From Candidatus Ghiorseimicrobium undicola (GTDB lineage Bacteria > Omnitrophota > Gorgyraeia > Ghiorseimicrobiales > Ghiorseimicrobiaceae), in NCBI GenBank assembly GCA_002796125.1, contig PCWA01000109.1, positions 65,347-129,346 of the forward strand: a DNA stretch of 64,000 nt. The letters are read 5' to 3'. The position numbers were made by a program, and so were the translations under genes. The number at the start of each line of letters is the position of its first letter. Within the stretch, counting starts at the first letter, position 1. The notes beneath the pieces are model-generated. The model was given only the letters and a program-made list of their open reading frames with translations, was not told the origin of the DNA and ran no database searches. Shown here piece after piece: positions 1 through 64,000 of this stretch.

Positions 1-4712
<4,712 letters not shown>

Positions 4713-4789
4713 AATTAAAATTGATAAATTAAAAGTCTCGGGTTAAAATGCGGTTTTTTGCTCGCTTAACTAATCGCCGATCATTAAAA

Positions 4790-5209
4790 TTACTTCAATT
4801 CAATTGTTGCGCCGGCAGCTTCCAGCTTCTTCTTTAACTCTTCAGCTTCCGCTTTCGGCAGATTTTCTTTTACCGGCTTTGGAGCTGAATCAACTAAATC
4901 CTTAGCTTCTTTTAAGCCAAGGTTAGTTGCCGCGCGCACTTCCTTGATTACGGAAATTTTATTGCCCCCCGCATTTGTTAAAATAACGCTGAAGGCGGTT
5001 TTTTCTTCTACGGCTGCGCCGGCAGTACCAGCTCCCGCACCGGCGGCTCCAGGAGCAGCTGCCATAATAGGCATTGCCGCTGAAACACCAAATTTATCCT
5101 CCAGCGCTTTTACCAAATCAGAAAGTTCCAGCACCGTCAAATCTTCAACTGACTTAATAATCTGTTCTAACTTTTGATCCAGCTTTACTTCTGTTTTTGC
5201 GTCTGTCAT
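4790..5209 (-). CDS. rplL: 50S ribosomal protein L7/L12
   Basis: 139 aa with an Ala/Gly-rich hinge and the conserved C-terminal domain [16 protein letters not shown]. Confidence 0.95.
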
Positions 5210-5216
5210 TTCTTCC

Positions 5217-5256
5217 TCCTCAATGAGCCCTGACCATGTCAGGGTGAATTGATCAC
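5217..5256 (-). repeat. Family-1 intergenic hairpin element, copy A, between rplJ and rplL
   Basis: Plus strand reads cctcAATGAGC-ccctgaccatgtcaggg-tgAATTGATC. The RNA orientation is AAUUC-hairpin-GCUCAUUGAGGAGG immediately before the rplL AUG. Confidence 0.6.
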
Positions 5257-5258
5257 TA

Positions 5259-5801
5259 TCAGCTTTTGCTCTTTTTATCCTTTATGGCATTTATGGCGTA
5301 TATCGGCTTCCTTAATACACCATTTAATATATAAACCATGTTATTCAGCGGCGCTTTAATACAGTAAACAAACTTTGCCCGTAATTGATCCTTGCTGGGT
5401 AAATTCACCAGATTACCCAAATCCTGGCCTTTTACAAGGCGCTTCTCCAGGATACCGCCCTGAAATTCTAACGCCGCATGCGCCTTAGCAAAGTCAGAAA
5501 TCGCTTTGCATATTAAAATAGGATCATCATAGCCAAAGATAAACGCCGTTTGACCCTGGAGTATGTCAACCAGTTCTTTTAAATCGCTATCCTTTAGAAT
5601 ACGGCTGGAAAGAGAATTTTTTACTACAAAAAACCTGCTCTTGGTTTGAGAAAGATTATTCCTTAATTCCGTCAACTCGCTTGCCTTTAGGCCGGAAAAT
5701 TTTACCACAAACACGCTACTAATGTCATTGAGCCTTTTTTTAAACTCGCTTTCAACCGTTTTTTTATAAATTGTGCCGATTTTTTGCATGATTTTAACCA
5801 A
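5259..5801 (-). CDS. rplJ: 50S ribosomal protein L10
   Basis: 180-aa L10 family protein in the conserved rplJ-rplL order. Confidence 0.93.
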
Positions 5802-5809
5802 CGCTTAAG

Positions 5810-6505
5810 CTATGCTTCTATTTTTATCCCGATTCCCATAGTCGTGGAAATAGAAACGCTCTTTACAAATTTACCTTTTACCGAAGCCGGCTTAGCCGCT
5901 AAAACAGTATCTATAAATTTAGACGCATTATCATAAAGCTTATTTTCATCAAAAGAAATTTTACCCACTGAACAATGGATGCCGGATTGTTTATCCACCT
6001 TAAACTCCACTTTCCCTGCTTTTATTTCTTTTATCGCTTGGGCAATATTATTTGTGACCGTACCCGTCTTAGGAGAAGGCATAAGCCCTCGCGGCCCCAA
6101 AACCTTCCCCAGCCGGCTTACATCTTTCATGATATCGGGAGTAGCAACAGCTACATCAAAATCCATCCATCCTCCAAGAACCTTGTCTATCAACTCTTGA
6201 GAGCCGAAAAAATCCGCTCCCGCTTGGCGCGCTTCCTTTTCTGCCTCACCCTTGCAAAATACGGCAATACGCACTTTTTTACCTACGCCATGAGGCAATA
6301 TCACGGTACCGCGAACCATCTGGTCGGATTTCTTTGGATCAATATTTAAATTAAACGCCACATCAACCGACTCATTAAATTTCGCAGGCGGCACTTTCTT
6401 TAAAATGCCGACAGCCTCTTTAAGGGTGTAATATTTGTCTAAATCGGTTAATTTTAATGCTTCTTTAAATCTTTTGCTATGTTTATTCATGATCCGCTTA
6501 ATCAA
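5810..6505 (-). CDS. rplA: 50S ribosomal protein L1
   Basis: 231-aa L1 family protein. Confidence 0.95.
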
Positions 6506-6926
6506 TTACCTCTATGCCCATACTTTTAGCTGTTCCTTCTATGGTCTTAACCGCTTCATCTAAATTTAACGTACTTAAATCGCTCATCTTTTGTTTGGCT
6601 ATTTCTTCAACCTGAGCCCGCTTTATTTGAGCAATTTTCTCCTTGCCCGCCTGGCCCGAAGCTTTTGCCAGATTGCACGCGCGCTTCAAAAGAATCGACG
6701 AAGGCGGGGTCTTGATAATGAAATCAAAGCTCCTGTCTTCATATACGCTAATTACTACCGGAAGTATTAAGCCCTCCCTGCCTTTTGTTTTTTCATTAAA
6801 GTCCTTGCAGAACTGCATAATATTCACTCCATGCTGGCCAAGGGCCGGGCCCACAGGAGGAGCAGGATTAGCCTGCCCTGCTGGTACATGTAACTTTATC
6901 TGTGCTTTGATGTTTTTCTTAGCCAT
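6498..6926 (-). CDS. rplK: 50S ribosomal protein L11
   Basis: 142 aa starting [35 protein letters not shown]. Confidence 0.95.
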
Positions 6927-6972
6927 AGTTCAGATGTCAGATATTAGATGGCAGTTTATCCACCATCTGTTA

Positions 6973-7500
6973 TCAAACTTTTTCTACTTGCCAAAACTCA
7001 AGCTCTACCGGGGTAGATCTGCCGAATATCGAAACAGAAACCTTGATCTTTCCTTTCTCCGGATAAACTTCTTCAATCGCTCCGTTAAAATTTACAAAAG
7101 GCCCGTCTGTTACGCGAACTTGCTCGCCCTTCTCAAACATAACTTTCGGACTAGGCTTAACCTGCGTTTCTTCCGCGCGCTTTAAAATATCTTCTACTTC
7201 ATGTGCCGGAAGCGGAAGCGGCTTCTTACCTACGCCGATAAAACCCGTAACCCCCGGAGTCCCTTTGATCAAAAGATATGCCTGTTCGCTTAAATCCATC
7301 TCCACTAAAAGATACCCCGGGAAAAATTTACGTTCTGAAATACGTTTTTTACCACCTCTAATTTCTGAAATCTGCTCGGTGGGTATCAGAAGACGCGTTA
7401 TAGCCTCTCCCATGCCGGCTGAAGTAATCCGGCCCTCCAGGCTTGTTTTTACTTTATCCTCTGATCCGGTTTGCGTATGTACGATATACCATTTCTTCAT
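6973..7500 (-). CDS. nusG: Transcription termination/antitermination factor NusG
   Basis: 175 aa with NGN and KOW domains, in the conserved position after secE. Confidence 0.93.
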   Translation of the reverse strand: MKKWYIVHTQTGSEDKVKTSLEGRITSAGMGEAITRLLIPTEQISEIRGGKKRISERKFFPGYLLVEMDLSEQAYLLIKGTPGVTGFIGVGKKPLPLPAHEVEDILKRAEETQVKPSPKVMFEKGEQVRVTDGPFVNFNGAIEEVYPEKGKIKVSVSIFGRSTPVELEFWQVEKV

Positions 7501-7507
7501 AACTAAT

Positions 7508-7702
7508 CTACTTGACCATTACTATCAACCAGCGCAAAATCCTCGAAAATGAAAAATCAATCAAACCTATAAAAACAGAAAGCAGGCCGGTGATAGTTAT
7601 AACCAAAAATGTCGCCGATAACAATTCTTGCCTGCTGGACCAGGAAACCTTAGTTAGCTCGGTTCTTACTTCAGCCACAAATTTTTTAATTTTAGCGACC
7701 AT
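7508..7702 (-). CDS. secE: Preprotein translocase subunit SecE
   Basis: KIKKFVAEVRTELTKVSWSSRQELL followed by a TM helix. I shortened the start to the ATG at 7702 because the longer ORF-track N-terminus would run through tRNA-Trp. Confidence 0.8.
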   Translation of the reverse strand: MVAKIKKFVAEVRTELTKVSWSSRQELLSATFLVITITGLLSVFIGLIDFSFSRILRWLIVMVK

Positions 7703-7767
7703 TATTTTATGATTGGCAGTATTTAATTTTTCCGTGACTATTGGCCTACTTATCTCTACTAACATTA

Positions 7768-7838
7768 CAGGAGCGGCAGGAGTCGAACCTGCAGTCACGG
7801 TTTTGGAGACCGTTGGTTTGCCCTTAACCGACGCTCCT
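7768..7838 (-). tRNA. tRNA-Trp, anticodon CCA
   Basis: The reverse complement folds as a cloverleaf: AGGAGCG acceptor, anticodon stem ACGGU/ACCGU with loop CUCCAAA, and T-arm GCAGG-UUCGACU-CCUGC. CCA is not encoded. It sits in the canonical rpmG-tRNATrp-secE position. Confidence 0.85.
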
Positions 7839-7881
7839 TCAAAGAAGATTTGACGTCGGGGGACATATCCGCGCTTAAAAT

Positions 7882-8031
7882 CTATTTTATCTCTTTATGC
7901 GCGGTATGCTTGCGGCAGAATCTGCAATACTTTTTTAACTCAATTCTCTCCGGATGCTTCTTTTTGTCTTTTGTGCTCGTATAATTACGGCTTTTACAAT
8001 CCAAACATTCTAGTGTGATAATTTCCCGCAT
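7882..8031 (-). CDS. rpmG: 50S ribosomal protein L33
   Basis: The 49-aa product [49 protein letters not shown] is a zinc-ribbon L33. It is below the ORF-track size cutoff. Confidence 0.85.
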
Positions 8032-8163
8032 AGCAAAATTTATCCGTTAAAAGGCCAGCATCAAAAACTGAAGCAAGCCAAGATTAAACTTGCAACGTTT
8101 GAGGTAGAATTAAAATTATAGCTTGCTCAGTTAGCTTTTTCCGTAATTTTCCGTCGGAGAAAA

Positions 8164-8235
8164 GCCCCCGATCGGAATTGAACCGATGGCCCCGTCCTTA
8201 CCAAGGACGTGCTCTGCCGACTGAGCTACGAGGGC
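8164..8235 (-). tRNA. tRNA-Thr, anticodon GGU
   Basis: The reverse complement reads GCCCUCGUAGCUCAGUCGGCAGAGCACGUCCUUGGUAAGGACG...AUCGGUUCAAUUCCGAUCGGGGGCU. It has a D-arm, an anticodon loop UUGGUAA and T-arm AUCGG/CCGAU. Confidence 0.85.
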
Positions 8236-8253
8236 AGCTTACGTAAAGCATTT

Positions 8254-8281
8254 ATTATAAATGCTTTTTAAGCTTTGTCAA
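8254..8281 (-). promoter_or_regulatory. Consensus sigma70-type promoter for the tRNAThr-rpmG-tRNATrp-secE-nusG transcription unit
   Basis: Minus-strand TTGACA (8276-8281), 16-nt spacer, TATAAT (8254-8259), about 19 nt upstream of the tRNA-Thr 5' end. The -10 lies inside the perfect palindrome AAAGCATTTAtaaTAAATGCTTT, and there is an A/T-rich UP-like tract upstream. Confidence 0.55.
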
Positions 8282-8317
8282 GTATTTTTTTTATTTTTTT
8301 GAAAAGGCAGTGCGGTT

Positions 8318-9595
8318 TTATGCAACAGTACGCGGGGAGAGCAGTTTATTAAAAATATGGCCGACTTTGCTAGAACCGCCGCCATCTTTTAACATTCCTT
8401 TCTCTGCCAACACCTCAACAAAAACATCTACCAGATCAGGATCAAACTGCTTATTTTTATTTTTAATCAATTCAGCTACCGCATCCTCTATAGAAAAAGG
8501 AGCCTTTCTATAAGGCCTGGAATGGGTCATGGCGTCGAATGAATCAACAATTGTGGCAATGCGTGCTCCCAGGGGAATCTTATATCCTTTTAGGCCTTCC
8601 GGATAACCGGAGCCGTCAAATTTTTCTTGATGGTAACGTATAATAGCCGCAACCTCTTCTAACCCGTCTATTTGTTCAAAAATTTCCGCTCCGTCTACGG
8701 GATGTTTTTTTAATATTGCCCATTCCCCTTGCGTCAAAGGGCCTTCCTTATATAAAATCTCTTTTGGCGTATACTGCTTGCCGATATCATGTAAAAATAT
8801 AGACGAAATAAATAATTCTTTGGGAATATCAGGAAACACCACTCCCCGCCTCTCTAATTTCACCACCATGCTGGCGGCCATATCAAACATTCTATCCATG
8901 TGAGGACGGGTAAAATCCGGATCGAACTTTTCTATACTCAACGACATAGCCTTTATTATTCCATAAAAGATTTTCTGGATATTTTTATACAGCTGGGCAT
9001 TACGTATCGCCATAACAGCCGTACGCGCCAGCGCCATAAAAAAATCAAGCTCTTCCTGCTGGAACCTGCTTCCATTGCTTTTCTTGCCTAAGAACAAAAT
9101 TCCCAAAAGGTTTTTTGTCTGAAAGTATCCCGGAACCAAGGCATCAACATCATAATCTTCCATTTCCGCGCGTAACTGGCCAATACAATCCCGCAAAGAA
9201 TTATTTACTGTTCCTTTCTTCAGGTATTTCAGTAAATCCTCTTTACGTATAGCCCCGCTTCTATTAATCAGATAATTTGTACGCTCAGCAAAGAATTTAA
9301 TGATGACATCATCATTTTCCATGCGGATATATTCTTTAGGGATTACCGATCCTTTTTTCCCTTTAGAGCTTGTTAAAACATATGATTTTTTGGCGTCATT
9401 ATAGAGAAGAATGCCCACATGGGTAAGCCTCACCTTTTTCACTATCATGTATACGATAAGACGGACTAAGCGTTCAATATCAAGGATTTCGACCATCCCG
9501 GCTGTCGCCAGCTCCAATGAACGTTTATATCCGCCAAATGGAAGGTTATTTTTTTTACTACGGACATTTTGTGAAGATTTTCTGGAAGGCATCAT
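8318..9595 (-). CDS. GAF domain-containing HD-GYP phosphohydrolase; likely c-di-GMP phosphodiesterase
   Basis: C-terminal HDIGK...HPVDGAEI...RYHQEKFDGSGYPEGLKG matches the HD-GYP signature. The N-terminal ~200 aa look GAF-like. The true start may be internal. Confidence 0.8.
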   Translation of the reverse strand: MMPSRKSSQNVRSKKNNLPFGGYKRSLELATAGMVEILDIERLVRLIVYMIVKKVRLTHVGILLYNDAKKSYVLTSSKGKKGSVIPKEYIRMENDDVIIKFFAERTNYLINRSGAIRKEDLLKYLKKGTVNNSLRDCIGQLRAEMEDYDVDALVPGYFQTKNLLGILFLGKKSNGSRFQQEELDFFMALARTAVMAIRNAQLYKNIQKIFYGIIKAMSLSIEKFDPDFTRPHMDRMFDMAASMVVKLERRGVVFPDIPKELFISSIFLHDIGKQYTPKEILYKEGPLTQGEWAILKKHPVDGAEIFEQIDGLEEVAAIIRYHQEKFDGSGYPEGLKGYKIPLGARIATIVDSFDAMTHSRPYRKAPFSIEDAVAELIKNKNKQFDPDLVDVFVEVLAEKGMLKDGGGSSKVGHIFNKLLSPRTVA

Positions 9596-9607
9596 AAACC
9601 CTAATAA

Positions 9608-9991
9608 TTATATTTTACTATTTATTTCATCGGCAAATTTAACCACCAAATTATCAAGGTCTTTTAATAAAATCGGCTTGGTAAGATAACTCGAAACTCC
9701 CAGTGTTTTTAAATATTCAATTTGTTCATTATTATCCAGGGCACTGACGATTATTACCTTTGGGTTAGGGCATATTTTCTTTATCCTTTTAAAGGTTTCG
9801 ATGCCATTGATGCCCTGCATCATTATATCTAAAATAACTATATCGGGCCTTTCTTTTTCAAAAATAACCAGCGCCTCTTCTCCAGAAAGGGCAAAAAGCA
9901 CATCAAAGCCCTTCTTTTTAAATCTCTGCTCGACATAATTACATATTAACTCTTCGTCATCAACAACCAATAGCTTTATCTTCTCAGGCAC
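9608..9991 (-). CDS. Single-domain response regulator (receiver only, CheY-like)
   Basis: 127 aa with LLVVDDE and ILDIMMQGINGIE and no output domain. Confidence 0.8.
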   Translation of the reverse strand: MPEKIKLLVVDDEELICNYVEQRFKKKGFDVLFALSGEEALVIFEKERPDIVILDIMMQGINGIETFKRIKKICPNPKVIIVSALDNNEQIEYLKTLGVSSYLTKPILLKDLDNLVVKFADEINSKI

Positions 9992-10018
9992 TAACAGCCC
10001 CTTTCTTATATGTAACTA

Positions 10019-10402
10019 TTATTTCTTCAGGCCCTTATGTAGCTTCAGCACCGTATCTATTATATTAAGCAAAGAATCAAAATTGTCTTCTTTGGCAAAA
10101 AATCCTGAAATACCCAACTTCTGGCACGTCTCCAGCCTTTCCTGCGTGCCATAAGCAGTAATCATAATCACCGGTATGTTTTTATTTATTTCTCTTATCG
10201 CGCGTAAAGTCTCTATGCCATCCATAAGAGGCATACTTATATCTAAAAATACCATATCCGGAGGCGACTTTTTAATAATAGTAAGCGCATCAGCACCATT
10301 ACTTTTTGATATTACATTGTAATCTTTTGCTTTAAGCCAATAGCTCATCATATAATTAAAATCTACTTCGTCATCAACCACCATAATGGCCGTTTTACTC
10401 AT
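10019..10402 (-). CDS. Single-domain response regulator (receiver only, CheY-like)
   Basis: 127 aa with MVVDDE and FLDISMPLMDGIE and no output domain. The RBS is AAGGGGG. Confidence 0.8.
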   Translation of the reverse strand: MSKTAIMVVDDEVDFNYMMSYWLKAKDYNVISKSNGADALTIIKKSPPDMVFLDISMPLMDGIETLRAIREINKNIPVIMITAYGTQERLETCQKLGISGFFAKEDNFDSLLNIIDTVLKLHKGLKK

Positions 10403-10468
10403 TTAACACCCCCTTAAAATAACCTGTAAAATCCATAAATTATCAAAATATTTTATGCCTACGTGCTT

Positions 10469-10496
10469 ATTATATAAGGTATATAAATAAAATCAA
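10469..10496 (-). promoter_or_regulatory. Candidate promoter for the two-receiver/HD-GYP cluster
   Basis: Minus-strand TTGATT (10491-10496), 16 nt, TATAAT (10469-10474), about 65 nt upstream of the first response regulator's AUG. Confidence 0.4.
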
Positions 10497-10497
10497 G

Positions 10498-11322
10498 TCA
10501 AAAATTTGCCCTGAGCCCGTACGGCACCAATCGCTCAATACTTTCAGAAATTTCTGCCATTTGTTTTAGAGAAAGCTCTTCGGCCCTGACATCGTGTTTC
10601 AGGCCCAAATCACGGATTATTGAACTTATCAGCTCTTTATCAAGTATGAAACTCAGCGCGTTTATGATTGTTTTGCGTCGTTTGGCAAAAGAATTCCTTA
10701 TTATCGTAAATAAAAGTTTTTCATTTCTTACTTTTAAAGGCGGCTCTTTATAAGGCGAGAGCCTCAATAACACACTTTCTACCTTAGGCGCGGGCCAAAA
10801 TGACCCCGGCTTAATTTTAAATAAAATCTCCGGTTTAAAATAATACTGCACAAAACAGCTCAAAGACCCGTATGACTCGCTGGCGGCAGGCGCAATAATG
10901 CGCTGTGCCAATTCTTTTTGAACAGTGATAAAAATATCTTCGATATTTTTTCGAAGATCAATCAGGTGTTCTATAATAGGAGTAGTTATATAATAAGGTA
11001 TATTACCTACAACTTTGATTTTTTTCCCGGAATATTTGCCTGGAATAGAATATTTAAGAAAATCACAATTTACTATTCTCACATTGGAGCTATCTCTGAA
11101 TTTATCTTTCAATAGGCTGACCGCGCGCCTGTCTACTTCTACCGCAATGACTTCTTCCGCCTCTTTTGCCAAAAAATCAGTAAGCGTACCCAGGCCCGGG
11201 CCGATTTCCAAGACAGTATCATTTCCTTTTAGCTTTATCGATGCCGCTATTTTGCCCAATATGTTTCTATCAAAGAGAAAATTCTGCCCCAGATGTTTTT
11301 TAGGCTTAAAGTCAGGCTTCAT
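10498..11322 (-). CDS. rsmA: 16S rRNA (adenine1518/1519-N6)-dimethyltransferase
   Basis: HLGQNFL and the GPGLGTLT SAM motif. The pdxA-ksgA pairing is conserved. Confidence 0.9.
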   Translation of the reverse strand: MKPDFKPKKHLGQNFLFDRNILGKIAASIKLKGNDTVLEIGPGLGTLTDFLAKEAEEVIAVEVDRRAVSLLKDKFRDSSNVRIVNCDFLKYSIPGKYSGKKIKVVGNIPYYITTPIIEHLIDLRKNIEDIFITVQKELAQRIIAPAASESYGSLSCFVQYYFKPEILFKIKPGSFWPAPKVESVLLRLSPYKEPPLKVRNEKLLFTIIRNSFAKRRKTIINALSFILDKELISSIIRDLGLKHDVRAEELSLKQMAEISESIERLVPYGLRANF

Positions 11323-12265
11323 TTATAAAAAGGTTTGCGGCATGGCCAATCGCGCTAATCATACTTGAAGCATCCGCCTTATTCCTACCGGCGATATCCA
11401 TCGCTGTCCCGTGCAAAGGAGAGGTACGTGTAAACGGCAGCCCCATGGTGATATTGGCCGCTCCCTTAGGATCAGTCAACTTTAACGGTATTAACGCCTG
11501 ATCGTGGTACATTGCAACAATAACATCAAATTTTGATTTTTGCGCCAGCGAAAACAATGTATCCGCCGGATACGGCCCCCGGCATCTTATCCGTTTGCCA
11601 ATATTTTTTAAGGCTGGAATTATAATTTTCTGCTCTTCTGTTCCAAAAAGCCCGTGATCGGAGGCGTGAGGATTAAGGGCGCATACGCCAATATTAGGCT
11701 TATTGATAGAATAAAATTTTCTAAAAAATTTATCGCATGTTCGAATTACCGCCCTGATATTTTCTTTGTTGATTTTTCTTGCTACCGATTCTAAAGAGGC
11801 ATGCCTGGTTACCAGGGCTATTTTAAATTTATTATTCACCAGCAACATCGCAAAATTTCTAACGCGAGTACGCATGGCCAGATATTCCGTATGGCCATAA
11901 AATTCTTTACTTACTAAAGATACCGACTCCTTGTTCACGGGTGCCGTCACTAAGGCGCCGATATTATTACGTACTTTTATCAAATCCAGCGCGGTATCAA
12001 TATACTCTAAAGATGCCTTGCCGTATTCAGGCTTAATCTTACCAAACGAAAATTTTTTTCTCTCTACATTGCTTAAATCTATAAATTCAACAGGGTTCCG
12101 GTAAAAAACATAGCCGGGAAAAACTTTATCAAAAACAAACTTATCCCCTACCACAATAAATTCAACATGCCTGTTAAATTTAGGGTGCCTAAGTGCTTTG
12201 GCGACTACCTCCGGCCCTATGCCAGAAGGATCACCCATTGTTATTATTATCTTGCATTTACGCAT
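11312..12265 (-). CDS. pdxA: 4-hydroxythreonine-4-phosphate dehydrogenase
   Basis: 317-aa PdxA family protein (ITMGDPSGIGPEV...HGTAMD). Confidence 0.9.
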   Translation of the reverse strand: MRKCKIIITMGDPSGIGPEVVAKALRHPKFNRHVEFIVVGDKFVFDKVFPGYVFYRNPVEFIDLSNVERKKFSFGKIKPEYGKASLEYIDTALDLIKVRNNIGALVTAPVNKESVSLVSKEFYGHTEYLAMRTRVRNFAMLLVNNKFKIALVTRHASLESVARKINKENIRAVIRTCDKFFRKFYSINKPNIGVCALNPHASDHGLFGTEEQKIIIPALKNIGKRIRCRGPYPADTLFSLAQKSKFDVIVAMYHDQALIPLKLTDPKGAANITMGLPFTRTSPLHGTAMDIAGRNKADASSMISAIGHAANLFINEA

Positions 12266-12281
12266 TTCAAAAAGTTTGCGC

Positions 12282-13205
12282 TTATTTAATAATAATATAG
12301 GCTTTTTCTTTAAGCCCGTTTACCCATTGGCTGAATTTTTCTTTCTTTTTTTCCTTTACAAGACGATCTTTGATCTCCGCCTCTATATCAGCCAGGGAAA
12401 GTTGCTCTTGGGGCTTCTTGCTCAATAGTTTAAAAATATAAAAACCGCCGTCGGTTTTAATTACGCCGGAGACCTGGCCTTCTTCAAGAGCAAAAATAGC
12501 CTCTTCTATATCACTAAGCAATTCGCCGCGGCCTACCACTCCCAAAGAAGCGCCAGAAGAAAATCTTCCTTTTACTTCTTCAAAATTTTCGCCATTACTC
12601 AACAAATTAAATGCCTCATCTATCCGGGCTTCGGAATCAGCATATATGGAATCTACTTCGGCTGTTTCAGGCTTCTTATACTCATCGCGGTGCGCCTGAT
12701 AATATGCGGTTATTTCTGTGGGGCTTACGGTTATCGCTTTATTCACGTTTACATCAACTATAGAGGCCATCATCATCTGCTCTTTTATTCTCTTGCGTAA
12801 ATCTGCCGGCGTTAGCCCCTGCGCTATCAATGAATCCTGAAAATCATTATCGCTTGCAAACCTTTCCTTGAGCTCCTTATATCTTTCATCAACAGCCCTC
12901 TCTGATATTTCCAACCCTTTGTGTTTTGCTTCTTCTAATATTAATTTATCTTCAATGAGACGTTTTAAAGCATCCGGCTGTTTTTTAATTATTTCTTCCT
13001 CTTTGCGTTCTTCTGAATAATTTTCAGGCAACTGCATATAAAAAACAGCCAGTAATTCATCGATATCGCTCTGGGTAATAATCTCATTATTTACGATAGC
13101 CACTATCCTATCTTGTGCCAGCTGCGTCCCTGGATGATCCTGGGCGCAGGCAGAAGGGATAATTACAAATAAAAACATAAAACTTAAAAAATAAAAGTAT
13201 TTCAT
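12282..13205 (-). CDS. Periplasmic peptidyl-prolyl cis-trans isomerase, SurA/PrsA family (one parvulin domain)
   Basis: Signal peptide, then a SurA-like N-domain, then a PpiC/parvulin domain (GGDLGVVGRGELLSDIEEA). The E. coli-like surA-pdxA-ksgA order is preserved. Confidence 0.75.
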   Translation of the reverse strand: MKYFYFLSFMFLFVIIPSACAQDHPGTQLAQDRIVAIVNNEIITQSDIDELLAVFYMQLPENYSEERKEEEIIKKQPDALKRLIEDKLILEEAKHKGLEISERAVDERYKELKERFASDNDFQDSLIAQGLTPADLRKRIKEQMMMASIVDVNVNKAITVSPTEITAYYQAHRDEYKKPETAEVDSIYADSEARIDEAFNLLSNGENFEEVKGRFSSGASLGVVGRGELLSDIEEAIFALEEGQVSGVIKTDGGFYIFKLLSKKPQEQLSLADIEAEIKDRLVKEKKKEKFSQWVNGLKEKAYIIIK

Positions 13206-13207
13206 TA

Positions 13208-15106
13208 TTATTTTTCTCCCGGTTTAATTTTGAAATCAGAAATCACTTCCCTTAAAAGCCTGCAGTAAAGATCGAAACCTATTGTATTTATATATCCATG
13301 CTGTTCTATGCCTAAAAGATTTCCCGCTCCCCTTATCATCAAATCCTCAAAAGCGATTTTAAATCCGGCGCCTAATCCACTATGGGTAGTTATGGCTTTA
13401 AGCCTTGCTTTTGCGTCACTGTTTAAAATATCCGGATTTGGCACAAGAAAAAAAGCATAAGCCTTGCGGTCAAATCTACCCACTCTACCCCGCAGCTGGT
13501 GTAAATCAGAGAGCCCAAAATTATCCGCATCATTTACGATCAGCGTGTTGGCGTTGGGGACATCTATGCCCGATTCTATAATCATAGTACAGACCAATAC
13601 ATCTATTTCTCCTTTTAGAAAACCAAGCATTACCTTCTCAAGCATCTTTGGAGGCATCTGTCCGTGAGCAACGCCTATCATAGAATTTTCCGGAGACAAT
13701 CTGCGTATTTTATCCGAAACTTCTTCGATATCCATAACACGATTATGAACAAAATACACCTGCCCTTTTCTCCTCAATTCATTGGATATCGCCTGCTTTA
13801 TCAATGCCTCATCAAACCGCATAACCCTTGTTTCAACAGGGATCCTGTTTAAGGGGGGCGTGTTTATGGTCGACATATCTTTAACCTGCATTACACTCAT
13901 ATATAAAGTCCTAGGTATGGGCGTCGCCGTTAAAGTCAGGACGTCCAGGGTAAGACGCAAGGCCTTTAATTTTTCCTTCGCTTTTACTCCAAAACGCTGT
14001 TCTTCATCTATTATCAGCAAACCTAAATCTTTAAAAACAACATCGCTGGAGAGAAGACGGTGAGTCCCTATAACTATATCCACTCTGCCCTCAGATATGC
14101 CTTTAATAATCTCATCCTGTTCATGCTTAGTCCTGAAGCGGGACAACATGGCTAAGTTTACGGGAAAATCCTTCAGGCGGCTATTTAAATTATGGAAATG
14201 CTGCTCTGCCAAAATAGTCGTCGGTACCAGAAAAGCCACCTGCCGGTTATCCATAACCGCCTTAAAAGCAGCCCGCATCGCCACCTCTGTTTTCCCATAT
14301 CCGACGTCTCCGCACAGAAGCCTATCCATGGGCCGTTCGCTCTCCATGTCCTTTTTTAGTTCCTGCATAGCCTGAATCTGGCCCGGGGTTTCTTTATATT
14401 TAAAAGTTGATTCGAAATCCTTCTGCCACTGGCAATCCCTGGAAAACTTGAATCCGGAAAAAGAACTTCTGGCTGCCTGAATACGTAAAAGCTCAAAAGC
14501 CATTTTTTGTATGCCTTTCTTGGTTTGAGACTTTACCCTCTGCCATTCTTTACTGCCTAGTTTATAGATTCTCGGAGAGCGCTTTTCTAAACCGATATAC
14601 TTCTGCACTAAATGCATAAAGCTATCCGGAACATATAACTTATCGCCTTCGGCATATTCTATTACCATATGATCACGCTTTAAGCCGTTAGACTCTATTT
14701 TTCTGATACCTAAAAATTTACCTATGCCGTATTGATTATGAACCACATAATCGCCGATGTGCAAATTTATGAAGTTTTCCAGCGGGTCATCTTCGCTAAA
14801 ATGGCGGAATCCGGCACTCTTGGGCTTGACATTTGGCAATACCATCACCAGCGTATGCTCAAAGATTAACTTACCGGAGAGAAAATCAAAACTATTAATG
14901 GAGGAAATTTTGTTTTCGTTTAATTCTATGCGTACGGGATAATCAAAAGTAGCAGGAAATATATCCAGAATCCCGCCCCTTAAAGCAAATTCCGCCTCAT
15001 CTCCTACTTTATCCTGCCGGGCATAACCAAACTCAGACAAAGATTTGATAAGTTTGTCTAAATCAATTTCTTCGTTCTTGTATAGTTTAATAGAACGGAA
15101 CTTCAT
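13208..15106 (-). CDS. mfd: Transcription-repair coupling factor Mfd, minimal form
   Basis: It has Mfd D3 (GGILDIFPATFDYPVRIE), the RNAP-interacting domain, helicase motifs (GDVGYGKTEVAMRAAF, TATPIPRTL) and the TRG motif. At 632 aa it lacks the N-terminal UvrB-homology module and the C-terminal D7. Only 22 nt separate it from secDF upstream, so no missing exon is nearby. Confidence 0.85.
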   Translation of the reverse strand: MKFRSIKLYKNEEIDLDKLIKSLSEFGYARQDKVGDEAEFALRGGILDIFPATFDYPVRIELNENKISSINSFDFLSGKLIFEHTLVMVLPNVKPKSAGFRHFSEDDPLENFINLHIGDYVVHNQYGIGKFLGIRKIESNGLKRDHMVIEYAEGDKLYVPDSFMHLVQKYIGLEKRSPRIYKLGSKEWQRVKSQTKKGIQKMAFELLRIQAARSSFSGFKFSRDCQWQKDFESTFKYKETPGQIQAMQELKKDMESERPMDRLLCGDVGYGKTEVAMRAAFKAVMDNRQVAFLVPTTILAEQHFHNLNSRLKDFPVNLAMLSRFRTKHEQDEIIKGISEGRVDIVIGTHRLLSSDVVFKDLGLLIIDEEQRFGVKAKEKLKALRLTLDVLTLTATPIPRTLYMSVMQVKDMSTINTPPLNRIPVETRVMRFDEALIKQAISNELRRKGQVYFVHNRVMDIEEVSDKIRRLSPENSMIGVAHGQMPPKMLEKVMLGFLKGEIDVLVCTMIIESGIDVPNANTLIVNDADNFGLSDLHQLRGRVGRFDRKAYAFFLVPNPDILNSDAKARLKAITTHSGLGAGFKIAFEDLMIRGAGNLLGIEQHGYINTIGFDLYCRLLREVISDFKIKPGEK

Positions 15107-15128
15107 CTTTAATTTATTCGCATAATTC

Positions 15129-17351
15129 CTATCGTCGCCTTCTCTGCAAAACCAAAATTAAAGGAGAGGCAATAAAAATCGTAGAATATATGCCGGAGAT
15201 AAATCCGACCAGCAGGCTAAAGGCGAAATCATTCAATATTTCGCCTCCGAAAATAAACAGCGATATTACCACAAAAAGCGTAAGTACCGTAGTAAGCACT
15301 GTCCTGGTAAGTGTCTGGTTTACAGCCAGGTTTATCGCATCGCGCAATTTAACCTTACGGTTAAAGCGCATCAACTCTCTTATGCGGTCATAGATTACAA
15401 TCGTATCGTTTATAGAATAACCCGCTATGGTCAAAAGAGCGCTAACAATAAGTAAATCTACCGTGCGCGAGGTTAAAGCAAGAAAGCCTATAGTTACGAG
15501 CACGTCGTGGAAAAGCGCTACTATACCGGCAAATGCAAAATCAAAGTGCTTAAACCTGAAACCAATATATAAAAGAATCCCCGCCAAAGAATACAATAAA
15601 GCCAGAAGCGCCTTATCTTTAAGCTGTTTTCCCACCAACGGCCCTACATGCTCTATGCGTAATGCGTCTATTTTACTGGCAGGAAAACTATTCTTTAGGT
15701 TCTTCTCTACGGAAGCCGCCGCGTCTTCGTGAGTCCGTATAATAACCAGCTTTTGCGCTTTATCCTGCATGTTTTCTTTGGCACGCTGTATTATGGAACC
15801 TGAAAGGCCCGCCTCTTTCAAGCTATTACGTATATCTTCAACTGCCGGTACAGGATCCATCCGGTATTCCTGGATTTGGCCTCCCGCAAAATCTATGCCG
15901 TACATCTCCTGGCCTTTTGAAAAGAATATAAACAGGCCTAAAACAACCGTAAAAATTGAAAGAGTAAAAAATATTTTTCGCTTAGCGATAAAATCTATTT
16001 TAGTGTCCTTTATTAGCCCAAACATTGGGAGCTTCTTTATTGCCTTATTTAAAAGCAAGAGTTCAAAAATTACCCGCGTCACAACCACCGCAGTAAACAT
16101 GCTGGCAAGAAGGCCTATGGACAACGTCACGGCAAATCCTCTGATCGGGCCTGTACCAAACTGAAAAAGCAAAAACGCGGCAATAAGCGTCGTAATATTA
16201 GAATCGAATATCGCATTAAAAGCCTTACCGTATCCATTAGTTATTGCCATACGCAAAGGCCTGCCGAGCCTTAATTCTTCCTTTATGCGTTCATTTATCA
16301 GAACATTAGCGTCTACAGCCATACCTAAAGTAAGCACTATACCGGCAATACCCGGCAGGGTTAAAGTAGCGCCAAATATACCCAAGCCTGCCAAAATAAG
16401 TAAAAGGTTAAGCACCAGAGCTATATTGGCTATGATTCCGGGAAGTAAATAATAAACAGCCATAAACAAAAATACACAAACGGCGCCAAATATAGTAGCT
16501 GATATGCCCTTATTTACGGAATCCCGTCCCAAAAGCGGCCCGATTGTACGCTCTTCCTCAATTATAATCGGAGCTGGCAAGGCCCCAGTCTTAAGCTTTA
16601 TGGCAAGGCCCTTTGCTTCATCAGGGCTGAATCTTCCGGATATAACGCCCTTGCCTGAAGGTATGGGCTCGTTTATCCTAGGCGCCGAAAGAACTTTATC
16701 ATCGAGGACTATGGCAAGCCTGCCACCTACATTATTAGTTGTTATATCCGCGAATTTTTTAGCGCCTTCTGAATTAAATTCAATATTAACATACGGCTCA
16801 CCGAAACTGCTCTGATCAAACCCGACATTAGCTCCGACTAAAGTACTACCGGTTAAAACTGCTTCTTTTTCCAGGAGTACATTTTCCTGCGTCTTATCAA
16901 CTCGTCTTAACTCATAGCCTTCAGGTATATTACCTTTCAAAGCCTCGCTAAATTCCTGCATATTGGTATTGACAAGCTTAAATTCCAAAAGGGCGGTTTC
17001 ACCTATAAGCTTCAGCGCCGCCTCCCTGTCTGTAAGCCCGGGCAGCTGGACCACTATCTGGTTTTCTCCCTGAAGATGTATCGAAGGCTCGCTGACGCCA
17101 AATAAATCTATACGGTTACGTATTTTTTCTAATGCTCTTTCGGGAGCTTCTTTCTTCTGCTCTTTTGTAAGATTAGACATATCCACCCGCAAGACCAAAT
17201 GCATGCCGCCCTTTAAATCAAGGCCTAATTTTATGCGCTTACCCAAAGGAAAAGCATACCAACAGCTGGCCCCAATAACAGCCAGTATTAAAACCGCTTT
17301 TAAAAATATGTTTTTCTGCATACTCTCTATCCCCTTTGTCTCAAAAACCAA
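15129..17351 (-). CDS. secDF: Protein translocase subunit SecDF (fused)
   Basis: 740 aa with 12 TM segments and the SecD periplasmic domain, in the yajC-secDF arrangement. Confidence 0.9.
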   Translation of the reverse strand: MVFETKGIESMQKNIFLKAVLILAVIGASCWYAFPLGKRIKLGLDLKGGMHLVLRVDMSNLTKEQKKEAPERALEKIRNRIDLFGVSEPSIHLQGENQIVVQLPGLTDREAALKLIGETALLEFKLVNTNMQEFSEALKGNIPEGYELRRVDKTQENVLLEKEAVLTGSTLVGANVGFDQSSFGEPYVNIEFNSEGAKKFADITTNNVGGRLAIVLDDKVLSAPRINEPIPSGKGVISGRFSPDEAKGLAIKLKTGALPAPIIIEEERTIGPLLGRDSVNKGISATIFGAVCVFLFMAVYYLLPGIIANIALVLNLLLILAGLGIFGATLTLPGIAGIVLTLGMAVDANVLINERIKEELRLGRPLRMAITNGYGKAFNAIFDSNITTLIAAFLLFQFGTGPIRGFAVTLSIGLLASMFTAVVVTRVIFELLLLNKAIKKLPMFGLIKDTKIDFIAKRKIFFTLSIFTVVLGLFIFFSKGQEMYGIDFAGGQIQEYRMDPVPAVEDIRNSLKEAGLSGSIIQRAKENMQDKAQKLVIIRTHEDAAASVEKNLKNSFPASKIDALRIEHVGPLVGKQLKDKALLALLYSLAGILLYIGFRFKHFDFAFAGIVALFHDVLVTIGFLALTSRTVDLLIVSALLTIAGYSINDTIVIYDRIRELMRFNRKVKLRDAINLAVNQTLTRTVLTTVLTLFVVISLFIFGGEILNDFAFSLLVGFISGIYSTIFIASPLILVLQRRRR

Positions 17352-17385
17352 ATTGTTTCATTTTAACGCCTATTATTAATACCTG

Positions 17386-17664
17386 CTACTCTAATTTTAG
17401 CAATCTGCCCACGGCATTTTTATCTATTTCTATCTTCACATTATCATCTATCCTAATGACTAATGTTTTCTCTTTAACATTAATAACCGTTGCATGAATG
17501 CCGCCCACAGTTACTATTTGATCATTTTTCTTTAAATTCGTTAGTGTTTTTTCATGTTCCTTTGATTTCGCTTTTTGCGGTTTGATAATCAAAAAATAGA
17601 AAATGAAGCATATGATAATAACCGGGACTATCTGCAGCAACGGATGCGGCATGGCCTGTGGCAT
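17386..17664 (-). CDS. yajC: Preprotein translocase subunit YajC
   Basis: TM helix followed by IIKPQKAK...VTVGGIHATV. The ORF-track start at 17709 looks over-extended; likely starts are 17664 or 17652. Confidence 0.8.
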   Translation of the reverse strand: MPQAMPHPLLQIVPVIIICFIFYFLIIKPQKAKSKEHEKTLTNLKKNDQIVTVGGIHATVINVKEKTLVIRIDDNVKIEIDKNAVGRLLKLE

Positions 17665-17848
17665 AACTACCTCCTCGTATAATATAAGCAATACATTGTT
17701 AAATCCCAAATTACAAATAACAAATCACAAACAATATACAATATCAAAATTTCAATTACCAAAACTTATAGTCAAGGCAGAGTTTTTGGATATTTGGTCA
17801 TTGGCATTTATAATTTGTGATTTTTCATGTTATTACGCAAGAATAGCT

Positions 17849-18091
17849 TTATTTATATTTTTTAACTAAGCTTTTAACTGTCGGGCTCAACTTTGCCCCT
17901 TTAGATACCCAGTATTCTATTCTGTCTTTTTTTAAAGATACTACCTTCGGGTTCTTCATGGGGTCATAAATTCCTACCTGCTCTATTACGCGCGAATCTC
18001 TCGATTTCGCAGAATCAATCACATGCACCCTGAAAAATAATCTTTTTTTTGCCGATTTTCCCGGCCTTGCCAATCTTATTACCACTGCCAT
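17849..18091 (-). CDS. rpsP: 30S ribosomal protein S16
   Basis: 80 aa starting MAVVIRLARPGKSAKKRLFFRVHV. Confidence 0.92.
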   Translation of the reverse strand: MAVVIRLARPGKSAKKRLFFRVHVIDSAKSRDSRVIEQVGIYDPMKNPKVVSLKKDRIEYWVSKGAKLSPTVKSLVKKYK

Positions 18092-18171
18092 TAAATTACC
18101 TCCTCTTATAACGCGGCGAATAACGAGTACCGAGATTTTTCTCTCTACTCGCTACCAGCCACTCTCTGTTT

Positions 18172-19668
18172 TTAAGTTAATGTTTCCATCTGTGCTTTTG
18201 CCTTATTTACGGTCTCCAGGTATTCCTTCTCCGGTTCGGAATCAGCTACAATCCCGGCACCCGCCTGAATATAAGCGGTCTTGCCCTTCATCACCACTGT
18301 CCGTATAGTTATACAGGTGTCTAAATTACCTGAAAGGCTAAAATAACCTACACACCCGGCATAGGGTCCGCGCGAGACATTTTCTAATTCGTCAATTATC
18401 TCCATGGCTCTGACTTTCGGCGCGCCGGAGACTGTGCCCGCCGGAAAAGTAGCCGGCACTATGTCAAAAACACTCCTGCCTGAATTAAGGCGGCCTTTCA
18501 CATTACTGACGATATGCATTACATGCGAGTATCTCTCTACTGTCATAAACTCGTCTACTTCTACACTGCCAAATTTACAAACCCTGCCTAAATCATTCCT
18601 GCCCAAATCTACGAGCATAAGGTGTTCGGCTCTTTCCTTTTTATCAGCCAATAAATCCTGCGAAAGCTTTAAATCCTCGCTTTTATTCCTACCGCGCGGC
18701 CTTGTGCCGGCGATCGGACGCATCTGCACAACGCTATTTTCACATCTTACAAACATCTCCGGCGATGAACCTGCCAAAGCAATATCATCAAAATTTAGAT
18801 AAAACATATACGGAGAAGGATTTATTGAACGCAGCCTCCTGTATATATCAAAATGGCTTCCCGATAAAGAAGCAGAAAACCTCTGGGATAAAACAACTTG
18901 AATAATTTCTCCTGCCTTAATATATTCTTTTGCCTTATAAACCATTTTTTTAAAAACAGCCCTGCCCAAATTGGATTTAAATTTTAGATGCCTGTTTGTT
19001 TGCTTGGGCATACTTTTCAAGGGTATATCCATTCTTAGGCTGCGCTCTAATTCATCTATTCTTTCGCATGTGAGCCGATAAATATTTTTTAGATTTTTAA
19101 CCGAAGGCTTCGTATGCGGCTTTATATAAGCGTTAACCATTATTTTAAGCCTATGACGGGCATGATCGAATATTATAATATTCTTAGCCAAAATAAAATA
19201 CATATCCGCCATTTTTAAATCGTCTTTAGGCATGTTTTTAGATAATTTTGGCTCAAAAAATCGTACCGTATCATAACCGATATAACCGACAAATCCTCCC
19301 GGAAACCTCGGCAGGCCTTTAACCTCATGCGACTTAAAATTCATCATCAGCTTCTTTAGTTCGGCCAATGGGCTTAAGTCAGCGGCAAAAATACGTTTTT
19401 TTAGCGATCCGCCAGCCTCATATTCGGTAATATAAACCTTCTTTTTTTTACTTTTAAATACAACCAAAGGATCGTTACCCAAAAATGAAAAACGCGCAAT
19501 CTTCTCTGCTCCCTCAACTGATTCAAGCAGATAAGAAAACTTCCCGTTATCTAATTTCAGATACGCGGAAATAGGCGTCTCAATATCAGCCATAATTTCC
19601 TTGTAAACAGCTATTATGTTACTGCTCCCTGCCAGCTTTATAAACTCTTTTTCACTTGGGTAAAACAT
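18172..19668 (-). CDS. trpE: Anthranilate synthase component I (chorismate-utilising TrpE/PabB family)
   Basis: Chorismate-binding C-terminus GAPKVRAMEII...PYAGCVGY plus an N-terminal LLESVEG...ARFSF feedback motif typical of TrpE. No trpG or trpD is adjacent. Confidence 0.7.
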   Translation of the reverse strand: MFYPSEKEFIKLAGSSNIIAVYKEIMADIETPISAYLKLDNGKFSYLLESVEGAEKIARFSFLGNDPLVVFKSKKKKVYITEYEAGGSLKKRIFAADLSPLAELKKLMMNFKSHEVKGLPRFPGGFVGYIGYDTVRFFEPKLSKNMPKDDLKMADMYFILAKNIIIFDHARHRLKIMVNAYIKPHTKPSVKNLKNIYRLTCERIDELERSLRMDIPLKSMPKQTNRHLKFKSNLGRAVFKKMVYKAKEYIKAGEIIQVVLSQRFSASLSGSHFDIYRRLRSINPSPYMFYLNFDDIALAGSSPEMFVRCENSVVQMRPIAGTRPRGRNKSEDLKLSQDLLADKKERAEHLMLVDLGRNDLGRVCKFGSVEVDEFMTVERYSHVMHIVSNVKGRLNSGRSVFDIVPATFPAGTVSGAPKVRAMEIIDELENVSRGPYAGCVGYFSLSGNLDTCITIRTVVMKGKTAYIQAGAGIVADSEPEKEYLETVNKAKAQMETLT

Positions 19669-19752
19669 ATTAAAATCTTGTTATGTATTAATCGGTTGCG
19701 TAGGTGGAAACGGTTTTCGTTATGCGCCTATCGGTAAAAAAATAATACAACC

Positions 19753-20139
19753 TTATTTTTTAAATGCCAACTCCCTGTAAAAACAAGACCTGTTGCCTGT
19801 ATGGCAGGCTACTCCAGCCTGCCGCACCTTTATCAATAACGCGTCATTATCGCAATCATAACTAATCGATTTAACAAATTGAAAATGTCCGGATGTTTCG
19901 CCTTTTACCCAAAATTTCTTTCGCGAGCGTGACCAAAAACAAGTTTTCCCTAAACGGATTGTCCTTTTAATAGATGCCTTATTCATATAAGCAACCATAA
20001 GCACGTCTTTATTTTTATAATCCTGCACTATTACGGGAATCAATCCTTTTTCATCAAATTTAAACTTTGGCAACTTAGCAGTGTTTTTTCTTTTGCCCTC
20101 TGCCTTTTCTTTTTTGTCTTTTATCTTTTGTCTTTTCAT
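19753..20139 (-). CDS. hisI: Phosphoribosyl-AMP cyclohydrolase
   Basis: GLIPVIVQD...[14 protein letters not shown]...CDND.L...ACHTG. It overlaps hisF by 4 nt (ATGA). Confidence 0.88.
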
Positions 20140-20918
20140 ATCCTTATGCTGGCTCCTCGTTTTATTAAATAGTCCTTGACTTCTTTTACGGAAAACTCGC
20201 GATAATGGAATAAAGAAGCGGCCAGCGCCGCGTCTGCGCCGGCATCCGCCAATACTTCATAAAAATGCTCTAATCTTCCAGCCCCTCCTGAAGCAATGAC
20301 AGCTATATTGACCGCCCTGGAAACTGCCCGGGTTAATTCTGTATCGTAACCGTCCTTTGTACCGTCGCAATCCATGCTGGTTAATAAAACTTCGCCGGCA
20401 CCAAGGCCTTCGGCCTTCTTTACCCAATCTATAACATCTATGCCAGTAGACGTCCTCCCGCCATTTACATAAACTTCCCAATGTTTTGTATTATGTATTG
20501 GGTATTGCGTATTGGGTATTAATTTAGCGTCGATTGCCACCACGATACACTGGCTTCCAAAACGCTGAGATGTCTCTTTTATCAATCCGGGGTTTTTTAC
20601 TGCCGCCGTATTTATTGAAACTTTATCGGCCCCGGCATTAAGGAGCGCCCTTATATCATCAATATTGCGAACCCCTCCGCCGACGGTAAAAGGCATGAAT
20701 ATGCTTTCGGCTACTCTTTTGACTACATCCAAAATAATATCGCGTTTATCAGAACTTGCCGTAATGTCTAAAAAAACAAGCTCATCTGCTCCGGCCTTGT
20801 CATAATACACTGCATTTTCAACGGGGTCTCCGGCATCTTTCAAATCTTCAAATTTTACGCCTTTTACTACACGGCCGTCTTTAACATCTAAACAAGGTAT
20901 TATTCTTTTGGTCAACAT
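20136..20918 (-). CDS. hisF: Imidazole glycerol phosphate synthase cyclase subunit
   Basis: 260 aa, [16 protein letters not shown]... Confidence 0.93.
20487..20521. repeat. Five tandem 7-mer units (GTATTNN) inside hisF
   Basis: tgtatta tgtattg ggtattg cgtattg ggtatta encodes the loop [13 protein letters not shown] of HisF. Confidence 0.6.
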
Positions 20919-20921
20919 GCC

Positions 20922-21677
20922 TCAACCCGCCGCTTCCATGGCATCCTTAAGGCTGAATTTATTTTCATAAAGAGCCTTACCGATAATAATGCCGGCTAAT
21001 TCTTTGCCCTTTAAGCTTGAAAGCTCTTTTATATCATCTAAAGAAGAAATCCCGCCTGAGGCAATTAAATCAATATTTATCCTGTTTAGTATTTCCGCGA
21101 TTGCGGCTACATTAGGGCCTTGCAACGTTCCATCACGCGAAATATCCGTGTATATCAGCGTATTAAGACCCAACTGCTCCAATTCCAGAGCAAAAGACAA
21201 GGCATCAACTCCGGATATATCCGTCCATCCGCTTCCGGCAACCATACCGCCTCTTGCCGCGCCGTCATCGCCTATAACCCTTGCATCAATAGAAACTGCT
21301 ACGGCATCCTTGAATTCTGAAATAACCGACTTAATAAACTCTCTGTTTTCTAGCGCCTTAGTGCCCAAGACAACCCTCATCGCCCCCAAATCCAGCAGCC
21401 GCCCGATAGTTTCTTTATCGCGCACACCACCGCCAACCTCAAAAGGGATATTTATATTTTCGGCAATCTGCCTGATACATTCAAAATTCGCCAGTTTCCC
21501 GGAGAATGCACCGTCTAAATCAACAACGTGCAGGAATTCCGCACCTTCTTCCTGCCATCTTAAAGCGGCATCATGAGGCTTATCGGAATATTCCGTAACT
21601 TTATTGAAATCACCCTGCCAAAGCCTGACAGCTTTACCATCTTTTATATCAACCGCGGGAATTATCAGCATAGGCAA
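20922..21677 (-). CDS. hisA: ProFAR isomerase
   Basis: 251 aa, IIPAVDIKDGKAVRL... Confidence 0.92.
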   Translation of the reverse strand: MPMLIIPAVDIKDGKAVRLWQGDFNKVTEYSDKPHDAALRWQEEGAEFLHVVDLDGAFSGKLANFECIRQIAENINIPFEVGGGVRDKETIGRLLDLGAMRVVLGTKALENREFIKSVISEFKDAVAVSIDARVIGDDGAARGGMVAGSGWTDISGVDALSFALELEQLGLNTLIYTDISRDGTLQGPNVAAIAEILNRINIDLIASGGISSLDDIKELSSLKGKELAGIIIGKALYENKFSLKDAMEAAG

Positions 21678-21680
21678 CGA

Positions 21681-22304
21681 CTACAATTTAATAAAATTCT
21701 CCAATATTTTTAATCCTGCAGCCTGGCTCTTTTCCGGATGGAACTGTATGCCGAAAATATTATCTTTTGCGATAATAGAGGCGAACTTAAGTCCATAATC
21801 GGTTATAGCAACTACCACATCCTCATCGTCAGGCTTAACATAATACGAATGGCAAAAATATACATAAGAACCATCCGCTACATCTTTTAATATTTTTGCA
21901 TTTTGCGTTTTACTTTTCGCATTTATATCATTCCATCCTATATGCGGAACTTTTATTTTGGCTGATTTAAATTTCAGCACTTCGCCTTTAATTAATCCCA
22001 GGCCTTTGGCGCCCGGGCTTTCCTGACTCCGCTCGAGCAATAAATGCATCCCTAAACAGATACCTAAAAAAGGGGCCCCTTCCTGAATTTTAGCTTTTAA
22101 GGTTTCAAGTAATTTTCTCGCTTTTAATTCGGCTGCCGCCTCGCCGAAAGAGCCAACCCCCGGTAAAATAATCTTATCTGCATACTTTAGCTGTTCTGCT
22201 TCAGAAACAATTACGGCCTGGCTGCTGCCGCCAGCAAAACGGGCACAGGCATTCATAACGCTGCCTATGTTACCCATCCCATAATCAATAATAGCTATTC
22301 GCAC
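21681..22304 (-). CDS. hisH: Imidazole glycerol phosphate synthase glutaminase subunit
   Basis: 207-aa class-I amidotransferase (GICLGMHLL, HPE) with a GTG start at 22304. Confidence 0.92.
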   Translation of the reverse strand: MRIAIIDYGMGNIGSVMNACARFAGGSSQAVIVSEAEQLKYADKIILPGVGSFGEAAAELKARKLLETLKAKIQEGAPFLGICLGMHLLLERSQESPGAKGLGLIKGEVLKFKSAKIKVPHIGWNDINAKSKTQNAKILKDVADGSYVYFCHSYYVKPDDEDVVVAITDYGLKFASIIAKDNIFGIQFHPEKSQAAGLKILENFIKL

Positions 22305-22310
22305 TTTACC

Positions 22311-22425
22311 CCGTTAGAGATAGGCCGCCGAAGGCGGCCGTCTCTCCAAGCTAATTATACCGATAAACTTGTGCTTCCTTAATTATCAAATCCCCATTAA
22401 TTTAGTGAATCGCTATCTCTAACGG
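22311..22425 (-). promoter_or_regulatory. Structured hisB-hisH spacer: 13-bp inverted repeat CCGTTAGAGATAG/CTATCTCTAACGG enclosing a GGCCGCC-UUCG-GGCGGCC hairpin
   Basis: The arms are at 22311-22323 and 22413-22425. The 3' arm on the RNA overlaps the local UUCG hairpin, so the two folds compete. The element spans from the hisB stop to the hisH GTG. Confidence 0.5.
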
Positions 22426-22427
22426 TG

Positions 22428-23030
22428 TTAATCGATTATGCCTTTAGTCGAAGGAACGCCTCTCCTGCGCGCTTCAATAGAGCTGGCTTGATCCAAGGCT
22501 AAACCCAAGGCCTTAAACACAGCCTCAAAAAGATGATGCGTGTCGACTTCCCCTTCTTTACTCAAATATTCAACGTATAAATTCATGCCGATATTTTTTG
22601 CCAAATTATCTAAAAACTCTTTTTTTAATTCATCAGAAGCCAAATCCAGATTTTCATTAATCTTTTTTACTTCAGCGGGCTCATCCCAAACAAAAGAATA
22701 CCTGCCTCCTAGATCAACAGAAACTCTTGCCAGTATCTCATCCATGGGTACCGAGGCATAACCGTAGCGTTTTATGCCGGAAGAATCACCTAAGGCCTTT
22801 CTAAAAGCCTTCCCTAAAACAATGGAAAGGTCTTCTACTATATGGTGCTGCAAATCTCCTTTTGCTGCCAACTCCAGGTCAAAAAAACCATGGAAAGAAA
22901 ATAGAGTCAATAAATGGTCTAAAGACTCAAAACCTGTGTTTATTTTACTCTTTCCTTTGCCGTCTAAAGCCAGGCTTCCTTTTATATTTACCTCATTTGT
23001 TATACGCTCTATTAAAGCTTCCCGTTTCAT
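22428..23030 (-). CDS. hisB: Imidazoleglycerol-phosphate dehydratase
   Basis: 200 aa with the IGPD His-rich motifs. Confidence 0.92.
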   Translation of the reverse strand: MKREALIERITNEVNIKGSLALDGKGKSKINTGFESLDHLLTLFSFHGFFDLELAAKGDLQHHIVEDLSIVLGKAFRKALGDSSGIKRYGYASVPMDEILARVSVDLGGRYSFVWDEPAEVKKINENLDLASDELKKEFLDNLAKNIGMNLYVEYLSKEGEVDTHHLFEAVFKALGLALDQASSIEARRRGVPSTKGIID

Positions 23031-23044
23031 TTTTTATCCCCTTC

Positions 23045-23072
23045 ACAATTAATGAACACTTGCGTAATTGCC
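23045..23072 (-). repeat. Family-1 element, degenerate stem-less copy B', just upstream of hisB
   Basis: caATTAATGAACacttgcgtAATTGccc keeps both flanks without the internal hairpin. Confidence 0.35.
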
Positions 23073-23176
23073 CACAATGGCACAGCGGCGCGATTTCCCA
23101 GCAAGGAAACACTGGCGCAATACAATTAAGCGCTAGGTGTTAAGTAAGCGCTGGCTGCCTTATAAACGCAAAGTGT

Positions 23177-23217
23177 CAATGAGCACATCCGCCGTAGGCG
23201 AAAAAGCGCGAATTGAC
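23177..23217 (-). repeat. Family-1 intergenic hairpin element, copy B, just after the hisD stop
   Basis: cAATGAGCacatccgccgtaggcgaaaaagcgcGAATTGAc. Confidence 0.55.
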
Positions 23218-24447
23218 TTACTTCTCCGTAAATCTCACCTTTACTGAATCGGCATGCTTAGTAAGCCCTTCTATCAGTGCCAGTTTTTCCAAAGAGACCC
23301 TCATCTTATCCAATGCTTTTTTAGAATATGATATTAAATGGCTTGATTTTATAAAATCCGAAAGGGATAATCCGGAGAAAAACCTTGCCGTGCCTGTAGT
23401 CGGAAGCACATGGCTGGGCCCCGCAACATAATCACCCACCGCAACAGGGGTAAAATCCCCCAAAAAGATAGCGCCGGCGTTTGTTATTTTAAGTAAAAAT
23501 TTCTTTGGGTTATTAAGCATTATCTGCAAATGCTCCGGGGCTATCCTATTTGTAATATCCGCCGCCTCATTAAGGTTCTTAGCCAGGATAATGTAACCTT
23601 TATCCACTTTATTTTTTATTTCACGGGCCAATTGTTTACTCGTAGTAATCAATATCGCAAGCCCGTCCAGATGCTCTGCCTGAGCCAATAGATCAGCGCT
23701 AATATATGAAATATTCCCGCTCTTATTTGCCACAACTACCAACTCGGTAGGCCCTGCTATCATATCTATATCTACAAATCCAAAGACCTGCCTTTTCGCC
23801 TCTGCCACATAAATATTCCCCGGCCCTACTATTTTATCCACTTTAGGTATTATCTTTGTGCCAAATGCTAAAGCGGCAATCGCCTGCGCGCCGCCAACCT
23901 TATATATCTCATTAACCTTCAATAAATCGGCGACCACCAATATATGGGGGTTAATATTACCATGTTTATCAGGCGGGCTTACCAAAACAATCCGCTTTAC
24001 TCCCGCAAGCTTTGCCGGTAAAACACTCATGTATACAGACGATACCAAAGGAGCCGTGCCCGCAGGAATATAAACACCCACTTTTTCAATAGGCGTAATC
24101 TTTTCTCCTAAAATAACGCCGTCCTCATCTTTAATTTTCCATGATTTTTTTATCTGCTTTTTATAGAATTTATTCACATTCTCTATAACCAATTTTAATG
24201 TAGATACGAAGTCCGGGCTGATATTCTGATACGCGCCGCTGATCTCTGCCTGTGTTATGCGTAATTGCCTGGAAGAAAGCCTTGCCTTATCAAATTTACG
24301 GGCATACTTTATAACTGCTTCATCGCCAAGCAAACGGACATGTTCTACTATATTACGCACAGTTTCTTCTACGCGCTTTTTACGCAGTAAATAGCGTGAA
24401 CATATCTTGTCAATTTCTTTTATATTGGCAGAGCGGATTATTTTCAC
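23218..24447 (-). CDS. hisD: Histidinol dehydrogenase
   Basis: 409-aa HisD family protein. Confidence 0.93.
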   Translation of the reverse strand: MKIIRSANIKEIDKICSRYLLRKKRVEETVRNIVEHVRLLGDEAVIKYARKFDKARLSSRQLRITQAEISGAYQNISPDFVSTLKLVIENVNKFYKKQIKKSWKIKDEDGVILGEKITPIEKVGVYIPAGTAPLVSSVYMSVLPAKLAGVKRIVLVSPPDKHGNINPHILVVADLLKVNEIYKVGGAQAIAALAFGTKIIPKVDKIVGPGNIYVAEAKRQVFGFVDIDMIAGPTELVVVANKSGNISYISADLLAQAEHLDGLAILITTSKQLAREIKNKVDKGYIILAKNLNEAADITNRIAPEHLQIMLNNPKKFLLKITNAGAIFLGDFTPVAVGDYVAGPSHVLPTTGTARFFSGLSLSDFIKSSHLISYSKKALDKMRVSLEKLALIEGLTKHADSVKVRFTEK

Positions 24448-24461
24448 TTAAATAAACCTCC

Positions 24462-27065
24462 TTAATTATTTTCCGATTGCAATAATTTTCCTATCGCCTT
24501 CAGCGCGCCGGCGGGACTGCTTAATATTTCTTCCCAGAGCGCACCTTCTTGCTTTGTAGCTTTATTTTTCATGCCGCCCTGAACTAAATCAGGCCTGCCT
24601 CCTCCGGCCAACCCAAGTTTATTGACAATTTTCCTGGCGTCATATCCTTTTTCTGCTAAATCTTCAGAAAGAGCCATAATAAATGTGCCGCCTCCGCCAA
24701 CAAGGCTAAAGAGAAAAATAGCAAACGGCGCGCTAACTTTATTCCTTAATATATCCAAGGCGCTACGCGCGTAGTGCATATCATTAACCTTCAAATCGGC
24801 AACAATAAGCTTAACTCCGCCTACATCCGTACTGTTTTTTAAAAGTTCCGGCGCATCCTGTTTTAGTAATTTCAGCTTAGCGGAAAATAGATCTTTTTCC
24901 AATTTTTTTATATATTTTAACTTTTTTTCTATTTCCCCCTTTAACCTGTCTTTTGGCACCTTAAACTCTTCGACAAGCTCATCAATAACTCTTTCTTCTT
25001 CCTGTAATTTTTTATATGCATGCTTTCCCGTCAGGGCTTCTATACGGCGTATCCCTGAGGATATGGAACTCTCAGAGACAATCTTAAACAACCCAATCTG
25101 GCCGGTATTATCCAGATGTATTCCTCCGCAAAGCTCTTTGGAATAATCACCGCAAGAAACCACTCTTACCTTGTCTGCGTATTTTTCTGCAAAGAAAGCG
25201 AGAGCGCCGGCCTCCCGAGCCTTGAGAAAAGTCATTTCTTCTTTGGAAACAAGATCATTATCGCGTATATATTGATTTACCATTTCTTCCACGCGAAAAA
25301 ATTCTTCTTTGTTTAGGGCCTTAAAATGAGTAAAATCAAACCTTAGGTATTCCTCGCATACAAAAGAACCTTGCTGGCGGACATGCCCACCCAATACCTT
25401 ACGCAAAGATGCCTGAAGCAGATGCGTTGCCGTATGATTCCTGGCAGTATCTAACCGCCTGCTGCTATCTACTATTGCTTCTGCTTCCTCACCAGCATGA
25501 AAATCCCCTTTTTTTATCTTTACATAATGCAGTATTGCCTGATTTATCTTTTTGGTATCGTAAACTTCCGCCAAAGAAGAAGTTGTTTTAATTATGCCTT
25601 TATCGCCGCACTGTCCTCCGGATTCCGGGTAAAAACAACTCTTTTCTAATATAAGGCAGATTTCATCATTCTGTTTATTAACAGACAGGATTTTCGCCTT
25701 TACTGAATCTTTTTCATAGCCCACAAATTCAGTATTAAATCCGGCGCCGCAGGAAGAAATACCTCCAAAAACCTCCCCAGTAAGACTACTAGCATTTTTT
25801 GATCTTGAACGTTGCTCTTCCAATAAACGATTAACCGCCTCCTGATCAAACTTTACTCCTCGTTCTTTTAAAAAATCCAAAGGATAACCATACGTGTCGT
25901 AAAGCTTAAACGCTTCCTCTGCGGTCAATCTTTTCTTATTAGCAATGCCCTTCATCTCCCCGAGCATTCTATCGCCTTCACTAAGAGTACGGCAAAATCT
26001 CTCTTCTTCGCTTTTCACTACCAAAGAAATTCTCTCCCTCTCGGATTCTAGTTCAGGATACGCCACTTTCATTATATCGGCAACTTTCGGTACTATCCGA
26101 TAAAGAAAAGGATCTTTATTCCCATATTGCCTCGCATTCAAGAATGCGCGGCGGATAAGTTTACGCACAACATATCCCCTATCTTCATTAGAAGGTATAA
26201 CGCCGTCGCAAATCGCGAATACGACAGCACGCAGATGATCAGCTATGGCATATATTTCTTGCATATTCGGCGAACTAAACACAGCGATATTCATTATCTC
26301 TTTTACTATCGGCCCAAAAATATCAATCTCGAAATTAGTTCTTTTGCCCTGCATGACTGCCGCAATTCTTTCCAAGCCCATACCTGTATCAATATTTTTC
26401 TGAGGCAACGCCTCCAAATTATTCCTGCCTACGCGGTTAAATTGCGTAAATACTAAATTCCATATTTCCACAAATCTTCCGCAACTACACCTGAGAGAAC
26501 AATCAGATTTTTTGCATCCCTCATTTTCTCCCCAGTCATAAAAAATCTCAGAACACGGCCCGCAAGGGCCATCCGGGCCTTGCAGTATAGCATTTGCCGG
26601 CCAAAAGTTGTCTTTGTCTCCGAATTTCATAATCCTCTCTCGAGGAATTTTAACCAGGCCTTGCCATATTTTATAAGCCTCATCGTCGTTATCATAAACC
26701 GAGACCCATAATTTATCACAAGAAATACCCAGTCTTTCGGTTACGAATTCCCATGCCCAGGTTATCGCCTCTTTTTTAAAATAGTCCCCGAAAGAAAAGT
26801 TGCCTAGCATCTCAAAGAACGTATGGTGGCCGCTGGTTTTTCCTACGTTCTCAAGGTCTCCGGTTCTTAAGCATTTCTGACAGCTGGCCGCCCGCCTAAA
26901 ATCGGTTGCCTGCCCAAGAAACTGCCTCTTGAATTGGTTCATTCCCGCTGAAGTAAAAAGAACAGTCGGGTCATCCGCCGGAACCAAAGAATCAGAGACG
27001 AATATTTTATGGCCCTTTTCTTTAAAAAAATCCAAAAACTTATGGCGCAAGGCATCGGTTTTCAT
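24462..27065 (-). CDS. alaS: Alanine--tRNA ligase
   Basis: 867 aa with class II catalytic, editing and C-terminal domains, in the recA-recX-alaS neighbourhood. Confidence 0.95.
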   Translation of the reverse strand: MKTDALRHKFLDFFKEKGHKIFVSDSLVPADDPTVLFTSAGMNQFKRQFLGQATDFRRAASCQKCLRTGDLENVGKTSGHHTFFEMLGNFSFGDYFKKEAITWAWEFVTERLGISCDKLWVSVYDNDDEAYKIWQGLVKIPRERIMKFGDKDNFWPANAILQGPDGPCGPCSEIFYDWGENEGCKKSDCSLRCSCGRFVEIWNLVFTQFNRVGRNNLEALPQKNIDTGMGLERIAAVMQGKRTNFEIDIFGPIVKEIMNIAVFSSPNMQEIYAIADHLRAVVFAICDGVIPSNEDRGYVVRKLIRRAFLNARQYGNKDPFLYRIVPKVADIMKVAYPELESERERISLVVKSEEERFCRTLSEGDRMLGEMKGIANKKRLTAEEAFKLYDTYGYPLDFLKERGVKFDQEAVNRLLEEQRSRSKNASSLTGEVFGGISSCGAGFNTEFVGYEKDSVKAKILSVNKQNDEICLILEKSCFYPESGGQCGDKGIIKTTSSLAEVYDTKKINQAILHYVKIKKGDFHAGEEAEAIVDSSRRLDTARNHTATHLLQASLRKVLGGHVRQQGSFVCEEYLRFDFTHFKALNKEEFFRVEEMVNQYIRDNDLVSKEEMTFLKAREAGALAFFAEKYADKVRVVSCGDYSKELCGGIHLDNTGQIGLFKIVSESSISSGIRRIEALTGKHAYKKLQEEERVIDELVEEFKVPKDRLKGEIEKKLKYIKKLEKDLFSAKLKLLKQDAPELLKNSTDVGGVKLIVADLKVNDMHYARSALDILRNKVSAPFAIFLFSLVGGGGTFIMALSEDLAEKGYDARKIVNKLGLAGGGRPDLVQGGMKNKATKQEGALWEEILSSPAGALKAIGKLLQSENN

Positions 27066-27535
27066 AGCTTATTTAAAACTTCTGAGATTGCCTCCGGACT
27101 AAATCCGCGGCGTAGTAGAAATCCAAAAATCCTATTTCTGGCCTTACTATTAAATTTTCCTTCAGTTTTATTAACTGTATTGTCAAATTTGCTGCTGATT
27201 ATATTCTTGATCGCCTCATGCTCAGAGTAGGCGTTTTTTATCCGAGAGACGACTTCTTCGATTATCGGTTCCTTAATATTTTTCTGCTTTAACTCAAAAA
27301 CAATCCGCTTAAAACCTAAAGGCTTGTTTATTTTCTCTTTTGCCCAGGCAAAAGCAAAACGCAAATCATCAACAAAACCAGCATCTTTTAAATTGGCGAT
27401 TAAAAAATTTATCGTATCGGGAGTAAAACGCTTCTGTCTAAGGCGAAACCGCAACTCCTCTTCGGATCTCTGACGTATTTTAAGAAGCCTTAAGGCATAG
27501 CTCCTTGCCTTGTTTAATTCTTTATCTCTTGGCAT
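27062..27535 (-). CDS. recX: Regulatory protein RecX
   Basis: 157-aa helical-repeat RecX family protein. It overlaps alaS by 4 nt. Confidence 0.85.
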   Translation of the reverse strand: MPRDKELNKARSYALRLLKIRQRSEEELRFRLRQKRFTPDTINFLIANLKDAGFVDDLRFAFAWAKEKINKPLGFKRIVFELKQKNIKEPIIEEVVSRIKNAYSEHEAIKNIISSKFDNTVNKTEGKFNSKARNRIFGFLLRRGFSPEAISEVLNKL

Positions 27536-27548
27536 TAATTATAGCGCA

Positions 27549-29084
27549 TTATTTATCTTTCATTACGATATATCCTCTTCTGGTCCGGATAAGAACATCG
27601 CCTTTAAGATCCTTGCTGATACGCTTAAAATCATCCACATTGCTTATTTTAGCTTTATTAATCTCATCAATTATGTCTCCGGCTAACATAACCGCTTCAT
27701 CCGCAGAGCTATCCGGCTCTATATCTATAACTACTACGCCTTCTTCGGAGGCGGCTAAATTAAAACGCCTCCTTGTTTCCTGATCAATATCTTTGACTTT
27801 TATGCCCCGCCAATATTCATCTGTTTGCCCGGGTTTCGATAAAGTTAGGCCTGTATCCAGATCTTCCGGGCGCTCACCTATCTCAATCGTAATTGCCTTG
27901 GCTTTCTTATCGCGCCAGATATCCATCTTTACTTTTTTACCCACTTCGCTGCCTGCTACAATGCTTAATAATTCACGCAGGCTGCTTATATTTTTACCCT
28001 CAAAGGACAAAATTATATCCCCGCTTTTAAGGCCGCCTTTTTCCGCAGGGCCGTCTTTTATTACATCATTTACAAGAACACCTTTTGTGCCGGCGGCCAA
28101 GCCAAAATACTCAGCAAGCTTATCATCTAACTCCTGCACCGTAACGCCCAGCCAGCCATATAATATTTTTTTACCGGCGATAAGCTTATCTAAAATCCTT
28201 TTCGCCGAATTAATTGGTATGGCGAAACCTACGCCTTGGTATCCTCCAGTCGTAGAAAATATGGCAACGTTGATTCCAATAACTTCTCCGTTAAGGCTGA
28301 CTAAAGGCCCTCCTGAATTCCCGGGATTTATCGCTGCATCGGTTTGTATTAAATCTGTAAAGTCTTTATCACGGCTTAAAGCCCTGCCCAAAGAACGGTG
28401 CAGGGCACTAACGACTCCCGCGGTAACGGTAGGCTCCGGGCTATGCAAAACAAAACCGAAAGGATTACCTATCGCTATTACCCACTGGCCTATTTTCACA
28501 TTATCTGAATTGCCTAATCTTGCTACCGGAAGATCCCGGGCGTTTATCTTTATAACCGCCAAATCTGCTCTGGCATCTTTACCCTTGATTTCTCCTTCAA
28601 ATTCCCTGCCATCCGGCAACGTCACGGTTATTTTATCGGCATCAGCAACCACATGTTCATTGGTAAGGATATACCCTTCCCCGTCAATAATAACTCCCGA
28701 ACCCAACCCCTGTTGTTTAAATTCACGCTCGGGAACATCGCCAAAAAAATCATCAAAAAATCTACGGAAAAATTCATCACCAAACTGCTCATTCCCTCCA
28801 AAAGGAGTGCCGAAATAAAACCTGCGAACTCCTCCCGGGACTCTTTCCGTATGTTCCGTGCTAATAGAAACAACTGCCTGGCCCACCTTCTCTGCGACAT
28901 TAATTACAGCATTTTCCAGACCCTCGCTGATATTATCAGAATAGGAAGCAAAATCATCTTTCTGGGTAGATATAACGGCGCCGACTCTTGGCATAATATC
29001 TAATTTTGCCGTAAAAAATATACCTGCCAACACCCCCATGATAAAAACCATACCCCACAGAAGCTTATGTTTTATTTTCCGCAT
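27549..29084 (-). CDS. Periplasmic serine endoprotease DegP/HtrA with two PDZ domains
   Basis: TM anchor, then trypsin-like domain (GNSGGPLV), then two PDZ domains. It is inserted between recA and recX. Confidence 0.9.
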   Translation of the reverse strand: MRKIKHKLLWGMVFIMGVLAGIFFTAKLDIMPRVGAVISTQKDDFASYSDNISEGLENAVINVAEKVGQAVVSISTEHTERVPGGVRRFYFGTPFGGNEQFGDEFFRRFFDDFFGDVPEREFKQQGLGSGVIIDGEGYILTNEHVVADADKITVTLPDGREFEGEIKGKDARADLAVIKINARDLPVARLGNSDNVKIGQWVIAIGNPFGFVLHSPEPTVTAGVVSALHRSLGRALSRDKDFTDLIQTDAAINPGNSGGPLVSLNGEVIGINVAIFSTTGGYQGVGFAIPINSAKRILDKLIAGKKILYGWLGVTVQELDDKLAEYFGLAAGTKGVLVNDVIKDGPAEKGGLKSGDIILSFEGKNISSLRELLSIVAGSEVGKKVKMDIWRDKKAKAITIEIGERPEDLDTGLTLSKPGQTDEYWRGIKVKDIDQETRRRFNLAASEEGVVVIDIEPDSSADEAVMLAGDIIDEINKAKISNVDDFKRISKDLKGDVLIRTRRGYIVMKDK

Positions 29085-29153
29085 CTAGCACCTCCTTAAA
29101 CTTAACATCTGCCATCCAGCATTAAGTGCGGCTTCCGCACCTTTTAACTTTTA

Positions 29154-29234
29154 CTTTACCAATGGCATTAAGGTAGTTAATATTTCGCTTATGTTTCCGG
29201 AATCTTTACCATTAGTTGTACAAAGCTCAATAAG
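29154..29234 (-). repeat. R2 repeat, copy 1, beginning 13 nt after the recA stop
   Basis: About 85% identical over 82 nt to 36440-36521, and the last 29 nt TTACCATTAGTTGTACAAAGCTCAATAAG are identical. Confidence 0.6.
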
Positions 29235-29246
29235 CCGCCCGGCATT

Positions 29247-30287
29247 TTAATCAGGTTTTATTTCTTTCTCGGCAAAGCTTTTTCTTACTTCCTTATCAAT
29301 CTCTGTAAGCAATTTTACATTTTCTTTTAAATATTTACGCGCAGCGTCTCTGCCCTGGGATATTTTTTCAGTTTTATATGAAAACCACGCGCCTGATTTC
29401 TCAATGATATTTTTACTTACCGCCATATCCAATACGTCTGCGGCGCGGGAAATCCCTTCATCATACAATATCTCAAATTCCGCTTCTTTAAAAGGCGGCG
29501 CGACTTTATTCTTTACAACGCGTACCCGTACTTTACTGCCGATTACCGCATCCGCCTCTTTAATCGCGCCTATACGCCTCACATCAAGACGAACCGAAGA
29601 ATAAAACTTAAGCGCGTTACCGCCTGTTGTTGTTTCCGGATTACCAAACATGACTCCGATTTTCATGCGTATCTGGTTAATAAAAACAACGCATGTTTTA
29701 GATTTACTGATTGCCGCGGTAAGTTTACGTAATGCCTGAGACATAAGGCGCGCTTGTAAGCCCATGTGCGAATCACCCATCTCTCCCTCAATCTCTGCGC
29801 GCGGCGTAAGAGCGGCCACCGAATCAATAACGATTAAATCTATCGCATTCGACCTTACAAGGGTCTCGGTAATCTCCAAGGCCTGTTCTCCCGTATCCGG
29901 CTGTGAAATTAAAAGTTCTTCCAGCTTTACGCCTATCTTTTTGGCATAAGTAGAATCAAAGGCGTGTTCTGCATCTATGAAGGCCGCGGTTCCCGATTGT
30001 TTCTGCACCTGACTGATAGCGCTTAAAGTAAGCGTTGTTTTACCGGAAGCCTCAGGGCCAAAAATTTCAATTACCCGCCCGCGCGGGAGGCCCCCTACCC
30101 CTAAAGCAACATCCAAAGATAAAGCCCCTGTAGAAATGGCAGGAACATCTACTTTTGCCTTTTCATCAAGCTTCATAATCGAACCCTTACCGAACTGTTT
30201 CTCTATTTGAGACAACGCCAGCTCAAGCGCTTTCTGACGGTTTGAATCTGTTTTCACTGCTTCATCCTTTTTTTTGTCTTTAATCAT
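29247..30287 (-). CDS. recA: Recombinase RecA
   Basis: 346-aa canonical RecA with the Walker A motif and an L2 loop. The RBS is AAGGGAGG. Confidence 0.95.
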
Positions 30288-30446
30288 TACTACCTCCCTT
30301 GATAAGCCCGTCAGAGGAACAAATTACCCCAAAAGCTTAATCTAAAATTGCCTTATAAAATTTTAGACTGGTTTTAATGGGCGGGCATTAATTTGAATTT
30401 GCATTAGATAGCACGCTATGCTATAAATTTGCAGTTTAGAAACTTT

Positions 30447-30481
30447 ATTATATTACATAACCCTATAACTGTCAAACAGTT
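30447..30481 (-). promoter_or_regulatory. Perfect-consensus promoter TTGACA-17-TATAAT upstream of recA, with the -35 embedded in the palindrome AACTGT-N3-ACAGTT
   Basis: On the minus strand the -35 is at 30470-30475 and the -10 at 30447-30452, about 150 nt upstream of the recA AUG. The palindrome spans 30467-30481 and is a candidate operator. Confidence 0.5.
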
Positions 30482-30532
30482 TAGAAGAAAAATCAAAACC
30501 TTAGGCCGTAGCGCTGCACAGCAAGACCGCGC

Positions 30533-30561
30533 TTGACAATATATCCGGATTATGCTATTTT
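30533..30561 (+). promoter_or_regulatory. Candidate promoter for the divergent GAF-GGDEF gene
   Basis: TTGACA at 30533-30538, a 17-nt spacer, then TATTTT. The -10 is weak. Confidence 0.3.
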
Positions 30562-30617
30562 TATGCCATAACTAAACACCCGCAGAAACATAATTAGAGA
30601 TAAATATACTTCGATAA

Positions 30618-31805
30618 ATGACTGAACAAGAAAAAATATTCCAACTTAAGGATGAGCTTGATAAAGTACGCGCTGAGCTTAATGTGCTATATGAAATTTC
30701 TAATGCCATGCGCACAAGCTTAAAATTGGATGACGTCCTCTATATAATACTTACAGGTGTCACCGCGCATGTAGGCCTGGGCTTTAACCGGGCAATGCTC
30801 TTTCTGGTAAATGAACATAAAGCCATGATCGAAGGTTCGATGGGCATAGGCCCGCATACCGCCGAAGAAGCAAACCAAATATGGAAACAAATCGATAAAG
30901 AAAAAAGTAACCTCGACAACTTAATTTCAAATTATAAAGCCTCCAGCACAGCCAAGGATTCAAAGTTTAATAGCCTGGTTACTAGCATGAACTTTCCTCT
31001 CAATGAGGCTGAAGGCGGTATTATCGCCCAATCCATATTAAAAGATGCCTCAATTAACGTATCCAGCGAAACAATAAGCCGGTATGAAAATGATCCATTG
31101 CTTTCTAAAATACATATGGAAGAATTTGCCGTCGTACCACTTAAAACCAAAGAAAAGACCATCGGGGCTATTGTCGTCGACAACCTTTTCAATAAAGAAC
31201 CGGTTACCCATGATGATTTAAGAATACTGGTAATGTTCGCAAACCAGGCGGGCCTTGCCATTGAAAACTCGCGGCTCTACGAAGAAACAGTACTCCGGTC
31301 ACAAATAAATTTTCTGACAAAACTCTGGAACCACGGTTACTTCCAAAATAAGCTGGAAGAAGAATTCAAAAATGCCCAAGAAAATGAATACTATCTTAGC
31401 CTGATTATGATGGATTTGGATAATTTTAAAGAGCTAAATGATTCCCTGGGCCATCAAGTGGGAGATACCGTTCTCAACAAAACATCAAAAATCATCAAAG
31501 AATACTGCCGTAAATCCGATTATCCCTGCCGCTACGGCGGAGAAGAATTCGCGATTATACTTCCATACACTAATAAAAAAGAAGCTTATATGATTGCTGA
31601 ACGAATAAGAAAAACGGTGGAAGAATCAACCTACCTCCATAAACAGGCTCCTATCAATAAAAAAATCAGCATAAGCGCGGGAATATCCTGCTTCCCTGAA
31701 GACAAAACCTCAGACAAAGCCACTCTGCTGGACATGGCGGATAAAGCGCTATATCAGGCAAAACATAACGGAAAAAATAAAACCTGTTTTTTTAGTGATT
31801 GTTAA
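30618..31805 (+). CDS. GAF domain-containing diguanylate cyclase (GGDEF)
   Basis: N-terminal GAF domain, C-terminal GGDEF domain with RYGGEEF and the DxLT motifs. Confidence 0.85.
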   Translation: MTEQEKIFQLKDELDKVRAELNVLYEISNAMRTSLKLDDVLYIILTGVTAHVGLGFNRAMLFLVNEHKAMIEGSMGIGPHTAEEANQIWKQIDKEKSNLDNLISNYKASSTAKDSKFNSLVTSMNFPLNEAEGGIIAQSILKDASINVSSETISRYENDPLLSKIHMEEFAVVPLKTKEKTIGAIVVDNLFNKEPVTHDDLRILVMFANQAGLAIENSRLYEETVLRSQINFLTKLWNHGYFQNKLEEEFKNAQENEYYLSLIMMDLDNFKELNDSLGHQVGDTVLNKTSKIIKEYCRKSDYPCRYGGEEFAIILPYTNKKEAYMIAERIRKTVEESTYLHKQAPINKKISISAGISCFPEDKTSDKATLLDMADKALYQAKHNGKNKTCFFSDC

Positions 31806-31813
31806 AGAAAAGA

Positions 31814-34800
31814 TTATTTTGCTTCAGCGGGAGCCTCGGCTTCTGGAGCTTCTTCTTCAGGCTGGGTAATCACTTCTTCTTTTGAGCTATTTCTTTCTTT
31901 TAGTTTTGCGGAAATAATTTTCGAAACCCCCCGTTCCTGCATGGTAATACCGTACATAACATCTGCTGCGGTTATAGTTTTTTTATTATGCGTAATAACA
32001 AGAAACTGGGAAGTTTCTATGAATTCCTGCAATAATCTATTGAAGCGGTCAACATTGGACTCATCGAGAGCGGCATCAATTTCATCAAGCACGCAAAAAG
32101 GAGATGGCTTTATTTTAAAAACCGCGAATATCAAAGCTATGGCCGAAAGCGACTTTTCTCCCCCGGAAAGAAGCATGACGTTCTGTAGTTTCTTCCCGGG
32201 CGGCCGGGCGATTATCTCAATACCCGATTCTAAAACATCATTCTCATCTATCAGCATAAGCTGCGCTTCTCCGCCGCCGAAAAGCAGCCTGAAATAAATT
32301 TTAAATTGTTCGCCTACCTTAGCAAAAGTTTCCAGAAATAACTGTTTAGTTGTCTTATTTATTTTATTTATCGCCTCTTTTAACGATTCTTTAGCCGATA
32401 TTAAGTCATTCTGCTGGCTGGTCAGAAATTCAAACCTTTGCTTTAATTCATCGTATTCTTCGATAGCAACCAGATTGACCGTGCCCATTTTTTCGATTTT
32501 TGCCCTTAGTTCCCCTATCTCTTCAGAAACTTTCTGTCTATCAAAATCTTCATCTACGAGAGGAAGTTCATCTAAATTAATTCTATAAGATTGGGATAGC
32601 CTTTCTTTTATGGTAGATTTTTTGAATTCTATATCTTTATCCTGCATGCTTAATTGATGAATTCCATTTTTTATCCGGTCCAGTTCATTTCTAACCAAAG
32701 ATAAAGCCTGGTCCTTTTGCATTTCTTCTTCAGCCGCTTCTTCAAACCTTTTCCTCAAAATATCCAATTCTTCGGCCACGCCCTGCTTATCCAGGCCAGC
32801 CTTAACTACCTGATTGTTTAAATTTTGGCTTTCTTTCGCCAGCTCCCCGCTTCTGATAAAAGATGTTTGGATCTCTTGGCTAATACGTTCAAGCGAAGAT
32901 TGATCATTGCTTAGCGCCCCCTGCATTAGTTTAAGTGAATTGAACAAGGCTGTTTTTCTATCATCCAAAGAATTAATTTCAGCGCCACAACGCGCTATAG
33001 CTACAGTCATCTCTTCTTTAACTTCATTATTTTTAGCTATTTTTTCTTGTAATCCGGTAATCAACGACTCGCTCTCATTGCGTTTATTCTCCAGGTTTAC
33101 ACCTTCCATCTTTAACTCGCTGTATTTCAGGTTAGAGCTATCTAAATCCGCGTTTGACTCATCGTATTCTAAAGCTATCACTCCGGCCTCCTGGCATATT
33201 TTTTCCAATTGTTGTTCCAGGGCCTGTAAATTTGTTTTTTTGGCATTTAGGGATATTTCTTCCTGATGTATATTATCGCCTATATTAATTAAACCTGATT
33301 TAATTGCCGATAAAGATTGTTTTTCCACGCCTATTTTAGATCTAAAGCTGGAAAGTTCTTCGCCGATTTTGTTTATTTTTTCTTTTATTTTTTGCGTATC
33401 CAGCGGAATAGGCTTTAACTCGCAAGTAATCTGATACTTACCAGAATCGATTTGTCTTATCTCTTTAACTTTACTTAAAATACCGCTTAATTCACCCTGA
33501 GGCAGTTTATCCACAATCAAAATACCATCAAAAACTTCTGAGATATCCTCGTATTTTAATTTTAACTGTTCTAAAAACTCAAGCTGGGATTCAAGGCTCA
33601 CCCTTTGATTTTCAAGATTCTGAGCGGTTTCTTCCAGCAATCTAATGCTTTCTTCGGTATTATCAAGACTTTCTTTATGCCGGGCTTCATCCTGTCGCAG
33701 GATGGATATCTTGGTATTTAACTCATCAAACTCCGCCTTTAAAACCAAAACCTGTTCATCGAGCGAAGATTTTTCCTGGTCAATTTTTTCCTTTTCAATA
33801 ATAAGGCGTTTTTTACGGCTTGTGATATTTGAAATGCGCATGCCGATATCCGATAAATCATTATTTAAAAGCGCCTGCTTCTGGGCAATACTCAAAATAT
33901 CCAATTTCGACTGCGAAATATTATTATGGGCATTTTTAATCTCGGCTATTAACGCCTCGAGGTTCTTTTCTTTTTCCTTTAAATCTAAATCTTTATCCTG
34001 AAAATTTTTGGACAAGCCTGATAATTCTTCGCTTAACATATCAACCTTTTCCTGGTTCTCCTTTAACCTTGCCTGCAGGCCTATCTCCTGCTCCTTTAAG
34101 CTGTCCGTCCGGGAGTTTAACTCTAATATGCGTTCCTGATTCATTTTTATAAATTCTGTGTTTTTATCCACTAAACTAATAAGCGCGTACTCTTCAGTCT
34201 TTACCCTGTTTATTTCTGCCTCTATTTCCTGCGTGCGTTTACGCAATTGGTGGATCTGCGAATCCAAATCCGAAAGCTTGGTATTATTATCTATCTCTTC
34301 TTTTTTCAAGCTTTCTATTTTAACAAGGTAATCGCTTATTTCATTATCCAGCTCTAAAATTTGGCGCTTTGAAAATTTTATGTCCAAATCCTTTAATTTA
34401 TCAAACTCTTCCTTATAACGCCTGGCCTTGTTGGCTTGACGGTCTAATGAAGAAATCTGCCTTTTTACTTCGGCAATTATGTCACTAACGCGTAATAAGT
34501 TATTTTCCGTATCTTCTAATCTACGCAGGGCCTCTTTCTTCTTGGATTTATACTTAGTAACTCCAGCCGCTTCATCAAAGACGAGGCGGCGATCTTCCGG
34601 CCGGGAACTTAAAACCAGGTCTATTTTACCTTGTTCAACCAAAGAATAAGATTCCGCGCCTATTCCCGTGCCCGCGATAAGATCAATTATATCCTTAAGG
34701 CGCACTACTGTTTTATTTAAAAGATATTCGCTTTCTCCGGAACGGAATATTCTGCGCGTAATCGTTACCTCATCATAATCGGTAGGCAGAAATTTTGATT

Positions 34801-35059
34801 CGTTGGAAAATGTGAGGGATACTTCCGCGAGGTTTAACGGCGGCTTGTTTTCCGTGCCGTTAAAAATAACGTCTTCCATCTTCGAGCCGCGCAAAGATTT
34901 TATTGACTGCTCTCCTAAAACCCAACGGATACTGTCAAAGATATTACTTTTTCCGCACCCATTCGGCCCGACGATGGCGGTAATGCCCGGTTCAAAAATA
35001 AGCGTGGTTTTATCGGCGAAAGATTTAAAACCTATTATTTCCAGTTTTTTAAAGTACAT
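31814..35059 (-). CDS. smc: Chromosome partition protein Smc
   Basis: Walker A GPNGCGKSN, long coiled coils, a hinge, and the C-terminal LSGGEKS...DEIDAALD. I prefer the second in-frame ATG at 35059 (MYFKKLEIIGFKSF); the first ATG at 35071 lies inside the repeat. Confidence 0.9.
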   Translation of the reverse strand: MYFKKLEIIGFKSFADKTTLIFEPGITAIVGPNGCGKSNIFDSIRWVLGEQSIKSLRGSKMEDVIFNGTENKPPLNLAEVSLTFSNESKFLPTDYDEVTITRRIFRSGESEYLLNKTVVRLKDIIDLIAGTGIGAESYSLVEQGKIDLVLSSRPEDRRLVFDEAAGVTKYKSKKKEALRRLEDTENNLLRVSDIIAEVKRQISSLDRQANKARRYKEEFDKLKDLDIKFSKRQILELDNEISDYLVKIESLKKEEIDNNTKLSDLDSQIHQLRKRTQEIEAEINRVKTEEYALISLVDKNTEFIKMNQERILELNSRTDSLKEQEIGLQARLKENQEKVDMLSEELSGLSKNFQDKDLDLKEKEKNLEALIAEIKNAHNNISQSKLDILSIAQKQALLNNDLSDIGMRISNITSRKKRLIIEKEKIDQEKSSLDEQVLVLKAEFDELNTKISILRQDEARHKESLDNTEESIRLLEETAQNLENQRVSLESQLEFLEQLKLKYEDISEVFDGILIVDKLPQGELSGILSKVKEIRQIDSGKYQITCELKPIPLDTQKIKEKINKIGEELSSFRSKIGVEKQSLSAIKSGLINIGDNIHQEEISLNAKKTNLQALEQQLEKICQEAGVIALEYDESNADLDSSNLKYSELKMEGVNLENKRNESESLITGLQEKIAKNNEVKEEMTVAIARCGAEINSLDDRKTALFNSLKLMQGALSNDQSSLERISQEIQTSFIRSGELAKESQNLNNQVVKAGLDKQGVAEELDILRKRFEEAAEEEMQKDQALSLVRNELDRIKNGIHQLSMQDKDIEFKKSTIKERLSQSYRINLDELPLVDEDFDRQKVSEEIGELRAKIEKMGTVNLVAIEEYDELKQRFEFLTSQQNDLISAKESLKEAINKINKTTKQLFLETFAKVGEQFKIYFRLLFGGGEAQLMLIDENDVLESGIEIIARPPGKKLQNVMLLSGGEKSLSAIALIFAVFKIKPSPFCVLDEIDAALDESNVDRFNRLLQEFIETSQFLVITHNKKTITAADVMYGITMQERGVSKIISAKLKERNSSKEEVITQPEEEAPEAEAPAEAK

Positions 35060-35176
35060 TAATGAGCGCATAACTTGCGGAGGCGAAGCCGACGTAAGTT
35101 ATAGGCGCGAATTAATCCCGAAGCCTACGCAATAAATTTCGAAGAAATTTACGAGTGTTTAGGCGAGGGATAACGG
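35060..35176 (-). repeat. Composite intergenic element I: long-stem family-1 element (35060-35119) plus a hairpin U module ending AGGCGAGGGATAAC
   Basis: ttAATGAGCgcataacttgcgg...ccgacgtaagttataggcgcGAATTAATc followed by aataaatttcgaagaaatttac. Confidence 0.55.
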
Positions 35177-35205
35177 TTATATATAATTAACAATCAATAA
35201 GCTGC

Positions 35206-36408
35206 CTACCTATTTAAAACCTCTTTAAATTTTTTCGTTAATAAAGGCACTGCTTCAAATACATCCGCGACAATACCATAAGTTGCCACGCTGAATATGG
35301 GTGCCTGCGGATCACTGTTTATAGCTATTATTATATCAGAAGATTGCATTCCTACCAAGTGTTGAATTTGCCCGGAAATTCCACAAGCTATATAAACTTT
35401 AGGGCAAACTGTTTTCCCGGTCTGCCCAACCTGATGAGAATAAGGCATCCAACCAGAATCAACCGCGGCACGCGAGGCACCAACGGCAGCCCCTAAAACC
35501 CTGGCTAATTCTTCAAGTAAGGCGAAATTTTTTGCCTCCTTTAGACCGCGGCCCCCGGACACTACAATATCAGCCTCCGTCAAGTTAACCGTAGCCGATA
35601 CCTCTTCTGCTATGTCCAGTATTTTTGTGCGCGAACTAAATTCCTCGGCTTCAAATGCTTCCTTGATGATTTTTCCCTTCCTTGTTTTATCTGTGCGCGC
35701 TTCCTTCATTACCTTATGCCTTACAGTCGCCATCTGGGGACGGAAATTCGGTGAAATTATTGTTGCCATAATATTGCCACCGAAAGCAGGCCGCGTCTGA
35801 AGCAGTATTTTCTTTTTTGCGTCAATATCCAAACCGGTACAATCAGCTGTCAGGCCGGTATAAAGCTTGACAGCGACCCTGGAAATAAGCGAACGCCCTA
35901 TGGAGGTAGCCCCGCATAGCACTATCTCCGGCTTATACTTTTCAATTAACTTAATAAGGATGTGGGAAAACGGCTCATCCAAATAATTGGCCAGATTCTC
36001 ATCATCCACCAAATAAATATTATCAGCCCCCCTGTATATCAATTCATCGCTACACTTTAATACATCATGCCCCAATAAAACACAGGATAAATCTACCCCC
36101 AGCTTATCGGCCAGCTCTCTGCCCTTACCTAACAATTCATAAACTACACTTTGCACAACAGCCTTTTTCTGTTCGGCAAACACCCAAACTCCCTTGTATT
36201 CCCCTAAATCCTTTGTTTCTTCTATCACTTGCGGCCTTGCTATCTCTATGGCATCAAATTTGCACACAGTTTTACAAGCGCCGCATAGATTACACTGATT
36301 AAAATCTACTATGGCAAGCTTATTTTCTACGCGCATTGCCCCGAAAGGACACGCGTTTACGCAAAGCGTGCACCCCTTACAGTTATCTTTCAATATTTTT
36401 ATGCTCAT
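35206..36408 (-). CDS. etfA: Electron transfer flavoprotein alpha subunit with an N-terminal 2x[4Fe-4S] ferredoxin domain
   Basis: CKGCTLCVNACP and CNLCGACKTVC, followed by the ETF-alpha FAD-binding domain. Confidence 0.88.
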   Translation of the reverse strand: MSIKILKDNCKGCTLCVNACPFGAMRVENKLAIVDFNQCNLCGACKTVCKFDAIEIARPQVIEETKDLGEYKGVWVFAEQKKAVVQSVVYELLGKGRELADKLGVDLSCVLLGHDVLKCSDELIYRGADNIYLVDDENLANYLDEPFSHILIKLIEKYKPEIVLCGATSIGRSLISRVAVKLYTGLTADCTGLDIDAKKKILLQTRPAFGGNIMATIISPNFRPQMATVRHKVMKEARTDKTRKGKIIKEAFEAEEFSSRTKILDIAEEVSATVNLTEADIVVSGGRGLKEAKNFALLEELARVLGAAVGASRAAVDSGWMPYSHQVGQTGKTVCPKVYIACGISGQIQHLVGMQSSDIIIAINSDPQAPIFSVATYGIVADVFEAVPLLTKKFKEVLNR

Positions 36409-36439
36409 TTAATTTAACTCCCAATCTTATTGACTCTTG

Positions 36440-36521
36440 CTTTACCACTGGCATCAAGGTAGTCAATATTCCGTTTATGTTTTGCGGAATTTTTACCATT
36501 AGTTGTACAAAGCTCAATAAG
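36440..36521 (-). repeat. R2 repeat, copy 2, beginning 10 nt after the etfB stop and inside the etfB-etfA spacer
   Basis: Homologous to 29154-29234 (copy 1). Confidence 0.6.
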
Positions 36522-36531
36522 ATTTCAGTTT

Positions 36532-37311
36532 TTATATTATGCCTTTTAGGCCTTTGATGATCTGATCAGCAGCCTCATTAATGTCGCCGTCAAATATTTT
36601 ACCGTTTTTCCTTTTCTCCGGACTAAAAATCTTAACTACCTGCGTAGGAGACCCGTTTAAACCCAACAAACTGCCGCTAGCTGAAACATCCGCGGCCGTC
36701 CATTTAATAATAGAGGCCTGTTTTGCGCGCATCTTCCCCTTTAGCGAAGGCAGGCGCGGCTCATTTATCTCTTTAACCACCGTTAATAAAATTGGCAATT
36801 TCCCTTCTAATATTTCAAATCCCTCTTCGGTCATTCTCTCAACCTTAATTATTTTGTCTCCTATTTCTTCGATTTTCTTGACATAGGTTACCTGCGGCAA
36901 ATCCAGGTGTGCCGCTATTCCCGGCCCAACTTGAGCCGTATCTCCGTCTGAAGCCTGTTTGCCGCATAAGATAATATCAAAATCTTTAATTTTCTCTATC
37001 GCCCTTGATAAAGCATAGCTGGTAGCCCAGGTATCAGAGCCGGCAAACGCCCTATCCGATAAAAGTATCGCTTCATCAGCTCCTAAGGAAATTGCCTCTC
37101 TTAGAGCGGCCTCAGCCTGAGGCGGGCCCATGGTCAAAACAGTCACTTTGGCGCCAAACTTCTCTTTGATACGCAATCCTTCCTCAATAGCATACATATC
37201 AAACGGATTTATGATTGATTCAACGCCCTCTCTTACCAATGTATTGGTTTCGGGGTTTATCCGCACATTGGTCGTATCCGGAACTTGTTTAATACAAACT
37301 ATAACATTCAT
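36532..37311 (-). CDS. etfB: Electron transfer flavoprotein beta subunit
   Basis: 259 aa, MNVIVCIKQVPDT... Confidence 0.9.
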   Translation of the reverse strand: MNVIVCIKQVPDTTNVRINPETNTLVREGVESIINPFDMYAIEEGLRIKEKFGAKVTVLTMGPPQAEAALREAISLGADEAILLSDRAFAGSDTWATSYALSRAIEKIKDFDIILCGKQASDGDTAQVGPGIAAHLDLPQVTYVKKIEEIGDKIIKVERMTEEGFEILEGKLPILLTVVKEINEPRLPSLKGKMRAKQASIIKWTAADVSASGSLLGLNGSPTQVVKIFSPEKRKNGKIFDGDINEAADQIIKGLKGII

Positions 37312-38927
37312 GTTTTATTACCTTTCTGTTTAATTACGGCCATAATAATAAACGGGATAAAAGCCATGCTAAGAACAATTAGCCCTGAAGCTAAAAAATA
37401 TACGTTGCTGGATTTCAAAAGCGGCATTGCGCCCAAAAAAGCATCTATTACGAAATGCGCTATAATTACTGTTTCCAGGCCGTATTTCAAAAATACGATC
37501 CCAAATATGAAACCGAATATCGTAAGCTCTACCGCCCTGACATAAGCGGGAAATACAGAATAGGTCGAATGGCCCAAGGCCCAAATCAAAGAAGAAATCA
37601 ATATCGCCGCCCAGGCGAATCTTACATATTTTTTTAAAAAAGAAATAGCAAATAACCTAAACATAAACTCTTCGCTGAAAGCGGCAGTCAAGGCTACGGT
37701 CAAAGGAAATAAAAACGGCATAGCCGTACCTAAAATATTTGAATATTCCGAATGCGGCGGCATCCAAATATTAAAAAATCTGGTTCCAATAAGGTAAAAT
37801 ATCGTAACATAACCTAAAAATATAAAACCCAGTGAATAACCGGCTATAACTTTCGGTAAAGCCAGAGATAACGTAAAATTTTTATCCCGCAGCGCATCAA
37901 GTAAAGGCGTTTTTGTCCGCCACATCGAACGCGCCAAACTATCCCCTACAGAACCATAAACAAAAACAGCCATGCCTAAAACCAAAGCATTTATGAAAGC
38001 GCTAAAAAAAGATATGATAATGAAGACGCCTTTGCTCATCGTATCGGGATACATACTCCACAGCAAGGGCAGGCAATTAATAAAATAAACTATATTAAAT
38101 AAAATAACTATACATCCGGCTACGAGGCCAAACCTCCAGTTAAGTTTATCATTTTTATATTCCGTAATCAACGTAAATATTGTGGCTATTACCAATAAAA
38201 ACGTAAAGATTACGCTTAGCAATGAAAGGGCCTCCCCTAATGCTATCTCTCGCTTTAATTCTCTTTTAAAAGCTTCGGGGATTTTAAGCTGCCTGGAATA
38301 ATAACCTAATTTATCACCGTAAACATAAACAAAAACCCTGATGACCGCGTCTTTTAGTTTATAATGTTTTTTCTCCCAACTAAAGCGGTAATCAGTCCTA
38401 TTTTTCTGTTTTTGCGTGCTGTTTTCCTTTAACTCATAATCCGACAGGTTTATGCCCTGCGAAGCGATAACCGAGCTTGCCAGCAATATGGCTTGGGCTT
38501 CTTCGAGGTCCGCCCCTTCGGCATCATCGAGAATAAGATGATGAAAGCTCAATACTTCGCCGGTACTAGGATCAATACGGACCTTAAACCCTTCCTTTTC
38601 CAGCTCCTTAAACCACCTTACTCTCCAGAACCAGATAGGGACTTCGCTGCCGGCTAATTGGTTAAACTTTTTTATGCCAAAATTCTTCTGTAAATAAGCG
38701 GCTCCTTCATCATCCGCATCAAATATCACGGCCTTATCGAAGCCGCTCAGGTCAAAATCCTGCCGGGACAAAAAAGCTTTTGCCCTGTTTAATGCCTCTT
38801 CTTTGGTTAATTTTATATCTACAGAAGCAATAGGAAAGGCATGGTTGAATAATAGAAGAAACGCGGATAACCCTGCGACAGCCAAAATCAACCATGCGAC
38901 CGATGAGACTATTTTGGGTCTTGCCAT
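37308..38927 (-). CDS. Membrane protein with an extracytoplasmic domain and a C-terminal CPBP (CAAX/Abi) intramembrane metalloprotease domain
   Basis: EEFMFR...ALGHS...FVIDAF motifs in a multi-TM C-terminus. It overlaps etfB by 4 nt. Confidence 0.65.
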   Translation of the reverse strand: MARPKIVSSVAWLILAVAGLSAFLLLFNHAFPIASVDIKLTKEEALNRAKAFLSRQDFDLSGFDKAVIFDADDEGAAYLQKNFGIKKFNQLAGSEVPIWFWRVRWFKELEKEGFKVRIDPSTGEVLSFHHLILDDAEGADLEEAQAILLASSVIASQGINLSDYELKENSTQKQKNRTDYRFSWEKKHYKLKDAVIRVFVYVYGDKLGYYSRQLKIPEAFKRELKREIALGEALSLLSVIFTFLLVIATIFTLITEYKNDKLNWRFGLVAGCIVILFNIVYFINCLPLLWSMYPDTMSKGVFIIISFFSAFINALVLGMAVFVYGSVGDSLARSMWRTKTPLLDALRDKNFTLSLALPKVIAGYSLGFIFLGYVTIFYLIGTRFFNIWMPPHSEYSNILGTAMPFLFPLTVALTAAFSEEFMFRLFAISFLKKYVRFAWAAILISSLIWALGHSTYSVFPAYVRAVELTIFGFIFGIVFLKYGLETVIIAHFVIDAFLGAMPLLKSSNVYFLASGLIVLSMAFIPFIIMAVIKQKGNKT

Positions 38928-38939
38928 AAACTATGCCGA

Positions 38940-40091
38940 CTACTTCGCCATTTCTTTGATTACCTGCAAGCCGATAATATTTCTTTGTATCTGGTTTGTT
39001 CCTTCGTAGATTTGAGTAATCTTGGCATCGCGCATAAATTTCTCTACCGGATAATCACGCATATAACCGTATCCGCCAAATATCTGCACGGCATCGGTCG
39101 CAACGCGCATCGCTGTATCAGAAGCGAATAATTTTGCCATCGCCGATTCCTTGCCAACGTTTGTTTTTCCGGCATCTACCATGCGGGCTACCGAATAAAC
39201 CAAAGCGCGTGCCGCCTCGGTCTGTGTCGCCATATCGGCAAGCATCCATTGCAAGCCCTGAAAACTTGAAATGGTTTTTCCGAACTGTATTCTTTCTTTG
39301 GAATATTTAACTGCCAAATCAAGAGCGCCTTGAGCAATGCCTACTGCCTGTGCCGCTACTCCGGGCCTGGACATATCAAATGTTTTCATCGTAACAATAA
39401 AACCCATGCCTTCTTTAGCTATCAGGTTTTCTTTAGGGATCTTGCAATCGCTAAAAATCAACTCGCGCGTAGAAGAAGCACGGATACCCATTTTTTCTTC
39501 TTTTTTGCCAAAAGTAAAACCCGGCGTACCCTTTTCAACTATAAAAGCAGAAGCGCCCCTGGCACCTTTATTTTTATCCGTCATGGCAATAACCGTATAA
39601 GTTTCCGCATCGCCTCCGTTTGTTATAAAATGTTTTACGCCGTTTAAGATATAATGCTCACCTTCTTTTTTCGCTGTCGTCTGAAGATTGGAAGCATCAG
39701 ATCCGGCAGAAGGCTCAGTAAGGCCGAAGGCGGCGATTTTCTTGCCGCTGGCCAAATCAGGAAGGTATTTTTTCTTTTGGGCATCGTTTCCATAAAGTAT
39801 TATCGGAAACGTACCCAGGGCGCTTGCGGCATAACTTACGGCAATGCCGCCGCATACGCGTGAAAATTCTTCGGTCGCAATACACAAATTAAGGACCCCA
39901 ACACCTATTCCGCCGTATTCTTCAGGTATAAATATACCAAACAAATCAGATTTTGCCATATCGGCTATTATCTCTTTGGGGAATTTTTCGCTTTTATCCA
40001 ATTCCGCGGCCCGGGGCTCTATTTTTTCCTTTGCTATCTGGCGGCATAAATCTCTAATCATAATTTGTTCTTCAGTCAATAAATAGTCCAA
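38940..40091 (-). CDS. Acyl-CoA dehydrogenase (butyryl-CoA dehydrogenase-like)
   Basis: ACAD fold. I prefer the TTG start at 40091, which gives MDYLLTEEQ and an AGGAGGG RBS 6 nt upstream. The track ATG at 40115 lies inside the repeat. Confidence 0.85.
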   Translation of the reverse strand: MDYLLTEEQIMIRDLCRQIAKEKIEPRAAELDKSEKFPKEIIADMAKSDLFGIFIPEEYGGIGVGVLNLCIATEEFSRVCGGIAVSYAASALGTFPIILYGNDAQKKKYLPDLASGKKIAAFGLTEPSAGSDASNLQTTAKKEGEHYILNGVKHFITNGGDAETYTVIAMTDKNKGARGASAFIVEKGTPGFTFGKKEEKMGIRASSTRELIFSDCKIPKENLIAKEGMGFIVTMKTFDMSRPGVAAQAVGIAQGALDLAVKYSKERIQFGKTISSFQGLQWMLADMATQTEAARALVYSVARMVDAGKTNVGKESAMAKLFASDTAMRVATDAVQIFGGYGYMRDYPVEKFMRDAKITQIYEGTNQIQRNIIGLQVIKEMAK

Positions 40092-40103
40092 TTGTACCCT
40101 CCT

Positions 40104-40145
40104 CAATGAGCACATCCGCCCAAGGCGAGATAGTGCGAATTAATT
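40104..40145 (-). repeat. Family-1 intergenic hairpin element, copy C
   Basis: cAATGAGCacatccgcccaaggcgagatagtgcGAATTAATTcc. Confidence 0.6.
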
Positions 40146-40147
40146 CC

Positions 40148-40600
40148 TCATACTTCCTTTATCAAGGCAATTTCTTCACAATCCGGAAACTTTGGGCAAT
40201 TGCAACATTCCGCCCAAATCTTCTGCGGTAGTTCATTCTTATCCAGCTCATTAAACCCTATAGTTTTAAAATATTCTGGTTTATATGTCAAGACAAAAAT
40301 TTTCTTAACCGAAAAATCTTTGGCTTCATCCAGCGCCTTGGATATCAATTTACGCCCTATGCCTTTATTCTGCTTCTGTTCTGAAACAGCGAAAGATTTA
40401 AGCTCCGCAAGGCCCTGCCAGCCTAAAATATGCAAAGCGCAACAGCCATAGATATTACCCGCTTCTTCAAATATCCAAAAATCACGGATATTCTCATATA
40501 TCTCGTTCAATGAGCGGGCAAGCATCAAATCCTGCTTAGCAAAATTATTTATCAGCTTCTGAATACTTTCCGCGTCTTCTAATCTAGCTTTTCGAATCAT
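40148..40600 (-). CDS. GNAT family N-acetyltransferase (short ArgA-like)
   Basis: The acetyl-CoA-binding motif QNKGIGRKLI and a Cys-rich C-terminal tail. Confidence 0.65.
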   Translation of the reverse strand: MIRKARLEDAESIQKLINNFAKQDLMLARSLNEIYENIRDFWIFEEAGNIYGCCALHILGWQGLAELKSFAVSEQKQNKGIGRKLISKALDEAKDFSVKKIFVLTYKPEYFKTIGFNELDKNELPQKIWAECCNCPKFPDCEEIALIKEV

Positions 40601-40657
40601 TTAATGAGCCCACAACTTACGGAGCAAAGCGAACGTAAGTTGTATGGGCGAATTATT
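40601..40657 (-). repeat. Family-1 element, long-stem copy F, overlapping the glgC stop codon
   Basis: ttAATGAGCccacaacttacggagcaaagcgaacgtaagttgtatgggcGAATTATT. Confidence 0.6.
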
Positions 40658-41897
40658 ATTTATTATTCTGACTTTGTTCGCCGCCTATCTTGGTCCTTTT
40701 AGCAACCACCACTATGCCGGATTCAGAAACAAAGAACTTTTTCCTGTCTTCTTCTACATCATAACCGATAACAGCCCCTTGCGGGATATTAACATCTTTA
40801 TCTATAATCGCGCGCTTAATCTTGGCATACCTTGAAACATTTACCCCTTCCATTAAAATAGAATCATAAACCTCAGAAAAACTGTTTATTCTTACATTTG
40901 GAGAAAGTATAGAGCGCTCTACCCTACCGCCTGAAACAATACAGCCGTCGGAAATCAAAGAATCTAAAACCTCACCCTTTCGAGAGGCGTCTTCTGCTCC
41001 CGAAAAAACTGTCTTTACCGGAGGAAACTGTTCATGATAAGTTCTGATAGGCCAGCTCCTGTCATATAAATTGAAAACAGGTGAGACCTGTACTAAATCC
41101 ATATTGGCCTCATAATAGGCATCAATTGAGCCGATATCCCGCCAGTATTGCGGTTGATTAACATCATTTTTAAGATTATAAGCGCAGATTTTTCTCTTTT
41201 TATCAATCATCTGGGGAATAATATTCCTGCCAAAATCATGATGCGTATCTTTTGCGGCATCTTCTCCTAATTCCTGCTCCAGCACATCGGTATTAAACAG
41301 ATAAATCCCCATTGAAGCATAGACTTTATCGGATTTATTTTGGTTATTTTTATAATCAGCGGGCTTTTCCTTAAAACCGCGGATATTTTCATTTTTATCT
41401 ATATCCACAACGCCGAATTGCACGGCGGCATTCCTGTCTATTTCAACAACACCAACGGTCAAATCCGCGTTATGCTCCCTATGAAAATCTATCATCTTGC
41501 AATAATTCATCTTATAGATGTGGTCTCCGGCTAAAATTAATACCTCGTCAGGATTCTCCTGTTCTATAGAGTAAATATTCTGATATATAGCGTCTGCGGT
41601 GCCCTTATACCAATCGCTTCCTACTCTCTGCTGTGCGGGGATAACATCTATATACTCTCCTATTTCCGACTCGAAAATACTCCAGCCCATTCTAAGATGC
41701 CTGTGCAATGATATTGATTTGTACTGCGTCAGGACATGTATCTTGCGCATGCCGGAATTAATGCAATTAGACAGCGTAAAATCAATAACCCTGTATACGC
41801 CGCCAAAGGGAACTGCCGGTTTTGCCCTATCGCGTGTTAGAGGATAAAGACGCTCACCTTTACCACCGGCCAAAATAAAAACAATTACATCTCGCAT
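40656..41897 (-). CDS. glgC: Glucose-1-phosphate adenylyltransferase
   Basis: 413 aa, ILAGGKGERLYPLT... Confidence 0.92.
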   Translation of the reverse strand: MRDVIVFILAGGKGERLYPLTRDRAKPAVPFGGVYRVIDFTLSNCINSGMRKIHVLTQYKSISLHRHLRMGWSIFESEIGEYIDVIPAQQRVGSDWYKGTADAIYQNIYSIEQENPDEVLILAGDHIYKMNYCKMIDFHREHNADLTVGVVEIDRNAAVQFGVVDIDKNENIRGFKEKPADYKNNQNKSDKVYASMGIYLFNTDVLEQELGEDAAKDTHHDFGRNIIPQMIDKKRKICAYNLKNDVNQPQYWRDIGSIDAYYEANMDLVQVSPVFNLYDRSWPIRTYHEQFPPVKTVFSGAEDASRKGEVLDSLISDGCIVSGGRVERSILSPNVRINSFSEVYDSILMEGVNVSRYAKIKRAIIDKDVNIPQGAVIGYDVEEDRKKFFVSESGIVVVAKRTKIGGEQSQNNK

Positions 41898-41960
41898 AGT
41901 ATTATCCTCTTTCTAACCTGACTGCTTGCATATAGTTAAATAATAAATTCAGAATAATTG

Positions 41961-41975
41961 CCTATCTCTAACGGG
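41961..41975 (+). promoter_or_regulatory. Third copy of the motif CCTATCTCTAACGGG, in the glgC upstream region
   Basis: Same 13-14-mer as the arms in the hisB-hisH spacer. On the minus strand it follows a TATAAT hexamer. Confidence 0.3.
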
Positions 41976-41992
41976 CTTCATTATACTCAAAC

Positions 41993-42958
41993 TCAACGAA
42001 AATGGCAAGCAATAAAATGTCCGTTTTTCTTTAACTCTAAAGCGGGCTCGCGCTTACGGCAAACATCTTTACGGTAAGGGCACCTGGTATGAAAACGGCA
42101 TCCGCTTGGTATATTCAATAAAGATTCCGGTTCGCCCTTAAGAGATACTTTACGGCGCACGCCGGATAAAATAAGCGCCTCGGTATATGGATGAACATTT
42201 TTAAGGTTATCTTCGCTAAATATGCGCAAAGCCGGCGCCACCTCAGCCATCTTACCCAGATACATAACCGCGATCCTATCGCTAAAATTTTTTAGCACGT
42301 TTAGATTATGCGATATAAACAGGCAACTTATCTGCAATTCATCTTTTAACTTAAGCAATAAATCCAGAATCTGCTTTTGGATGAGTACATCCAAAGATGA
42401 AACCGCCTCATCCAGAATCAACATCTTCGGGTTGGTAGATATGGCACGGGCAATAGCTATCCTTTGGCGTTCTCCGCCTGAGAATTCATAAGGAAACCTG
42501 TCTATTGCGTCCCGGCCTAAACCCACCTGATCAAGTAAACCAACTGCCCTGTCTTCAAATTCAGAGGTTTCGTATTTTTCCAGCGCATACAGCGCTTCCT
42601 TTAAAATCTCCCTTACCCTGAATTTAGGGTCAAGACTGTTGAAAGGGTCCTGAAAAACAACCTGCAGGCCTTTTCGTATCTGCCGTAATTCCTTCTTGTT
42701 AGCCGCGCACAAATTCCTACCGTTAAAATATATGCTTCCGCTGTCTTCCTTAATCAGCCTTAAAATTATACGGCTTAGGGTCGTCTTGCCGCAGCCGGAC
42801 TCCCCAACCAAGCCAAGCGTCTGACGCTGGCCAATGGATAAATCTACACCATCAACAGCTTTGACATTAGCCACTGTTTTATAAAACAGGCCTTTTTTAA
42901 TGGGAAAATATTTTTTAACCTCTTTTAATTGCAATAAATTTTCTGACATATCAATCAT
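41993..42958 (-). CDS. Oligopeptide/dipeptide ABC transporter ATP-binding protein (OppF/DppF type)
   Basis: Walker A/B, LSGGERQR, and a C-terminal Cys-rich oligopeptide-transporter extension. Confidence 0.85.
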   Translation of the reverse strand: MIDMSENLLQLKEVKKYFPIKKGLFYKTVANVKAVDGVDLSIGQRQTLGLVGESGCGKTTLSRIILRLIKEDSGSIYFNGRNLCAANKKELRQIRKGLQVVFQDPFNSLDPKFRVREILKEALYALEKYETSEFEDRAVGLLDQVGLGRDAIDRFPYEFSGGERQRIAIARAISTNPKMLILDEAVSSLDVLIQKQILDLLLKLKDELQISCLFISHNLNVLKNFSDRIAVMYLGKMAEVAPALRIFSEDNLKNVHPYTEALILSGVRRKVSLKGEPESLLNIPSGCRFHTRCPYRKDVCRKREPALELKKNGHFIACHFR

Positions 42959-43752
42959 TGGTAATCTGCCGCTTTTATAAGGAGCTTGGTATAATCTTCC
43001 TTAGGGCGGCGCAAGATAATCTGCGTAATGTTTTCTTCTATAACGCGGCCTTTATGCATTACGTTTATCTTGGTCGCGATATCTTCGACTGCCCGTAAAT
43101 CATGAGTTATTAATAAAATAGATACCCCCAGCTCTTCTTTTAACTTTTTAAATAAGTCTATGATTTGTACCTGAAGCGTAACATCCAAATTACTAGTCGG
43201 CTCATCGGCAATGATAAGCTTTGGATTAAGGGCAATGCTCATGGCAATAACGATTCTCTGGCGCATTCCTCCGCTTAGCTGATGCGGGTAATATTTAATA
43301 ACCTCTTTGGCGCCCGCTATACCCACAAGCTTTAATAGCTCAACCATCTTTCCATAAATTTTCTCTTTGCCCAGGTCAGAGTGATACCTGAAAACCTCAT
43401 ACATCTGGTAGCCGATGGTAAATACGGGATTAAGCGCGCTCAGCGGCTCCTGAAAAATTATGGAAATTTCCTCTCCTCTTATTTTCGCCATATATTCCGG
43501 CCGCGCCTTCACCAAATCCCTGCCTTTATATAAAACTTCTCCTTTTTCAATTCGCGCATTTGAGCCCAAAAGCATTAATATTGACAGGGCCGCGCTTGAT
43601 TTACCACAACCTGAGGCGCCGACCAATGCCACAACTTCATCTTCTAAAAGTGTCAAATTAAACCCTTCCAATATGGTATTTTTACCATTTTCGGAATAAT
43701 AGCTTAGTTTTAAATCTTTAATCTCTAACAATGTCTCTTTTGTTTTTCTCAT
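42955..43752 (-). CDS. Oligopeptide/dipeptide ABC transporter ATP-binding protein (OppD/DppD type)
   Basis: 265-aa ABC ATPase with LSGGMRQR. Confidence 0.85.
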   Translation of the reverse strand: MRKTKETLLEIKDLKLSYYSENGKNTILEGFNLTLLEDEVVALVGASGCGKSSAALSILMLLGSNARIEKGEVLYKGRDLVKARPEYMAKIRGEEISIIFQEPLSALNPVFTIGYQMYEVFRYHSDLGKEKIYGKMVELLKLVGIAGAKEVIKYYPHQLSGGMRQRIVIAMSIALNPKLIIADEPTSNLDVTLQVQIIDLFKKLKEELGVSILLITHDLRAVEDIATKINVMHKGRVIEENITQIILRRPKEDYTKLLIKAADYQ

Positions 43753-43966
43753 CTAATGAGCCCACAACTTACGGAGGCAAAGCCGACGTAAGTTGTATGG
43801 GCGAATTATTCCGATGGCTGCAAGTAGATTTCGCAGAAATCTACGCAGTGTTTAGCCATCGGGAAATGAGCGCATCCGCCTACGGCGAAATCTGCGCGAA
43901 TTATCCCGAAGCCTATCGGGGAAATCTCGAAGAGATTTACCCGATGCTTAGGCGAGGGGAATGAGC
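43753..43966 (-). repeat. Composite intergenic mosaic G inside the opp operon, between oppC and oppD
   Basis: Four parts in order. First a long-stem family-1 element (43753-43810). Then a 9-bp-stem hairpin CCGATGGCT...AGCCATCGG (43811-43862). Then a short-stem family-1 element (43863-43906). Then a hairpin U module ending GGCGAGGGGAATGAGCC at the oppC stop. Confidence 0.6.
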
Positions 43967-43968
43967 CA

Positions 43969-45048
43969 TTATTTTTTAAATAAAGGATCAAGGGCGTCCC
44001 TTAAACCATCGGCCAAAAGGTTAAACGCCATAACTACGGCAAAAATAAACAAACCCGGCAAAAGCACCCAGGGATAAAACCTGATTTGCACGATATTCAT
44101 CGCCTCAGATAACATATTACCCCAGCTGGGCATAGGATCCTGTATGCCCAGCCCTAAAAGGCTTAAAGCCGTCTCACCTAAAATATAAGCCGGAATAGCC
44201 AATGCGGCATTTATTATCGCATAAGAGGAGCAATGGGGAAGAATATGACGCAGAATTATCTTTATATCAGAAACACCTAAAGTTTTTGCCGCAAGCACAT
44301 ATTCCCTCTCTCTCAATGAAAGGCTCATGCCGCGTATAACGCGCGCCAGGCCCGGCCAACCCACAAAAGAAAGAATAAAAACAACCATCAAATACACGTG
44401 AGCAGAGCTTAGGCCGGGAGGAAATGCCGCTCGCAAAGAAAGCATAAGATAAAAAGTAGGAATCATCATGACCATCTCGGTAAGGCGCATTAAAAAATTA
44501 TCCAAGCCTCCGCCGTAAAAACCGGATATTCCGCCGATAATCAAACCGATAAGAAAAGAAATAGATACACCAATCAAGCCTATGGTCAGTGAAATCCGCG
44601 AGCCGTAAATAAGGCGCGAAAAAATATCCCTGCCCCTGGAGTCCGCGCCCCAAAGATAAATTCTTGCCGGTTTATCTACTCCGAGCAAACACCTGTCGAA
44701 TCCAAACAAAAATAAAAATTTGTATTTTTCACGTTTGGCAAAAAACTTCAACGGGTATATTTTTTCCTTATCCTCCCTATAAACTCTCCTCCTGTATTCA
44801 TCAAGCTCTATTGTCTTTGCGTATATAAACGGTGGCCGCAATTTTCCCGCATCGTCAAAGAAATGTACGCGCGACGGAGGGGCATAAGAAAAAAGCCTTT
44901 CTTCATCATCATAGGCGTAAGGGACAATGAAATCCGTAAAAATTGCCGCCGCATATAAAACCAATAAAATAAACAGGCTTATCATGCTGGCACGGCTTCT
45001 CTTTAAATGTGATAAGGCAAGCCGGAATTGGCTCCTGGATTTACGCAT
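43969..45048 (-). CDS. Oligopeptide ABC transporter permease (OppC/DppC type)
   Basis: 359-aa permease of the BPD transporter family. Confidence 0.85.
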   Translation of the reverse strand: MRKSRSQFRLALSHLKRSRASMISLFILLVLYAAAIFTDFIVPYAYDDEERLFSYAPPSRVHFFDDAGKLRPPFIYAKTIELDEYRRRVYREDKEKIYPLKFFAKREKYKFLFLFGFDRCLLGVDKPARIYLWGADSRGRDIFSRLIYGSRISLTIGLIGVSISFLIGLIIGGISGFYGGGLDNFLMRLTEMVMMIPTFYLMLSLRAAFPPGLSSAHVYLMVVFILSFVGWPGLARVIRGMSLSLREREYVLAAKTLGVSDIKIILRHILPHCSSYAIINAALAIPAYILGETALSLLGLGIQDPMPSWGNMLSEAMNIVQIRFYPWVLLPGLFIFAVVMAFNLLADGLRDALDPLFKK

Positions 45049-46006
45049 GCCGGATCCTTGGGTCTACTTTTGCCAGAATTATATCGGCTAATAAATTCCC
45101 GAATAATAAGAGCGCGCTCGACATAAGAAAACTTCCCATAACCAGATAATTATCTCCGCTTCTTACGGCGGTAAACATTACAGAGCCTAATCCGGGCCAA
45201 GCGCAGATAATTTCAATAAGGGCCGCTCCGCTAAGCAGGCCGGAAAAGTTATAGCCGAATATCGTGACCAGAGGGTTTACGGCATTGCGCAAAGCATGAT
45301 GATAAACAACCCTGCCTTCCGGAAGCCCCTTGGCCCGGGCAAAGGTAATGTACTGCTGGCGCAGGACATCCAGCAGGTTAGCGCGGGTAATACGCTGCAG
45401 GCCCGCGATGCCGCCTACAGAAATAACAACCGTGGGGATTATTAAATGCCGCGCGATATCCCATGTTTTTCGCATAAAATTTAAAGAATCGAAATTCGCC
45501 GAACGCATCCCCCCTAACGGCAGAAAGTTGCCAAGGCTTGCCAAATTCAATAACAACAACGCCAGAAAAAAACTGGGAATGGAAATACCTATAAATGAAA
45601 CAAAGGAAACAGCCCTGTCTTTTAAGCTTCCATAATGAACAGCGCTATATATACCCAAAGGAATCGCGATAAGCCAGCTAAAGATAAGGCTGCTTAAGGA
45701 AAGAATAAAAGTATTAAACAACCTTCTCATGATTATGGTGCGAACCGGGGCATTATAAAAAAATGAATAACCGAAATCGAACCTAAGCAGATTCTTAAGC
45801 CAATACAAATACTGCATGAATACGGGCTTATCCAGCCCGTAAAGCGCCTCATATTTGGCTATTGTCGCCGCCGACACCTGCGGGTCCATTTTCATCGTAT
45901 CAAAATAATTACCGGAAGCCATATTTATAATAAAAAAGGTAACCAGCGACATGCCGATAATCAACGGCACGGCTATCAATATTCTTCGAATTATATAAGT
46001 AAACAT
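45041..46006 (-). CDS. Oligopeptide ABC transporter permease (OppB/DppB type)
   Basis: Permease. I prefer the ATG start at 46006 (MFTYIIRRI); the track begins at a TTG at 46015. Confidence 0.85.
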   Translation of the reverse strand: MFTYIIRRILIAVPLIIGMSLVTFFIINMASGNYFDTMKMDPQVSAATIAKYEALYGLDKPVFMQYLYWLKNLLRFDFGYSFFYNAPVRTIIMRRLFNTFILSLSSLIFSWLIAIPLGIYSAVHYGSLKDRAVSFVSFIGISIPSFFLALLLLNLASLGNFLPLGGMRSANFDSLNFMRKTWDIARHLIIPTVVISVGGIAGLQRITRANLLDVLRQQYITFARAKGLPEGRVVYHHALRNAVNPLVTIFGYNFSGLLSGAALIEIICAWPGLGSVMFTAVRSGDNYLVMGSFLMSSALLLFGNLLADIILAKVDPRIRHA

Positions 46007-46118
46007 AATTGGCAATGTAAAATTAAAAATACAGAATTTAAAATCATAATTAAAAATTTAAAAATGAATTAAAACTTTTAATTTACAATTATAATTTTTC
46101 AATTTTCATTTTTAACTT
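46007..46118. other. About 90% A+T spacer between oppA and oppB with imperfect dyad symmetry
   Basis: aattaaaaatttaaaaatgaattaaaacttttaatttacaattataatttttcaattttcatttttaactttt. Confidence 0.4.
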
Positions 46119-47864
46119 TTAATTTTTAATGTATATTTCTTCCAAATTATGAAAAGCCCCTCCGAAACTTGAGAGTTTTAAATTACCGAATTTATTGCGC
46201 ACGGCAAACATGGAGTCTGACAATACGGTATAAATTAAAGGCAGTTCTTTTGAGACAATCACCTGCCATTCATCATAGAGCGATTTTCGGTTCTTTTCAT
46301 CCAATTCCTGAACCGCTAAATCGAAGATTTCATCAATGCGCCTCTCCCATGATGTTTGAGGGCTAAGCTGCTCAGGATTCCACATATGAAGGCGGCCGCT
46401 GGATGCCCAAACATTCCTGCCGAAATGCGGCTCAATGCCTCCAGTTAAGCCGATAATCATGGCATCCCAGTCAAAGGTAGAAGTAAGCCGCTGGACAAGA
46501 TTATTGAATTCCAAAGGTAAAAAATTAACCTTTATGCCGATACGGGATAAATCATTGCTGATAATAGCGGCCATCTGTATTCTCTGATTATCCTGCGCGC
46601 TGGTATAAAGGCTAAATTCTATATCCTTGCCATTTTCATCTTCCAGCAAACCATCGCCGTCAATATCCTTATATCCTGATTCATCCAAAATATCACGCGC
46701 CTTATCTAAATCATAATCATAGGCCTCAACATCGGGATTATAGAAAAATCCTGCCGATGGGCTCATAGCTGAATCCTGCGCGATACCAAATCCATTCATC
46801 AGGATTTGAATAATCATTTCCTTGTCTATGGAATGGGCTATTGCTTTTCTAAAATTTACATCTTTAAACCATCCCAATTTATTGGCGTTAATATAGGGTT
46901 TGTTGGACCGCGGATTTAGGCCGCTGTTTTGATTAAATACTATAAAATTACTGCCAAACGCGGGGCCGGTATTGTAAATAGTAAAATCCCTTTCCTTCTC
47001 TTTCGGCTTGAGCAGTGGGTAATCCGTCCCCCTCAACGAATAATAATCAATTTCTCCATCTAGAAATTTCAACAAGGCCGTGTCCTGATTACCCAATATA
47101 ATAAAAATTATTTTTTCCATATAGGGAAGGTTATTTCCGTTTTTGTCCCGCCTATAATAATCCGGGTTCCTCCTTAAAACTATCCGCTCGCCGGGGATAT
47201 ATTGCGAAAGCATGAAAGGGCCTGTCCCGATAATCTCTGAAGGTTTGGAATCCGCCCCCCAGGTAAAATTAAATTTTCCGTTTTCAACAGACGATTCTAA
47301 AATATGTTTGGGCAGGATTTCTGTAGACATCGCCCTTAAAAAAGGCGCGAATTTCTTAGGCAGTATAAATCGCACATGAAATTCATCTATCTTTTGAACC
47401 TTGACAGGCTGGCCTTCTATGCTGAAGATATCCCTGGCAGAATTTGGTATATCATCATTATAGATAAGTTTATTAAAGGTAAAAATTACGTCATCGGCGC
47501 TGAATCTTTCGCCGTCAAACCATACAACATCCCTGCGTAATTTAAAATCCCAGACAAGGCCGCTCTTATCTACGCTCCAGCTTAATGCTAAAGCCGGCTC
47601 AACGGCAAGGGTCAAACCATTGGTCCTGGTCAGGCCTTCAAATATAATCTGTGTGATGGATGTAGTGGATGTTTCTTTGGCAAGGATAGGATTAAAAGAC
47701 CGGGGATCGGATGTCGCAGCCAGAATAAGTTCTCCGCCATATTTTGTATCAGCTGAAAATCCGGGCCTAAAACCGCAAAAAAAAGCCAAGAAAAAAATAA
47801 GTGCCGGGAATAAACGGGATAAATTGCTGTCTTTATTATTTTGCCGCAGGCTGAACCTCAACAT
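46119..47864 (-). CDS. Oligopeptide ABC transporter substrate-binding protein (family 5 SBP)
   Basis: The start is probably the ATG at 47864 (MLRFSL... signal peptide). The track start at 47897 overlaps secG by 62 nt. Confidence 0.8.
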   Translation of the reverse strand: MLRFSLRQNNKDSNLSRLFPALIFFLAFFCGFRPGFSADTKYGGELILAATSDPRSFNPILAKETSTTSITQIIFEGLTRTNGLTLAVEPALALSWSVDKSGLVWDFKLRRDVVWFDGERFSADDVIFTFNKLIYNDDIPNSARDIFSIEGQPVKVQKIDEFHVRFILPKKFAPFLRAMSTEILPKHILESSVENGKFNFTWGADSKPSEIIGTGPFMLSQYIPGERIVLRRNPDYYRRDKNGNNLPYMEKIIFIILGNQDTALLKFLDGEIDYYSLRGTDYPLLKPKEKERDFTIYNTGPAFGSNFIVFNQNSGLNPRSNKPYINANKLGWFKDVNFRKAIAHSIDKEMIIQILMNGFGIAQDSAMSPSAGFFYNPDVEAYDYDLDKARDILDESGYKDIDGDGLLEDENGKDIEFSLYTSAQDNQRIQMAAIISNDLSRIGIKVNFLPLEFNNLVQRLTSTFDWDAMIIGLTGGIEPHFGRNVWASSGRLHMWNPEQLSPQTSWERRIDEIFDLAVQELDEKNRKSLYDEWQVIVSKELPLIYTVLSDSMFAVRNKFGNLKLSSFGGAFHNLEEIYIKN

Positions 47865-48243
47865 TAATCTCTTCGCCTTCTTTTGCTGATGGCACAACGC
47901 CTAATTCTTTATTAGCCTCCTGTGAAACAGAACTATCAACAGTATTCTTGGGCTGACTTTCAGCCATGCCTTCCTGTAACTGCTTTATCGCGGCAGGAAC
48001 CTGGTCCATTAAAGATCGGCCGCGTTTTGCGGATATAAAATAAAGCGATAAACAGGTGGCAAAAAAGATAATCGCTAAAGACGTGGTTGTCTTGGCAAGG
48101 AAAGCGTTGCTTTTTGTCCCAAATATGGATTCAGCTGAAGAAAAAGATTCTAGAAAACCGCCGCCCCTGCCTGATTGAATTAATACAATAGATATGAGCA
48201 AAATACATACTATCACATGGACAGTTATCAAAAAAGCGTACAT
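47836..48243 (-). CDS. secG: Preprotein translocase subunit SecG with a C-terminal extension
   Basis: Two TM helices and the LIQSGRGGG motif. The pgk-tpiA-secG order is conserved. Confidence 0.75.
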   Translation of the reverse strand: MYAFLITVHVIVCILLISIVLIQSGRGGGFLESFSSAESIFGTKSNAFLAKTTTSLAIIFFATCLSLYFISAKRGRSLMDQVPAAIKQLQEGMAESQPKNTVDSSVSQEANKELGVVPSAKEGEEINVEVQPAAK

Positions 48244-48256
48244 TTTATTTTCCTTT

Positions 48257-48443
48257 CAATGAGCACATCCGCCTACGGCGAGATAAGTGCGAATTGATCT
48301 CCTTGCTTAAACAAGGGGTAAATTCTCTTCGAGAATTTCCCCCTTAAGCTTCGGAGTAGGTTAGAACTTATTAAGCTTAAACCTACCCGCAGCCTATCGG
48401 GGAAATTTCGAAGAAATTTACCCGATGCTTAGGCAAGGGATAA
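48257..48443 (-). repeat. Composite mosaic D downstream of tpiA: family-1 element, U1 hairpin, central hairpin, U2 hairpin
   Basis: Positions 48289-48395 are 105/107 identical to 49254-49360. U1 is GGGGTAAATTCTCTTCGAGAATTTCCCC, the central hairpin is GGAGTAGGTT...AACCTACCC, and U2 is ATCGGGGAAATTTCGAAGAAATTTACCCGAT. Confidence 0.7.
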
Positions 48444-49202
48444 TTATTCTATTGATTTTTTTATTATTTCAGAAAATGATTCTAGTTTTAAACTGGCCCC
48501 TCCTACCAGGGCGCCATCTATATCCTCTTGCTCCATTAGCTCTCTTATATTATCAGGCTTAACCGATCCTCCGTACTGTATACGCGCCTTATCAGACAAT
48601 TCTCTATCATAAAGTTCTGCCAATTTCTGCCTAATAAAATAATGGACTTCCTGAGCCTGCTGCGGCGTTGCGGTCTTTCCTGTGCCAATAGCCCACACCG
48701 GCTCATACGCAATAACCATTTTTTCTACATCCTCTTTTTCCAAACCCAAAAGGCCAAGTTTTATATGCTCTTCCACAACATTAAACGTTTTGGCCGATTC
48801 CCGTTCTGATAAATTTTCCCCCACGCACATAATCGGTATCAAGCCCTCTTTCAATACGGCTTTTACTCTTTTATTAACAGTTTCATTGGTTTCTCCGAAA
48901 AACTGCCTTCTTTCGGAATGCCCTATTATAACATATTTTACGCCTAATTCTTTTAGCTGCAGGAGAGAAACTTCTCCGGTAAAAGCCCCCTCCAATTCCC
49001 AGTGGGCATTTTGGGCGCCTAAAGCAATATCGCAATCCGAAATAGCATCAGCTACTTCATCTAAAAGCGTAAAACTCGGGACTATCACAATGTCCGCCGC
49101 TTTAAAGCCGTAAAACTCACGCTTTAGACCGTTAGCAAGCTCAAGCGCCTGCGCTATTGTCTTATACATTTTCCAATTTCCCGCGATAATAGGTTTTCTC
49201 AT
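48444..49202 (-). CDS. tpiA: Triosephosphate isomerase
   Basis: 252 aa, AGNWKM...IGHSERR... Confidence 0.95.
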   Translation of the reverse strand: MRKPIIAGNWKMYKTIAQALELANGLKREFYGFKAADIVIVPSFTLLDEVADAISDCDIALGAQNAHWELEGAFTGEVSLLQLKELGVKYVIIGHSERRQFFGETNETVNKRVKAVLKEGLIPIMCVGENLSERESAKTFNVVEEHIKLGLLGLEKEDVEKMVIAYEPVWAIGTGKTATPQQAQEVHYFIRQKLAELYDRELSDKARIQYGGSVKPDNIRELMEQEDIDGALVGGASLKLESFSEIIKKSIE

Positions 49203-49203
49203 G

Positions 49204-49463
49204 TTAATGAGCGCGTAACTTACGGAGTTCGAAGAACGACGTAAGTTATCTGCGCGAATTAATCTCCTTGCTTAAACAAGGGGTAAATTCTCTTCGAGAA
49301 TTTCCCCCTTAAGCTTCGGAGTAGGTTAGAACTTATTAAGCTTAAACCTACCCACAGCCTGCCCACAAGGGCGGGCCATCCTAATACCTTTAAAGGATGG
49401 GCCCTATCGGGTAAATATCGTAGAGATTTACCCGATGTTTAGGCGAGGGATAATGGCCATATT
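49204..49463 (-). repeat. Composite mosaic H upstream of tpiA: long-stem family-1 element, U1, central hairpin, a GC-rich hairpin, U2
   Basis: It contains the same 107-bp block as mosaic D, plus an extra GGGCCATCC...GGATGGGCCC hairpin (49361-49404). Confidence 0.7.
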
Positions 49464-50645
49464 TTATTTATCACTCAAAGCCGCAATCCCCGGCAATACC
49501 TTTCCTTCCATATATTCAAGTGAAGCGCCTCCGCCTGTTGAAATATGCGTCATTTTATCCTCCAGGCCGAATTTCGCTATCATTGCCGCGGTATCGCCTC
49601 CGCCGATTATCTTTATGGCGGATAAATTACCAAGAAAAGATGCTACCTTTCGCGAGCCGTTACTAAAGGCATCCACCTCAAAAATACCCAAAGGCCCGTT
49701 CCAGGCGATAGTCGCGGCATTCCTTAACGCCTCACAAAATTTATCCACTGTCTTTGGCCCTATATCCACGCCGATTAAACCATCGGCTATGTTCTCACCT
49801 ACGGCATCAACCTTGCCCGTACCATCAATCTTATCGCTGACTACATTATCTACCGGCAGTAAAATCTTAATATTTTTTTCTTTCGCCTTATCCAGTAAAC
49901 TCTTTGCCAAATCCAGCCTTTCCGGCTCAAGCTTTGAATTGCCTATCGCTTTACCCTGCGCCTTCAAAAACGTATAACACATTCCTCCGCCTATAATTAT
50001 CTCATCGGCTTTATTCAGCATGTTTTCAATCAGAAGGATTTTATCGGAAACCTTAGCCCCTCCCAGAATTAAGACAAACGGCTTCTTGGGATTATTTAAC
50101 GCCCCGCCTAAATATTCTATCTCCTTTGTCAGTAAAAATCCTGCGGCAGATTTCAAATAATTGGTAACACCTTCGGTAGATGCGTGCGCGCGGTGGGCAG
50201 TACCAAAGGCATCATTTATGAATAACTCTCCTAACGATGCCAGTTTTTTCGCAAATTCGGCATCATTCTTTTCTTCTTCTTTATAGAATCTTAAATTTTC
50301 CAATAAAACTACTCTTTCTGATGCTTCCTCTATATCTTTCTTAACGAGCTCACCTATGCAGTCGTCTAATTTCTTAACCGGCTCACCTAACAAAACCGCC
50401 AATTTTAAAGCAACCGGCGTGAGCCGGTACTCATCAACAACTTTTCCTTTAGGCCTTCCCAAATGACTCATCAAGATTACCTTTGAAGCGCCTTTATCTA
50501 AACAGTATTTTATTGTGGGCAAAGCCGCTTTAATCCTTACGTCATCGGTAATTTTAAAATCTTTATCCTGAGGCACGTTAAAATCAACCCTAATTAAAAC
50601 CTTCTTATTTTTTACATCAATATCTTTAATCGTAAGCTTATTCAT
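49464..50645 (-). CDS. pgk: Phosphoglycerate kinase
   Basis: 393-aa Pgk family protein. Confidence 0.95.
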   Translation of the reverse strand: MNKLTIKDIDVKNKKVLIRVDFNVPQDKDFKITDDVRIKAALPTIKYCLDKGASKVILMSHLGRPKGKVVDEYRLTPVALKLAVLLGEPVKKLDDCIGELVKKDIEEASERVVLLENLRFYKEEEKNDAEFAKKLASLGELFINDAFGTAHRAHASTEGVTNYLKSAAGFLLTKEIEYLGGALNNPKKPFVLILGGAKVSDKILLIENMLNKADEIIIGGGMCYTFLKAQGKAIGNSKLEPERLDLAKSLLDKAKEKNIKILLPVDNVVSDKIDGTGKVDAVGENIADGLIGVDIGPKTVDKFCEALRNAATIAWNGPLGIFEVDAFSNGSRKVASFLGNLSAIKIIGGGDTAAMIAKFGLEDKMTHISTGGGASLEYMEGKVLPGIAALSDK

Positions 50646-50663
50646 AATTTTAATCCTTCTAGG

Positions 50664-51761
50664 TCAAATATTCGCTTTTTCTACAAAGAGTGTCTGCGTA
50701 GGATAAGCAAACTCTATGCTTTCTTTTTCAAACGCTTCTTTTATAGCAAAATTGATTTCCTGCTGTATATCCATATATTTATTATAATCACTGCTCAAAA
50801 CAAAATAGACTATTTCTATAACAAGGTTAAAATCGCCGTATTCCTTAAAGTGGGCCCGGTCAAAAACCGTATCCTTGACGTTGGCAACAATATCCTTGAT
50901 GATACCCGGTATTTTTTTAAGCTGCTGCAGGCTTGTCTGGTAAGTAACCCCTAGAAGAAAGAGAACCCTGCGCTTTTCCATTCTTTTATAATTACGTATC
51001 CGGCTTGAGGCAAGGTCAGAATTTGAAAAAACCAGCTGCTCGCCTCCCAGGCTTCTTACGCGCGTGGTCTTTATACCGATATTCTCTATGACCCCCATAA
51101 ATTCACCGGTGATAATAAAATCCCCCTCCTCAAAAGGTTTATCAAAAAAAATGACAAAATAATTAAAAAGATCCCCTAGTATCGTCTGGGCCGCCAATGC
51201 CACGGCAACACCGCCTATGCCAAGGCCGGCGATTACGGCGGCAATATTAAAACCCAGATTGTCCAGTATGAAAACAAGGGCCGCCCCCCAAAAAACCAGC
51301 CTAACGATATTAAAAAGCGTTACTGATTTTCCTGCTCCGGAAGCCGTTGCAAACTGATCTTTAAGCCATGTATTTTTTAAGAAAAATATTACGATGGCGG
51401 AGGCAAGGCGGGCAATAACAGAGGCCATTACTATAATAAATAGCGAAGATAAAAAATGCTTAAGGGCATCAGCCATAGAAAGCTGACTGATGGAAAAATA
51501 AAACGCGCCAAAATATAAAAGCGGCATTATTATTTTTTCGCATAAGCCTAAAATAAAATCATCCAGGCTATTTTTAGTCTTTTCGGTAATTTTTTTGATT
51601 TTGGCAATTACGATATTTTTTATAATATGCAAAACGATTACCGAAACAATAAAAGTAGCCAGGAATATTAAATAGGCCAATACGCTGTTGCCTAAAAACT
51701 GGTAATCCAATATTGATTTTAAAGCCGAAATATCCATTTCCTTAATTCCGCCTTGCCGCAA
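50664..51761 (-). CDS. Mechanosensitive ion channel, MscS family
   Basis: N-terminal TM helices followed by an MscS beta-domain. Confidence 0.8.
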   Translation of the reverse strand: MRQGGIKEMDISALKSILDYQFLGNSVLAYLIFLATFIVSVIVLHIIKNIVIAKIKKITEKTKNSLDDFILGLCEKIIMPLLYFGAFYFSISQLSMADALKHFLSSLFIIVMASVIARLASAIVIFFLKNTWLKDQFATASGAGKSVTLFNIVRLVFWGAALVFILDNLGFNIAAVIAGLGIGGVAVALAAQTILGDLFNYFVIFFDKPFEEGDFIITGEFMGVIENIGIKTTRVRSLGGEQLVFSNSDLASSRIRNYKRMEKRRVLFLLGVTYQTSLQQLKKIPGIIKDIVANVKDTVFDRAHFKEYGDFNLVIEIVYFVLSSDYNKYMDIQQEINFAIKEAFEKESIEFAYPTQTLFVEKANI

Positions 51762-51765
51762 TCTT

Positions 51766-52716
51766 CTATTTCTCCGGCGACAGGCCCCTTAAATATTTAT
51801 AGTAATCACTATTAGTAGTCAGAATAACAGTACTCTTATCGTCTATCGTATCTTCGTAAGTCTTCAGCGTTTTTGTAAAAGAGTATAATTCCGGGTCCTT
51901 GCTGTAGGCATCGGCATAGATTTTTATTACCTGCGCGTCTGCTTCGCCGCGCAGTACCTCGGCCTTACGATATGCCTCGGAGGTAATCTGCTTTAACTCT
52001 TTTCCTAACTGGCCTTCTATTTCAGCCGATTTCCCATTGCCTTCTGAACGGTATTGTTCAGCCGCGCGCTTGCGCTCTGCAATCATGCGCTCATAAACTT
52101 TACGGCGCACATCATCAACATAATTTACACGTTTAATACGCACGTCCACCAACTCTATCCCGTATTGCGGAGCCAGCTGCCTGGCTTTTTCCAGGATAAA
52201 TTTTTCCAACTCCTCCCTGCCTACATCTATGCGTTCCAGAGCTTCATCTGCCACAGAAAGATCTTTCTCTAGCTGCTCCAATTCCAAGACACGGTTTGTA
52301 TTCCTTACCGCATCCACCAATAAATGCGCGGTTATGGTATCGCGTGTTGCCGAATTGATAATGTCATCAAGCCGGGCGTGAGCGCCTATTTCATTACCCA
52401 CAGACTGTAGGAACTTCAAAGGGTCTGATATATTCCAGCGCGCGTATGTATCAACCCAAATATATTTTTTATCCCGGGTAGGTATCTGGTTAGGGTCGCC
52501 GTCCCATTCAAGAAGCCTTTTTTCAAAATAATTCGCCTGTTGAATAAAAGGAATTTTGAAATAAAGGCCGGCATTAGATATGGGGCTGCCTACCGGCTCG
52601 CCAAACTGCGTGATTACAACCTGTTTCGTCTCATCCACAACATAAACAACTCCGCTAAATAGAACAAGCAGGATAAAAACCAGTGACACAAGTAATACTG
52701 CTGAAAAAAACTTCAT
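51766..52716 (-). CDS. hflC: Protease modulator HflC (SPFH/band-7)
   Basis: 316-aa band-7 protein with one N-terminal TM helix. Confidence 0.85.
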   Translation of the reverse strand: MKFFSAVLLVSLVFILLVLFSGVVYVVDETKQVVITQFGEPVGSPISNAGLYFKIPFIQQANYFEKRLLEWDGDPNQIPTRDKKYIWVDTYARWNISDPLKFLQSVGNEIGAHARLDDIINSATRDTITAHLLVDAVRNTNRVLELEQLEKDLSVADEALERIDVGREELEKFILEKARQLAPQYGIELVDVRIKRVNYVDDVRRKVYERMIAERKRAAEQYRSEGNGKSAEIEGQLGKELKQITSEAYRKAEVLRGEADAQVIKIYADAYSKDPELYSFTKTLKTYEDTIDDKSTVILTTNSDYYKYLRGLSPEK

Positions 52717-52724
52717 GCTACCCC

Positions 52725-53714
52725 CTAATCTGTTTTGGAATCTAATTTTAATAAAGGCAATATGGAAGATTGGCTAGGATCAATTATATATTTATTCTTT
52801 GCCTTAGGCAAAACCTCCATCATGGTTTCCAAATAAAGGCGATTTTTTGTCACCTCAGGCGCTTTTTTATATTCGGCAAGCATCGCCAAAAATCTATCCG
52901 CTTCGCCTTTTGCCCTATTTACCTTATCCAAAGCGTATCCCTCCGCCTCTCTTATAGTTTTTTCCGCCTCACCCTTTGCCTTTGGTATTATTTTATTATA
53001 GTTTTCCCACGCCTGGTTAATCATACGCTCTTTTTCCTGCTTGGCCTCATTTACTTCATTAAAAGCCGGTTGCACGGGTTCAGGAGGATTCACGTCTAAA
53101 AGTTTAACAGTCACAACCCTTATGCCTGTTTCATATTTATTAAGTATCTTCTGCATCTCTACCTGGGCCAGGTCGCTGATTTCCTCTCTTGAGGTGGTTA
53201 GGGCCTCATCTACAAGATAATTACCCACCAGCCTGCGCATTATGACTTCGGAAACATCACGCACATTATCTATAGGATCCCTGGTGTTAAAAAGAACTTT
53301 TACCGGATCATTTACCCGAAACTGCACGATCCAACGTACGTCAAGAGTATTTAAATCGCCGGTAAGCATCAGTGATTCATCCAAATATTTCTGAGAAGAA
53401 TATTCGGTTTGTATTCCCGGCCTAAGCGTACGAAAACCAAATTCTTCCTTAAATACGCGCTCTTTTTTAACCGGCGTTACTTTATCTATGCCTAAAGGCA
53501 ATTTAAAATGTAATCCGGGATTGGTTGTAGTAATATACTTACCAAAACGCTGCGCAACTCCAACCTCTTCGGTCTTTATTGAATATATCGAACCGGAGAT
53601 AAGAATGATAACGAAAAGTATAAGAATAATCCAAGGGGCATAATTTGAATAACGCTTAAATTCATTCTTACCCACATTGATAATGTCTTCCGGAGAAAAA
53701 TCCTGCATAACCAC
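52725..53714 (-). CDS. hflK: Protease modulator HflK (SPFH/band-7)
   Basis: 329-aa band-7 protein, upstream partner of hflC. Confidence 0.85.
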   Translation of the reverse strand: MVMQDFSPEDIINVGKNEFKRYSNYAPWIILILFVIILISGSIYSIKTEEVGVAQRFGKYITTTNPGLHFKLPLGIDKVTPVKKERVFKEEFGFRTLRPGIQTEYSSQKYLDESLMLTGDLNTLDVRWIVQFRVNDPVKVLFNTRDPIDNVRDVSEVIMRRLVGNYLVDEALTTSREEISDLAQVEMQKILNKYETGIRVVTVKLLDVNPPEPVQPAFNEVNEAKQEKERMINQAWENYNKIIPKAKGEAEKTIREAEGYALDKVNRAKGEADRFLAMLAEYKKAPEVTKNRLYLETMMEVLPKAKNKYIIDPSQSSILPLLKLDSKTD

Positions 53715-53723
53715 CCCCTTAAA

Positions 53724-54194
53724 TTACCTGTTTTTCTGATTCGGCTCGTATTCTTTATGATATGGCTCTTTGCGTATATGACGCACCGGTTTTACGCCTC
53801 TATACCTGTTCTCTATTGAAATTAGTTCCAGCTCTTCTTCCTCGTCCTCTCTTGCCTCAATTATTACCTGGACCGTATTATTCCTATCCTGCAAGAATTC
53901 AATAATTTTCTTATTGCTGTCATCGCTGAATCTGTATAATTCTCCTTCAGCGGTATATATAGAATAACCGGCCTCAACGCTCAAAGGAATTACCGCCTGA
54001 GCCTTAGGATACCTTGGCGCAAAAGTACTTAATTCATCCAAATATTTTTCCGCGCTTTTGTTGTCAATGATCGTACCGGCAAACTCAAGCGCTTCTTCTT
54101 TGGGGGCCTCTTTCGCATCCTGCGCGCAGGCAAAAACAGAGAATAAAAAGAGTAAGACCAAAATAATGCTGCTTAACGATATTTTTTTTATCAT
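53724..54194 (-). CDS. Hypothetical secreted protein or lipoprotein, first gene of the hflKC-mscS unit
   Basis: Signal peptide ending FSVFAC and an acidic C-terminal region. It has no recognisable domain. Confidence 0.5.
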   Translation of the reverse strand: MIKKISLSSIILVLLFLFSVFACAQDAKEAPKEEALEFAGTIIDNKSAEKYLDELSTFAPRYPKAQAVIPLSVEAGYSIYTAEGELYRFSDDSNKKIIEFLQDRNNTVQVIIEAREDEEEELELISIENRYRGVKPVRHIRKEPYHKEYEPNQKNR

Positions 54195-54255
54195 AATAAT
54201 ATCTAAACCTATTGATTTTCTAAGGCAGAATTAGACTATTGCGGATAACCAAGAC

Positions 54256-54276
54256 GTTAATAGTGTGTATATTAAC
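54256..54276. promoter_or_regulatory. Inverted repeat GTTAATA-N7-TATTAAC, a candidate operator in a divergent promoter region
   Basis: It overlaps the -10 of a minus-strand promoter (TTGACT 54292-54297, 17 nt, TGnTAATAT 54269-54274). Confidence 0.4.
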
Positions 54277-54320
54277 ACAAAGAAATTACAAAGTCAAATC
54301 ATTGTGCGGGCTAAATTGCC

Positions 54321-54347
54321 TTGACGAATAGTAGGCGCAAGTATAAA
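54321..54347 (+). promoter_or_regulatory. Candidate promoter for the zinc-ribbon gene
   Basis: TTGACG (54321-54326), 15 nt, TATAAA (54342-54347), then the RBS AAGGAGG and the ATG at 54387. Confidence 0.4.
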
Positions 54348-54386
54348 ATGTAAGCGGAATTTGCTGCAAGGACAAAAGGAGGAAAA

Positions 54387-55013
54387 ATGAACTGCCCAAG
54401 ATGCGCTAAAGATACTGCAAGCCAACGCTGTAGCTGCGGATGGGACTTCGGGACAAATTCATGGCAAGAAACATACATAGGCGAAAAAGACAGGGAATCG
54501 CTGGCAAAAATGGCGATTACGCGCATTAACGATACTGCCCAATGCACAGGCTGTAAAAAGAATATACCTTTTTTCTTTTCGCAATGCCCTTTCTGCAATG
54601 CTCAGCTGCCGGACAAAAACACACAGATAAATAAACTTATCGGCGATATAGTCCAATATAGATATATACAAGGGATGGAACCTAATAATGTTATGAAAAT
54701 CATGACTAAAAGCGGCTGTGAAAAACAAACGGCGAAAGAGCTCTACGAAAAAGTTGAGCACGCGATGTCGCAGGTGCAAAGCGCGGTTATCAGGACCCCC
54801 GAAGGAAGAGCCGAGGCCCGCCGGGATGCCCTAAAAGAAATCCGTAAATCTCTCATCTGGATAGCGGCGGGCGCTATCATAACCGTTATAACACTAAGCA
54901 AAAATTCGCCTGTTTCAGTTATATGGTACGGCCCGATACTCTATGGAATCGGAAAATTAATAAAAAATATGTTTATTCTGATACACCTTAAAAAAATAAG
55001 CGTAGATACATAA
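54387..55013 (+). CDS. Double zinc-ribbon protein with a C-terminal TM anchor, function unknown
   Basis: CPRC...CSCG and CTGC...CPFC pairs, a helical linker and a C-terminal hydrophobic segment. Confidence 0.6.
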   Translation: MNCPRCAKDTASQRCSCGWDFGTNSWQETYIGEKDRESLAKMAITRINDTAQCTGCKKNIPFFFSQCPFCNAQLPDKNTQINKLIGDIVQYRYIQGMEPNNVMKIMTKSGCEKQTAKELYEKVEHAMSQVQSAVIRTPEGRAEARRDALKEIRKSLIWIAAGAIITVITLSKNSPVSVIWYGPILYGIGKLIKNMFILIHLKKISVDT

Positions 55014-55029
55014 CAAAATAAATCTTGAG

Positions 55030-55722
55030 ATGCCCAATGCCGTCCGTGAAATATTCAAGGAAATCCCGCGTACTTACGAACTAATCAACCATATACTCAC
55101 TTTCGGCATGGATATTTTCTGGCGCAGGAGGACAGCTAAAGCCGCGGCCGTGGTTTCAGGAAAAAACAAAATAGATTTATGTAGCGGGACGGGTGAAACG
55201 GCCTCCTATCTCAAAAATTATTCCAAAAACGGCTCCCAAATCTATGCCGTGGACTTTTGCCTGCCAATGCTTAAAGAAGCCGCTAAAAAACCACAATGCC
55301 GGAATATTAAGTTTACCGCCGGCGAGATCAAAAAACTCCCCTTCGCCGATAACTCTTTTGATGCCGCCACTATTTCTTTTGCCACGCGCAATATCAATAC
55401 CAGCCGCGCTTCATTAATAGCCGGTTTTAAGGAAATCCACCGTATTCTAAAACCGGGCGGGCATTTCTTCAATCTTGAGACCAGCCAGCCTTCATCTCTT
55501 ATTTTGAGAAAATTATTTCATTTTTACATAAAACTTTTAGTCGCGTCCGTGGGCGGAGCAATCTCAGGCTCAGCGCGCGCCTACAAATACCTGTCAACAA
55601 CAATACCGCTATTTTATTCTGCCGGGGAATTAGCCGATATCCTACGCGAGGCAGAATTTAAAGAAGTGAGATTTAAAAAGATATTCTTCGGCATTGCCGC
55701 GATACATCATTGCCTAAAATAA
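55030..55722 (+). CDS. Class I SAM-dependent methyltransferase, UbiE/MenG-like
   Basis: YELINHILTFGMDIFWRR resembles the UbiE N-terminus, followed by the SAM motif DLCSGTGE. Confidence 0.7.
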   Translation: MPNAVREIFKEIPRTYELINHILTFGMDIFWRRRTAKAAAVVSGKNKIDLCSGTGETASYLKNYSKNGSQIYAVDFCLPMLKEAAKKPQCRNIKFTAGEIKKLPFADNSFDAATISFATRNINTSRASLIAGFKEIHRILKPGGHFFNLETSQPSSLILRKLFHFYIKLLVASVGGAISGSARAYKYLSTTIPLFYSAGELADILREAEFKEVRFKKIFFGIAAIHHCLK

Positions 55723-55740
55723 AACGGATTGGATTAAGGA

Positions 55741-58700
55741 TTAGGCGTTGAAAGATAAATATTCCTGGATGGGTTTTACTTCAAAATCGCTCTTTTGGAT
55801 GGATTCAATGCCGTTGACCGCCGCCTGCGCACCCTGAAGGGTCGTAATGCAGGGTATGCCGTGCATAACCGCAAGGCTGCGTATAGGTTTCATATCAGAC
55901 TGCCCCTTCTTCCCTGAAGGGGTATTGATAATAAGCTTTATCTTTCCTTTTTTAATAAGCTCCAAAACTTTCGTATCGCCTTCGGCAATCTTACCAACCA
56001 TTTCCGCCTGTATTCCATTTGATTTAAACGCCTTATGCGTACCGCCCGTGGCGAGTATTTTAAAGCCCATATCAGAAAGCCGCTTGGCGATAAAAACTAT
56101 ATGGCGCTTATCGTCATTTTTAACGCTTATAAATATTGTGCCTTTTTTAGGAAGCCCGCCTCCGGCTGAAAGCTGAGATTTATAAAATGCCTTTCCAAAA
56201 GTATCGTCTATGCCCATAACCTCTCCGGTAGATTTCATTTCAGGGCCCAGGAGTATATCTACTCCGGAAAACCGGGAAAAAGGAAACACTGATTCTTTAA
56301 CTGCCACATGATTTATCTGCTTTTCTTTGGTCACGCCAAGCTCTTTTAAAGATTTGCCAACCATAACCTTTGCCGCTATCTTAGCCAGAGGCACGCCTGT
56401 CGCCTTGCTAACAAAAGGCACTGTGCGTGAGGCGCGCGGGTTAACCTCCAAAACATAAACCATATCCTCTTTTATGGCAAATTGGATATTCATCAGGCCT
56501 CTAACGTTTAATTCACCGGATAAAGAAATCGCGCATTCTCTTATTTTATCGATTATCTCATCGCTTAACGTGTGCGGCGGCAATACGCAGGCGGAATCTC
56601 CTGAATGAACTCCCGCCTCTTCCACGTGCTCCATTATCCCGCCTATGACGGCAACCCGGCCGTCCGCAAGGACATCAACATCCACCTCTACCGCGTCTTC
56701 CAAAAATTTATCTATCAATACGGGATGCTCTTCGGATACATCCTTGGCCTCTTTCATGAATTCCATAAGCGATGTTTTATCATAGACAATGCGCATCGCC
56801 CTGCCGCCTAATACAAATGAAGGCCTGACCAGCACAGGATAGCCAATATGAGAAGCAACATCAGCCGCTTCTTCCTTGGAATTGACACACCCGCCCGGAG
56901 CCTGATTAACTCCAAGCTTATTAATTAATTTATTAAACTCTTCCCTGTTTTCCGCGCGCGCGATGGACTCAATGCTCGTGCCGATTATGGGCGCGCCTAA
57001 ATCATTGAGTTTTTTCGCCAGGTTCAACGGCGTCTGGCCTCCGAATTGAACTATGACCCCATCCGGTTTCTCCTTATCGATAATGTTCATAACGTCTTCT
57101 AAAGTCAAAGGCTCAAAATACAACTTATCAGATGTATCATAATCCGTGGATACGGTTTCAGGATTTGAATTCACCATTATTGTTTCATAACCTAATTCTT
57201 TCAAAGCAAAAGAGGCATGACAACAGCAATAATCAAACTCAATCCCCTGGCCTATGCGGTTTGGGCCTCCGCCTAATATCATTATTTTCTTTTTACTGGA
57301 TACGCGCGCCTCGCATTCTGATTCATAGGTAGAATAATAATACGGAGTATAGGCCTCGAATTCGGCGGCACAGGTATCTACCAGTTTAAAAACAGCTTCT
57401 AGATTAAGCTTTTTCCTGTAATTACGCACCTCTATTTCATTGGAATTTGTTAAATCGGCAATTTGCCGGTCGGAAAAACCGTATTGTTTTATTCTTAATA
57501 AAGCATCTCTGTTTAATTCGTTTAATTTTAAGCCGGCAAATTCTTTTTCCAGCCGCACAATCTGGCTGATATTTTCTATAAACCAGGGATCTATGGCCGT
57601 AAGATTTACTATGTCGGAAACAGAATACCCTTTTTGTAAGGCGTACTTAATATAAAAGACGCGCGAGGCATTTGGCTCTTTAAGCCGGTGCTTTATTTTT
57701 TCATCAGATATCTCCCTAAAATCGGATTTATTATCCAGCCCGAAATGACCGATTTCCAAGCCGCGCAGGCCTTTTTGCAACGCCTCCTTAAACGTGCGGC
57801 CTATTGCCATCGTCTCGCCAACCGATTTCATGGAAACACCGAGAATATCTTCGGCTTCGGGGAATTTTTCAAAGGTAAAACGGGGAATTTTTACCACGCA
57901 ATAATCAATAGATGGCTCAAATGAAGCGGGTGTTTCGCGGGTTATATCATTTCTTATTTCATCAAGAGTATAACCGACAGCCAGTTTTGCGGCAAATTTG
58001 GCAATGGGAAAACCGGTGGCCTTGGACGCCAGAGCGGAACTGCGCGATACCCGGGGATTCATCTCAATAACCACCATCCTGCCTGTCTTGGGGTCAACGG
58101 CAAACTGTATATTGGAACCTCCGGTTTCAACACCGATTTCTCTTATTATGGCAATGGATGCATCACGCATCTTTTGATACTCAGCGTCGCTCAAGGTCTG
58201 CTGGGGGGCAACGGTAATAGAATCTCCGGTATGTATGCCCATAGGGTCGAAGTTTTCAATAGAGCAGACAATAACTACATTATCTTTTTTATCGCGCATT
58301 ACCTCAAGCTCATATTCCTTCCAGCCCATTACAGATTCTTCAATCAATATTTCTGAAATCATGCTGCTTTTCAGGCCTAAATCGGCAATACGCTCAAATT
58401 CTTCCTTTGTATTGGCGATTCCGCCGCCTGTACCGCCCAATGTAAAACTGGGGCGTATGATTAAGGGAAGGCCGAGTTTTTTAAGAGCATCCTTTGCCTC
58501 TTTCATATTGTAGGCAAGGGCGCTCTTTGGCACATCCAGGCCGATTTTTAGCATTGCCTTTTTAAAATGCTCCCTGTCTTCGGCTTTTTTTATCGTATTG
58601 TAATCCGCGCCGATCATTTGCACGCCATATTTTTTAAATATGCCTGCCTCTATTGCTTTCATGGCGGTATTCAAACCGGTCTGTCCGCCGAGAGTAGGCA

Positions 58701-58959
58701 AAACAGCATCAGGGCGTTCTTTTATAATAATCTTTTCCAAGACTTCCGGAGTTATCGGCTCAATATAGGTGGCATCAGCTATCTCAGGATCGGTCATAAT
58801 AGTCGCGGGATTGGAATTGACAAGGATAACTTTAAAGCCTTCCTCCTTGAGCGCCTTACAGGCCTGGGTGCCCGAATAATCAAATTCACAGGCCTGGCCG
58901 ATGATAATCGGGCCTGAGCCGATGATTAGGATTTTATGTATATCCGTGCGTTTAGGCAT
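55741..58959 (-). CDS. carB: Carbamoyl-phosphate synthase large subunit
   Basis: 1072 aa with duplicated ATP-grasp halves and an MGS-like C-terminal domain. Confidence 0.95.
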
Positions 58960-59005
58960 TTTAATAATTAAAAGTTAAAAAATGAAAAATTTATTTTTTT
59001 AGCGA

Positions 59006-59626
59006 TTACTGCCCCCGCAGGCTTTTCTTTAGCCGCCTGCCCATATCAACTAAAAGTCTTATATCAGCCTCTGTTTCCATAGTAAAAGCAGGTATAAAAT
59101 AAATAATTGCGGCATCCTCATAAATAAGACACTGCAGAAGATGAGGAAGGCTGGCGTTTATTAACTGCGGTAAAATACTTAAAATTTTATCTTCTTGGGG
59201 AATTCCTGAACGGTAGCGGACTTTGATCCCTCCATCCTTTTCTATGTGAAATAACATTTTCACATCAGGCAACCCTTCAAATATCACTGCCGAACGTTGA
59301 GTTGTTGTTGCGGCACGGCTACTATAGGAAGTTTTTGCTGTTTCAACGACATTGCAAAGAATAACTTCTCCATCGGTAAAAATATTCCTATATCCGCCAA
59401 AAGATAATCTTCCCGGCCCAGCCGGAATAAAATTAATATCTTTGAGTAACTTCTCTAGATTTACCCTTCCGGAAACCCCCGGGCTTAATCCATATGTCTG
59501 CGCGACGGACAAAACCGACAACTCCATCTTTTTATTGCCGCGTACAATTGCGATAAAAATAGCTGCGATCAGCGCAAACAACAAGCCAGAAAAAACAAGA
59601 AACGGCACCATTGGAAATTTTTCCAT
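59006..59626 (-). CDS. Hypothetical membrane-anchored protein inserted between carA and carB
   Basis: One N-terminal TM helix, then a ~170-aa soluble domain with no recognisable motifs. Confidence 0.5.
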   Translation of the reverse strand: MEKFPMVPFLVFSGLLFALIAAIFIAIVRGNKKMELSVLSVAQTYGLSPGVSGRVNLEKLLKDINFIPAGPGRLSFGGYRNIFTDGEVILCNVVETAKTSYSSRAATTTQRSAVIFEGLPDVKMLFHIEKDGGIKVRYRSGIPQEDKILSILPQLINASLPHLLQCLIYEDAAIIYFIPAFTMETEADIRLLVDMGRRLKKSLRGQ

Positions 59627-59636
59627 TATATTGTTC

Positions 59637-60737
59637 CTATCGCTTATAATTTTTCACCAAATCTATAAACTCATCGAAAAGGTACTGCGCGTCATGCGGG
59701 CCGGGGCCGTATTCCGGATGAAACTGCACCGAGAATAGAGGATATTTCTTATGGCGTATACCTTCCAAAGTATTATCATTCAAATTTATATGGGTTATTT
59801 CAATATCATTTTTTTTAAGCGTATCTATATCAACGCAAAAGCCGTGATTCTGGACGGTAATTGATATCCTGCCTGTCCTTAAATCCTTTACCGGATGATT
59901 CCCCCCGTGGTGGCCGAATTTCAACTTATAGGTTTTGCCTCCGAGGGCAAGGCCAAGCATCTGATTGCCCAGGCATATGCCGAATATGGGGATTTTTCCG
60001 ATAAGTTTTTTCAAGCTGCTTACCACATAGGTAACGGCGGCGGGATCTCCCGGCCCGTTTGATAAAAGCAGGCCGTGCGGCTTAAGCTTTAATATTTCAT
60101 CTGCCGAAGCATCAGCCGGCAAAACTACCACCTTGCAATTTCTCTCTTCCAATCTTCGCAATATATTAAATTTTACCCCACAGTCTAAAACCGCGACCTT
60201 ATATCTGCCCTTCGCGTTCCACTCAAATGGCTTATCATATATGACTTCCTTAACCAAATCTACTCCATCAAGGCCGCGCGATGCTTTAGCCTTTTTAACC
60301 AAGCTTTTTATATCCAAATCTTCGGTTGAAATAACCGCCTTCATCGCGCCCTTAAGCCTTATATGTTTGGTGAGCGCCCTCGTATCAATTCCCTCAATTC
60401 CCAAAATATTGTTTTCGCCTAAATAATCACTAAGTGTTTTTTGAGAACGCCAGTTGCTGGCAATGGGGCTATTTTCTTTAACGATAAATCCGGATAAGAA
60501 TATCTTTCGCGATTCCACATCATCAATATTTATACCGTAATTACCTATCAAGGGATAAGTCATGCAAACAATCTGGCCGCAATATGAAGGATCAGTCAAA
60601 ATCTCCTGGTATCCTGATAGGGAAGTATTAAAAACAACCTCGCCAAAAGACTCACCATCAGCCCCAAAAGAAAAGCCCTCAAAGACACGGCCGTCCTCAA
60701 GGGCTAATATTGCTTTTTTATGATTAATATTCGGCAT
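59637..60737 (-). CDS. carA: Carbamoyl-phosphate synthase small subunit
   Basis: Class-I glutamine amidotransferase. I prefer the ATG at 60737; the track begins at a GTG at 60743. Confidence 0.92.
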   Translation of the reverse strand: MPNINHKKAILALEDGRVFEGFSFGADGESFGEVVFNTSLSGYQEILTDPSYCGQIVCMTYPLIGNYGINIDDVESRKIFLSGFIVKENSPIASNWRSQKTLSDYLGENNILGIEGIDTRALTKHIRLKGAMKAVISTEDLDIKSLVKKAKASRGLDGVDLVKEVIYDKPFEWNAKGRYKVAVLDCGVKFNILRRLEERNCKVVVLPADASADEILKLKPHGLLLSNGPGDPAAVTYVVSSLKKLIGKIPIFGICLGNQMLGLALGGKTYKLKFGHHGGNHPVKDLRTGRISITVQNHGFCVDIDTLKKNDIEITHINLNDNTLEGIRHKKYPLFSVQFHPEYGPGPHDAQYLFDEFIDLVKNYKR

Positions 60738-60744
60738 TTTCACT

Positions 60745-60784
60745 TAGAAAAAAGGCGTTCCCCTTGTTTTTCTGGCAGAACGCC
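60745..60784 (-). terminator. Intrinsic-terminator-like hairpin (GGCGUUC...GAACGCC plus U6) 8 nt upstream of the carA AUG; a candidate attenuator
   Basis: On the minus-strand RNA the stem is 60784-60778 paired with 60760-60754, followed by UUUUUUCUA. A promoter lies about 45 nt upstream of the hairpin. Confidence 0.55.
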
Positions 60785-60834
60785 ATGCTTAAGAACCAAA
60801 AATTATCCTGCACACACCGCATAAATTGACATTA

Positions 60835-60863
60835 ATTATCCAACATTTTCACCGAATAGTCAA
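60835..60863 (-). promoter_or_regulatory. Candidate carA leader promoter
   Basis: Minus-strand TTGACT (60858-60863), 17 nt, GATAAT (60835-60840). Confidence 0.4.
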
Positions 60864-60882
60864 GGATTATATTTGCTTAATG

Positions 60883-62418
60883 TTACAATGTCCAGAGGTT
60901 GCGGTCAAGGCAGCGGTAGCTGATTGCCTCAGATATGTGCTCGCTTTTGATTGTTTCTGAGGCGGATAAATCAGCGATAGTGCGCGAAATTTTAAGAATC
61001 TTATGATATGCGCGCGCGCTCAAACCCAGGTTTAAAATAGCCATTTTTAATAGTTCCTTGGCGTCTTCCGTTAATATGCATACTTTTTCGGTCGTAGGCG
61101 CGTTCATGTGCGCGTTATAGCAATATCCAAATTCTTTTAGTTTTTTCTCCTGAATCTGCCGGGCTTTATTTACTCTTTCTCTTATTTCCAAGGACGTTTC
61201 CGCCTTGTTTTTTAAGGCCATCTGTTCATACTTTAGGCGGGGAACCTCTAAGTGAATATCAATTCTATCCAACAGCGGCCCGGAAATCTTAGAAAGATAC
61301 CGCTGTATCTGATGAGGGCTGCAATGGCATTGCCGGGAATCGTCTAAAAAAAACCCGCAGGGACAGGGATTACAGGCAGAAATAAGAATAAAACGCGCCG
61401 GAAAACTTACCGTGGAGGCAATCCTGGAAACCGTAATATAACCTGCCTCTAACGGCTGTCTTAGCGCCTCAAGCACATTGCGCCTGAATTCAGGCAATTC
61501 ATCTAAAAAAAGCACGCCGTTATGGCTTAGACTGATCTCACCAGGTTTAGGATGAGTACCGCCGCCGATTAAGGCCACATCGCTGATAGAATGATGCGGC
61601 GCGCGAAAAGGCCTGTCTGAAATAACAGTCCGGCCGTTTGAAATAAGACCGGCCACGCTATGGATTTTAGTTGTTTCTAAAGCTTCCTGGATAGTCGCCT
61701 GCGGCAGGATACCGGGCATGCACTTAGCCAGCATAGTTTTCCCCGCTCCGGGAGAACCGATAAGCAAAAGATTATGCCCGCCCGCGGCTGCTACCTCTAA
61801 CCCTCTTTTGATATGCTGCTGCCCCTTAACATCAGCAAAATCAAACTCGTAACTTCCCTTGCCCTGCCAGAGGTTTTCCGTATCTACTTTTGTATTCTTA
61901 ATTTCAAGATCATTATTAAGATAAGCTGCGGCTTGACCAAGATTTTCTAACGCCAGGACTTCTATATCACCGACCACGGCTGCCTCTTTAGCATTTTCGG
62001 ACGGGAGTAGTAATTGCCTGTAATATGAGTTTCGCAAAGCCATAGCCCTTGGCAAAACGCCGGTAATCGGTTTTAAGCTTCCATCAAGAGAAAGCTCGCC
62101 ACAAAATACTTTACCGTTTAACGCCTCTTTATTTATCTGTCCGGTAGCAGCCAATACGCCTAAAGCAACCGGCAGGTCAAAACAAGGGCCTTCTTTTTTG
62201 ATATCGGCAGGAGCTAAATTTACCGTAATCTTCCTCCGGGGGAAGCTGAAACCACAGTTCTTAATCGCAGCCTTAACCCTATTAATGCTTTCGCGCACTA
62301 CCGCATCAGGCAGTCCTACGATAGAAAAACCGGGCAGCCCGCCTGACACATCCACCTCTACGGCAACCTTTATCGCCTCTATTCCTAAAACAGTGCTTGA
62401 AATGACTTTGGCCAACAT
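60883..62418 (-). CDS. comM: Mg-chelatase-like AAA+ ATPase ComM/YifB
   Basis: YifB family protein. I prefer the ATG at 62418 (MLAKVISSTVLGIEA) with a GGAGGGG RBS; the track's TTG start at 62460 adds an unlikely N-terminus. Confidence 0.85.
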   Translation of the reverse strand: MLAKVISSTVLGIEAIKVAVEVDVSGGLPGFSIVGLPDAVVRESINRVKAAIKNCGFSFPRRKITVNLAPADIKKEGPCFDLPVALGVLAATGQINKEALNGKVFCGELSLDGSLKPITGVLPRAMALRNSYYRQLLLPSENAKEAAVVGDIEVLALENLGQAAAYLNNDLEIKNTKVDTENLWQGKGSYEFDFADVKGQQHIKRGLEVAAAGGHNLLLIGSPGAGKTMLAKCMPGILPQATIQEALETTKIHSVAGLISNGRTVISDRPFRAPHHSISDVALIGGGTHPKPGEISLSHNGVLFLDELPEFRRNVLEALRQPLEAGYITVSRIASTVSFPARFILISACNPCPCGFFLDDSRQCHCSPHQIQRYLSKISGPLLDRIDIHLEVPRLKYEQMALKNKAETSLEIRERVNKARQIQEKKLKEFGYCYNAHMNAPTTEKVCILTEDAKELLKMAILNLGLSARAYHKILKISRTIADLSASETIKSEHISEAISYRCLDRNLWTL

Positions 62419-62440
62419 AACACCCCTCCACGAAAAGAAA

Positions 62441-62469
62441 ATGTAGAATTTAAAATGCAAAATGCATAA
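62441..62469. repeat. 7-mer-unit repeat block (AATGTAG/AATGCAT units) flanking the four-helix-bundle gene on its 3' side
   Basis: atgtagaatttaaaatgcaaaatgcataa. It shares AATGTAGAAT and AAAATGCATAAT blocks, in inverted orientation, with 62855-62884. Confidence 0.5.
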
Positions 62470-62835
62470 TTATAACTTCGAATTTTTGATAATCCTGATC
62501 AATATGCTTATAATTTGCTGACACTCTCCGCTTAAATAAGCAAAACGCTCCGCCTCCCCCTTCATTAATGCGGCATCGCGTATTAAATTTATCCACAGTT
62601 TCGTCTCTCGAGCCTCCTTAAGAGATATATTCATTTTATAAATAAAATCTTGTTTGCTAAAGGCGCTCTGGGCCTCTTCAATATTAGCAGCTATTGATGT
62701 GGCTGACCTCAAAAATTGTTTGCCGAGTTCAAAACCAGCAGTCTCCTTGGGTAAACTCCTCACAATTCTTACAACTTCAAGGGCAAAGTTATAAGTTCTA
62801 TTATCAATATCAACTTTGCATTTTTTATCTTGCAT
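62470..62835 (-). CDS. Four-helix-bundle protein of the 23S rRNA intervening-sequence / Avd family
   Basis: LRSATSIAANIEEAQ...KEARETKLWINLI. I prefer the ATG at 62835 with an AAGGGAGG RBS. Confidence 0.75.
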   Translation of the reverse strand: MQDKKCKVDIDNRTYNFALEVVRIVRSLPKETAGFELGKQFLRSATSIAANIEEAQSAFSKQDFIYKMNISLKEARETKLWINLIRDAALMKGEAERFAYLSGECQQIISILIRIIKNSKL

Positions 62836-62854
62836 TTTGTATCCTCCCTTCAAT

Positions 62855-62884
62855 TCTACATTCTACATTATGCATTTTACATTC
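62855..62884. repeat. Tandem 7-mers CTACATT CTACATT ATGCATT TTACATT flanking the four-helix-bundle gene on its 5' side
   Basis: It directly abuts the yraN stop codon at 62885. Confidence 0.5.
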
Positions 62885-63238
62885 TTAAAACGCGTCTTTA
62901 ATCAGGGTAATCTGCGGCTTCTCTCCAAATATAATAGATACTACATCAAACCTAAAGATTTCTTCCGAATGCGCGTTCCGCTTGATATAAAATTGGGCCG
63001 CGCGAAATAAATGTTTAATTTTTTCCCGGCTGATTGCCTCTTCCGGCCAGCCAAAATCAGGCGAACTCCTGGCCTTTACTTCAATAAACACCATCTCCCT
63101 TCCCTGGCGGGCGATAATATCTATTTCGCCCACCGGAGAAGAAAAATTCCTGGCAATAATCTTGTATCCTTTTCGGCGTAAAAACCGCAAGGCAAGCTCC
63201 TCGCCTTTTGCGCCCAAGATTTGTTTGTATTTATTCAT
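62885..63238 (-). CDS. YraN family endonuclease (UPF0102)
   Basis: 117-aa PD-(D/E)xK protein of the YraN family. Confidence 0.8.
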   Translation of the reverse strand: MNKYKQILGAKGEELALRFLRRKGYKIIARNFSSPVGEIDIIARQGREMVFIEVKARSSPDFGWPEEAISREKIKHLFRAAQFYIKRNAHSEEIFRFDVVSIIFGEKPQITLIKDAF

Positions 63239-63266
63239 AATTTAGTTACTAGTTACGAGTTACGAA

Positions 63267-63527
63267 TCACTGCTCTTGATATGCCTCCAGAACCGCTTCG
63301 TTAAGCTGGCTCTTGACTTCATCACTTAAAGGAAATATAGTTGGATACCATTGACCGTTCTTCCCTTGTTCAGACGGCATGCTCACAAACAATCCGTTTT
63401 TGCCTTCCACGACACGCAGGCCCTTCACTAAAAATAAATCAGCGATGGCCACATCGGCAAAAGCTTTAAGCTTGCCGTCGCCTTCTAACTTGTGCAGGCG
63501 TTTTACCGCAATAGCTGAACCCGACAT
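63267..63527 (-). CDS. spoVG: Putative septation protein SpoVG
   Basis: KAFADVAIADLFLVKGLRVVEGKNGLFVSMPS. I prefer the ATG at 63527 with a GAGGAGG RBS. Confidence 0.8.
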   Translation of the reverse strand: MSGSAIAVKRLHKLEGDGKLKAFADVAIADLFLVKGLRVVEGKNGLFVSMPSEQGKNGQWYPTIFPLSDEVKSQLNEAVLEAYQEQ

Positions 63528-63538
63528 CTTCTTCACCT

Positions 63539-63585
63539 CCTCAATGGACACATCCGCCGCAGGCGGATAAGTGCGCGTTAATCCC
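63539..63585 (-). repeat. Family-1 intergenic hairpin element, copy E, upstream of spoVG
   Basis: ccTCAATGGACacatccgccgcaggcggataagtgcgcGTTAATccc. Confidence 0.55.
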
Positions 63586-63731
63586 GCTGAGCGTTTAGCA
63601 TGCGGGATAAATTTTACCTCTACCTCTCATAAGGTAGACACACTTGCGACAAAAATTCTTGCAGAAATTTTGGAAATTTTTAAGGAAAGAAATTTTAGAA
63701 GCTTTAAGATTTAATTCTGGGGGGGTAGCGG

Positions 63732-64000
63732 CTATCTTCTTTGCTCTATTTTATCGCGCAGGCCGCGGATTATTCGCTGGACATCGCCTTGGCCTTTTCC
63801 GCGCCAGGCTTCATAAATCATAATCAAGGTGCGCGTACTGCCGCTATCCAGAATCCATTTTAAGCTGAATACAGCGGCTAAAACCAGAAACTGCAAAAAA
63901 TAGCGGCTAAGCAGAAAAGATAAAACAAAAGATATAAAAGCGAGAATTTGCCATCGGTAATTAAAAACCGTATTTTTCGGCTTCTTTTTATAGATATCTT
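63732..64000 (-). CDS. Hypothetical protein, C-terminal fragment; runs off the window
   Basis: Open minus-strand frame ending ...IMIYEAWRGKGQGDVQRIIRGLRDKIEQRR* with the stop at 63732-63734. No family recognised. Confidence 0.35.
   Translation of the reverse strand, partial: DIYKKKPKNTVFNYRWQILAFISFVLSFLLSRYFLQFLVLAAVFSLKWILDSGSTRTLIMIYEAWRGKGQGDVQRIIRGLRDKIEQRR

Follow-up and report, generated by a model that had tools for sequence, protein, structure and literature searches.

The window, a 64-kb stretch of DNA from an uncultivated Omnitrophota bacterium, contained ten copies of a repeat lying between consecutive genes, which represents a previously undescribed family of small hairpin-shaped elements. 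The operon contexts named in the original prediction agreed with the NCBIfam assignments, and the copies were located at the rplJ-rplL, hisD-hisB, etfA-smc, GNAT-acyl-CoA dehydrogenase, glgC-GNAT, oppC-oppD, tpiA-secG and pgk-tpiA junctions and upstream of spoVG (Table 1). Every copy was intergenic, and the density was 10 per 64 kb in the window and 5 per 20.7 kb in the syntenic contig L009.

Table 1. Repeat copies and adjoining hairpin modules in the window (R1, long-class covariance model; R2, short-class covariance model; SD, Shine-Dalgarno sequence).
Position	Strand	Feature and context	Support
5217..5256	-	Solo hairpin, inner stem CCCTGAC-ATG-GTCAGGG, between rplJ stop and rplL; then GAGGAGG SD, ATG 12 nt on	25 bits
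23045..23072	-	Claimed stem-less variant, unsupported; possibly a decayed relic	No model match, E<=10
23177..23217	-	Short class; 1 nt past hisD stop, 147 nt from hisB start	R2, 63 bits
35060..35119	-	Long class, etfA-smc; closing pair takes the A of the smc ATG (35059), no SD	R1, 84 bits
35115..35171	-	Module A (ATCCC...GGGAT frame, nested inner hairpin), abuts the 35060 copy	Repeat family D7/D8; fold -18 kcal/mol
40104..40145	-	Short class, between GNAT stop and acyl-CoA dehydrogenase; then GAGGAGG	R2, 65 bits
40601..40657	-	Long-class solo, whole glgC-GNAT spacer; stop TAA at 0 nt, ATG 2 nt past TCATT	R1, 72 bits
43753..43810	-	Long class, oppD ATG 2 nt on, no SD	R1, 88 bits
43808..43864	-	Module A' between the two copies of the oppC-oppD array	Fold -25 kcal/mol
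43863..43906	-	Short class, oppC-oppD array	R2, 60 bits
43903..43961	-	Module A, 5' end of the oppC-oppD array	Repeat family D2
48257..48299	-	Short class, tpiA-secG, upstream of secG; then GAAAGGA SD	R2, 69 bits
48299..48441	-	Modules C, B, A of the tpiA-secG array, head-to-tail hairpins	Repeat comparison
49204..49264	-	Long class, pgk-tpiA; 3 nt before the tpiA ATG (49202), no SD	R1, 80 bits
49264..49451	-	Modules C, B, X, A of the pgk-tpiA array; spacer 261 nt (2 nt in L009)	Repeat and junction comparison
63539..63585	-	Short class, variant flanks AACGC.../...TCCATT, upstream of spoVG; then GAGGAGG	R2, 62 bits
63581..63608	-	Minimal upstream hairpin ATCCCGC...GCGGGAT, precedes the 63539 copy	Fold

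The original prediction had listed at least 11 copies, ten of which proved real, on the minus strand and at the positions given. Covariance models were built for the two main classes, and the ten were confident members of one family (E-values of 1e-10 to 1e-16), with scores of 72-88 bits for the long class and 60-69 bits for the short class. The match of the rplJ-rplL copy was weaker (E ~1e-3), and its flanks were the same as those of the other copies. The putative stem-less variant at 23045 was recovered by neither model at E<=10, even with filters off, and would be a decayed relic at best. Neither R1 nor R2 found an additional copy in the 64-kb window, including with filters off. A scan of L018-L090, unrelated bacterial loci totalling ~1.2 Mb, gave no match at E<0.3. 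Rfam 15 at gathering thresholds returned only two tRNAs and no family matching the repeat, and in E-value mode only chance-level matches came from element-rich parts of the window and the phage loci described below. No publication describing the hairpin repeat was found in the literature.

The core of the element can be written as (Y)AAT-TC-GCNC...GNGC-TC-ATT(R), in which the feet are fixed and the interior is variable but always self-complementary. The elements were 29-61 nt in size with a foot-to-foot spacing of ~11 to 50 nt, and the pairing was under selection. The proposed 12-nt flanks were complete in only two copies (35060 and 49204), and the common core was reduced to 9+9 nt, AATTCGCNC...GNGCTCATT; in the solo hairpin these two halves formed terminal inverted repeats except at the TC/GA positions. 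The conserved UC/UC 2x2 mismatch was confirmed in nine of ten window copies and 19 of 20 aligned copies, and it reads GA/GA on the opposite strand. Two details of the stems required correction: the short class is closed by a triloop rather than a tetraloop, and the supposed 15-bp stem of the long class is not a single stem, consisting of 9 bp, a second UC/UC loop and a further 3-4 bp. The compensatory changes were upheld in the long class, where 92% of cells were paired, as against 26-46% in slid controls, and both partners had changed in 13 of 22 pairs. The bases flanking the hairpin (CA...TG or TA...TA) were complementary and covarying, thus extending the palindrome. Since the fifth outer pair covaried between C-G and T-A, these bases belong to the palindrome and not to a target-site duplication, none of which was found flanking the copies. 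Stop codons occurred in all three sense frames of the element, leaving no bridging ORF, and the hairpin was preceded on its 5' side by GGGAT, GGAGAT, GGAAT or a stop codon. No intrinsic terminator or sigma-70 promoter was called at any copy and the regional totals were at shuffle level; judged by consensus, the elements are neither.

Upstream of most copies lay another hairpin, framed as ATCCC...GGGAT, and together with other hairpin modules the repeat formed mosaics of up to 260 nt. The modules of the window arrays all lay on one strand, head-to-tail, and alternating orientation was not encountered. A 107-nt duplication (98% identity) was shared by two spacers, at 48289-48395 and 49254-49360, and the short-A'-long array of oppC-oppD was also found in L004 with 85% identity over 163 nt.

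The syntenic relatives carried the family at gene junctions other than those of the window. In L009, whose TpiA is 74% identical, copies were located upstream of a Band_7 gene, upstream of pgk, and at the oppD-oppF and oppF-glgC junctions, and the junctions filled in the window were tight (pgk-tpiA, 2 nt; oppC-oppD, 6 nt; glgC-GNAT, an ATGA overlap). The tpiA-secG junction held copies with three different interiors in the window, L009 and L095, and was empty, leaving a gap of 4 nt, in L092, L093 and L096. A decayed orthologous copy was detected at the GNAT-acyl-CoA dehydrogenase junction of L091 (10269-10337). Junctions filled in the window but tight in relatives indicated that copies had been gained and lost. 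Among the near-identical contigs L005-L008 of one population (99.9-100%), no insertion polymorphism was seen. The hairpin interiors formed genome-specific subfamilies; the feet were nearly invariant across genomes with TpiA identities of only 59-76%, and between bacteria and phages.

Contigs of uncultivated Mu-like phages also carried the two-hairpin unit, in no fewer than 30 stretches. Orthologous phage junctions were likewise either filled or empty, as seen for a 98-nt spacer in L227 versus 6 nt in L138 and a 94-nt spacer in L242 versus 15 nt in L138. Among the 37 non-redundant phage copies, 18 were co-oriented with the downstream gene and 12-13 were anti-oriented; most contigs were strand-consistent and two bore copies on both strands. 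In the co-oriented copies TCATT runs straight into ATG, which stood at +0 in 12 copies, and in the anti-oriented copies the reverse complement TAATGA gives the upstream gene its stop codon (TAA at 0 in ten copies and at +3 in two). In the compact late operons, copies preceded capsid, portal and tape-measure genes that had no SD, and as many as four copies stood within 3 kb of a late region.

Presence and absence at orthologous junctions in Omnitrophota and phages, genome-specific subfamilies and duplicated composite arrays together supported the earlier suggestion of a mobile palindromic element. With moderate confidence, we interpret the repeat as a new REP/MITE-like family of small non-autonomous mobile palindromic DNA adapted to operon junctions. 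Such elements would settle in the gaps of a few nucleotides that separate successive genes of the same direction, both in the chromosomes of some Omnitrophota and in Mu-like phages that are uncultivated. Their TCATTA end is flush with the ORF: in the orientation of the gene it either abuts the start codon, whose A enters the closing pair, or precedes a GAGGAGG or AGGAGG ribosome-binding site. This anatomy, with TAATGA serving as a stop and stops in all frames, would spare the start and stop codons, and insertions into tight operon junctions would probably be tolerated for this reason. An enzyme acting in trans and recognising the folded single strand might mobilise the elements, and the conserved mismatch may serve it as an identity mark. 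Because they are co-transcribed within operons, the copies would also be predicted to shape the mRNA, through stability, processing or translation coupling. No transposase or other mobilising enzyme was found among the window proteins scanned, and the only transposase seen was an IS256-family gene (L001, 8-1297), whose adjacent sequence did not resemble the element ends.

The REP/BIME elements of Enterobacteria and Pseudomonas are mobilised by RAYT, a Y1 HUH transposase. The proposed REP/BIME likeness was valid for behaviour: both are imperfect palindromes of 30-60 nt with many intergenic copies, co-transcribed within operons, grouped with other motifs in mosaics, and marked by a conserved stem mismatch. 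It did not extend to membership, since the present repeat lacks the 5' GTAG/GTGG tetranucleotide, its arrays are head-to-tail whereas REP clusters alternate in orientation, and its feet are conserved and its interior variable, the reverse of REP. Moreover, the copies are flush with start and stop codons and occur in phage genomes, and no RAYT was seen in the scanned proteins (from the window, those of flanking genes and of ORFs without annotation; from L001, L002 and L004, those of nine genes; 64 kb plus ~30 kb of this organism). Like the MITEs that act on neighbouring genes (Correia of Neisseria, ERIC/IRU of Enterobacteria and RUP/BOX of pneumococcus), the elements are non-autonomous, hairpin-forming and intergenic, vary in presence among relatives and are transcribed with the flanking genes; unlike them, they are much smaller and lack a target-site duplication because the flanking bases covary as a stem. 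No parent insertion sequence with matching ends was found in the window or at the L001 IS256-family gene. The MIRUs of Mycobacterium also lie between operon cistrons with gene polarity (here in the bacterial genome) and adjoin stop and start codons. MIRUs are direct repeats with a bridging mini-ORF that overlaps the stop codon on one side and the start codon on the other, whereas the present elements are palindromes with all frames closed. The IS200/IS605 family transposes by a single-strand 'peel and paste' mechanism. PATEs and its other hairpin-ended derivatives resemble the present elements in their two-hairpin units with dissimilar ends, a composite lacking a terminal inverted repeat, the missing target duplication, imperfect hairpins as a plausible recognition feature and, in most contigs, strand consistency. 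They differ in that no conserved 5' target tetra- or pentanucleotide and no TnpA were found here, and in the two phage contigs with copies on both strands.

Alternatively, the elements could primarily be cis-acting RNA modules of polycistronic mRNAs that act in translation initiation, processing or stability, with spread by duplication being secondary; we regard this as a plausible but less than probable explanation. The helix end could carry the start codon, with the 5' GGGAU or GGAGAU as a split SD folded next to the AUG, or the hairpin would act as a nuclease barrier or processing site, as in T7 RNase III sites and REP stabilisers. The distances to start codons were in line with this idea. 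The hairpin ended 1-6 nt from the start codon in nine Omnitrophota copies without an SD; in ten copies the distance was 12-16 nt and an SD followed the hairpin immediately. Homology fixed the starts of tpiA, smc, oppD and GNAT, including the invariant N9/K11 of TpiA and a protein-family match of the SMC N-terminus at 35059. The predicted distance of 2-15 nt between the 3' flank and the start codon needed correction for the 23177 copy, far from hisB, and the 43863 copy, which leads into further modules. In addition, the feet were conserved over deep divergence, ATG at +0 in phages preceded major structural genes, and in 16 of 19 Omnitrophota copies the helix had a GGR motif 1-3 nt away on its 5' side. 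However, GGR was no rarer in copies with their own SD (8/10) than in those without (8/9), and the GGGAU was itself paired in the upstream hairpin. The predicted uniform polarity held for all ten window copies and for 13 of 13 in other Omnitrophota contigs (L001, L002, L004, L009, L014 and L095), and the co-orientation of these 23 copies could reflect either RNA-level selection or replication-strand bias. The uniform polarity failed family-wide, as ~40% of resolved phage copies were reversed, so that the mRNA has the GA/GA version right after the stop codon. Sense-strand G.U and A.C counts (15 vs 9) did not differ significantly, the fold-energy asymmetry was equal in co-oriented and anti-oriented copies, and the wobble/mismatch balance did not depend on the transcribed strand. 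With no sign of pairing selected specifically on the transcribed strand, an RNA-level function of the repeat is possible but unsupported. Close relatives have 0-6 nt junctions instead, and the lack of an Rfam match also counts against RNA modules. Known phage intercistronic signals (T7 RNase III sites, the T4 gene 38 split SD and the PeSL cassettes of T4-type phages) share repeated internal-loop hairpins between genes, a hairpin between an SD-like sequence and the AUG, and repeated cassettes associated with mosaicism; the present elements, for which cleavage and SD bridging would be hypothetical, differ in occurring in both orientations and in being common to phages and a bacterial chromosome.

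It is rather doubtful that the repeat is either a portable phage-bacteria intercistronic translation cassette or a new single-strand hairpin transposon targeting the stop/start junction. If the former were true, the hairpin would present the start codon at its helix end with GGGAU/GGAG as the split SD, a reversed copy would end the upstream gene with TAA-TGA, and genes would be expressed without a linear ribosome-binding site. If the latter were true, the putative enzyme would recognise the element by its conserved tandem GA/UC mismatch.

By analogy with the mycobacteriophage L5 'stoperators', which also occupy short intergenic gaps, the elements might be binding sites of a structure- and sequence-specific regulator common to phages and hosts, with the feet as the recognition site. 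Invariant feet around a free interior, the strictly intergenic location, the crowding in the phage late region and the presence in phage and bacterial DNA alike are consistent with this explanation. Nevertheless, we consider it improbable, because the variable foot spacing together with selected pairing indicates a hairpin, extruded or single-stranded, and not a duplex operator, because no regulator emerged as a candidate, and because the housekeeping operons concerned (rplJ-rplL and pgk-tpiA-secG) share no obvious regulation. A reading as single-strand recombination sites of the integron attC type between gene cassettes, to which the elements bear a superficial likeness as imperfect palindromes between ORFs with conserved ends, variable structured centres and unpaired bases, can hardly be credited, being contradicted by ends (AATTC...TCATT) that do not match the consensus RYYYAAC...GTTRRRY, by syntenic core genes in place of cassettes and by the absence of an integrase nearby.

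Several observations weigh against the preferred interpretation as a mobile palindromic family. Besides the missing mobilising enzyme, target-site duplication and insertion polymorphism, the near-invariant feet and the tpiA-secG copy persisting in three lineages fit purifying selection for a function at least as well as they fit an element that is purely selfish. The exact abutment to ATG and TAA and the copies upstream of SD-less phage late genes suggest that the elements may have a positive role in expression.

Covariance models were built from aligned copies of the small hairpin repeat, R1 for the long class and R2 for the short class, the two classes differing in the variable interior between conserved 5' and 3' ends (feet). 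The window has a G+C content of 41%, its minus strand holds almost all genes, and its GC skew is negative throughout. According to the original prediction, eleven copies shared 12-nt flanks. Ten of these sites were recovered by R1 and R2 together, and neither model recovered the remaining one, the "stem-less variant" at 23045. The full flanks were observed in only two copies; the common core of the claimed sites was shorter and read AATTCGCNC ... GNGCTCATT on the minus strand. No additional window copy was found by either model, including with filters off, and both models gave zero matches at E<0.3 in control loci from unrelated bacteria totaling about 1.2 Mb. The claimed polarity was confirmed, since all ten copies were oriented like their adjacent genes. 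NCBIfam assignments also upheld the gene contexts, namely rplJ/rplL, hisD/hisB, etfA/smc, GNAT/acyl-CoA dehydrogenase, glgC/GNAT, oppC/oppD (two copies), tpiA/secG, pgk/tpiA and the region upstream of spoVG.

Coordinates of the element copies (start positions; R1 matches scored 72-88 bits and R2 matches 60-69 bits) and of other features
Feature	Locus	Position	Strand	Remark
Copy	window	5217	minus	about 25 bits only; feet same as in other copies
Copy	window	23177	minus	short class, R2
Copy	window	35060	minus	long class, R1
Copy	window	40104	minus	short class, R2
Copy	window	40601	minus	long class, R1
Copy	window	43753	minus	long class, R1
Copy	window	43863	minus	short class, R2
Copy	window	48257	minus	short class, R2
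Copy	window	49204	minus	long class, R1
Copy	window	63539	minus	short class, R2
tpiA	window	48444-49202		called short
pgk	L009	8739-9998		called long
Assembly ends	window	about 48329-49321		several of L005-L008
Hairpin repeats, pgk/tpiA	L096	9824-9968		unrelated to element
IS256-family gene	L001	8-1297	minus	Transposase_mut
etfA	window	35206-36408
CTTATTGAGCTTTGTACAACTAATGGTAAA...CCTTRATGCCAKTGGTAAAG repeat	window	29085-29246	minus	spacer
CTTATTGAGCTTTGTACAACTAATGGTAAA...CCTTRATGCCAKTGGTAAAG repeat	window	36409-36531	minus	spacer
CCGTTAGAGATAGG motif	window	22305-22427		spacer
CCGTTAGAGATAGG motif	window	41898-41992		spacer
CCGTTAGAGATAGG motif	L009	13990-14030
AT-rich tandem motifs	window	62854-62884		spacer
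AT-rich tandem motifs	window	63239-63266		spacer
AT-rich tandem motifs	window	46016-46118		spacer
PF05635 gene	window	62470-62853

The outer helix of the hairpin pairs (T/C)AAT with ATT(A/G) and encloses a 2x2 loop, UC opposite UC, which was observed in 19 of 20 aligned copies. A 4-bp helix, GCNC/GNGC, lies next inward; all four Watson-Crick forms occur at its third pair. The short-class interior is ATC(T)CGCC-triloop-GGCGGAT. The long-class interior has first a 3x1 loop and then a 9-bp helix (TAACTTACG/CGTAAGTTA); in 8 of 12 copies a second UC/UC loop comes next, and a 3-4-bp helix capped by a triloop completes the structure. The predicted compensatory stem changes were borne out by the long-class alignment, in which 92% of cells were paired and 13 of 22 pairs had changed on both sides; these values were reached in 0 of 500 shuffles, and only 26-46% of cells were paired when the partners were slid. 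In the short-class alignment, 94% of cells were paired and 3 of 16 pairs had changed on both sides. The pair counts on both alignments therefore demonstrated that the hairpin is real and under selection for pairing. No match for the element was found in Rfam.

We sought the functional strand through wobble counts and fold energies, and neither identified it. Wobble counts of 15 G.U against 9 A.C did not point to the mRNA strand. The mismatch becomes GA/GA in the complement, and this strand folded about 2.6 kcal/mol better per copy. The advantage of the GA/GA strand was about 2-2.6 kcal/mol in every group and equal in copies with the same polarity as their flanking genes (co-oriented) and in those with the opposite polarity (anti-oriented), so that nothing indicated an adjustment of pairing to the strand that is transcribed.

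Further hairpin modules were found 5' of most window copies, including module A, a frame ATCCC...GGGAT with a nested inner hairpin, and modules B, C and X. Together with the element they form head-to-tail arrays of 134-261 nt, and the tpiA/secG and pgk/tpiA spacers share 107 nt at 98% identity, covering modules B and C together with the element foot. No consistent target sequence was conserved 5' of the composite unit, which follows CATT/GTT in the bacterium and AAGGTACA in co-oriented phage copies. A target-site duplication was rejected, since the covariation of the flanking bases is that of a base pair.

The distinctive trait of the element is its fit to gene boundaries, its TCATTA/TAATGA end lying flush against a start or stop codon. 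Two settings were observed in the window. In the first, the 3' foot ends 1-3 nt before an ATG that has no Shine-Dalgarno (SD) sequence, as at smc, GNAT, oppD and tpiA; these starts were fixed by homology, and the invariant N9 and K11 of TpiA lie upstream of the start picked by public gene callers. In the second, GAGGAGG or GAAAGGA comes directly after the 3' foot and the gene starts 12-15 nt further on; some subfamilies bring a ribosome-binding site. Stop codons close all three sense frames of the element, and no bridging mini-ORF was found in the spacer. The flush end, the ribosome-binding site in some copies and the closed frames explain why the element is tolerated within rplJ-rplL, pgk-tpiA-secG or a phage head operon. 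Public callers truncate genes after the element: TpiA was called 11 residues short (241 aa, N9/K11 lost) because no SD follows the hairpin. The pgk gene of the relative L009 was called 26 codons too long, through a copy.

TpiA homologues placed the window organism in Candidatus Omnitrophota, an uncultivated group. The contigs L005-L008 were 99.9-100% identical to the window and represent the same population. Several of these independent assemblies end inside the repeat arrays, and the elements therefore fragment metagenome assemblies, contigs breaking at the repeats. A strict short-class pattern gave no match in the genome-contig collection and only 4 loci in the metagenome collection. Four contigs in metagenomes of the same sample series carried further copies, at TolC-like/HlyD, HlyD/AcrB, polA/glgA and upstream of parA. 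A TpiA-profile scan of genome contigs was swamped by universal peptides and returned mostly non-Omnitrophota loci, which were reused as negative controls; its one new copy was in L014, a more distant Omnitrophota MAG (TpiA 59% identical) with one clear copy. In the other Omnitrophota contigs, 13 of 13 copies were co-oriented with their genes.

The closest comparison was provided by L009/L091, which are syntenic with the window (TpiA 74% identical, about 70% nucleotide identity) and hold five clear copies, located upstream of a Band_7 gene, upstream of pgk, and at tpiA/secG, oppD/oppF and oppF/glgC. Junctions filled in the window were tight there, with 2 nt at pgk/tpiA, 6 nt at oppC/oppD and an ATGA overlap at glgC/GNAT, and a decayed copy was found at GNAT/acyl-CoA dehydrogenase. 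The tpiA/secG junction is filled in the window, L009 and L095 with nearly identical feet and three unrelated interiors, whereas it is a 4-nt gap in the relatives L092, L093 and L096. These filled, tight and decayed junctions show that copies are acquired, lost, exchanged for others and allowed to decay, with feet that stay almost invariant. Hairpin families of different kinds are drawn to the same junctions: pgk/tpiA in L096 contains unrelated hairpin repeats, with GCCAGCCAAAAACCCTGGCTGGC twice around a long hairpin.

Copies were also detected in phages. When IMG/VR was scanned with a general pattern, most matches were due to chance, as expected, and the long-class model picked real relatives from among them. 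The sharper pattern GGGATAATTCGC-N20-50-GCTCATT yielded 30 stretches holding 37 non-redundant copies, as many as four within 3 kb, a set biased to canonical copies because the pattern fixes GGGAT and both feet. PHROGs assignments (terminase, portal, protease, scaffold, major head, sheath and tape-measure genes) identified the stretches as true phages with a portal of the Mu gp29 type. All phage copies form a two-hairpin unit, [ATCCC...GGGAT][AATTCGC...GCTCATT]A. Relative to ORFs, 18 were co-oriented with the downstream gene, 12-13 were anti-oriented and 6 were unresolved. Among the 18, the ATG directly follows TCATT in 12 and an AGGAGG-type 13-nt spacer is present in three; in anti-oriented copies, the upstream gene takes its TAA stop from the reverse complement TAATGA, with offset 0 in ten and +3 in two. 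The same junction in related phages was filled or empty, measuring 98 nt versus 6 nt and 94 nt versus 15 nt. Interiors typical of the window were absent from the viral contigs, and the element was not found in GenBank phages or in the related Mu-like prophages L245-L247 (a Deltaproteobacteria MAG and two other assemblies). Named sources of the portal homologues were Deltaproteobacteria, Acidobacteriota, Victivallales and Nitrospiraceae.

The patchy orthologous sites in two kinds of genome, the genome-specific interiors and the duplicated composites point to a mobile, non-autonomous palindromic element, as do the occurrence of both orientations in phages, the unrelated gene contexts and the lack of strand-specific wobble. 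Judging from its anatomy, such an element would move as a folded single strand recognized via the conserved mismatch. The flush fit may reflect either the choice of target or the loss of all but the harmless insertions. The main rival explanation is that the RNA hairpin itself is functional, through translation initiation at the helix end, a split SD, or processing or stability. The extremely conserved feet, the persistence of the tpiA/secG copy, the highly expressed phage genes that lack an SD after the element and the perfect polarity in the bacterium support such a role, but the anti-oriented phage copies and the relatives that do without the element argue against it. The two explanations are compatible, and a mobile element may have evolved into an expression-neutral or expression-positive form. 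A promoter or terminator was rejected, as no sigma-70 promoter or intrinsic terminator was called at any copy; an integron attC site was rejected on ends and gene context.

Compared with known systems, the mobile element behaves like REP/BIME repeats and small MITEs but fails their defining tests, since it lacks the GTAG motif, runs head-to-tail in arrays and has no target duplication. MIRUs are placed similarly, yet a MIRU-like bridging ORF was rejected on the closed frames. No mobilizing enzyme was found in the proteins scanned near copies, and neither a RAYT nor a parent insertion sequence was seen among the proteins scanned in the window and in contigs L001, L002 and L004. The IS256-family transposase of L001 adjoins an efflux operon with two copies; it was rejected as a parent because its ends lack similarity, the adjacent end being unlike the element. 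A literature search by words and sequence strings found no description of the element in the papers covered, and neither a description in those papers nor an Rfam family was found for repeat families in Omnitrophota. The element presents a new small-repeat design, in which feet and tandem mismatch are conserved and the interior is replaceable, lying flush with start or stop codons inside essential operons and Mu-like phage late operons. Being common to phage and cellular genomes, the family could mark phage-host matches and points to small-element traffic between them. With it, translation without an SD can be studied at start codons that adjoin the foot of a stable hairpin.

Other repeats were observed nearby. 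Another repeat (CTTATTGAGCTTTGTACAACTAATGGTAAA...CCTTRATGCCAKTGGTAAAG, about 90 nt, about 90% identity) lies downstream of recA and just upstream of etfA; its structure is more than a simple hairpin, and Rfam gave no match at the gathering threshold. The motif CCGTTAGAGATAGG occurs at or just after gene ends and may represent another small repeat family: its TAG is the gene's stop codon in L009, it lies just past the stop in both window spacers, and a GC-rich hairpin in the 22305-22427 spacer is bracketed by two inverted copies. Several spacers are filled with short AT-rich motifs in tandem, namely AATGTAGA repeats, GTAACT repeats and AAAATT/TTAAAA runs, and rpoB, oppA and carB are among the genes that start after AT-rich leaders without an SD. 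A member of the 23S rRNA intervening-sequence protein family (PF05635) adjoins yraN and spoVG.

Follow-up and report, generated by a model that had tools for sequence, protein, structure and literature searches.

In the window, as we call the whole 64-kb stretch of DNA analysed here, tpiA is flanked by two spacers that represent genuine, near-identical copies of a modular repeat able to form hairpins. The repeat is a member of an apparently undescribed family located at the borders of genes in MAGs and SAGs, most of which are labelled Candidatus Omnitrophota. The best overall explanation, in which we place about even confidence, is that a modular intergenic repeat acts as structured punctuation between cistrons, is subject to local copying or conversion and spreads in a REP/BIME-like manner.

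A repeat search of the window returned a 107-nt direct repeat (copies A and B in Table 1) that is identical at 105 of 107 positions (98%), as the first-pass annotation had reported, together with a flanking 52-nt repeat (48393-48444 and 49403-49454) of 88% identity. Both mismatches of the 107-nt block lie near its ends and leave approximately 91 nt of uninterrupted identity between them; one is a P1 base and is compensated within each copy (C..G versus U..A). Pairwise alignment revealed that the two spacers are collinear and differ in a 45-nt insertion consisting of two extra small hairpins (approximately 49361-49402, pgk-tpiA copy only), and in the terminal hairpin, which has been exchanged (T1 short versus T1 long). 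In addition, the two mosaics fold far better than shuffled sequences (-95 and -111 kcal/mol; z = -10.4 and -8.7), and the alignment and folds agree with the earlier description of the spacers as mosaics of reusable hairpin modules. A chance similarity, or an artefact of assembly in which a contig edge was collapsed or duplicated, is an extremely improbable source of the repeat. Short contigs from other samples do terminate within the repeat, which might favour an artefact but is expected for a true repeat, whereas a 1901-bp region was recovered at 100% identity in two independent assemblies (ENA ERZ27293413 and JGI 3300025833), each spanning both repeat copies with the same two mismatches. Additional contigs across the tpiA-secG copy, from other samples, are also collinear with the window, and an identity of 105/107 is impossible by chance.

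The genes pgk, tpiA and secG all lie on the minus strand, and the first-pass annotation had described the non-transcribed strand. The H0 hairpin of the pgk-tpiA mosaic encloses U2, the two extra hairpins, a central hairpin and an inverted U1, and the extra pair, which accounts for the 45-nt indel between the spacers, also occurs at a different position in the mosaic of another genome (L028). Copy B runs from the end of the left arm through the central hairpin, the inverted U1 and AAGGAGAU into the first 7 nt of T1. The T1-long before tpiA reads UUAAU-UC-GCGC-AG-AUAACUUACG-UC-GUUC-UUC-GAAC-UC-CGUAAGUUAC-GCGC-UC-AUUAA, and the tpiA AUG follows 1 nt past its foot (3 nt past CAUU), in a spacer that has no SD. 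The true start of tpiA is 49202; public gene calls begin the protein at Met12 (P0001, 241 aa), which is 11 residues short. The T1-short before secG reads UCAAU-UC-GCAC-UUAUCU-CGCC-GUA-GGCG-GAU-GUGC-UC-AUUGA and is followed by AAGGA and the secG AUG at 48243.

Table 1. Genes, mosaics and T1-containing elements in the window (positions are those of the window)
Feature	Position	Strand	Evidence or remark
pgk, 393 aa, upstream cistron	49464..50645	-	ORF; PF00162 on identical contigs
pgk-tpiA spacer, 261 nt, wholly one H0 + T1-long mosaic	49203..49463	-	fold, alignment
H0 of pgk-tpiA mosaic, outer base AUCCCUCGCC.../...GCAAGGAGAU	49262..49451	-	fold, alignment
U2 module, sense, GCCUAAACA-UCGGGUAAAU...AUUUACCCGA-UAGG	49403..49444	-	repeat search; cross-species covariation
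Extra module pair, GGGCCCAUCC...GGAUGGCCC and GCCCUUGUGGGC hairpins, pgk-tpiA copy only	49361..49402	-	alignment
107-nt block, copy B	49254..49360	-	98% repeat
T1-long before tpiA	49204..49262	-	65.9 bits; -20.1 kcal/mol, z = -4.2; covariation
tpiA, 252 aa	48444..49202	-	ORF; PF00121 over residues 4-249
tpiA-secG spacer, 200 nt, one H0 + T1-short mosaic, then secG SD	48244..48443	-	fold, alignment
H0 of tpiA-secG mosaic, 145-nt near-perfect hairpin	48297..48441	-	-80 kcal/mol, z = -10.8
Sense U2 of tpiA-secG H0	48392-48434	-	fold
Central hairpin of tpiA-secG H0	48353-48388	-	fold
Inverted U1 of tpiA-secG H0	48305-48349	-	fold
107-nt block, copy A	48289..48395	-	repeat search
T1-short before secG	48256..48297	-	31.6 bits; fold
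secG, 135 aa, downstream cistron	47836..48243	-	ORF; PF03840
Tandem mosaic U + T1-short + U' + T1-long	43749..43968	-	ends 2 nt 5' of ABC ATPase gene ATG
H0(U) + T1-long unit	35055..35171	-	ends 1 nt 5' of ATG of ~1085-aa ORF
Solo T1-long	40597..40664	-	73.1 bits
Solo T1-short, then GAGGAGG	40099..40151	-	
T1-short copy	23172..23224	-	
Divergent T1-short with small H0, then GAGGAGG + ATG	63537..63589	-	13.8 bits, weak
Mini T1 between rplJ and rplL	5216..5260	-	22.3 bits

On the transcribed strand, the basic unit of the family consists of two adjacent hairpins, H0 followed by T1. H0 has the foot AUCCC-UC...UUC-GGGAU around a freely expandable interior, which is usually an AU-rich "U" palindrome and in the tpiA region consists of a central hairpin between two oppositely oriented U palindromes. 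T1 has the foot YAAU-UC...UC-AUUR and a variable interior, and its tail is AUUAA or AUUGA, followed by an SD or AUG. Some genomes carry a third, inverted T1-like hairpin, X, the foot of which includes the stop codon of the upstream gene, so that X-H0-T1 spans the cistron junction exactly, from the stop codon to the SD or AUG.

A strict T1 pattern of 22 bases (ACTTACG-N8-16-CGNAAGTT-NN-GNGCTCATT) matched at least 113 loci, most of them in genomes labelled Omnitrophota, with others labelled Planctomycetia, Nitrospirota and Syntrophomonadaceae. The closed Ca. Velamenicoccus archaeovorus genome (CP019384) contains T1 too, with an inverted T1 pair at 16730-16955 of locus L167. A generic scan for the foot gave 151 matches in 1.16 Mb of loci compared with 4 in the reversed sequence. 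The T1-short pattern had 39 matches in metagenomes, of which 4 were true T1 and the others unrelated G+C-rich sequence, and the short variant is thus confined to close relatives. Neither T1 pattern matched the viral contigs of IMG/VR. Rfam 15 at gathering score found two tRNAs only in the whole window, and at E values up to 10 returned for 48200-49500 weak generic matches, mostly microRNA precursors, of 17-23 bits against cut-offs of 65-211; a full-text literature search on Omnitrophota, Omnitrophica and Velamenicoccus found no account of the repeat. Within the window, the "family-1" element of the first-pass annotation does recur, with 10 occurrences, and all 10 T1 copies are intergenic. For example, the solo T1-long fits tightly between two genes, with the upstream UAA stop touching its 5' foot and the downstream ATG 2 nt past its 3' foot, and the mini T1 between rplJ and rplL reads UCAAUUC-ACCCUGAC-AUG-GUCAGGGC-UCAUUGA, followed by GGAGG.

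The structures are under selection for pairing. Among 120 T1 copies, 96% of the T1 cells are paired, and 192 cells are compensatory compared with 59 in shuffles, none of 500 of which reached 192. Four T1 stem positions covary strongly and switch pair types (e.g., GC 37 / CG 35 / AU 34), P1 covaries as UCAAU/AUUGA, UUAAU/AUUAA and UAAAU/AUUUA, and 7 pairs of the U module covary across species. The U module had been said to recur elsewhere in the window with compensatory stem changes; it was found again at 43912-43953 and 35124-35164, and one change is clean (AAAUUUC/GAAAUUU versus AAAUCUC/GAGAUUU), whereas the third copy (AUAUC/GAGAU) contains a mismatch. A hairpin (H0) closes at most 8 nt from T1 in 135 of 143 cases, and the unpaired UC/UC loop bases of T1 are conserved across genomes. 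The hairpin itself, however, carries no strand signal, as G-U pairs (23) do not exceed A-C pairs (29) in T1 stems and the antisense strand of the tpiA T1-long folds more stably than the sense strand (-26.2 versus -20.1 kcal/mol).

Comparison with related genomes suggested both insertion and local homogenisation. In L005, L007 and L008, the pgk-tpiA junction measures 0-2 nt and the tpiA-secG junction 4-97 nt, which shows that the copies in the window were evidently inserted at junctions that measure 0-97 nt in relatives. L005, whose TpiA is 74% identical and which is the nearest relative with shared synteny, has 5 T1 copies in 20 kb, and the secG site, where an orthologous upstream T1 has a different stem, is the only T1 position that it shares with the 10 of the window, indicative of fast positional turnover. 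Other genomes carry near-identical H0/X flanks with different T1 around a single gene, matching at 124/128 positions 1.8 kb apart in L093 and at 107/117 positions 1.1 kb apart in L129, and near-identical H0/X flanks likewise bracket single genes in L091, L067 and L138, whereas H0/X pairs taken from different loci score at background level. This near-identical bracketing is suggestive of gene conversion or copying at a local scale. The earlier suggestion of recent spread or gene conversion around tpiA is supported, as a 98% block within 88% flanks fits recent local copying or conversion. The further proposal that the repeats could delete or amplify tpiA holds in theory only: all recovered contigs of this strain, from at least 6 samples, are collinear with the window, and no tpiA deletion or duplication variant was present among them, the two shortest contigs starting inside the repeat and being uninformative on the junction.

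The copies are mostly co-oriented with genes. In co-directional contexts, 94 T1 copies are sense and 28 antisense (~77% sense; 3.4:1), T1 orientation switches with gene orientation inside single contigs, and X-H0-T1 triplets are nearly all sense among the inspected examples; antisense T1 copies fit the strict pattern as well as sense copies do. An orientation set by the replication strand was rejected because opposite orientations occur 0.1-1.3 kb apart on 12 of 30 multi-copy contigs. T1 and the start codon are separated by either 1-4 nt or ~13-14 nt, a bimodal distribution; the SD core starts 0-3 nt past the T1 foot in 44 of 49 cases, and in 44 copies there is no SD between the foot and AUG. 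The 95 downstream proteins fall into 167 Pfam families, none with more than 3 members, and the copies are therefore not confined to the one gene family or pathway that would mark a gene-specific cis-regulatory RNA. Certain downstream families do recur across species, namely groEL three times and dnaB, rplK, rpsT and secG twice each. A few copies adjoin tRNA 3' ends or convergent stop codons, where their location precludes a role at a start codon, and some lie ~3 nt from tRNA and tmRNA genes. Two transcriptional roles were discarded: a promoter inside T1 is contradicted by half-to-half spacing that varies by 8 nt and by a scan that found only weak 9/12 sites, and an intrinsic terminator by the lack of a terminator-like site or U-tract in either mosaic.

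To account for these observations, we propose that the unit is co-transcribed with pgk, tpiA and secG and that its RNA would fold into very stable local hairpins between the cistrons. Such hairpins may keep a long untranslated spacer folded, and thereby protected from nucleases and Rho, and may uncouple adjacent cistrons, while the T1 foot abutting the SD or AUG would give the ribosome-binding site a constant structural environment. At the DNA level, the H0 segment was probably copied or gene-converted recently between two junctions 965 bp apart, which would account for the 105/107 identity, and the family may spread and shuffle through a putative agent, like REP/BIME or REPIN elements.

Alternatively, the family may be a purely selfish, REPIN- or MITE-like non-autonomous palindrome whose feet are read by a putative transposase (RAYT/Y1 or IS-type), a possibility that we consider somewhat unlikely. 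RNA hairpins would then be a tolerated by-product, and the sense bias and boundary fit would result from purifying selection in compact genomes; the tight start-codon spacing could be mere genome compaction. Both orientations occur and are equally well conserved, G-U pairs show no excess over A-C pairs, inverted pairs are present (X versus T1 and U1 versus U2), modules are nested and shuffled, positions turn over rapidly between related genomes, and near-identical neighbouring copies are compatible with local hopping. In addition, conserved unpaired foot bases are what structure-reading transposases such as those of IS608 and RAYT systems recognise. The conservation of antisense copies, the absence of a strand signal in the hairpin, the turnover and the sites at tRNA genes and convergent stops fit selfish DNA at least equally well. 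However, E. coli RayT found no match below E = 0.11 by tblastn in the sampled loci, which amount to 1.16 Mb and are a thin sample of ~8 kb per genome, and copies within a single genome are diverse rather than burst-like. The foot sequence is kept across many genomes of mostly one phylum label, which is unusual for REPs or MITEs, and a selfish origin must also accommodate the 3.4:1 sense bias with nearly all inspected triplets sense and the recurrence of the same downstream gene families in different species. MITEs are characterised by terminal inverted repeats, a target-site duplication and a related autonomous IS. The ends of X-H0-T1 are mutually inverted (UAAGUGAGG... versus ...GCUCAUUAA) and most copies have TAA on either side, but a TAA target-site duplication was not accepted because these bases pair and covary in the X and T1 feet and because the two ends of one triplet differ (TAA versus TGA in L138).

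The spacing of T1 from the start codon raises the possibility that T1 is a putative dedicated translation-initiation element, which we regard as improbable. The T1 helix might stack on the SD:anti-SD duplex, or replace that duplex on the 30S platform where AUG is 1-4 nt away; alternatively, T1 might bridge an upstream SD-like G-run to AUG, as in T4 split sites. The very tight bimodal spacing and the 44 copies without an intervening SD are in line with such a role, as are the G-run (GGGR/GGAG) that 89% of SD-less copies carry 2-4 nt 5' of AAUUC and the arrangement at tpiA, where AAGGAG lies 3 nt 5' of the foot and AUG 1 nt 3' of it. The G-run, however, is also found in 82% of copies with a normal SD and in 71% of those without a following ORF and is thus a general feature of the motif, and AAGGAG is paired in the H0 base of both the tpiA and secG mosaics. 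As only ~30-50% of window genes have a strong SD, SD-less starts are ordinary there, and antisense and tRNA-adjacent copies are unable to serve initiation. The split-SD idea is weakened accordingly, since the upstream G-run is general and H0-paired and genes of the window use an SD only moderately often. A resemblance of GGGCUCAU to the anticodon arm of initiator tRNA was also dismissed, because the G concerned varies with its pairing partner.

A role in RNA processing is quite improbable. A putative endonuclease would read the UC/UC (GA/GA) feet and cut at the T1 foot, which would release monocistronic mRNAs whose leaders are very short or consist of the SD alone and leave protective hairpins on the ends. 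The conserved unpaired loop bases, the exact extent of the unit from stop codon to start codon, the copies ~3 nt from tRNA and tmRNA genes and the length of T1-long, which is about two helical turns, would all suit such an enzyme, but the short and mini T1 variants have only ~13 bp, below the requirement of RNase III. Antitermination, in which a boxB-like hairpin with a boxA-like tail would recruit NusB/NusE or a put-like two-hairpin RNA would act on RNA polymerase, is very improbable. Although the 3' tail resembles boxA (GCUCAUUAAA versus GCUCUUUAACAA) and the adjacent hairpins lie 1-2 nt apart, like those of HK022 put, the tail forms part of the P1 stem, where its pairs clearly covary, whereas boxA, which also occurs in rRNA leaders, is recognised as a single strand, and the copy number is far above that of known signals of this kind.

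Returning to punctuation, a bolder and, in our judgement, doubtful version holds that X-H0-T1 is a selected cistron-boundary system of Omnitrophota, in which a putative protein or nuclease would read the UC/UC (GA/GA) feet and copies would spread locally. The triplet would then punctuate polycistronic mRNA from stop to start, with the start context provided by SD-helix stacking or by near-leaderless mRNAs. If true, it would give bacteria a counterpart to the mRNA punctuation of organelles and would be the natural equivalent of synthetic RBS insulators. More generally, if the family is functional, approximately one gene junction in six (10 copies for ~60 window genes) contains a conserved module of structured RNA, 60-260 nt in length, which would make the family a sizeable gene-expression feature of a major uncultured phylum that has no Rfam match and of which no literature account was found. 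If it is selfish, it is a palindromic family with a recognition sequence common to many genomes of mostly one phylum label, and the question becomes what maintains it. In either case, the elements interrupt short-read assemblies, cause start-codon miscalls such as that of tpiA and surround single genes of several genomes with direct repeats that are nearly identical, and T1, H0 and X could act as a lineage marker for binning Omnitrophota contigs.

Among known repeats, REP/BIME elements have a similar organisation, but the family is not a BIME homologue. REP/BIME palindromic units (Y, Z1 and Z2) are imperfect palindromes of 20-40 nt with a conserved GTAG-type tetranucleotide at the 5' foot, and a genome with REPs or REPINs is expected to encode a cognate RAYT (Y1 transposase), with repeats usually on either side of its gene. 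The BIME likeness drawn in the first-pass annotation extends to extragenic, multicopy imperfect palindromes (10 T1 in 64 kb, 5 in 20 kb of L005 and 151 versus 4 in the control scan) that form mosaics with short motifs and in which successive palindromes are often inverted, as are U2 and U1 around the central hairpin and X and T1 around H0. It does not extend to homology, as the feet (YAAUUC/UCAUUR in T1 and AUCCC/GGGAU in H0) bear no similarity to REP, GUAG appears only as a loop in some T1-short copies, and no RAYT was found in the sampled loci. REPs are transcribed together with operons and form hairpins in the RNA, as we infer for the present family; however, REPs cluster at gene 3' ends, where they stabilise upstream mRNA, and are conserved within a genus, whereas here the foot is conserved across many genomes of mostly one phylum label, the sense bias is strong, the 3' foot lies exactly at the SD or AUG, and interiors are freely replaceable while feet are fixed.

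Such modular grammar had been called unusual outside enterobacterial BIMEs, which is overstated, since modular hairpin repeats such as BOX, Correia/NEMIS, ERIC and MIRU are known elsewhere. BOX elements of Streptococcus pneumoniae (boxA-boxB(n)-boxC) likewise combine reusable modules in variable number into intergenic elements with a stable predicted fold, and they are frequently situated immediately 5' of genes and can change expression; they are nevertheless species-restricted, their modules are unrelated in sequence, and they have neither an exact stop-to-start fit nor a conserved two-hairpin foot. Correia/NEMIS of Neisseria and ERIC/IRU of enterobacteria are also inverted repeats, of ~100-150 bp, that form long RNA hairpins in transcribed spacers, Correia being processed by RNase III and ERIC modulating mRNA decay according to orientation. 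Unlike the present family, these are classical MITEs with TIRs, TA target duplications and near-identical copies within a genome, whereas here the copies are diverse, the TAA "duplication" lies in stems, and many genomes of mostly one phylum label are involved. Mycobacterial MIRUs lie between operon cistrons, are oriented with transcription and overlap the flanking stop and start codons with their ends, but they are tandem direct repeats with small ORFs rather than conserved hairpins. Integron attC sites have R''/R' cores (RYYYAAC...GTTRRRY) around cassette genes with an integrase nearby, whereas the U frame GCCUAA(A/G)CA...UAGGC is only R''-like and lies among core housekeeping genes whose synteny is conserved. 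The split ribosome-binding sites of phage T4 genes 38 and 25 resemble the arrangement at tpiA (AAGGAG-AUU-[T1]-C-AUG) in having a stable hairpin between an SD-like run and AUG; those are single-gene solutions, whereas here a whole family is repeated and the SD-like run is H0-paired and independent of the normal SD. For RNA processing, the corresponding analogues are the RNase III sites of phage T7 and the tRNA punctuation of mitochondrial transcripts.

A search of the window for repeats confirmed the 107-nt direct repeat that the first-pass annotation had placed on either side of tpiA, identical at 105 of 107 positions and adjoined by a 52-nt repeat at 88%. According to the ORF map, nearly all genes in the window, including pgk, tpiA and secG, lie on the minus strand, so that the repeats correspond to the spacers between pgk and tpiA (261 nt) and between tpiA and secG (200 nt). 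Pairwise alignment revealed that the two spacers are collinear over their full length, differing in a 45-nt insertion with two small hairpins in the pgk-tpiA copy and in the terminal hairpin (T1), which is long before tpiA and short before secG. Both are much more stable than shuffled sequences, with folding energies of -95.3 kcal/mol (z = -10.4) and -110.6 kcal/mol (z = -8.7). An assembly artefact, raised as a possible refutation, was ruled out, as a 1901-bp region with both copies and the same two mismatches is 100% identical in two independent assemblies (ENA ERZ27293413 and JGI 3300025833); shorter contigs from other samples terminate within the repeat, as a true repeat predicts. Contigs from several metagenomes encode identical TpiA, and nearly all TpiA homologues with a source name belong to Candidatus Omnitrophota or Omnitrophica. 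The proposed deletion or amplification of tpiA found no support: every secG-bearing contig is collinear with the window, and the pgk-secG junction that loss of tpiA would leave is absent from the recovered contigs. In the closest syntenic relative (L005; 74% TpiA identity, same gene order) and two further relatives (L007, L008), the pgk-tpiA gap is 0-2 nt and the tpiA-secG gap 4-97 nt; the spacers around tpiA are insertions. The repeat family itself is a more interesting result than the tpiA repeats.

Features of the window and of sampled loci from other genomes (L-numbers)
Feature	Position	Strand	Remark
pgk	49464-50645	minus	ORF map
tpiA	48444-49202	minus	ORF map
secG	47836-48243	minus	ORF map
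107-nt direct repeat	48289-48395 and 49254-49360		
U module copies	43912-43953 and 35124-35164		recurrences beyond the tpiA mosaics
Mini T1	5216-5260	minus	between rplJ and rplL; foot and simple 7-bp hairpin, then GGAGG
5' leaders sharing a block	29085-29260 and 36409-36545	minus	~100 nt, ~88% identity
H0 preceded by foot-like sequence	43960-43968 and 49452-49458	minus	GGCUCAUU or GGCCAUU
Start region of public tpiA call	49170-49202	minus	P0001, 241 aa, begins at Met12
Pair around tpiA			97/98 identical, 965 bp apart
L093 pair	L093:4209-6200		X-H0 direct repeats 124/128, 1.8 kb apart
L129 pair	L129:6603-7800		X-H0 direct repeats 107/117, 1.1 kb apart
Inverted T1-like pair	L167:16730-16955		Ca. 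Velamenicoccus archaeovorus CP019384

On the transcribed strand, the first long hairpin of the unit (H0) is closed by AUCCCU(U/C)GCC.../...GCAAGGAGAU. Its left arm is an AU-rich palindrome, the U module (GCCUAA(A/G)CA-UCGGGUAAAU...AUUU(A/C)CCCGA-UAGG), and its right arm is the same module type inverted, with the bulge on the 3' side and a small central hairpin between the arms; H0 is thus a 145-nt near-perfect inverted repeat (-80 kcal/mol, z = -10.8). The U module recurs at two further sites, as the first-pass annotation had noticed. The second hairpin, T1, has the foot YAAU-UC...UC-AUUR; the long form before tpiA reads AUAACUUACG-UC-(stem-loop)-UC-CGUAAGUUAC within a GCGC/GCGC stem, and the short form before secG is CGCC-GUA-GGCG within GCAC/GUGC. 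The 107-nt block runs from the left-arm end of H0 to the seventh base of T1. Of the two mismatches in it, one falls on the Y of the T1 foot, where both copies restore pairing through the base that follows CAUU (C..G at the secG copy, U..A at the tpiA copy). In many genomes a third hairpin, X (UAAGU-GA-GGNC...GNCC-GA-ACUUA), lies upstream of H0; it is an inverted form of a T1-like hairpin with GA/GA loops replacing UC/UC, and X and T1 are mutually inverted on either side of H0. The X foot provides the UAA/UGA stop codons of the upstream gene, and the X-H0-T1 triplet then reaches precisely from the stop codon to the SD or AUG; in the examples inspected it is nearly always sense. Two H0 copies of the window are preceded by sequences resembling orphan 3' T1 feet, possibly left over from earlier units or from X.

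With a T1-based covariance model, ten copies were detected in the window, all on the minus strand: four long (66-73 bits), five short (14-32 bits) and one mini (22 bits). The mini copy implies that the T1 foot can hold almost any interior. Separately, the 5' leaders of two unrelated-looking genes have a block in common (CUUAUUGAGCUUUGUACAACUAAUGGUAAAGAUUCCG...ACUACCUUAAUGCCAUUGGUAAAG), for which Rfam searches at E up to 1 returned nothing; it could be a cis-regulatory RNA of its own or a further repeat family.

The pairing of T1 is under selection. Among 120 distinct long copies, pairing of stems P1 (the foot), P2 and P3 holds in 96% of cells, and both-side changes occupy 192 cells, a count that none of 500 shuffles reached (59 ± 9); shifting the partners by 1-3 columns lowers pairing to 22-43%. 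Four positions switch pair type freely, one in P1 (UA 56 / AU 31 / CG 12), one in P2 (GC 37 / CG 35 / AU 34) and two in P3 (AU 91 / GC 13; UA 65 / CG 42), and in more divergent members the ACUUACG stem covaries (e.g., ACUUAUG/CAUAAGU and CAUUUAGC/GCUAAAUG). Antitermination of the boxA or put type is an unlikely role, because the tail that resembles boxA is base-paired and covaries. Base identity is conserved as well in the feet and in the unpaired UC/UC loops, with retention in >90% of T1 copies, and searching generically for the foot with a 4-bp stem gave 151 matches in 1.16 Mb vs 4 in the reversed sequence. H0 also belongs to the repeat unit: in 135 of 143 cases, T1 has a hairpin closing <=8 nt upstream of it. 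The commonest H0 is a U module in the frame AUCCC-UY-GCNUAA...UANGC-UUC-GGGAU, and both-side changes occur at 7 of 19 U-module pairs (14 copies, 10 loci).

In a collection of species-representative genomes, a strict T1-long pattern (22 specified bases) matched at least 113 stretches. By record labels, most of the matches listed are MAGs or SAGs named Omnitrophota or Omnitrophica, about one fifth are MAGs with a Planctomycetia or Planctomycetales label, and the labels Nitrospirota and Syntrophomonadaceae occur once each; the family is widespread, chiefly in genomes that carry an Omnitrophota label. Of 39 metagenome matches to the T1-short pattern only 4 were genuine, and T1 short is restricted to close relatives of the source organism. 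A pattern scan of IMG/VR matched no viral contig with either form. The only closed Omnitrophota genome sampled, that of Ca. Velamenicoccus archaeovorus, carries an inverted T1-like pair <7 kb from tpiA, flanked by genes for an NTP-transferase and an acetyltransferase, and offers an experimentally accessible system.

Same-strand pairs within loci revealed that, in several genomes, single genes are bracketed by near-identical H0/X segments with different T1 (Table); L091, L067 and L138 have the same pattern as tpiA. Between-locus pairs stay at background (mean score 11.6, 95th percentile 24), and window pairs >3 kb apart are dissimilar in this segment. These patterns point to local copying, or to gene conversion that depends on proximity, the exchanges taking place within conserved module borders, which in the tpiA mosaics (H0 and T1) are the GGCUG...GGG junction and AAUUCGC. 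The 107-nt identity around tpiA reflects a tendency common to the family.

The distance from CAUU to a long-ORF start is bimodal (1-4 nt in 33 and 10-20 nt in 46 of 121 copies), and the SD core starts 0-3 nt past CAUU in 44 of the 49 copies with an SD. Both arrangements occur here: the tpiA AUG lies 3 nt past CAUU with no SD in between, and the secG AUG is preceded by AAGGA beginning directly after the T1 foot. The true tpiA AUG is at 49202, the Pfam TIM domain covering residues 4-249 of the 252-aa ORF; the public call starts later, probably because the true AUG lacks an SD and abuts the T1 foot. A processing site giving near-leaderless mRNAs is one possible role for the unit. Stacking on the SD, or a split ribosome-binding site, is another possible role, the split-SD version being weakened because the G-run on its upstream side is a common trait of the motif (89%, 82% and 71% in three classes) and paired in H0; moreover, a strong SD precedes just ~30-50% of the genes in the window. 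The genes that follow T1 vary widely (167 Pfam families, 95 proteins, at most 3 members per family), groEL, dnaB, rplK, rpsT and secG recurring across species. With genes called crudely from ORFs, sense copies number 94 and antisense copies 28 relative to co-directional neighbours. Replication strand was ruled out as the determinant of orientation, because opposite orientations occur 0.1-1.3 kb apart within one contig. Antisense copies tend to abut a convergent-gene stop codon (14 of the 51 copies that have no sense ORF starting nearby) or the 3' end of a tRNA (gap 3-4 nt). In the loci L086, L141, L051, L089, L099 and L059, T1 copies end ~3-4 nt from tRNA genes, on the 5' or 3' side, and one copy stops immediately ahead of a tmRNA-like start; the occurrence of T1 is thus not limited to the starts of protein genes.

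Our results show the repeat to be a real, inserted, modular hairpin unit that fits gene boundaries exactly, is sense-biased and has its neighbouring copies homogenised. We give about even chances to a combined reading, in which the unit would be transcribed together with the flanking genes as folded punctuation between cistrons, protecting the long untranslated spacer, uncoupling adjacent cistrons and giving a fixed structure at the ribosome-binding site, and the family would spread as DNA, much as REP/BIME or REPIN elements do. The main rival, a purely selfish family with incidental RNA effects, is possible if rather doubtful; in its favor, antisense T1 copies are conserved equally well, G-U pairs (23) show no excess over A-C pairs (29), the antisense strand of T1 folds slightly better, and positions turn over rapidly, the secG site alone being common to the window and L005. 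That the family is a genuinely new, selected mRNA-punctuation system seems unlikely to us.

Compared with known systems, the repeat is organised like REP/BIME elements and REPINs, X and T1 inverted around H0 being the arrangement of a REPIN or BIME, and it has some traits in common with BOX, Correia/ERIC and MIRU elements; it is a member of none of them. The annotation's analogy with BIMEs is a fair description of organisation and not of membership, as the GTAG foot that is the REP/BIME signature is absent and there is no sequence similarity to the repeat families compared. A tblastn search with E. coli RayT detected no RAYT in a thin sample (~8 kb per genome, 1.16 Mb of loci), target-site duplications were not convincing, no Rfam family corresponds to the repeat, and a full-text literature search found no published description. 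The family fits among the interspersed palindromic repeat mosaics, and is distinguished by foot conservation across many genomes, stop-to-start fit, sense bias and replaceable interiors at fixed feet.

Follow-up and report, generated by a model that had tools for sequence, protein, structure and literature searches.

The stretch of DNA analysed here (the window, 64,000 nt of Candidatus Ghiorseimicrobium undicola) carries between yraN and comM a small element that is very probably an inserted cassette of the class known from 23S rRNA intervening sequences (IVSs). As a whole, the explanation that we rate somewhat above even is a selfish IVS-type cassette, in which an S23p-like gene held between paired heptamer arms would be processed by RNase III within an operon, and which an ancestor of this Omnitrophota species would have acquired behind the yraN stop codon, ahead of the comM ribosome binding site (RBS). 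The window element and 78 homologous loci showed that the gene and its repeats come as one unit, and this gene-repeat unit lives in operons as well as in rRNA.

Structure of the cassette

The features of the locus, from yraN to comM, are as follows.

62885..63238, minus strand: yraN (UPF0102), host gene directly upstream, co-directional (Pfam PF02021, E 1e-29)
62430..62884, minus strand: whole inserted segment, about 455 bp, from the yraN stop codon to the comM RBS (sister-lineage gaps and low GC)
62850..62884, minus strand: upstream arm, five tandem heptamers GAATGTA AAATGCA TAATGTA GAATGTA GAATTGA (sequence reading, TRF, array scan)
62860..62885, minus strand: 5' half of the long-range inverted repeat closing the cassette (inverted-repeat search, fold, duplex energy)
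62843..62848, minus strand: RBS of the cassette ORF, GGGAGG, 7 nt 5' of the ATG (direct sequence reading)
62470..62835, minus strand: gene for a 121-aa protein of the four-helix-bundle family PF05635/TIGR02436 (Pfam, NCBIfam, PDB 2RLD)
62445..62470, minus strand: 3' half of the long-range inverted repeat (inverted-repeat search, fold, duplex energy)
62440..62467, minus strand: downstream arm, four heptamers ATGCATT TTGCATT TTAAATT CTACATT (sequence reading, repeat search, array scan)
62423-62429, minus strand: comM RBS, GGAGGGG (direct sequence reading)
60883..62418, minus strand: comM (Mg-chelatase-like AAA ATPase), host gene directly downstream, co-directional (Pfam)

The cassette ORF, which has its own RBS and is co-directional with the yraN-comM operon, lies 49 nt from the yraN stop codon and 51 nt from the comM ATG. 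The segment has a GC content of 35%, as against 42-47% for the neighbouring genes. The upstream arm begins right behind the yraN TAA, and the downstream arm, which is inverted relative to it, begins 2 nt past the ORF stop codon. On the plus strand, positions 62856-62883 read CTACATT CTACATT ATGCATT TTACATT and positions 62440-62471 read AATGTAGAATTTAAAATGCAAAATGCATAATT. Period-7 arrays were detected by TRF on both flanks, including one at 62853-62885, and if STRR-type repeats are defined by at least three head-to-tail 7-nt units in a spacer, the flanks hold five such units upstream and four downstream. A preliminary description had reported a gene filling the yraN-comM gap between tandem 7-mers that are inverted copies of each other; all these elements were found in place, the flanks by sequence reading, repeat search and TRF alike.

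The repeat search aligned inverted arms of 26 nt (62445-62470 with 62860-62885, 85% complementary) or 32 nt (62440-62471 with 62852-62883, 75% complementary), and these formed a long-range stem in both the MFE and the centroid folds of a 471-nt transcript. The stem is A/U-rich and weak. The arm-arm duplex energy of -23 kcal/mol was equalled by 3.8% of 1000 shuffles, and whole-region folding gave z-scores of only -1.4 to -1.7. By itself, the arm pairing of the window cassette is only modestly above chance. No convincing promoter was found in the cassette: the best sigma-70 match (9/12) lies inside the upstream array, and the promoter scan counted no more sigma-70 sites than in shuffles. PF05635 was the sole Pfam family match, and no transposase, HUH nuclease or recombinase was found in the cassette. 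In terms of IS and MITE criteria, the element has inverted arms, lacks a transposase and shows no visible duplication.

The encoded protein

The cassette protein matched Pfam PF05635 over residues 9-113 (E 6e-22, 78 bits, cutoff 33.8) and NCBIfam TIGR02436 with 98 bits (cutoff 24), which places it by homology in the TIGR02436, or 23S rRNA IVS protein, branch. The family profile matched chain A of PDB 2RLD (E 6e-41), an entry of five chains, and this homology suggests that the cassette protein is a four-helix bundle that assembles as a pentamer. According to Lin 2006, as cited in PMC4990558, the S23p protein of Xanthomonas is a homopentameric toroid. The protein is basic, with a pI of 9.3 (family median 9.4). 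In an alignment of 43 sequences the invariant columns formed a polar motif, TSIxANIxEA...KEAxET..W. The cassette protein carries the conserved motif of the PF05635/TIGR02436 family, with the residues Q40..T46 S47..N51 E53 E54..K/E74 A75 E77 W81; the motif GxxRxxxSxxxNxxE is given for the family by Lin 2006 and Zhang 2014, as quoted in PMC3936711. This orphan branch of the Avd superfamily is large, with 21,952 clusters (50% identity) at E <= 1e-3 and 10,402 at E <= 1e-10.

Insertion in the yraN-comM gap

Three sister lineages (ComM 82-84% identical) share the gene order sigma factor-hyp-spoVG-yraN-comM, and their yraN-comM gaps measure 13 nt (L192/L193), 17 nt (L195/L196) and 64 nt (L194), with neither a PF05635 gene nor heptamers in the gap. 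In the more distant genomes L010 and L020, yraN and comM are adjacent too. Since the sister gaps are of just 13-64 nt and the gene order is unchanged, the segment at 62430-62884 is an insertion. The small inserted cassette proposed in the preliminary description, which had suggested this comparison of spacing, is thus borne out. No target-site duplication was recognisable when the filled site was compared with the empty sister sites.

The closest homologues (57-62% identity) lie in quite different operons and have the same flank design. No difference was seen at the site among the nine contigs of this species, over -400 to +300, and in other lineages the cassette has been kept at one site while its protein diverged to 64-75% identity. 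Nothing at these sites points to recent movement.

The repeat-gene-repeat design in the family

The family survey compared 78 homologous loci, taken from metagenomes, genomes of cultured organisms and viral contigs, with 1272 control windows. Three or more tandem heptamers preceded the gene in 82% of the loci and followed it in 88%; 97% had them on at least one side and 73% on both, as against 5.7% of the control windows. The period-7 self-match was 0.70/0.73 in the family flanks and 0.34-0.39 in controls, and a scan of periods 3 to 12 showed enrichment at 7 alone. Arrays of four to five units were the commonest. The mean flank-flank duplex energy was -29 kcal/mol, compared with -20 for shuffled, -19 for cross-locus and -20 for same-sense pairs, and the upstream consensus heptamer was a rotation of the downstream reverse complement (at most one mismatch) in 62% of loci, compared with 11% of cross-locus pairs. 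Within a locus the arms are mutually reverse complementary, while between lineages the heptamer itself varies; even at one orthologous site the arms differ across genomes and complementarity is kept. The coding strand of the upstream array is rich in purines in 77% of loci.

The same design was found in Nostoc, Anabaena, Planktothrix, Bernardetia, Treponema and Chlorohelix, with G+C-rich heptamers in Nostoc (GTCGGAG) and Treponema (CGCTCTC); the flank heptamer of Planktothrix, AATCCCC, is the complement of GGGGATT. Altogether, 65 distinct flank heptamers share the frame R-K-K-N-N-R-A, in which four positions are constrained and three are free, at an information content of 5.04 bits versus 4.04 +/- 0.09 for composition-matched natural 7-mers, a statistic that is inflated because the heptamers are not phylogenetically independent. 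Many heptamers, though not all, were seen by eye to contain a stop codon, as A/T-rich 7-mers would have anyway. Five cassettes from different operons share a conserved 33-nt downstream array, TTTTTCATTTTTAATTTTAAATTTTTAATT, and homology stops right behind it. Variant architectures were U-D-ORF-D (L105 and Treponema L183) and a composite hairpin duplicated on both sides (Chlorohelix L184). Many metagenome contigs end at arrays.

At 33 of 53 loci the gene runs in the same direction as both neighbours; the median gaps are 45 and 48 nt, and the orientation was (+,+) at 33 loci versus (-,-) at 4. Homologues lie between T2SS ATPases, between PilN and PilO, between Wza and Wzz, and between cmr3 and cmr2 (PMC3936711). 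Among 2.9 million viral contigs there were two matches, both with perfect arrays, and among 50,697 phage records also two, neither with arrays nor an RT motif. With so few viral and phage matches, phages are not the usual vehicle, and the two array-less phage homologues mean that arrays are not universal in the family. Taken together, these data showed that the arrangement array-ORF-inverted array is the rule for the TIGR02436 family across phyla. Because the design recurs family-wide, chance is untenable as an explanation of the arm pairing in the window.

Other heptamer arrays in the window

At least nine period-7 arrays are present in the 64 kb, whereas the rate in 80 control loci was 1.4 per 100 kb. 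A gene-less hairpin is the following.

46033..46140, minus strand: gene-less hairpin of inverted heptamer arrays with 36-nt arms and a 36-nt loop (repeat search, TRF, RNA fold)

This hairpin lies between two co-directional genes and is 71% identical to the comM-side flank of the cassette; a second gene-less inverted heptamer hairpin is located at about 17700-17800. Solo arrays occur directly 5' of the start codons of yraN and carB, and unpaired single arrays and in-frame arrays are present in the same genome. Several heptamer classes coexist in the window with a single PF05635/TIGR02436 gene. Since period-7 arrays occur at other sites, the repeats are not unique to the yraN-comM gap. The preliminary description had allowed that they might be a generic A/T-rich feature of many spacers; further arrays do exist, but they form a specific period-7 class and not generic low complexity.

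Likeness to known systems

The closest known relative of the cassette is the S23p-encoding 23S rRNA IVS of Coxiella. Such IVSs are known from Leptospira (Ralph and McClelland 1993) and Coxiella burnetii (Warrier et al. 2016, PMC4990558). In Coxiella, the S23p ORF is accompanied by a 28-bp terminal inverted-repeat stem that is cut by RNase III in vitro, and two to three tandem heptamers (GACAGAT) lie just 5' of the ORF, with the 5' cut at the first repeat (PMC4990558). The window element resembles these IVSs in its protein family, its size of about 430-460 nt, complementary termini that pair into a stem around the ORF, tandem heptamers immediately 5' of the ORF start, and a G+C content below that of the host; both are regarded as selfish and horizontally acquired. 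Unlike the 23S rRNA IVS, which sits in helix 45, the window element lies between two protein genes of an operon, both its arms consist wholly of heptamers, and excision by RNase III, shown for the rRNA elements, is a prediction for it. An rRNA context was considered and rejected: only two tRNAs were found by Rfam in the window, and no rRNA in 40 homologous loci.

In REPIN-RAYT systems, reportedly described by Nunvar in 2010 and by Bertels and Rainey in 2011, the RAYT protein is an HUH/Y1 transposase and the repeat is a palindrome of 20-30 nt. The cassette shares with them a single gene between inverted short repeats, which are also dispersed, often as hairpin-forming pairs; unlike them, its protein has no HUH/Y1 domain and its repeat is a tandem 7-mer array. 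TRAP, the trp RNA-binding attenuation protein, binds (G/U)AG repeats in the trp leader. The likeness here lies in a ring-shaped homo-oligomer associated with short repeats that have a conserved core, free spacer positions and copies approximating the subunit number, but the fold differs and the likeness is an analogy alone, binding by the window protein being hypothetical. Avd (PDB 4DWL; NF033474) belongs to the same superfamily of small, basic four-helix bundles that are pentameric and bind either nucleic acid or an RT-RNA complex, whereas the window protein scores far under the Avd equivalog cutoff and has no RT, template repeat (TR) or variable repeat (VR) nearby.

STRR heptamers are said to have been described by Mazel in 1990 in heterocystous cyanobacteria. 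Similar repeats are TAACTGA in Beggiatoaceae, cyanobacteria and Bacteroidetes (PMC4679880) and GGGAATC/GGGGAYT in Xanthomonas and Nostoc (PMC4692102). As in the cassette, these are 2-14 tandem 7-mers in spacers, often forward and right before a start codon, and the taxa that carry them are also those with many TIGR02436 genes. Unlike the cassette arms, however, they have been treated as stand-alone SSRs of unexplained origin (PMC4679880, PMC4692102). No mechanism for their distribution was evident according to PMC4679880, and PMC4692102 called their potential role open. The words "23S", "intervening" and "helix bundle" are absent from the text of both papers.

Proposed mechanism and alternative explanations

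Under the IVS-type explanation, the cassette gene would be transcribed by read-through from the host operon. The arms would then pair in the transcript, so that a long stem with the ORF as its loop brings the host sequences together, and the stem would be a substrate of RNase III, as in the 23S rRNA IVSs of Coxiella and Leptospira. Once cut, the cassette RNA would come free, while the yraN and comM portions remained usable. Such detachment would explain how cassettes live inside operons and rRNA. By analogy with the rRNA elements, the RNase III step at the window cassette is plausible, at slightly under even confidence; our literature search found no report of RNase III cleavage for an mRNA-borne family member. 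The arm mismatches comprise 42 sense-compatible and 39 antisense-compatible transitions and 175 transversions, with no G.U signature, and complementarity may thus be kept at the DNA level and not by selection for RNA pairing. The stem model also leaves unaccounted for the tandem 7-mer make-up of the arms, their shared RKKNNRA frame, and the unpaired single and in-frame arrays of the same genome.

In one alternative, the arrays would be TRAP-like binding sites of the encoded protein, with a pentameric toroid sitting on about five units, one per subunit, of RNA or single-stranded DNA. Autoregulation would result, and arrays in the 5' leaders of host genes would add a wider post-transcriptional effect. 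The frame common to the 65 flank heptamers, the modal four to five units per array and the basic protein of a family with known pentamers (the five chains of 2RLD and, as cited, the Xanthomonas toroid) suggest that the protein may bind the repeats; its invariant polar motif, the purine bias of upstream arrays on the coding strand and the solo arrays right before yraN and carB, like those of TAACTGA repeats (PMC4679880), point the same way. Against this, only one arm displays the motif on the mRNA while the other displays its complement, the heptamers vary widely from lineage to lineage although the protein motif is constant, the window holds several heptamer classes but one such gene, and the frame statistic is inflated as noted above. 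We regard this analogy-based reading as improbable, if worth keeping in view. Slightly less probable still is a non-autonomous mobile element for which the arms serve, at the DNA level, as ends or as recombination substrates, RNA pairing being incidental. The gene might lie between inverted copies of a genome-dispersed repeat, in a REPIN/RAYT-like manner, or the cassette might move by homologous recombination between arrays already present in many spacers. The lack of G.U bias among mismatches, the two gene-less hairpins and solo arrays of the window, the 33-nt array at which the homology of five cassettes ends, the variants L105, L183 and L184, which resemble insertions into pre-existing arrays, and the breaks of many metagenome contigs at arrays would fit such an origin. 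The cassette, however, encodes no enzyme of transposition or recombination, its insert shows no target-site duplication, the empty sister sites lack a heptamer array into which it might have inserted, recent movement is not in evidence, and free recombination between inverted arms would erase the co-orientation bias of 33 to 4.

Two further explanations were effectively eliminated. The preliminary description had called the gene Avd-like, and Avd is usually assigned to PF05635 (PMC10053308); an Avd gene orphaned when a diversity-generating retroelement (DGR) lost its RT, template and variable repeats was considered. The match to the Avd equivalog model NF033474 is weak, at 25.3 bits versus a cutoff of 80, as against the 98 bits for TIGR02436; the term thus holds at the superfamily level and not for a DGR Avd. 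As reported earlier, neither an RT nor a TR/VR pair is visible: there was no RVT Pfam match within 10 kb on either side and no RT motif in the window, where the only YxDD in a long ORF belongs to a Band-7 protein, and no suitable pair occurred among the window's 19 direct-repeat families with a length of 30 nt or more. No RT is listed in any gene table obtained for homologous loci, and the sister genomes show a clean empty site and not DGR debris. With this equivalog score and these absences, a DGR remnant is highly improbable. More improbable still is an ordinary resident small gene in A/T-rich spacers with fortuitous 7-mer repeats. The window stem alone barely beats shuffles and several other spacers of the genome have heptamer arrays, but the period-7 enrichment, array counts, duplex energies and heptamer rotation match of the family, the recurrence of the architecture with G+C-rich heptamers and the absence of the element from sister genomes refute a chance arrangement.

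Significance

In a literature search that covered few subscription journals, so that a prior description is possible, a link between this family and heptamers was found only as a local remark on the Coxiella IVS. The gene-repeat unit brings together three hitherto separate literatures, on the 23S IVS and its S23p gene, on the excess of heptanucleotide repeats, and on the orphan branch of the Avd superfamily. It gives annotators a simple signature for these cassettes, and it accounts for the presence of such genes between cas or secretion genes without their belonging to those systems. A bolder idea, which we hold only tentatively and consider unlikely as it stands, is that bacterial heptanucleotide tandem repeats have their cognate partners in the TIGR02436 proteins, each pentamer recognising, and perhaps propagating, arrays of some five units of the RKKNNRA type; the STRR, Xanthomonas, Beggiatoaceae and Bacteroidetes repeats and the 23S rRNA IVSs would then be one gene-plus-repeat system. 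If this were true, arrays would have spread to spacers, 5' leaders and coding loops, such as those of hisF and hisH in the window. With gene and repeats coming as one unit, the function of the protein becomes testable, with its own heptamers as defined ligands and RNase III as a processing assay.

Structure of the cassette between yraN and comM

Every gene in the cassette part of the window lies on the minus strand:

63551..63267, minus strand: spoVG
63238..62885, minus strand: yraN (UPF0102)
62835..62470, minus strand: cassette ORF, 121 aa
62418..60883, minus strand: comM, with carA next in order

The cassette ORF is assigned to PF05635 by Pfam (E 6e-22) and to TIGR02436, 'four helix bundle protein', by NCBIfam (98 bits, cutoff 24). 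The equivalog model for Avd of diversity-generating retroelements gives only 25 bits against a cutoff of 80, so that the Avd label of the preliminary description holds at superfamily level and is to be narrowed to the TIGR02436 branch, that of S23p, the protein of 23S rRNA intervening sequences (IVS). The family comprises 21,952 clusters at 50% identity (E <= 1e-3), or 10,402 at E <= 1e-10. Its profile matches the solved chain 2RLD_A (E 6e-41), from an entry of five chains, and the cassette protein is basic (pI 9.3; family median 9.4).

In coding-strand orientation, the 49 nt upstream of the ORF, which begin directly after the yraN stop codon, read GAATGTA AAATGCA TAATGTA GAATGTA GAATTGA AGGGAGG ATACAAA. 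The 51-nt downstream spacer reads TT ATGCATT TTGCATT TTAAATT CTACATT TTCTTTTCGT GGAGGGG TGTT and is followed by the comM ATG. A repeat search identified the two heptamer runs as mutually inverted copies:

62445-62470 and 62860-62885: inverted arms, 26 nt, 85% complementary
62440-62471 and 62852-62883: inverted arms, 32 nt, 75% complementary

The sequence and this search confirmed in all details the earlier observation of a gene that fills the yraN-comM gap between inverted 7-mers. Array periodicity also enters the first ORF codons at 62816-62843 (a 14-nt repeat) and, in the homologous locus L090, at 3001-3030 (AATGCAA AATGCAA AATTAAA AATTGAT); the start codon and N-terminal residues of the MQNAKLK type are thus encoded by array units.

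Insertion relative to sister lineages

The identical cassette protein occurs on 11 contigs, of which nine loci, from different samples, were retrieved; the gene is always at the yraN-comM site, and the nine sequences are identical from -400 to +300. The organism is a Candidatus Omnitrophica MAG. Closer relatives were sought via ComM, and lineages at 82-84% identity were found. On their contigs the succession of sigma factor, hypothetical gene, spoVG, yraN and comM is conserved, and the cassette gene is missing.

Spacers of sister contigs, from yraN stop to comM start
L192/L193: 13 nt, AAGGAGGTGCGCC
L195/L196: 17 nt, AGGAGGTGCAAAATAAA
L194: 64 nt, copy of an unrelated hairpin repeat, without heptamers

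In two more distant genomes, yraN and comM are adjacent or overlapping. As the sister lineages combine the same gene order with short, gene-free spacers, the inserted segment measures about 455 bp (62884..62430), and the spacing in relatives supports the proposal of an inserted cassette. The first base of the upstream array is also that of the insert, whose other end falls 11 nt past the downstream array, right before the comM RBS. Its G+C content is 35% (ORF GC3 37%) versus 42-47% in the neighbouring genes (GC3 44-52%). No target-site duplication was seen at the insert.

On five Bacteroidetes-like contigs, a cassette occupies one orthologous site, with proteins diverged to 64-75% identity and arms that differ between genomes while remaining complementary within each. 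Cassettes of this kind can thus reside at a site for a long time. For the cassette of the window, sequence comparison points to a past gain and provides no evidence of recent movement.

Heptamer flanks across the gene family

The closest homologues, at 57-62% identity, each lie in a different operon and share its direction. Among their sites are the gap separating two T2SS ATPase genes, the pilN-pilO spacer, the junction of a polysaccharide export gene with wzz, and that of a pilin-cluster gene with mshE. In every case the upstream heptamers are of the (AAAATTA) type and the downstream ones of the (TAATTTT) type. When the DNA of seven cassettes from different contexts was aligned, homology stopped about 33 nt past the stop codon, where the downstream array ends.

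Scanning metagenomes with an alignment of 43 sequences yielded 80 loci (39-61% identity), with tandem heptamers in the flanks almost throughout. The units vary widely between loci (e.g. GAGTTAA, CAATGAA, GCAAAAG, GAAGAGT, GGATTTA). The best period-7 self-match of the 70-nt flanks averaged 0.70 and 0.73, compared with 0.34 in the ORF interior and 0.39 in 2189 distant windows; among periods 3 to 12, none except 7 was enriched. Of 78 loci, 82% had at least three consecutive units upstream and 88% downstream; 97% had them on at least one side and 73% on both, against 5.7% of 1272 control windows. Arrays most often have 4-5 units; the downstream one begins at the stop codon (median 1 nt) and the upstream one stops about 14 nt 5' of the ATG. 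Within a locus, the arm duplex has a mean energy of -29 kcal/mol (shuffled -20, cross-locus -19, same sense -20), and the upstream consensus is a rotation of the downstream reverse complement, with at most one mismatch, in 62% of 45 loci versus 11% of cross-locus pairs. On the coding strand, upstream arrays are purine-rich in 77% of loci and downstream arrays pyrimidine-rich in 84%. The gene is co-directional with both neighbours in 33 of 53 loci and opposed to both in only 4, with median gaps of 45 and 48 nt. Heptamer flanks are a hallmark of the PF05635/TIGR02436 family.

Seven metagenome contigs (L124, L146, L104, L142, L135, L145 and L173) end inside heptamer arrays or about 25-85 nt away, as expected of assembly breaks at multi-copy repeats.

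The array-ORF-array design was also found in cultured organisms of four phyla, on plasmids.

Flank heptamers in cultured organisms
Nostoc punctiforme: GTCGGAG / CGACCTC
Anabaena cylindrica (gene between cas2 and cas1): AAGTAAA type
Planktothrix: AATCCCC, AATCGTA / CGATTTA
Bernardetia: flank arrays present
Treponema: GGAAAGN / CGCTCTC
Chlorohelix: GGATTTT

Only two family matches occurred on viral contigs, both with the design (in L189, AATTCGT x4, ORF, TTACGAA x4). Two gut-phage copies have no arrays, so the flanks are not universal in the family.

Several heptamer-flanked members are wedged in defence or mobile-element operons. In L180 (A. cylindrica pANACY.01), the gene between cas2 and cas1 has the opposite orientation. 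Among L184 (Chlorohelix plasmid), L179 (N. punctiforme pNPUN01) and L181 (Planktothrix plasmid), one gene lies between those for a DUF1156 protein and a Swt1-like HEPN protein, one adjoins TnsA and XisH/XisI, and one lies between genes for a helicase and a large protein. A variant order (upstream array directly adjoined by a downstream array, then the ORF and a second downstream array) is seen in L183 (Treponema saccharophilum pTS1) and L105/L103, with at least 16 units in Treponema, and in Chlorohelix each side of the ORF carries a copy of a composite hairpin about 100 nt long. Such variants look like insertions into pre-existing arrays.

Other repeats in the window

Two heptamer arrays are in frame within coding genes:

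20482-20522, inside hisF (20136..20918, minus strand): AATACCC AATACGC AATACCC AATACAT AATACAA, encoding a 14-residue HisF loop
21894-21924, inside hisH (21681..22304, minus strand): AAATGCG AAAAGTA AAACGCA AAATGCA AAAATAT, encoding 'NAKSKTQNAKILK' of HisH

The hisF array coincides with what we take to be a 9-residue insertion (TQYPIHNTK) relative to Thermotoga HisF. Gene-less inverted-heptamer hairpins lie between co-directional genes at 46033-46140 (36-nt arms, 75% complementary; 71% identical to the comM-side flank of the cassette) and at about 17700-17800, past rpsP. These hairpins may represent remnants of the cassette or its counterparts without an ORF. Unpaired arrays occur at gene boundaries (63241-63268, 58961-58988, 13170-13197 and 20104-20138, and 6235-6320 of locus L001); the density is 9.4 arrays per 100 kb, versus 1.4 in 80 control loci. 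TTTTCAT TTTTTAA CTTTTAA, immediately 5' of carB, resembles the downstream arm of related cassettes; the hisF-hisI junction bears a GAAAAGA-type array; and GTAACTC GTAACTA GTAACTA, immediately 5' of the yraN ATG, is similar to the TAACTGA repeats described in PMC4679880.

Another dispersed repeat, unrelated to the heptamers and about 50 nt long, is located in 5' leaders at 23171, 35060, 40098, 43754, 43865, 48251 and 63536. It forms a hairpin, AATTCGCAC..GCC..GGC..GTGCTCATTGAGGAGG, ending in the RBS of the downstream gene (e.g. spoVG), and in L194 (1937-2000) a copy takes the place of the heptamer cassette in the yraN-comM spacer. The window also contains three copies of a 31-nt palindrome, ATCGGGGAAATCTCGAAGAGATTTACCCGAT (43915-43945, 48396-48426 and 49406-49436), and a 107-nt duplication of 98% identity, its copies 965 nt apart (48289-48395 and 49254-49360).

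Possible modes of action

The best-supported reading is that the cassette is an intervening-sequence-type element housed in mRNA rather than rRNA. Its ORF has an RBS and no convincing promoter was found for it, which, together with its co-direction with the operon, makes expression by read-through likely. About 30 positions of the arms can pair (-23 kcal/mol), and the long-range stem appears in MFE and centroid structures alike (471-nt transcript). Such pairing would juxtapose the yraN end and the comM leader. RNase III may then cut the stem and free the ORF-bearing loop, a step carried over by analogy from rRNA elements, and this release would account for the tolerance of cassettes inside operons. 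Selection at the RNA level is disfavoured by arm mismatches without G.U bias (42 versus 39 transitions, plus 175 transversions), a weak stem, unremarkable folding z-scores and the inability of the IVS-type model to explain the 7-nt unit.

When optimally rotated, 65 distinct flank heptamers share the frame R-K-K-N-N-R-A (A/G 94% at position 1, T/G 97% at position 2, T/G 91% at position 3, A 97% at position 7), with an information content of 5.04 bits; natural 7-mers matched for composition give 4.04 +/- 0.09. Taken with the array length of mostly 4-5 units, the basic charge and the family's pentameric ring, this frame suggests that the protein may recognise the heptamers, one unit per subunit, much as TRAP recognises triplet repeats. 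Alternatively, as in REPIN-RAYT systems, the arms may serve at the DNA level as ends of the element or as substrates of recombination. The neutral wobble test speaks for this, as do the gene-less hairpins and solo arrays of the same genome; against it stand the absence of any recombinase, the array-free empty sites and the strong co-orientation bias. The IVS-type, protein-recognition and DNA-level readings are not mutually exclusive.

Published precedents and significance

In Coxiella burnetii, the 23S rRNA IVS is 428 nt long, is selfish and carries an S23p ORF of the same family (Warrier et al. 2016, PMC4990558). Its 28-bp terminal inverted-repeat stem is cleaved by RNase III in vitro. Directly 5' of the ORF, the heptamer GACAGAT is repeated in tandem two or three times, depending on the strain, the 5' cut coincides with the start of the first repeat, and G+C is below that of the host (PMC4990558). 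Eighteen family genes are wedged inside cas operons, e.g. between cmr3 and cmr2 (Zhang et al. 2014, PMC3936711). Abundant tandem heptamers are known from spacers of Beggiatoaceae, cyanobacteria, Bacteroidetes and Xanthomonas (MacGregor 2015, PMC4679880; Rehm et al. 2015, PMC4692102); a text search found no mention of the cassette gene family in these two papers. Within an incomplete coverage of the literature, no paper was found that states that gene and repeats form a single unit.

The element of the window is an S23p cassette of IVS type that occupies an operon spacer. To the extent of this search, the array-ORF-inverted array design seen throughout the family is undescribed, and it connects TIGR02436/S23p proteins with heptamer repeats so far unexplained in bacterial genomes.
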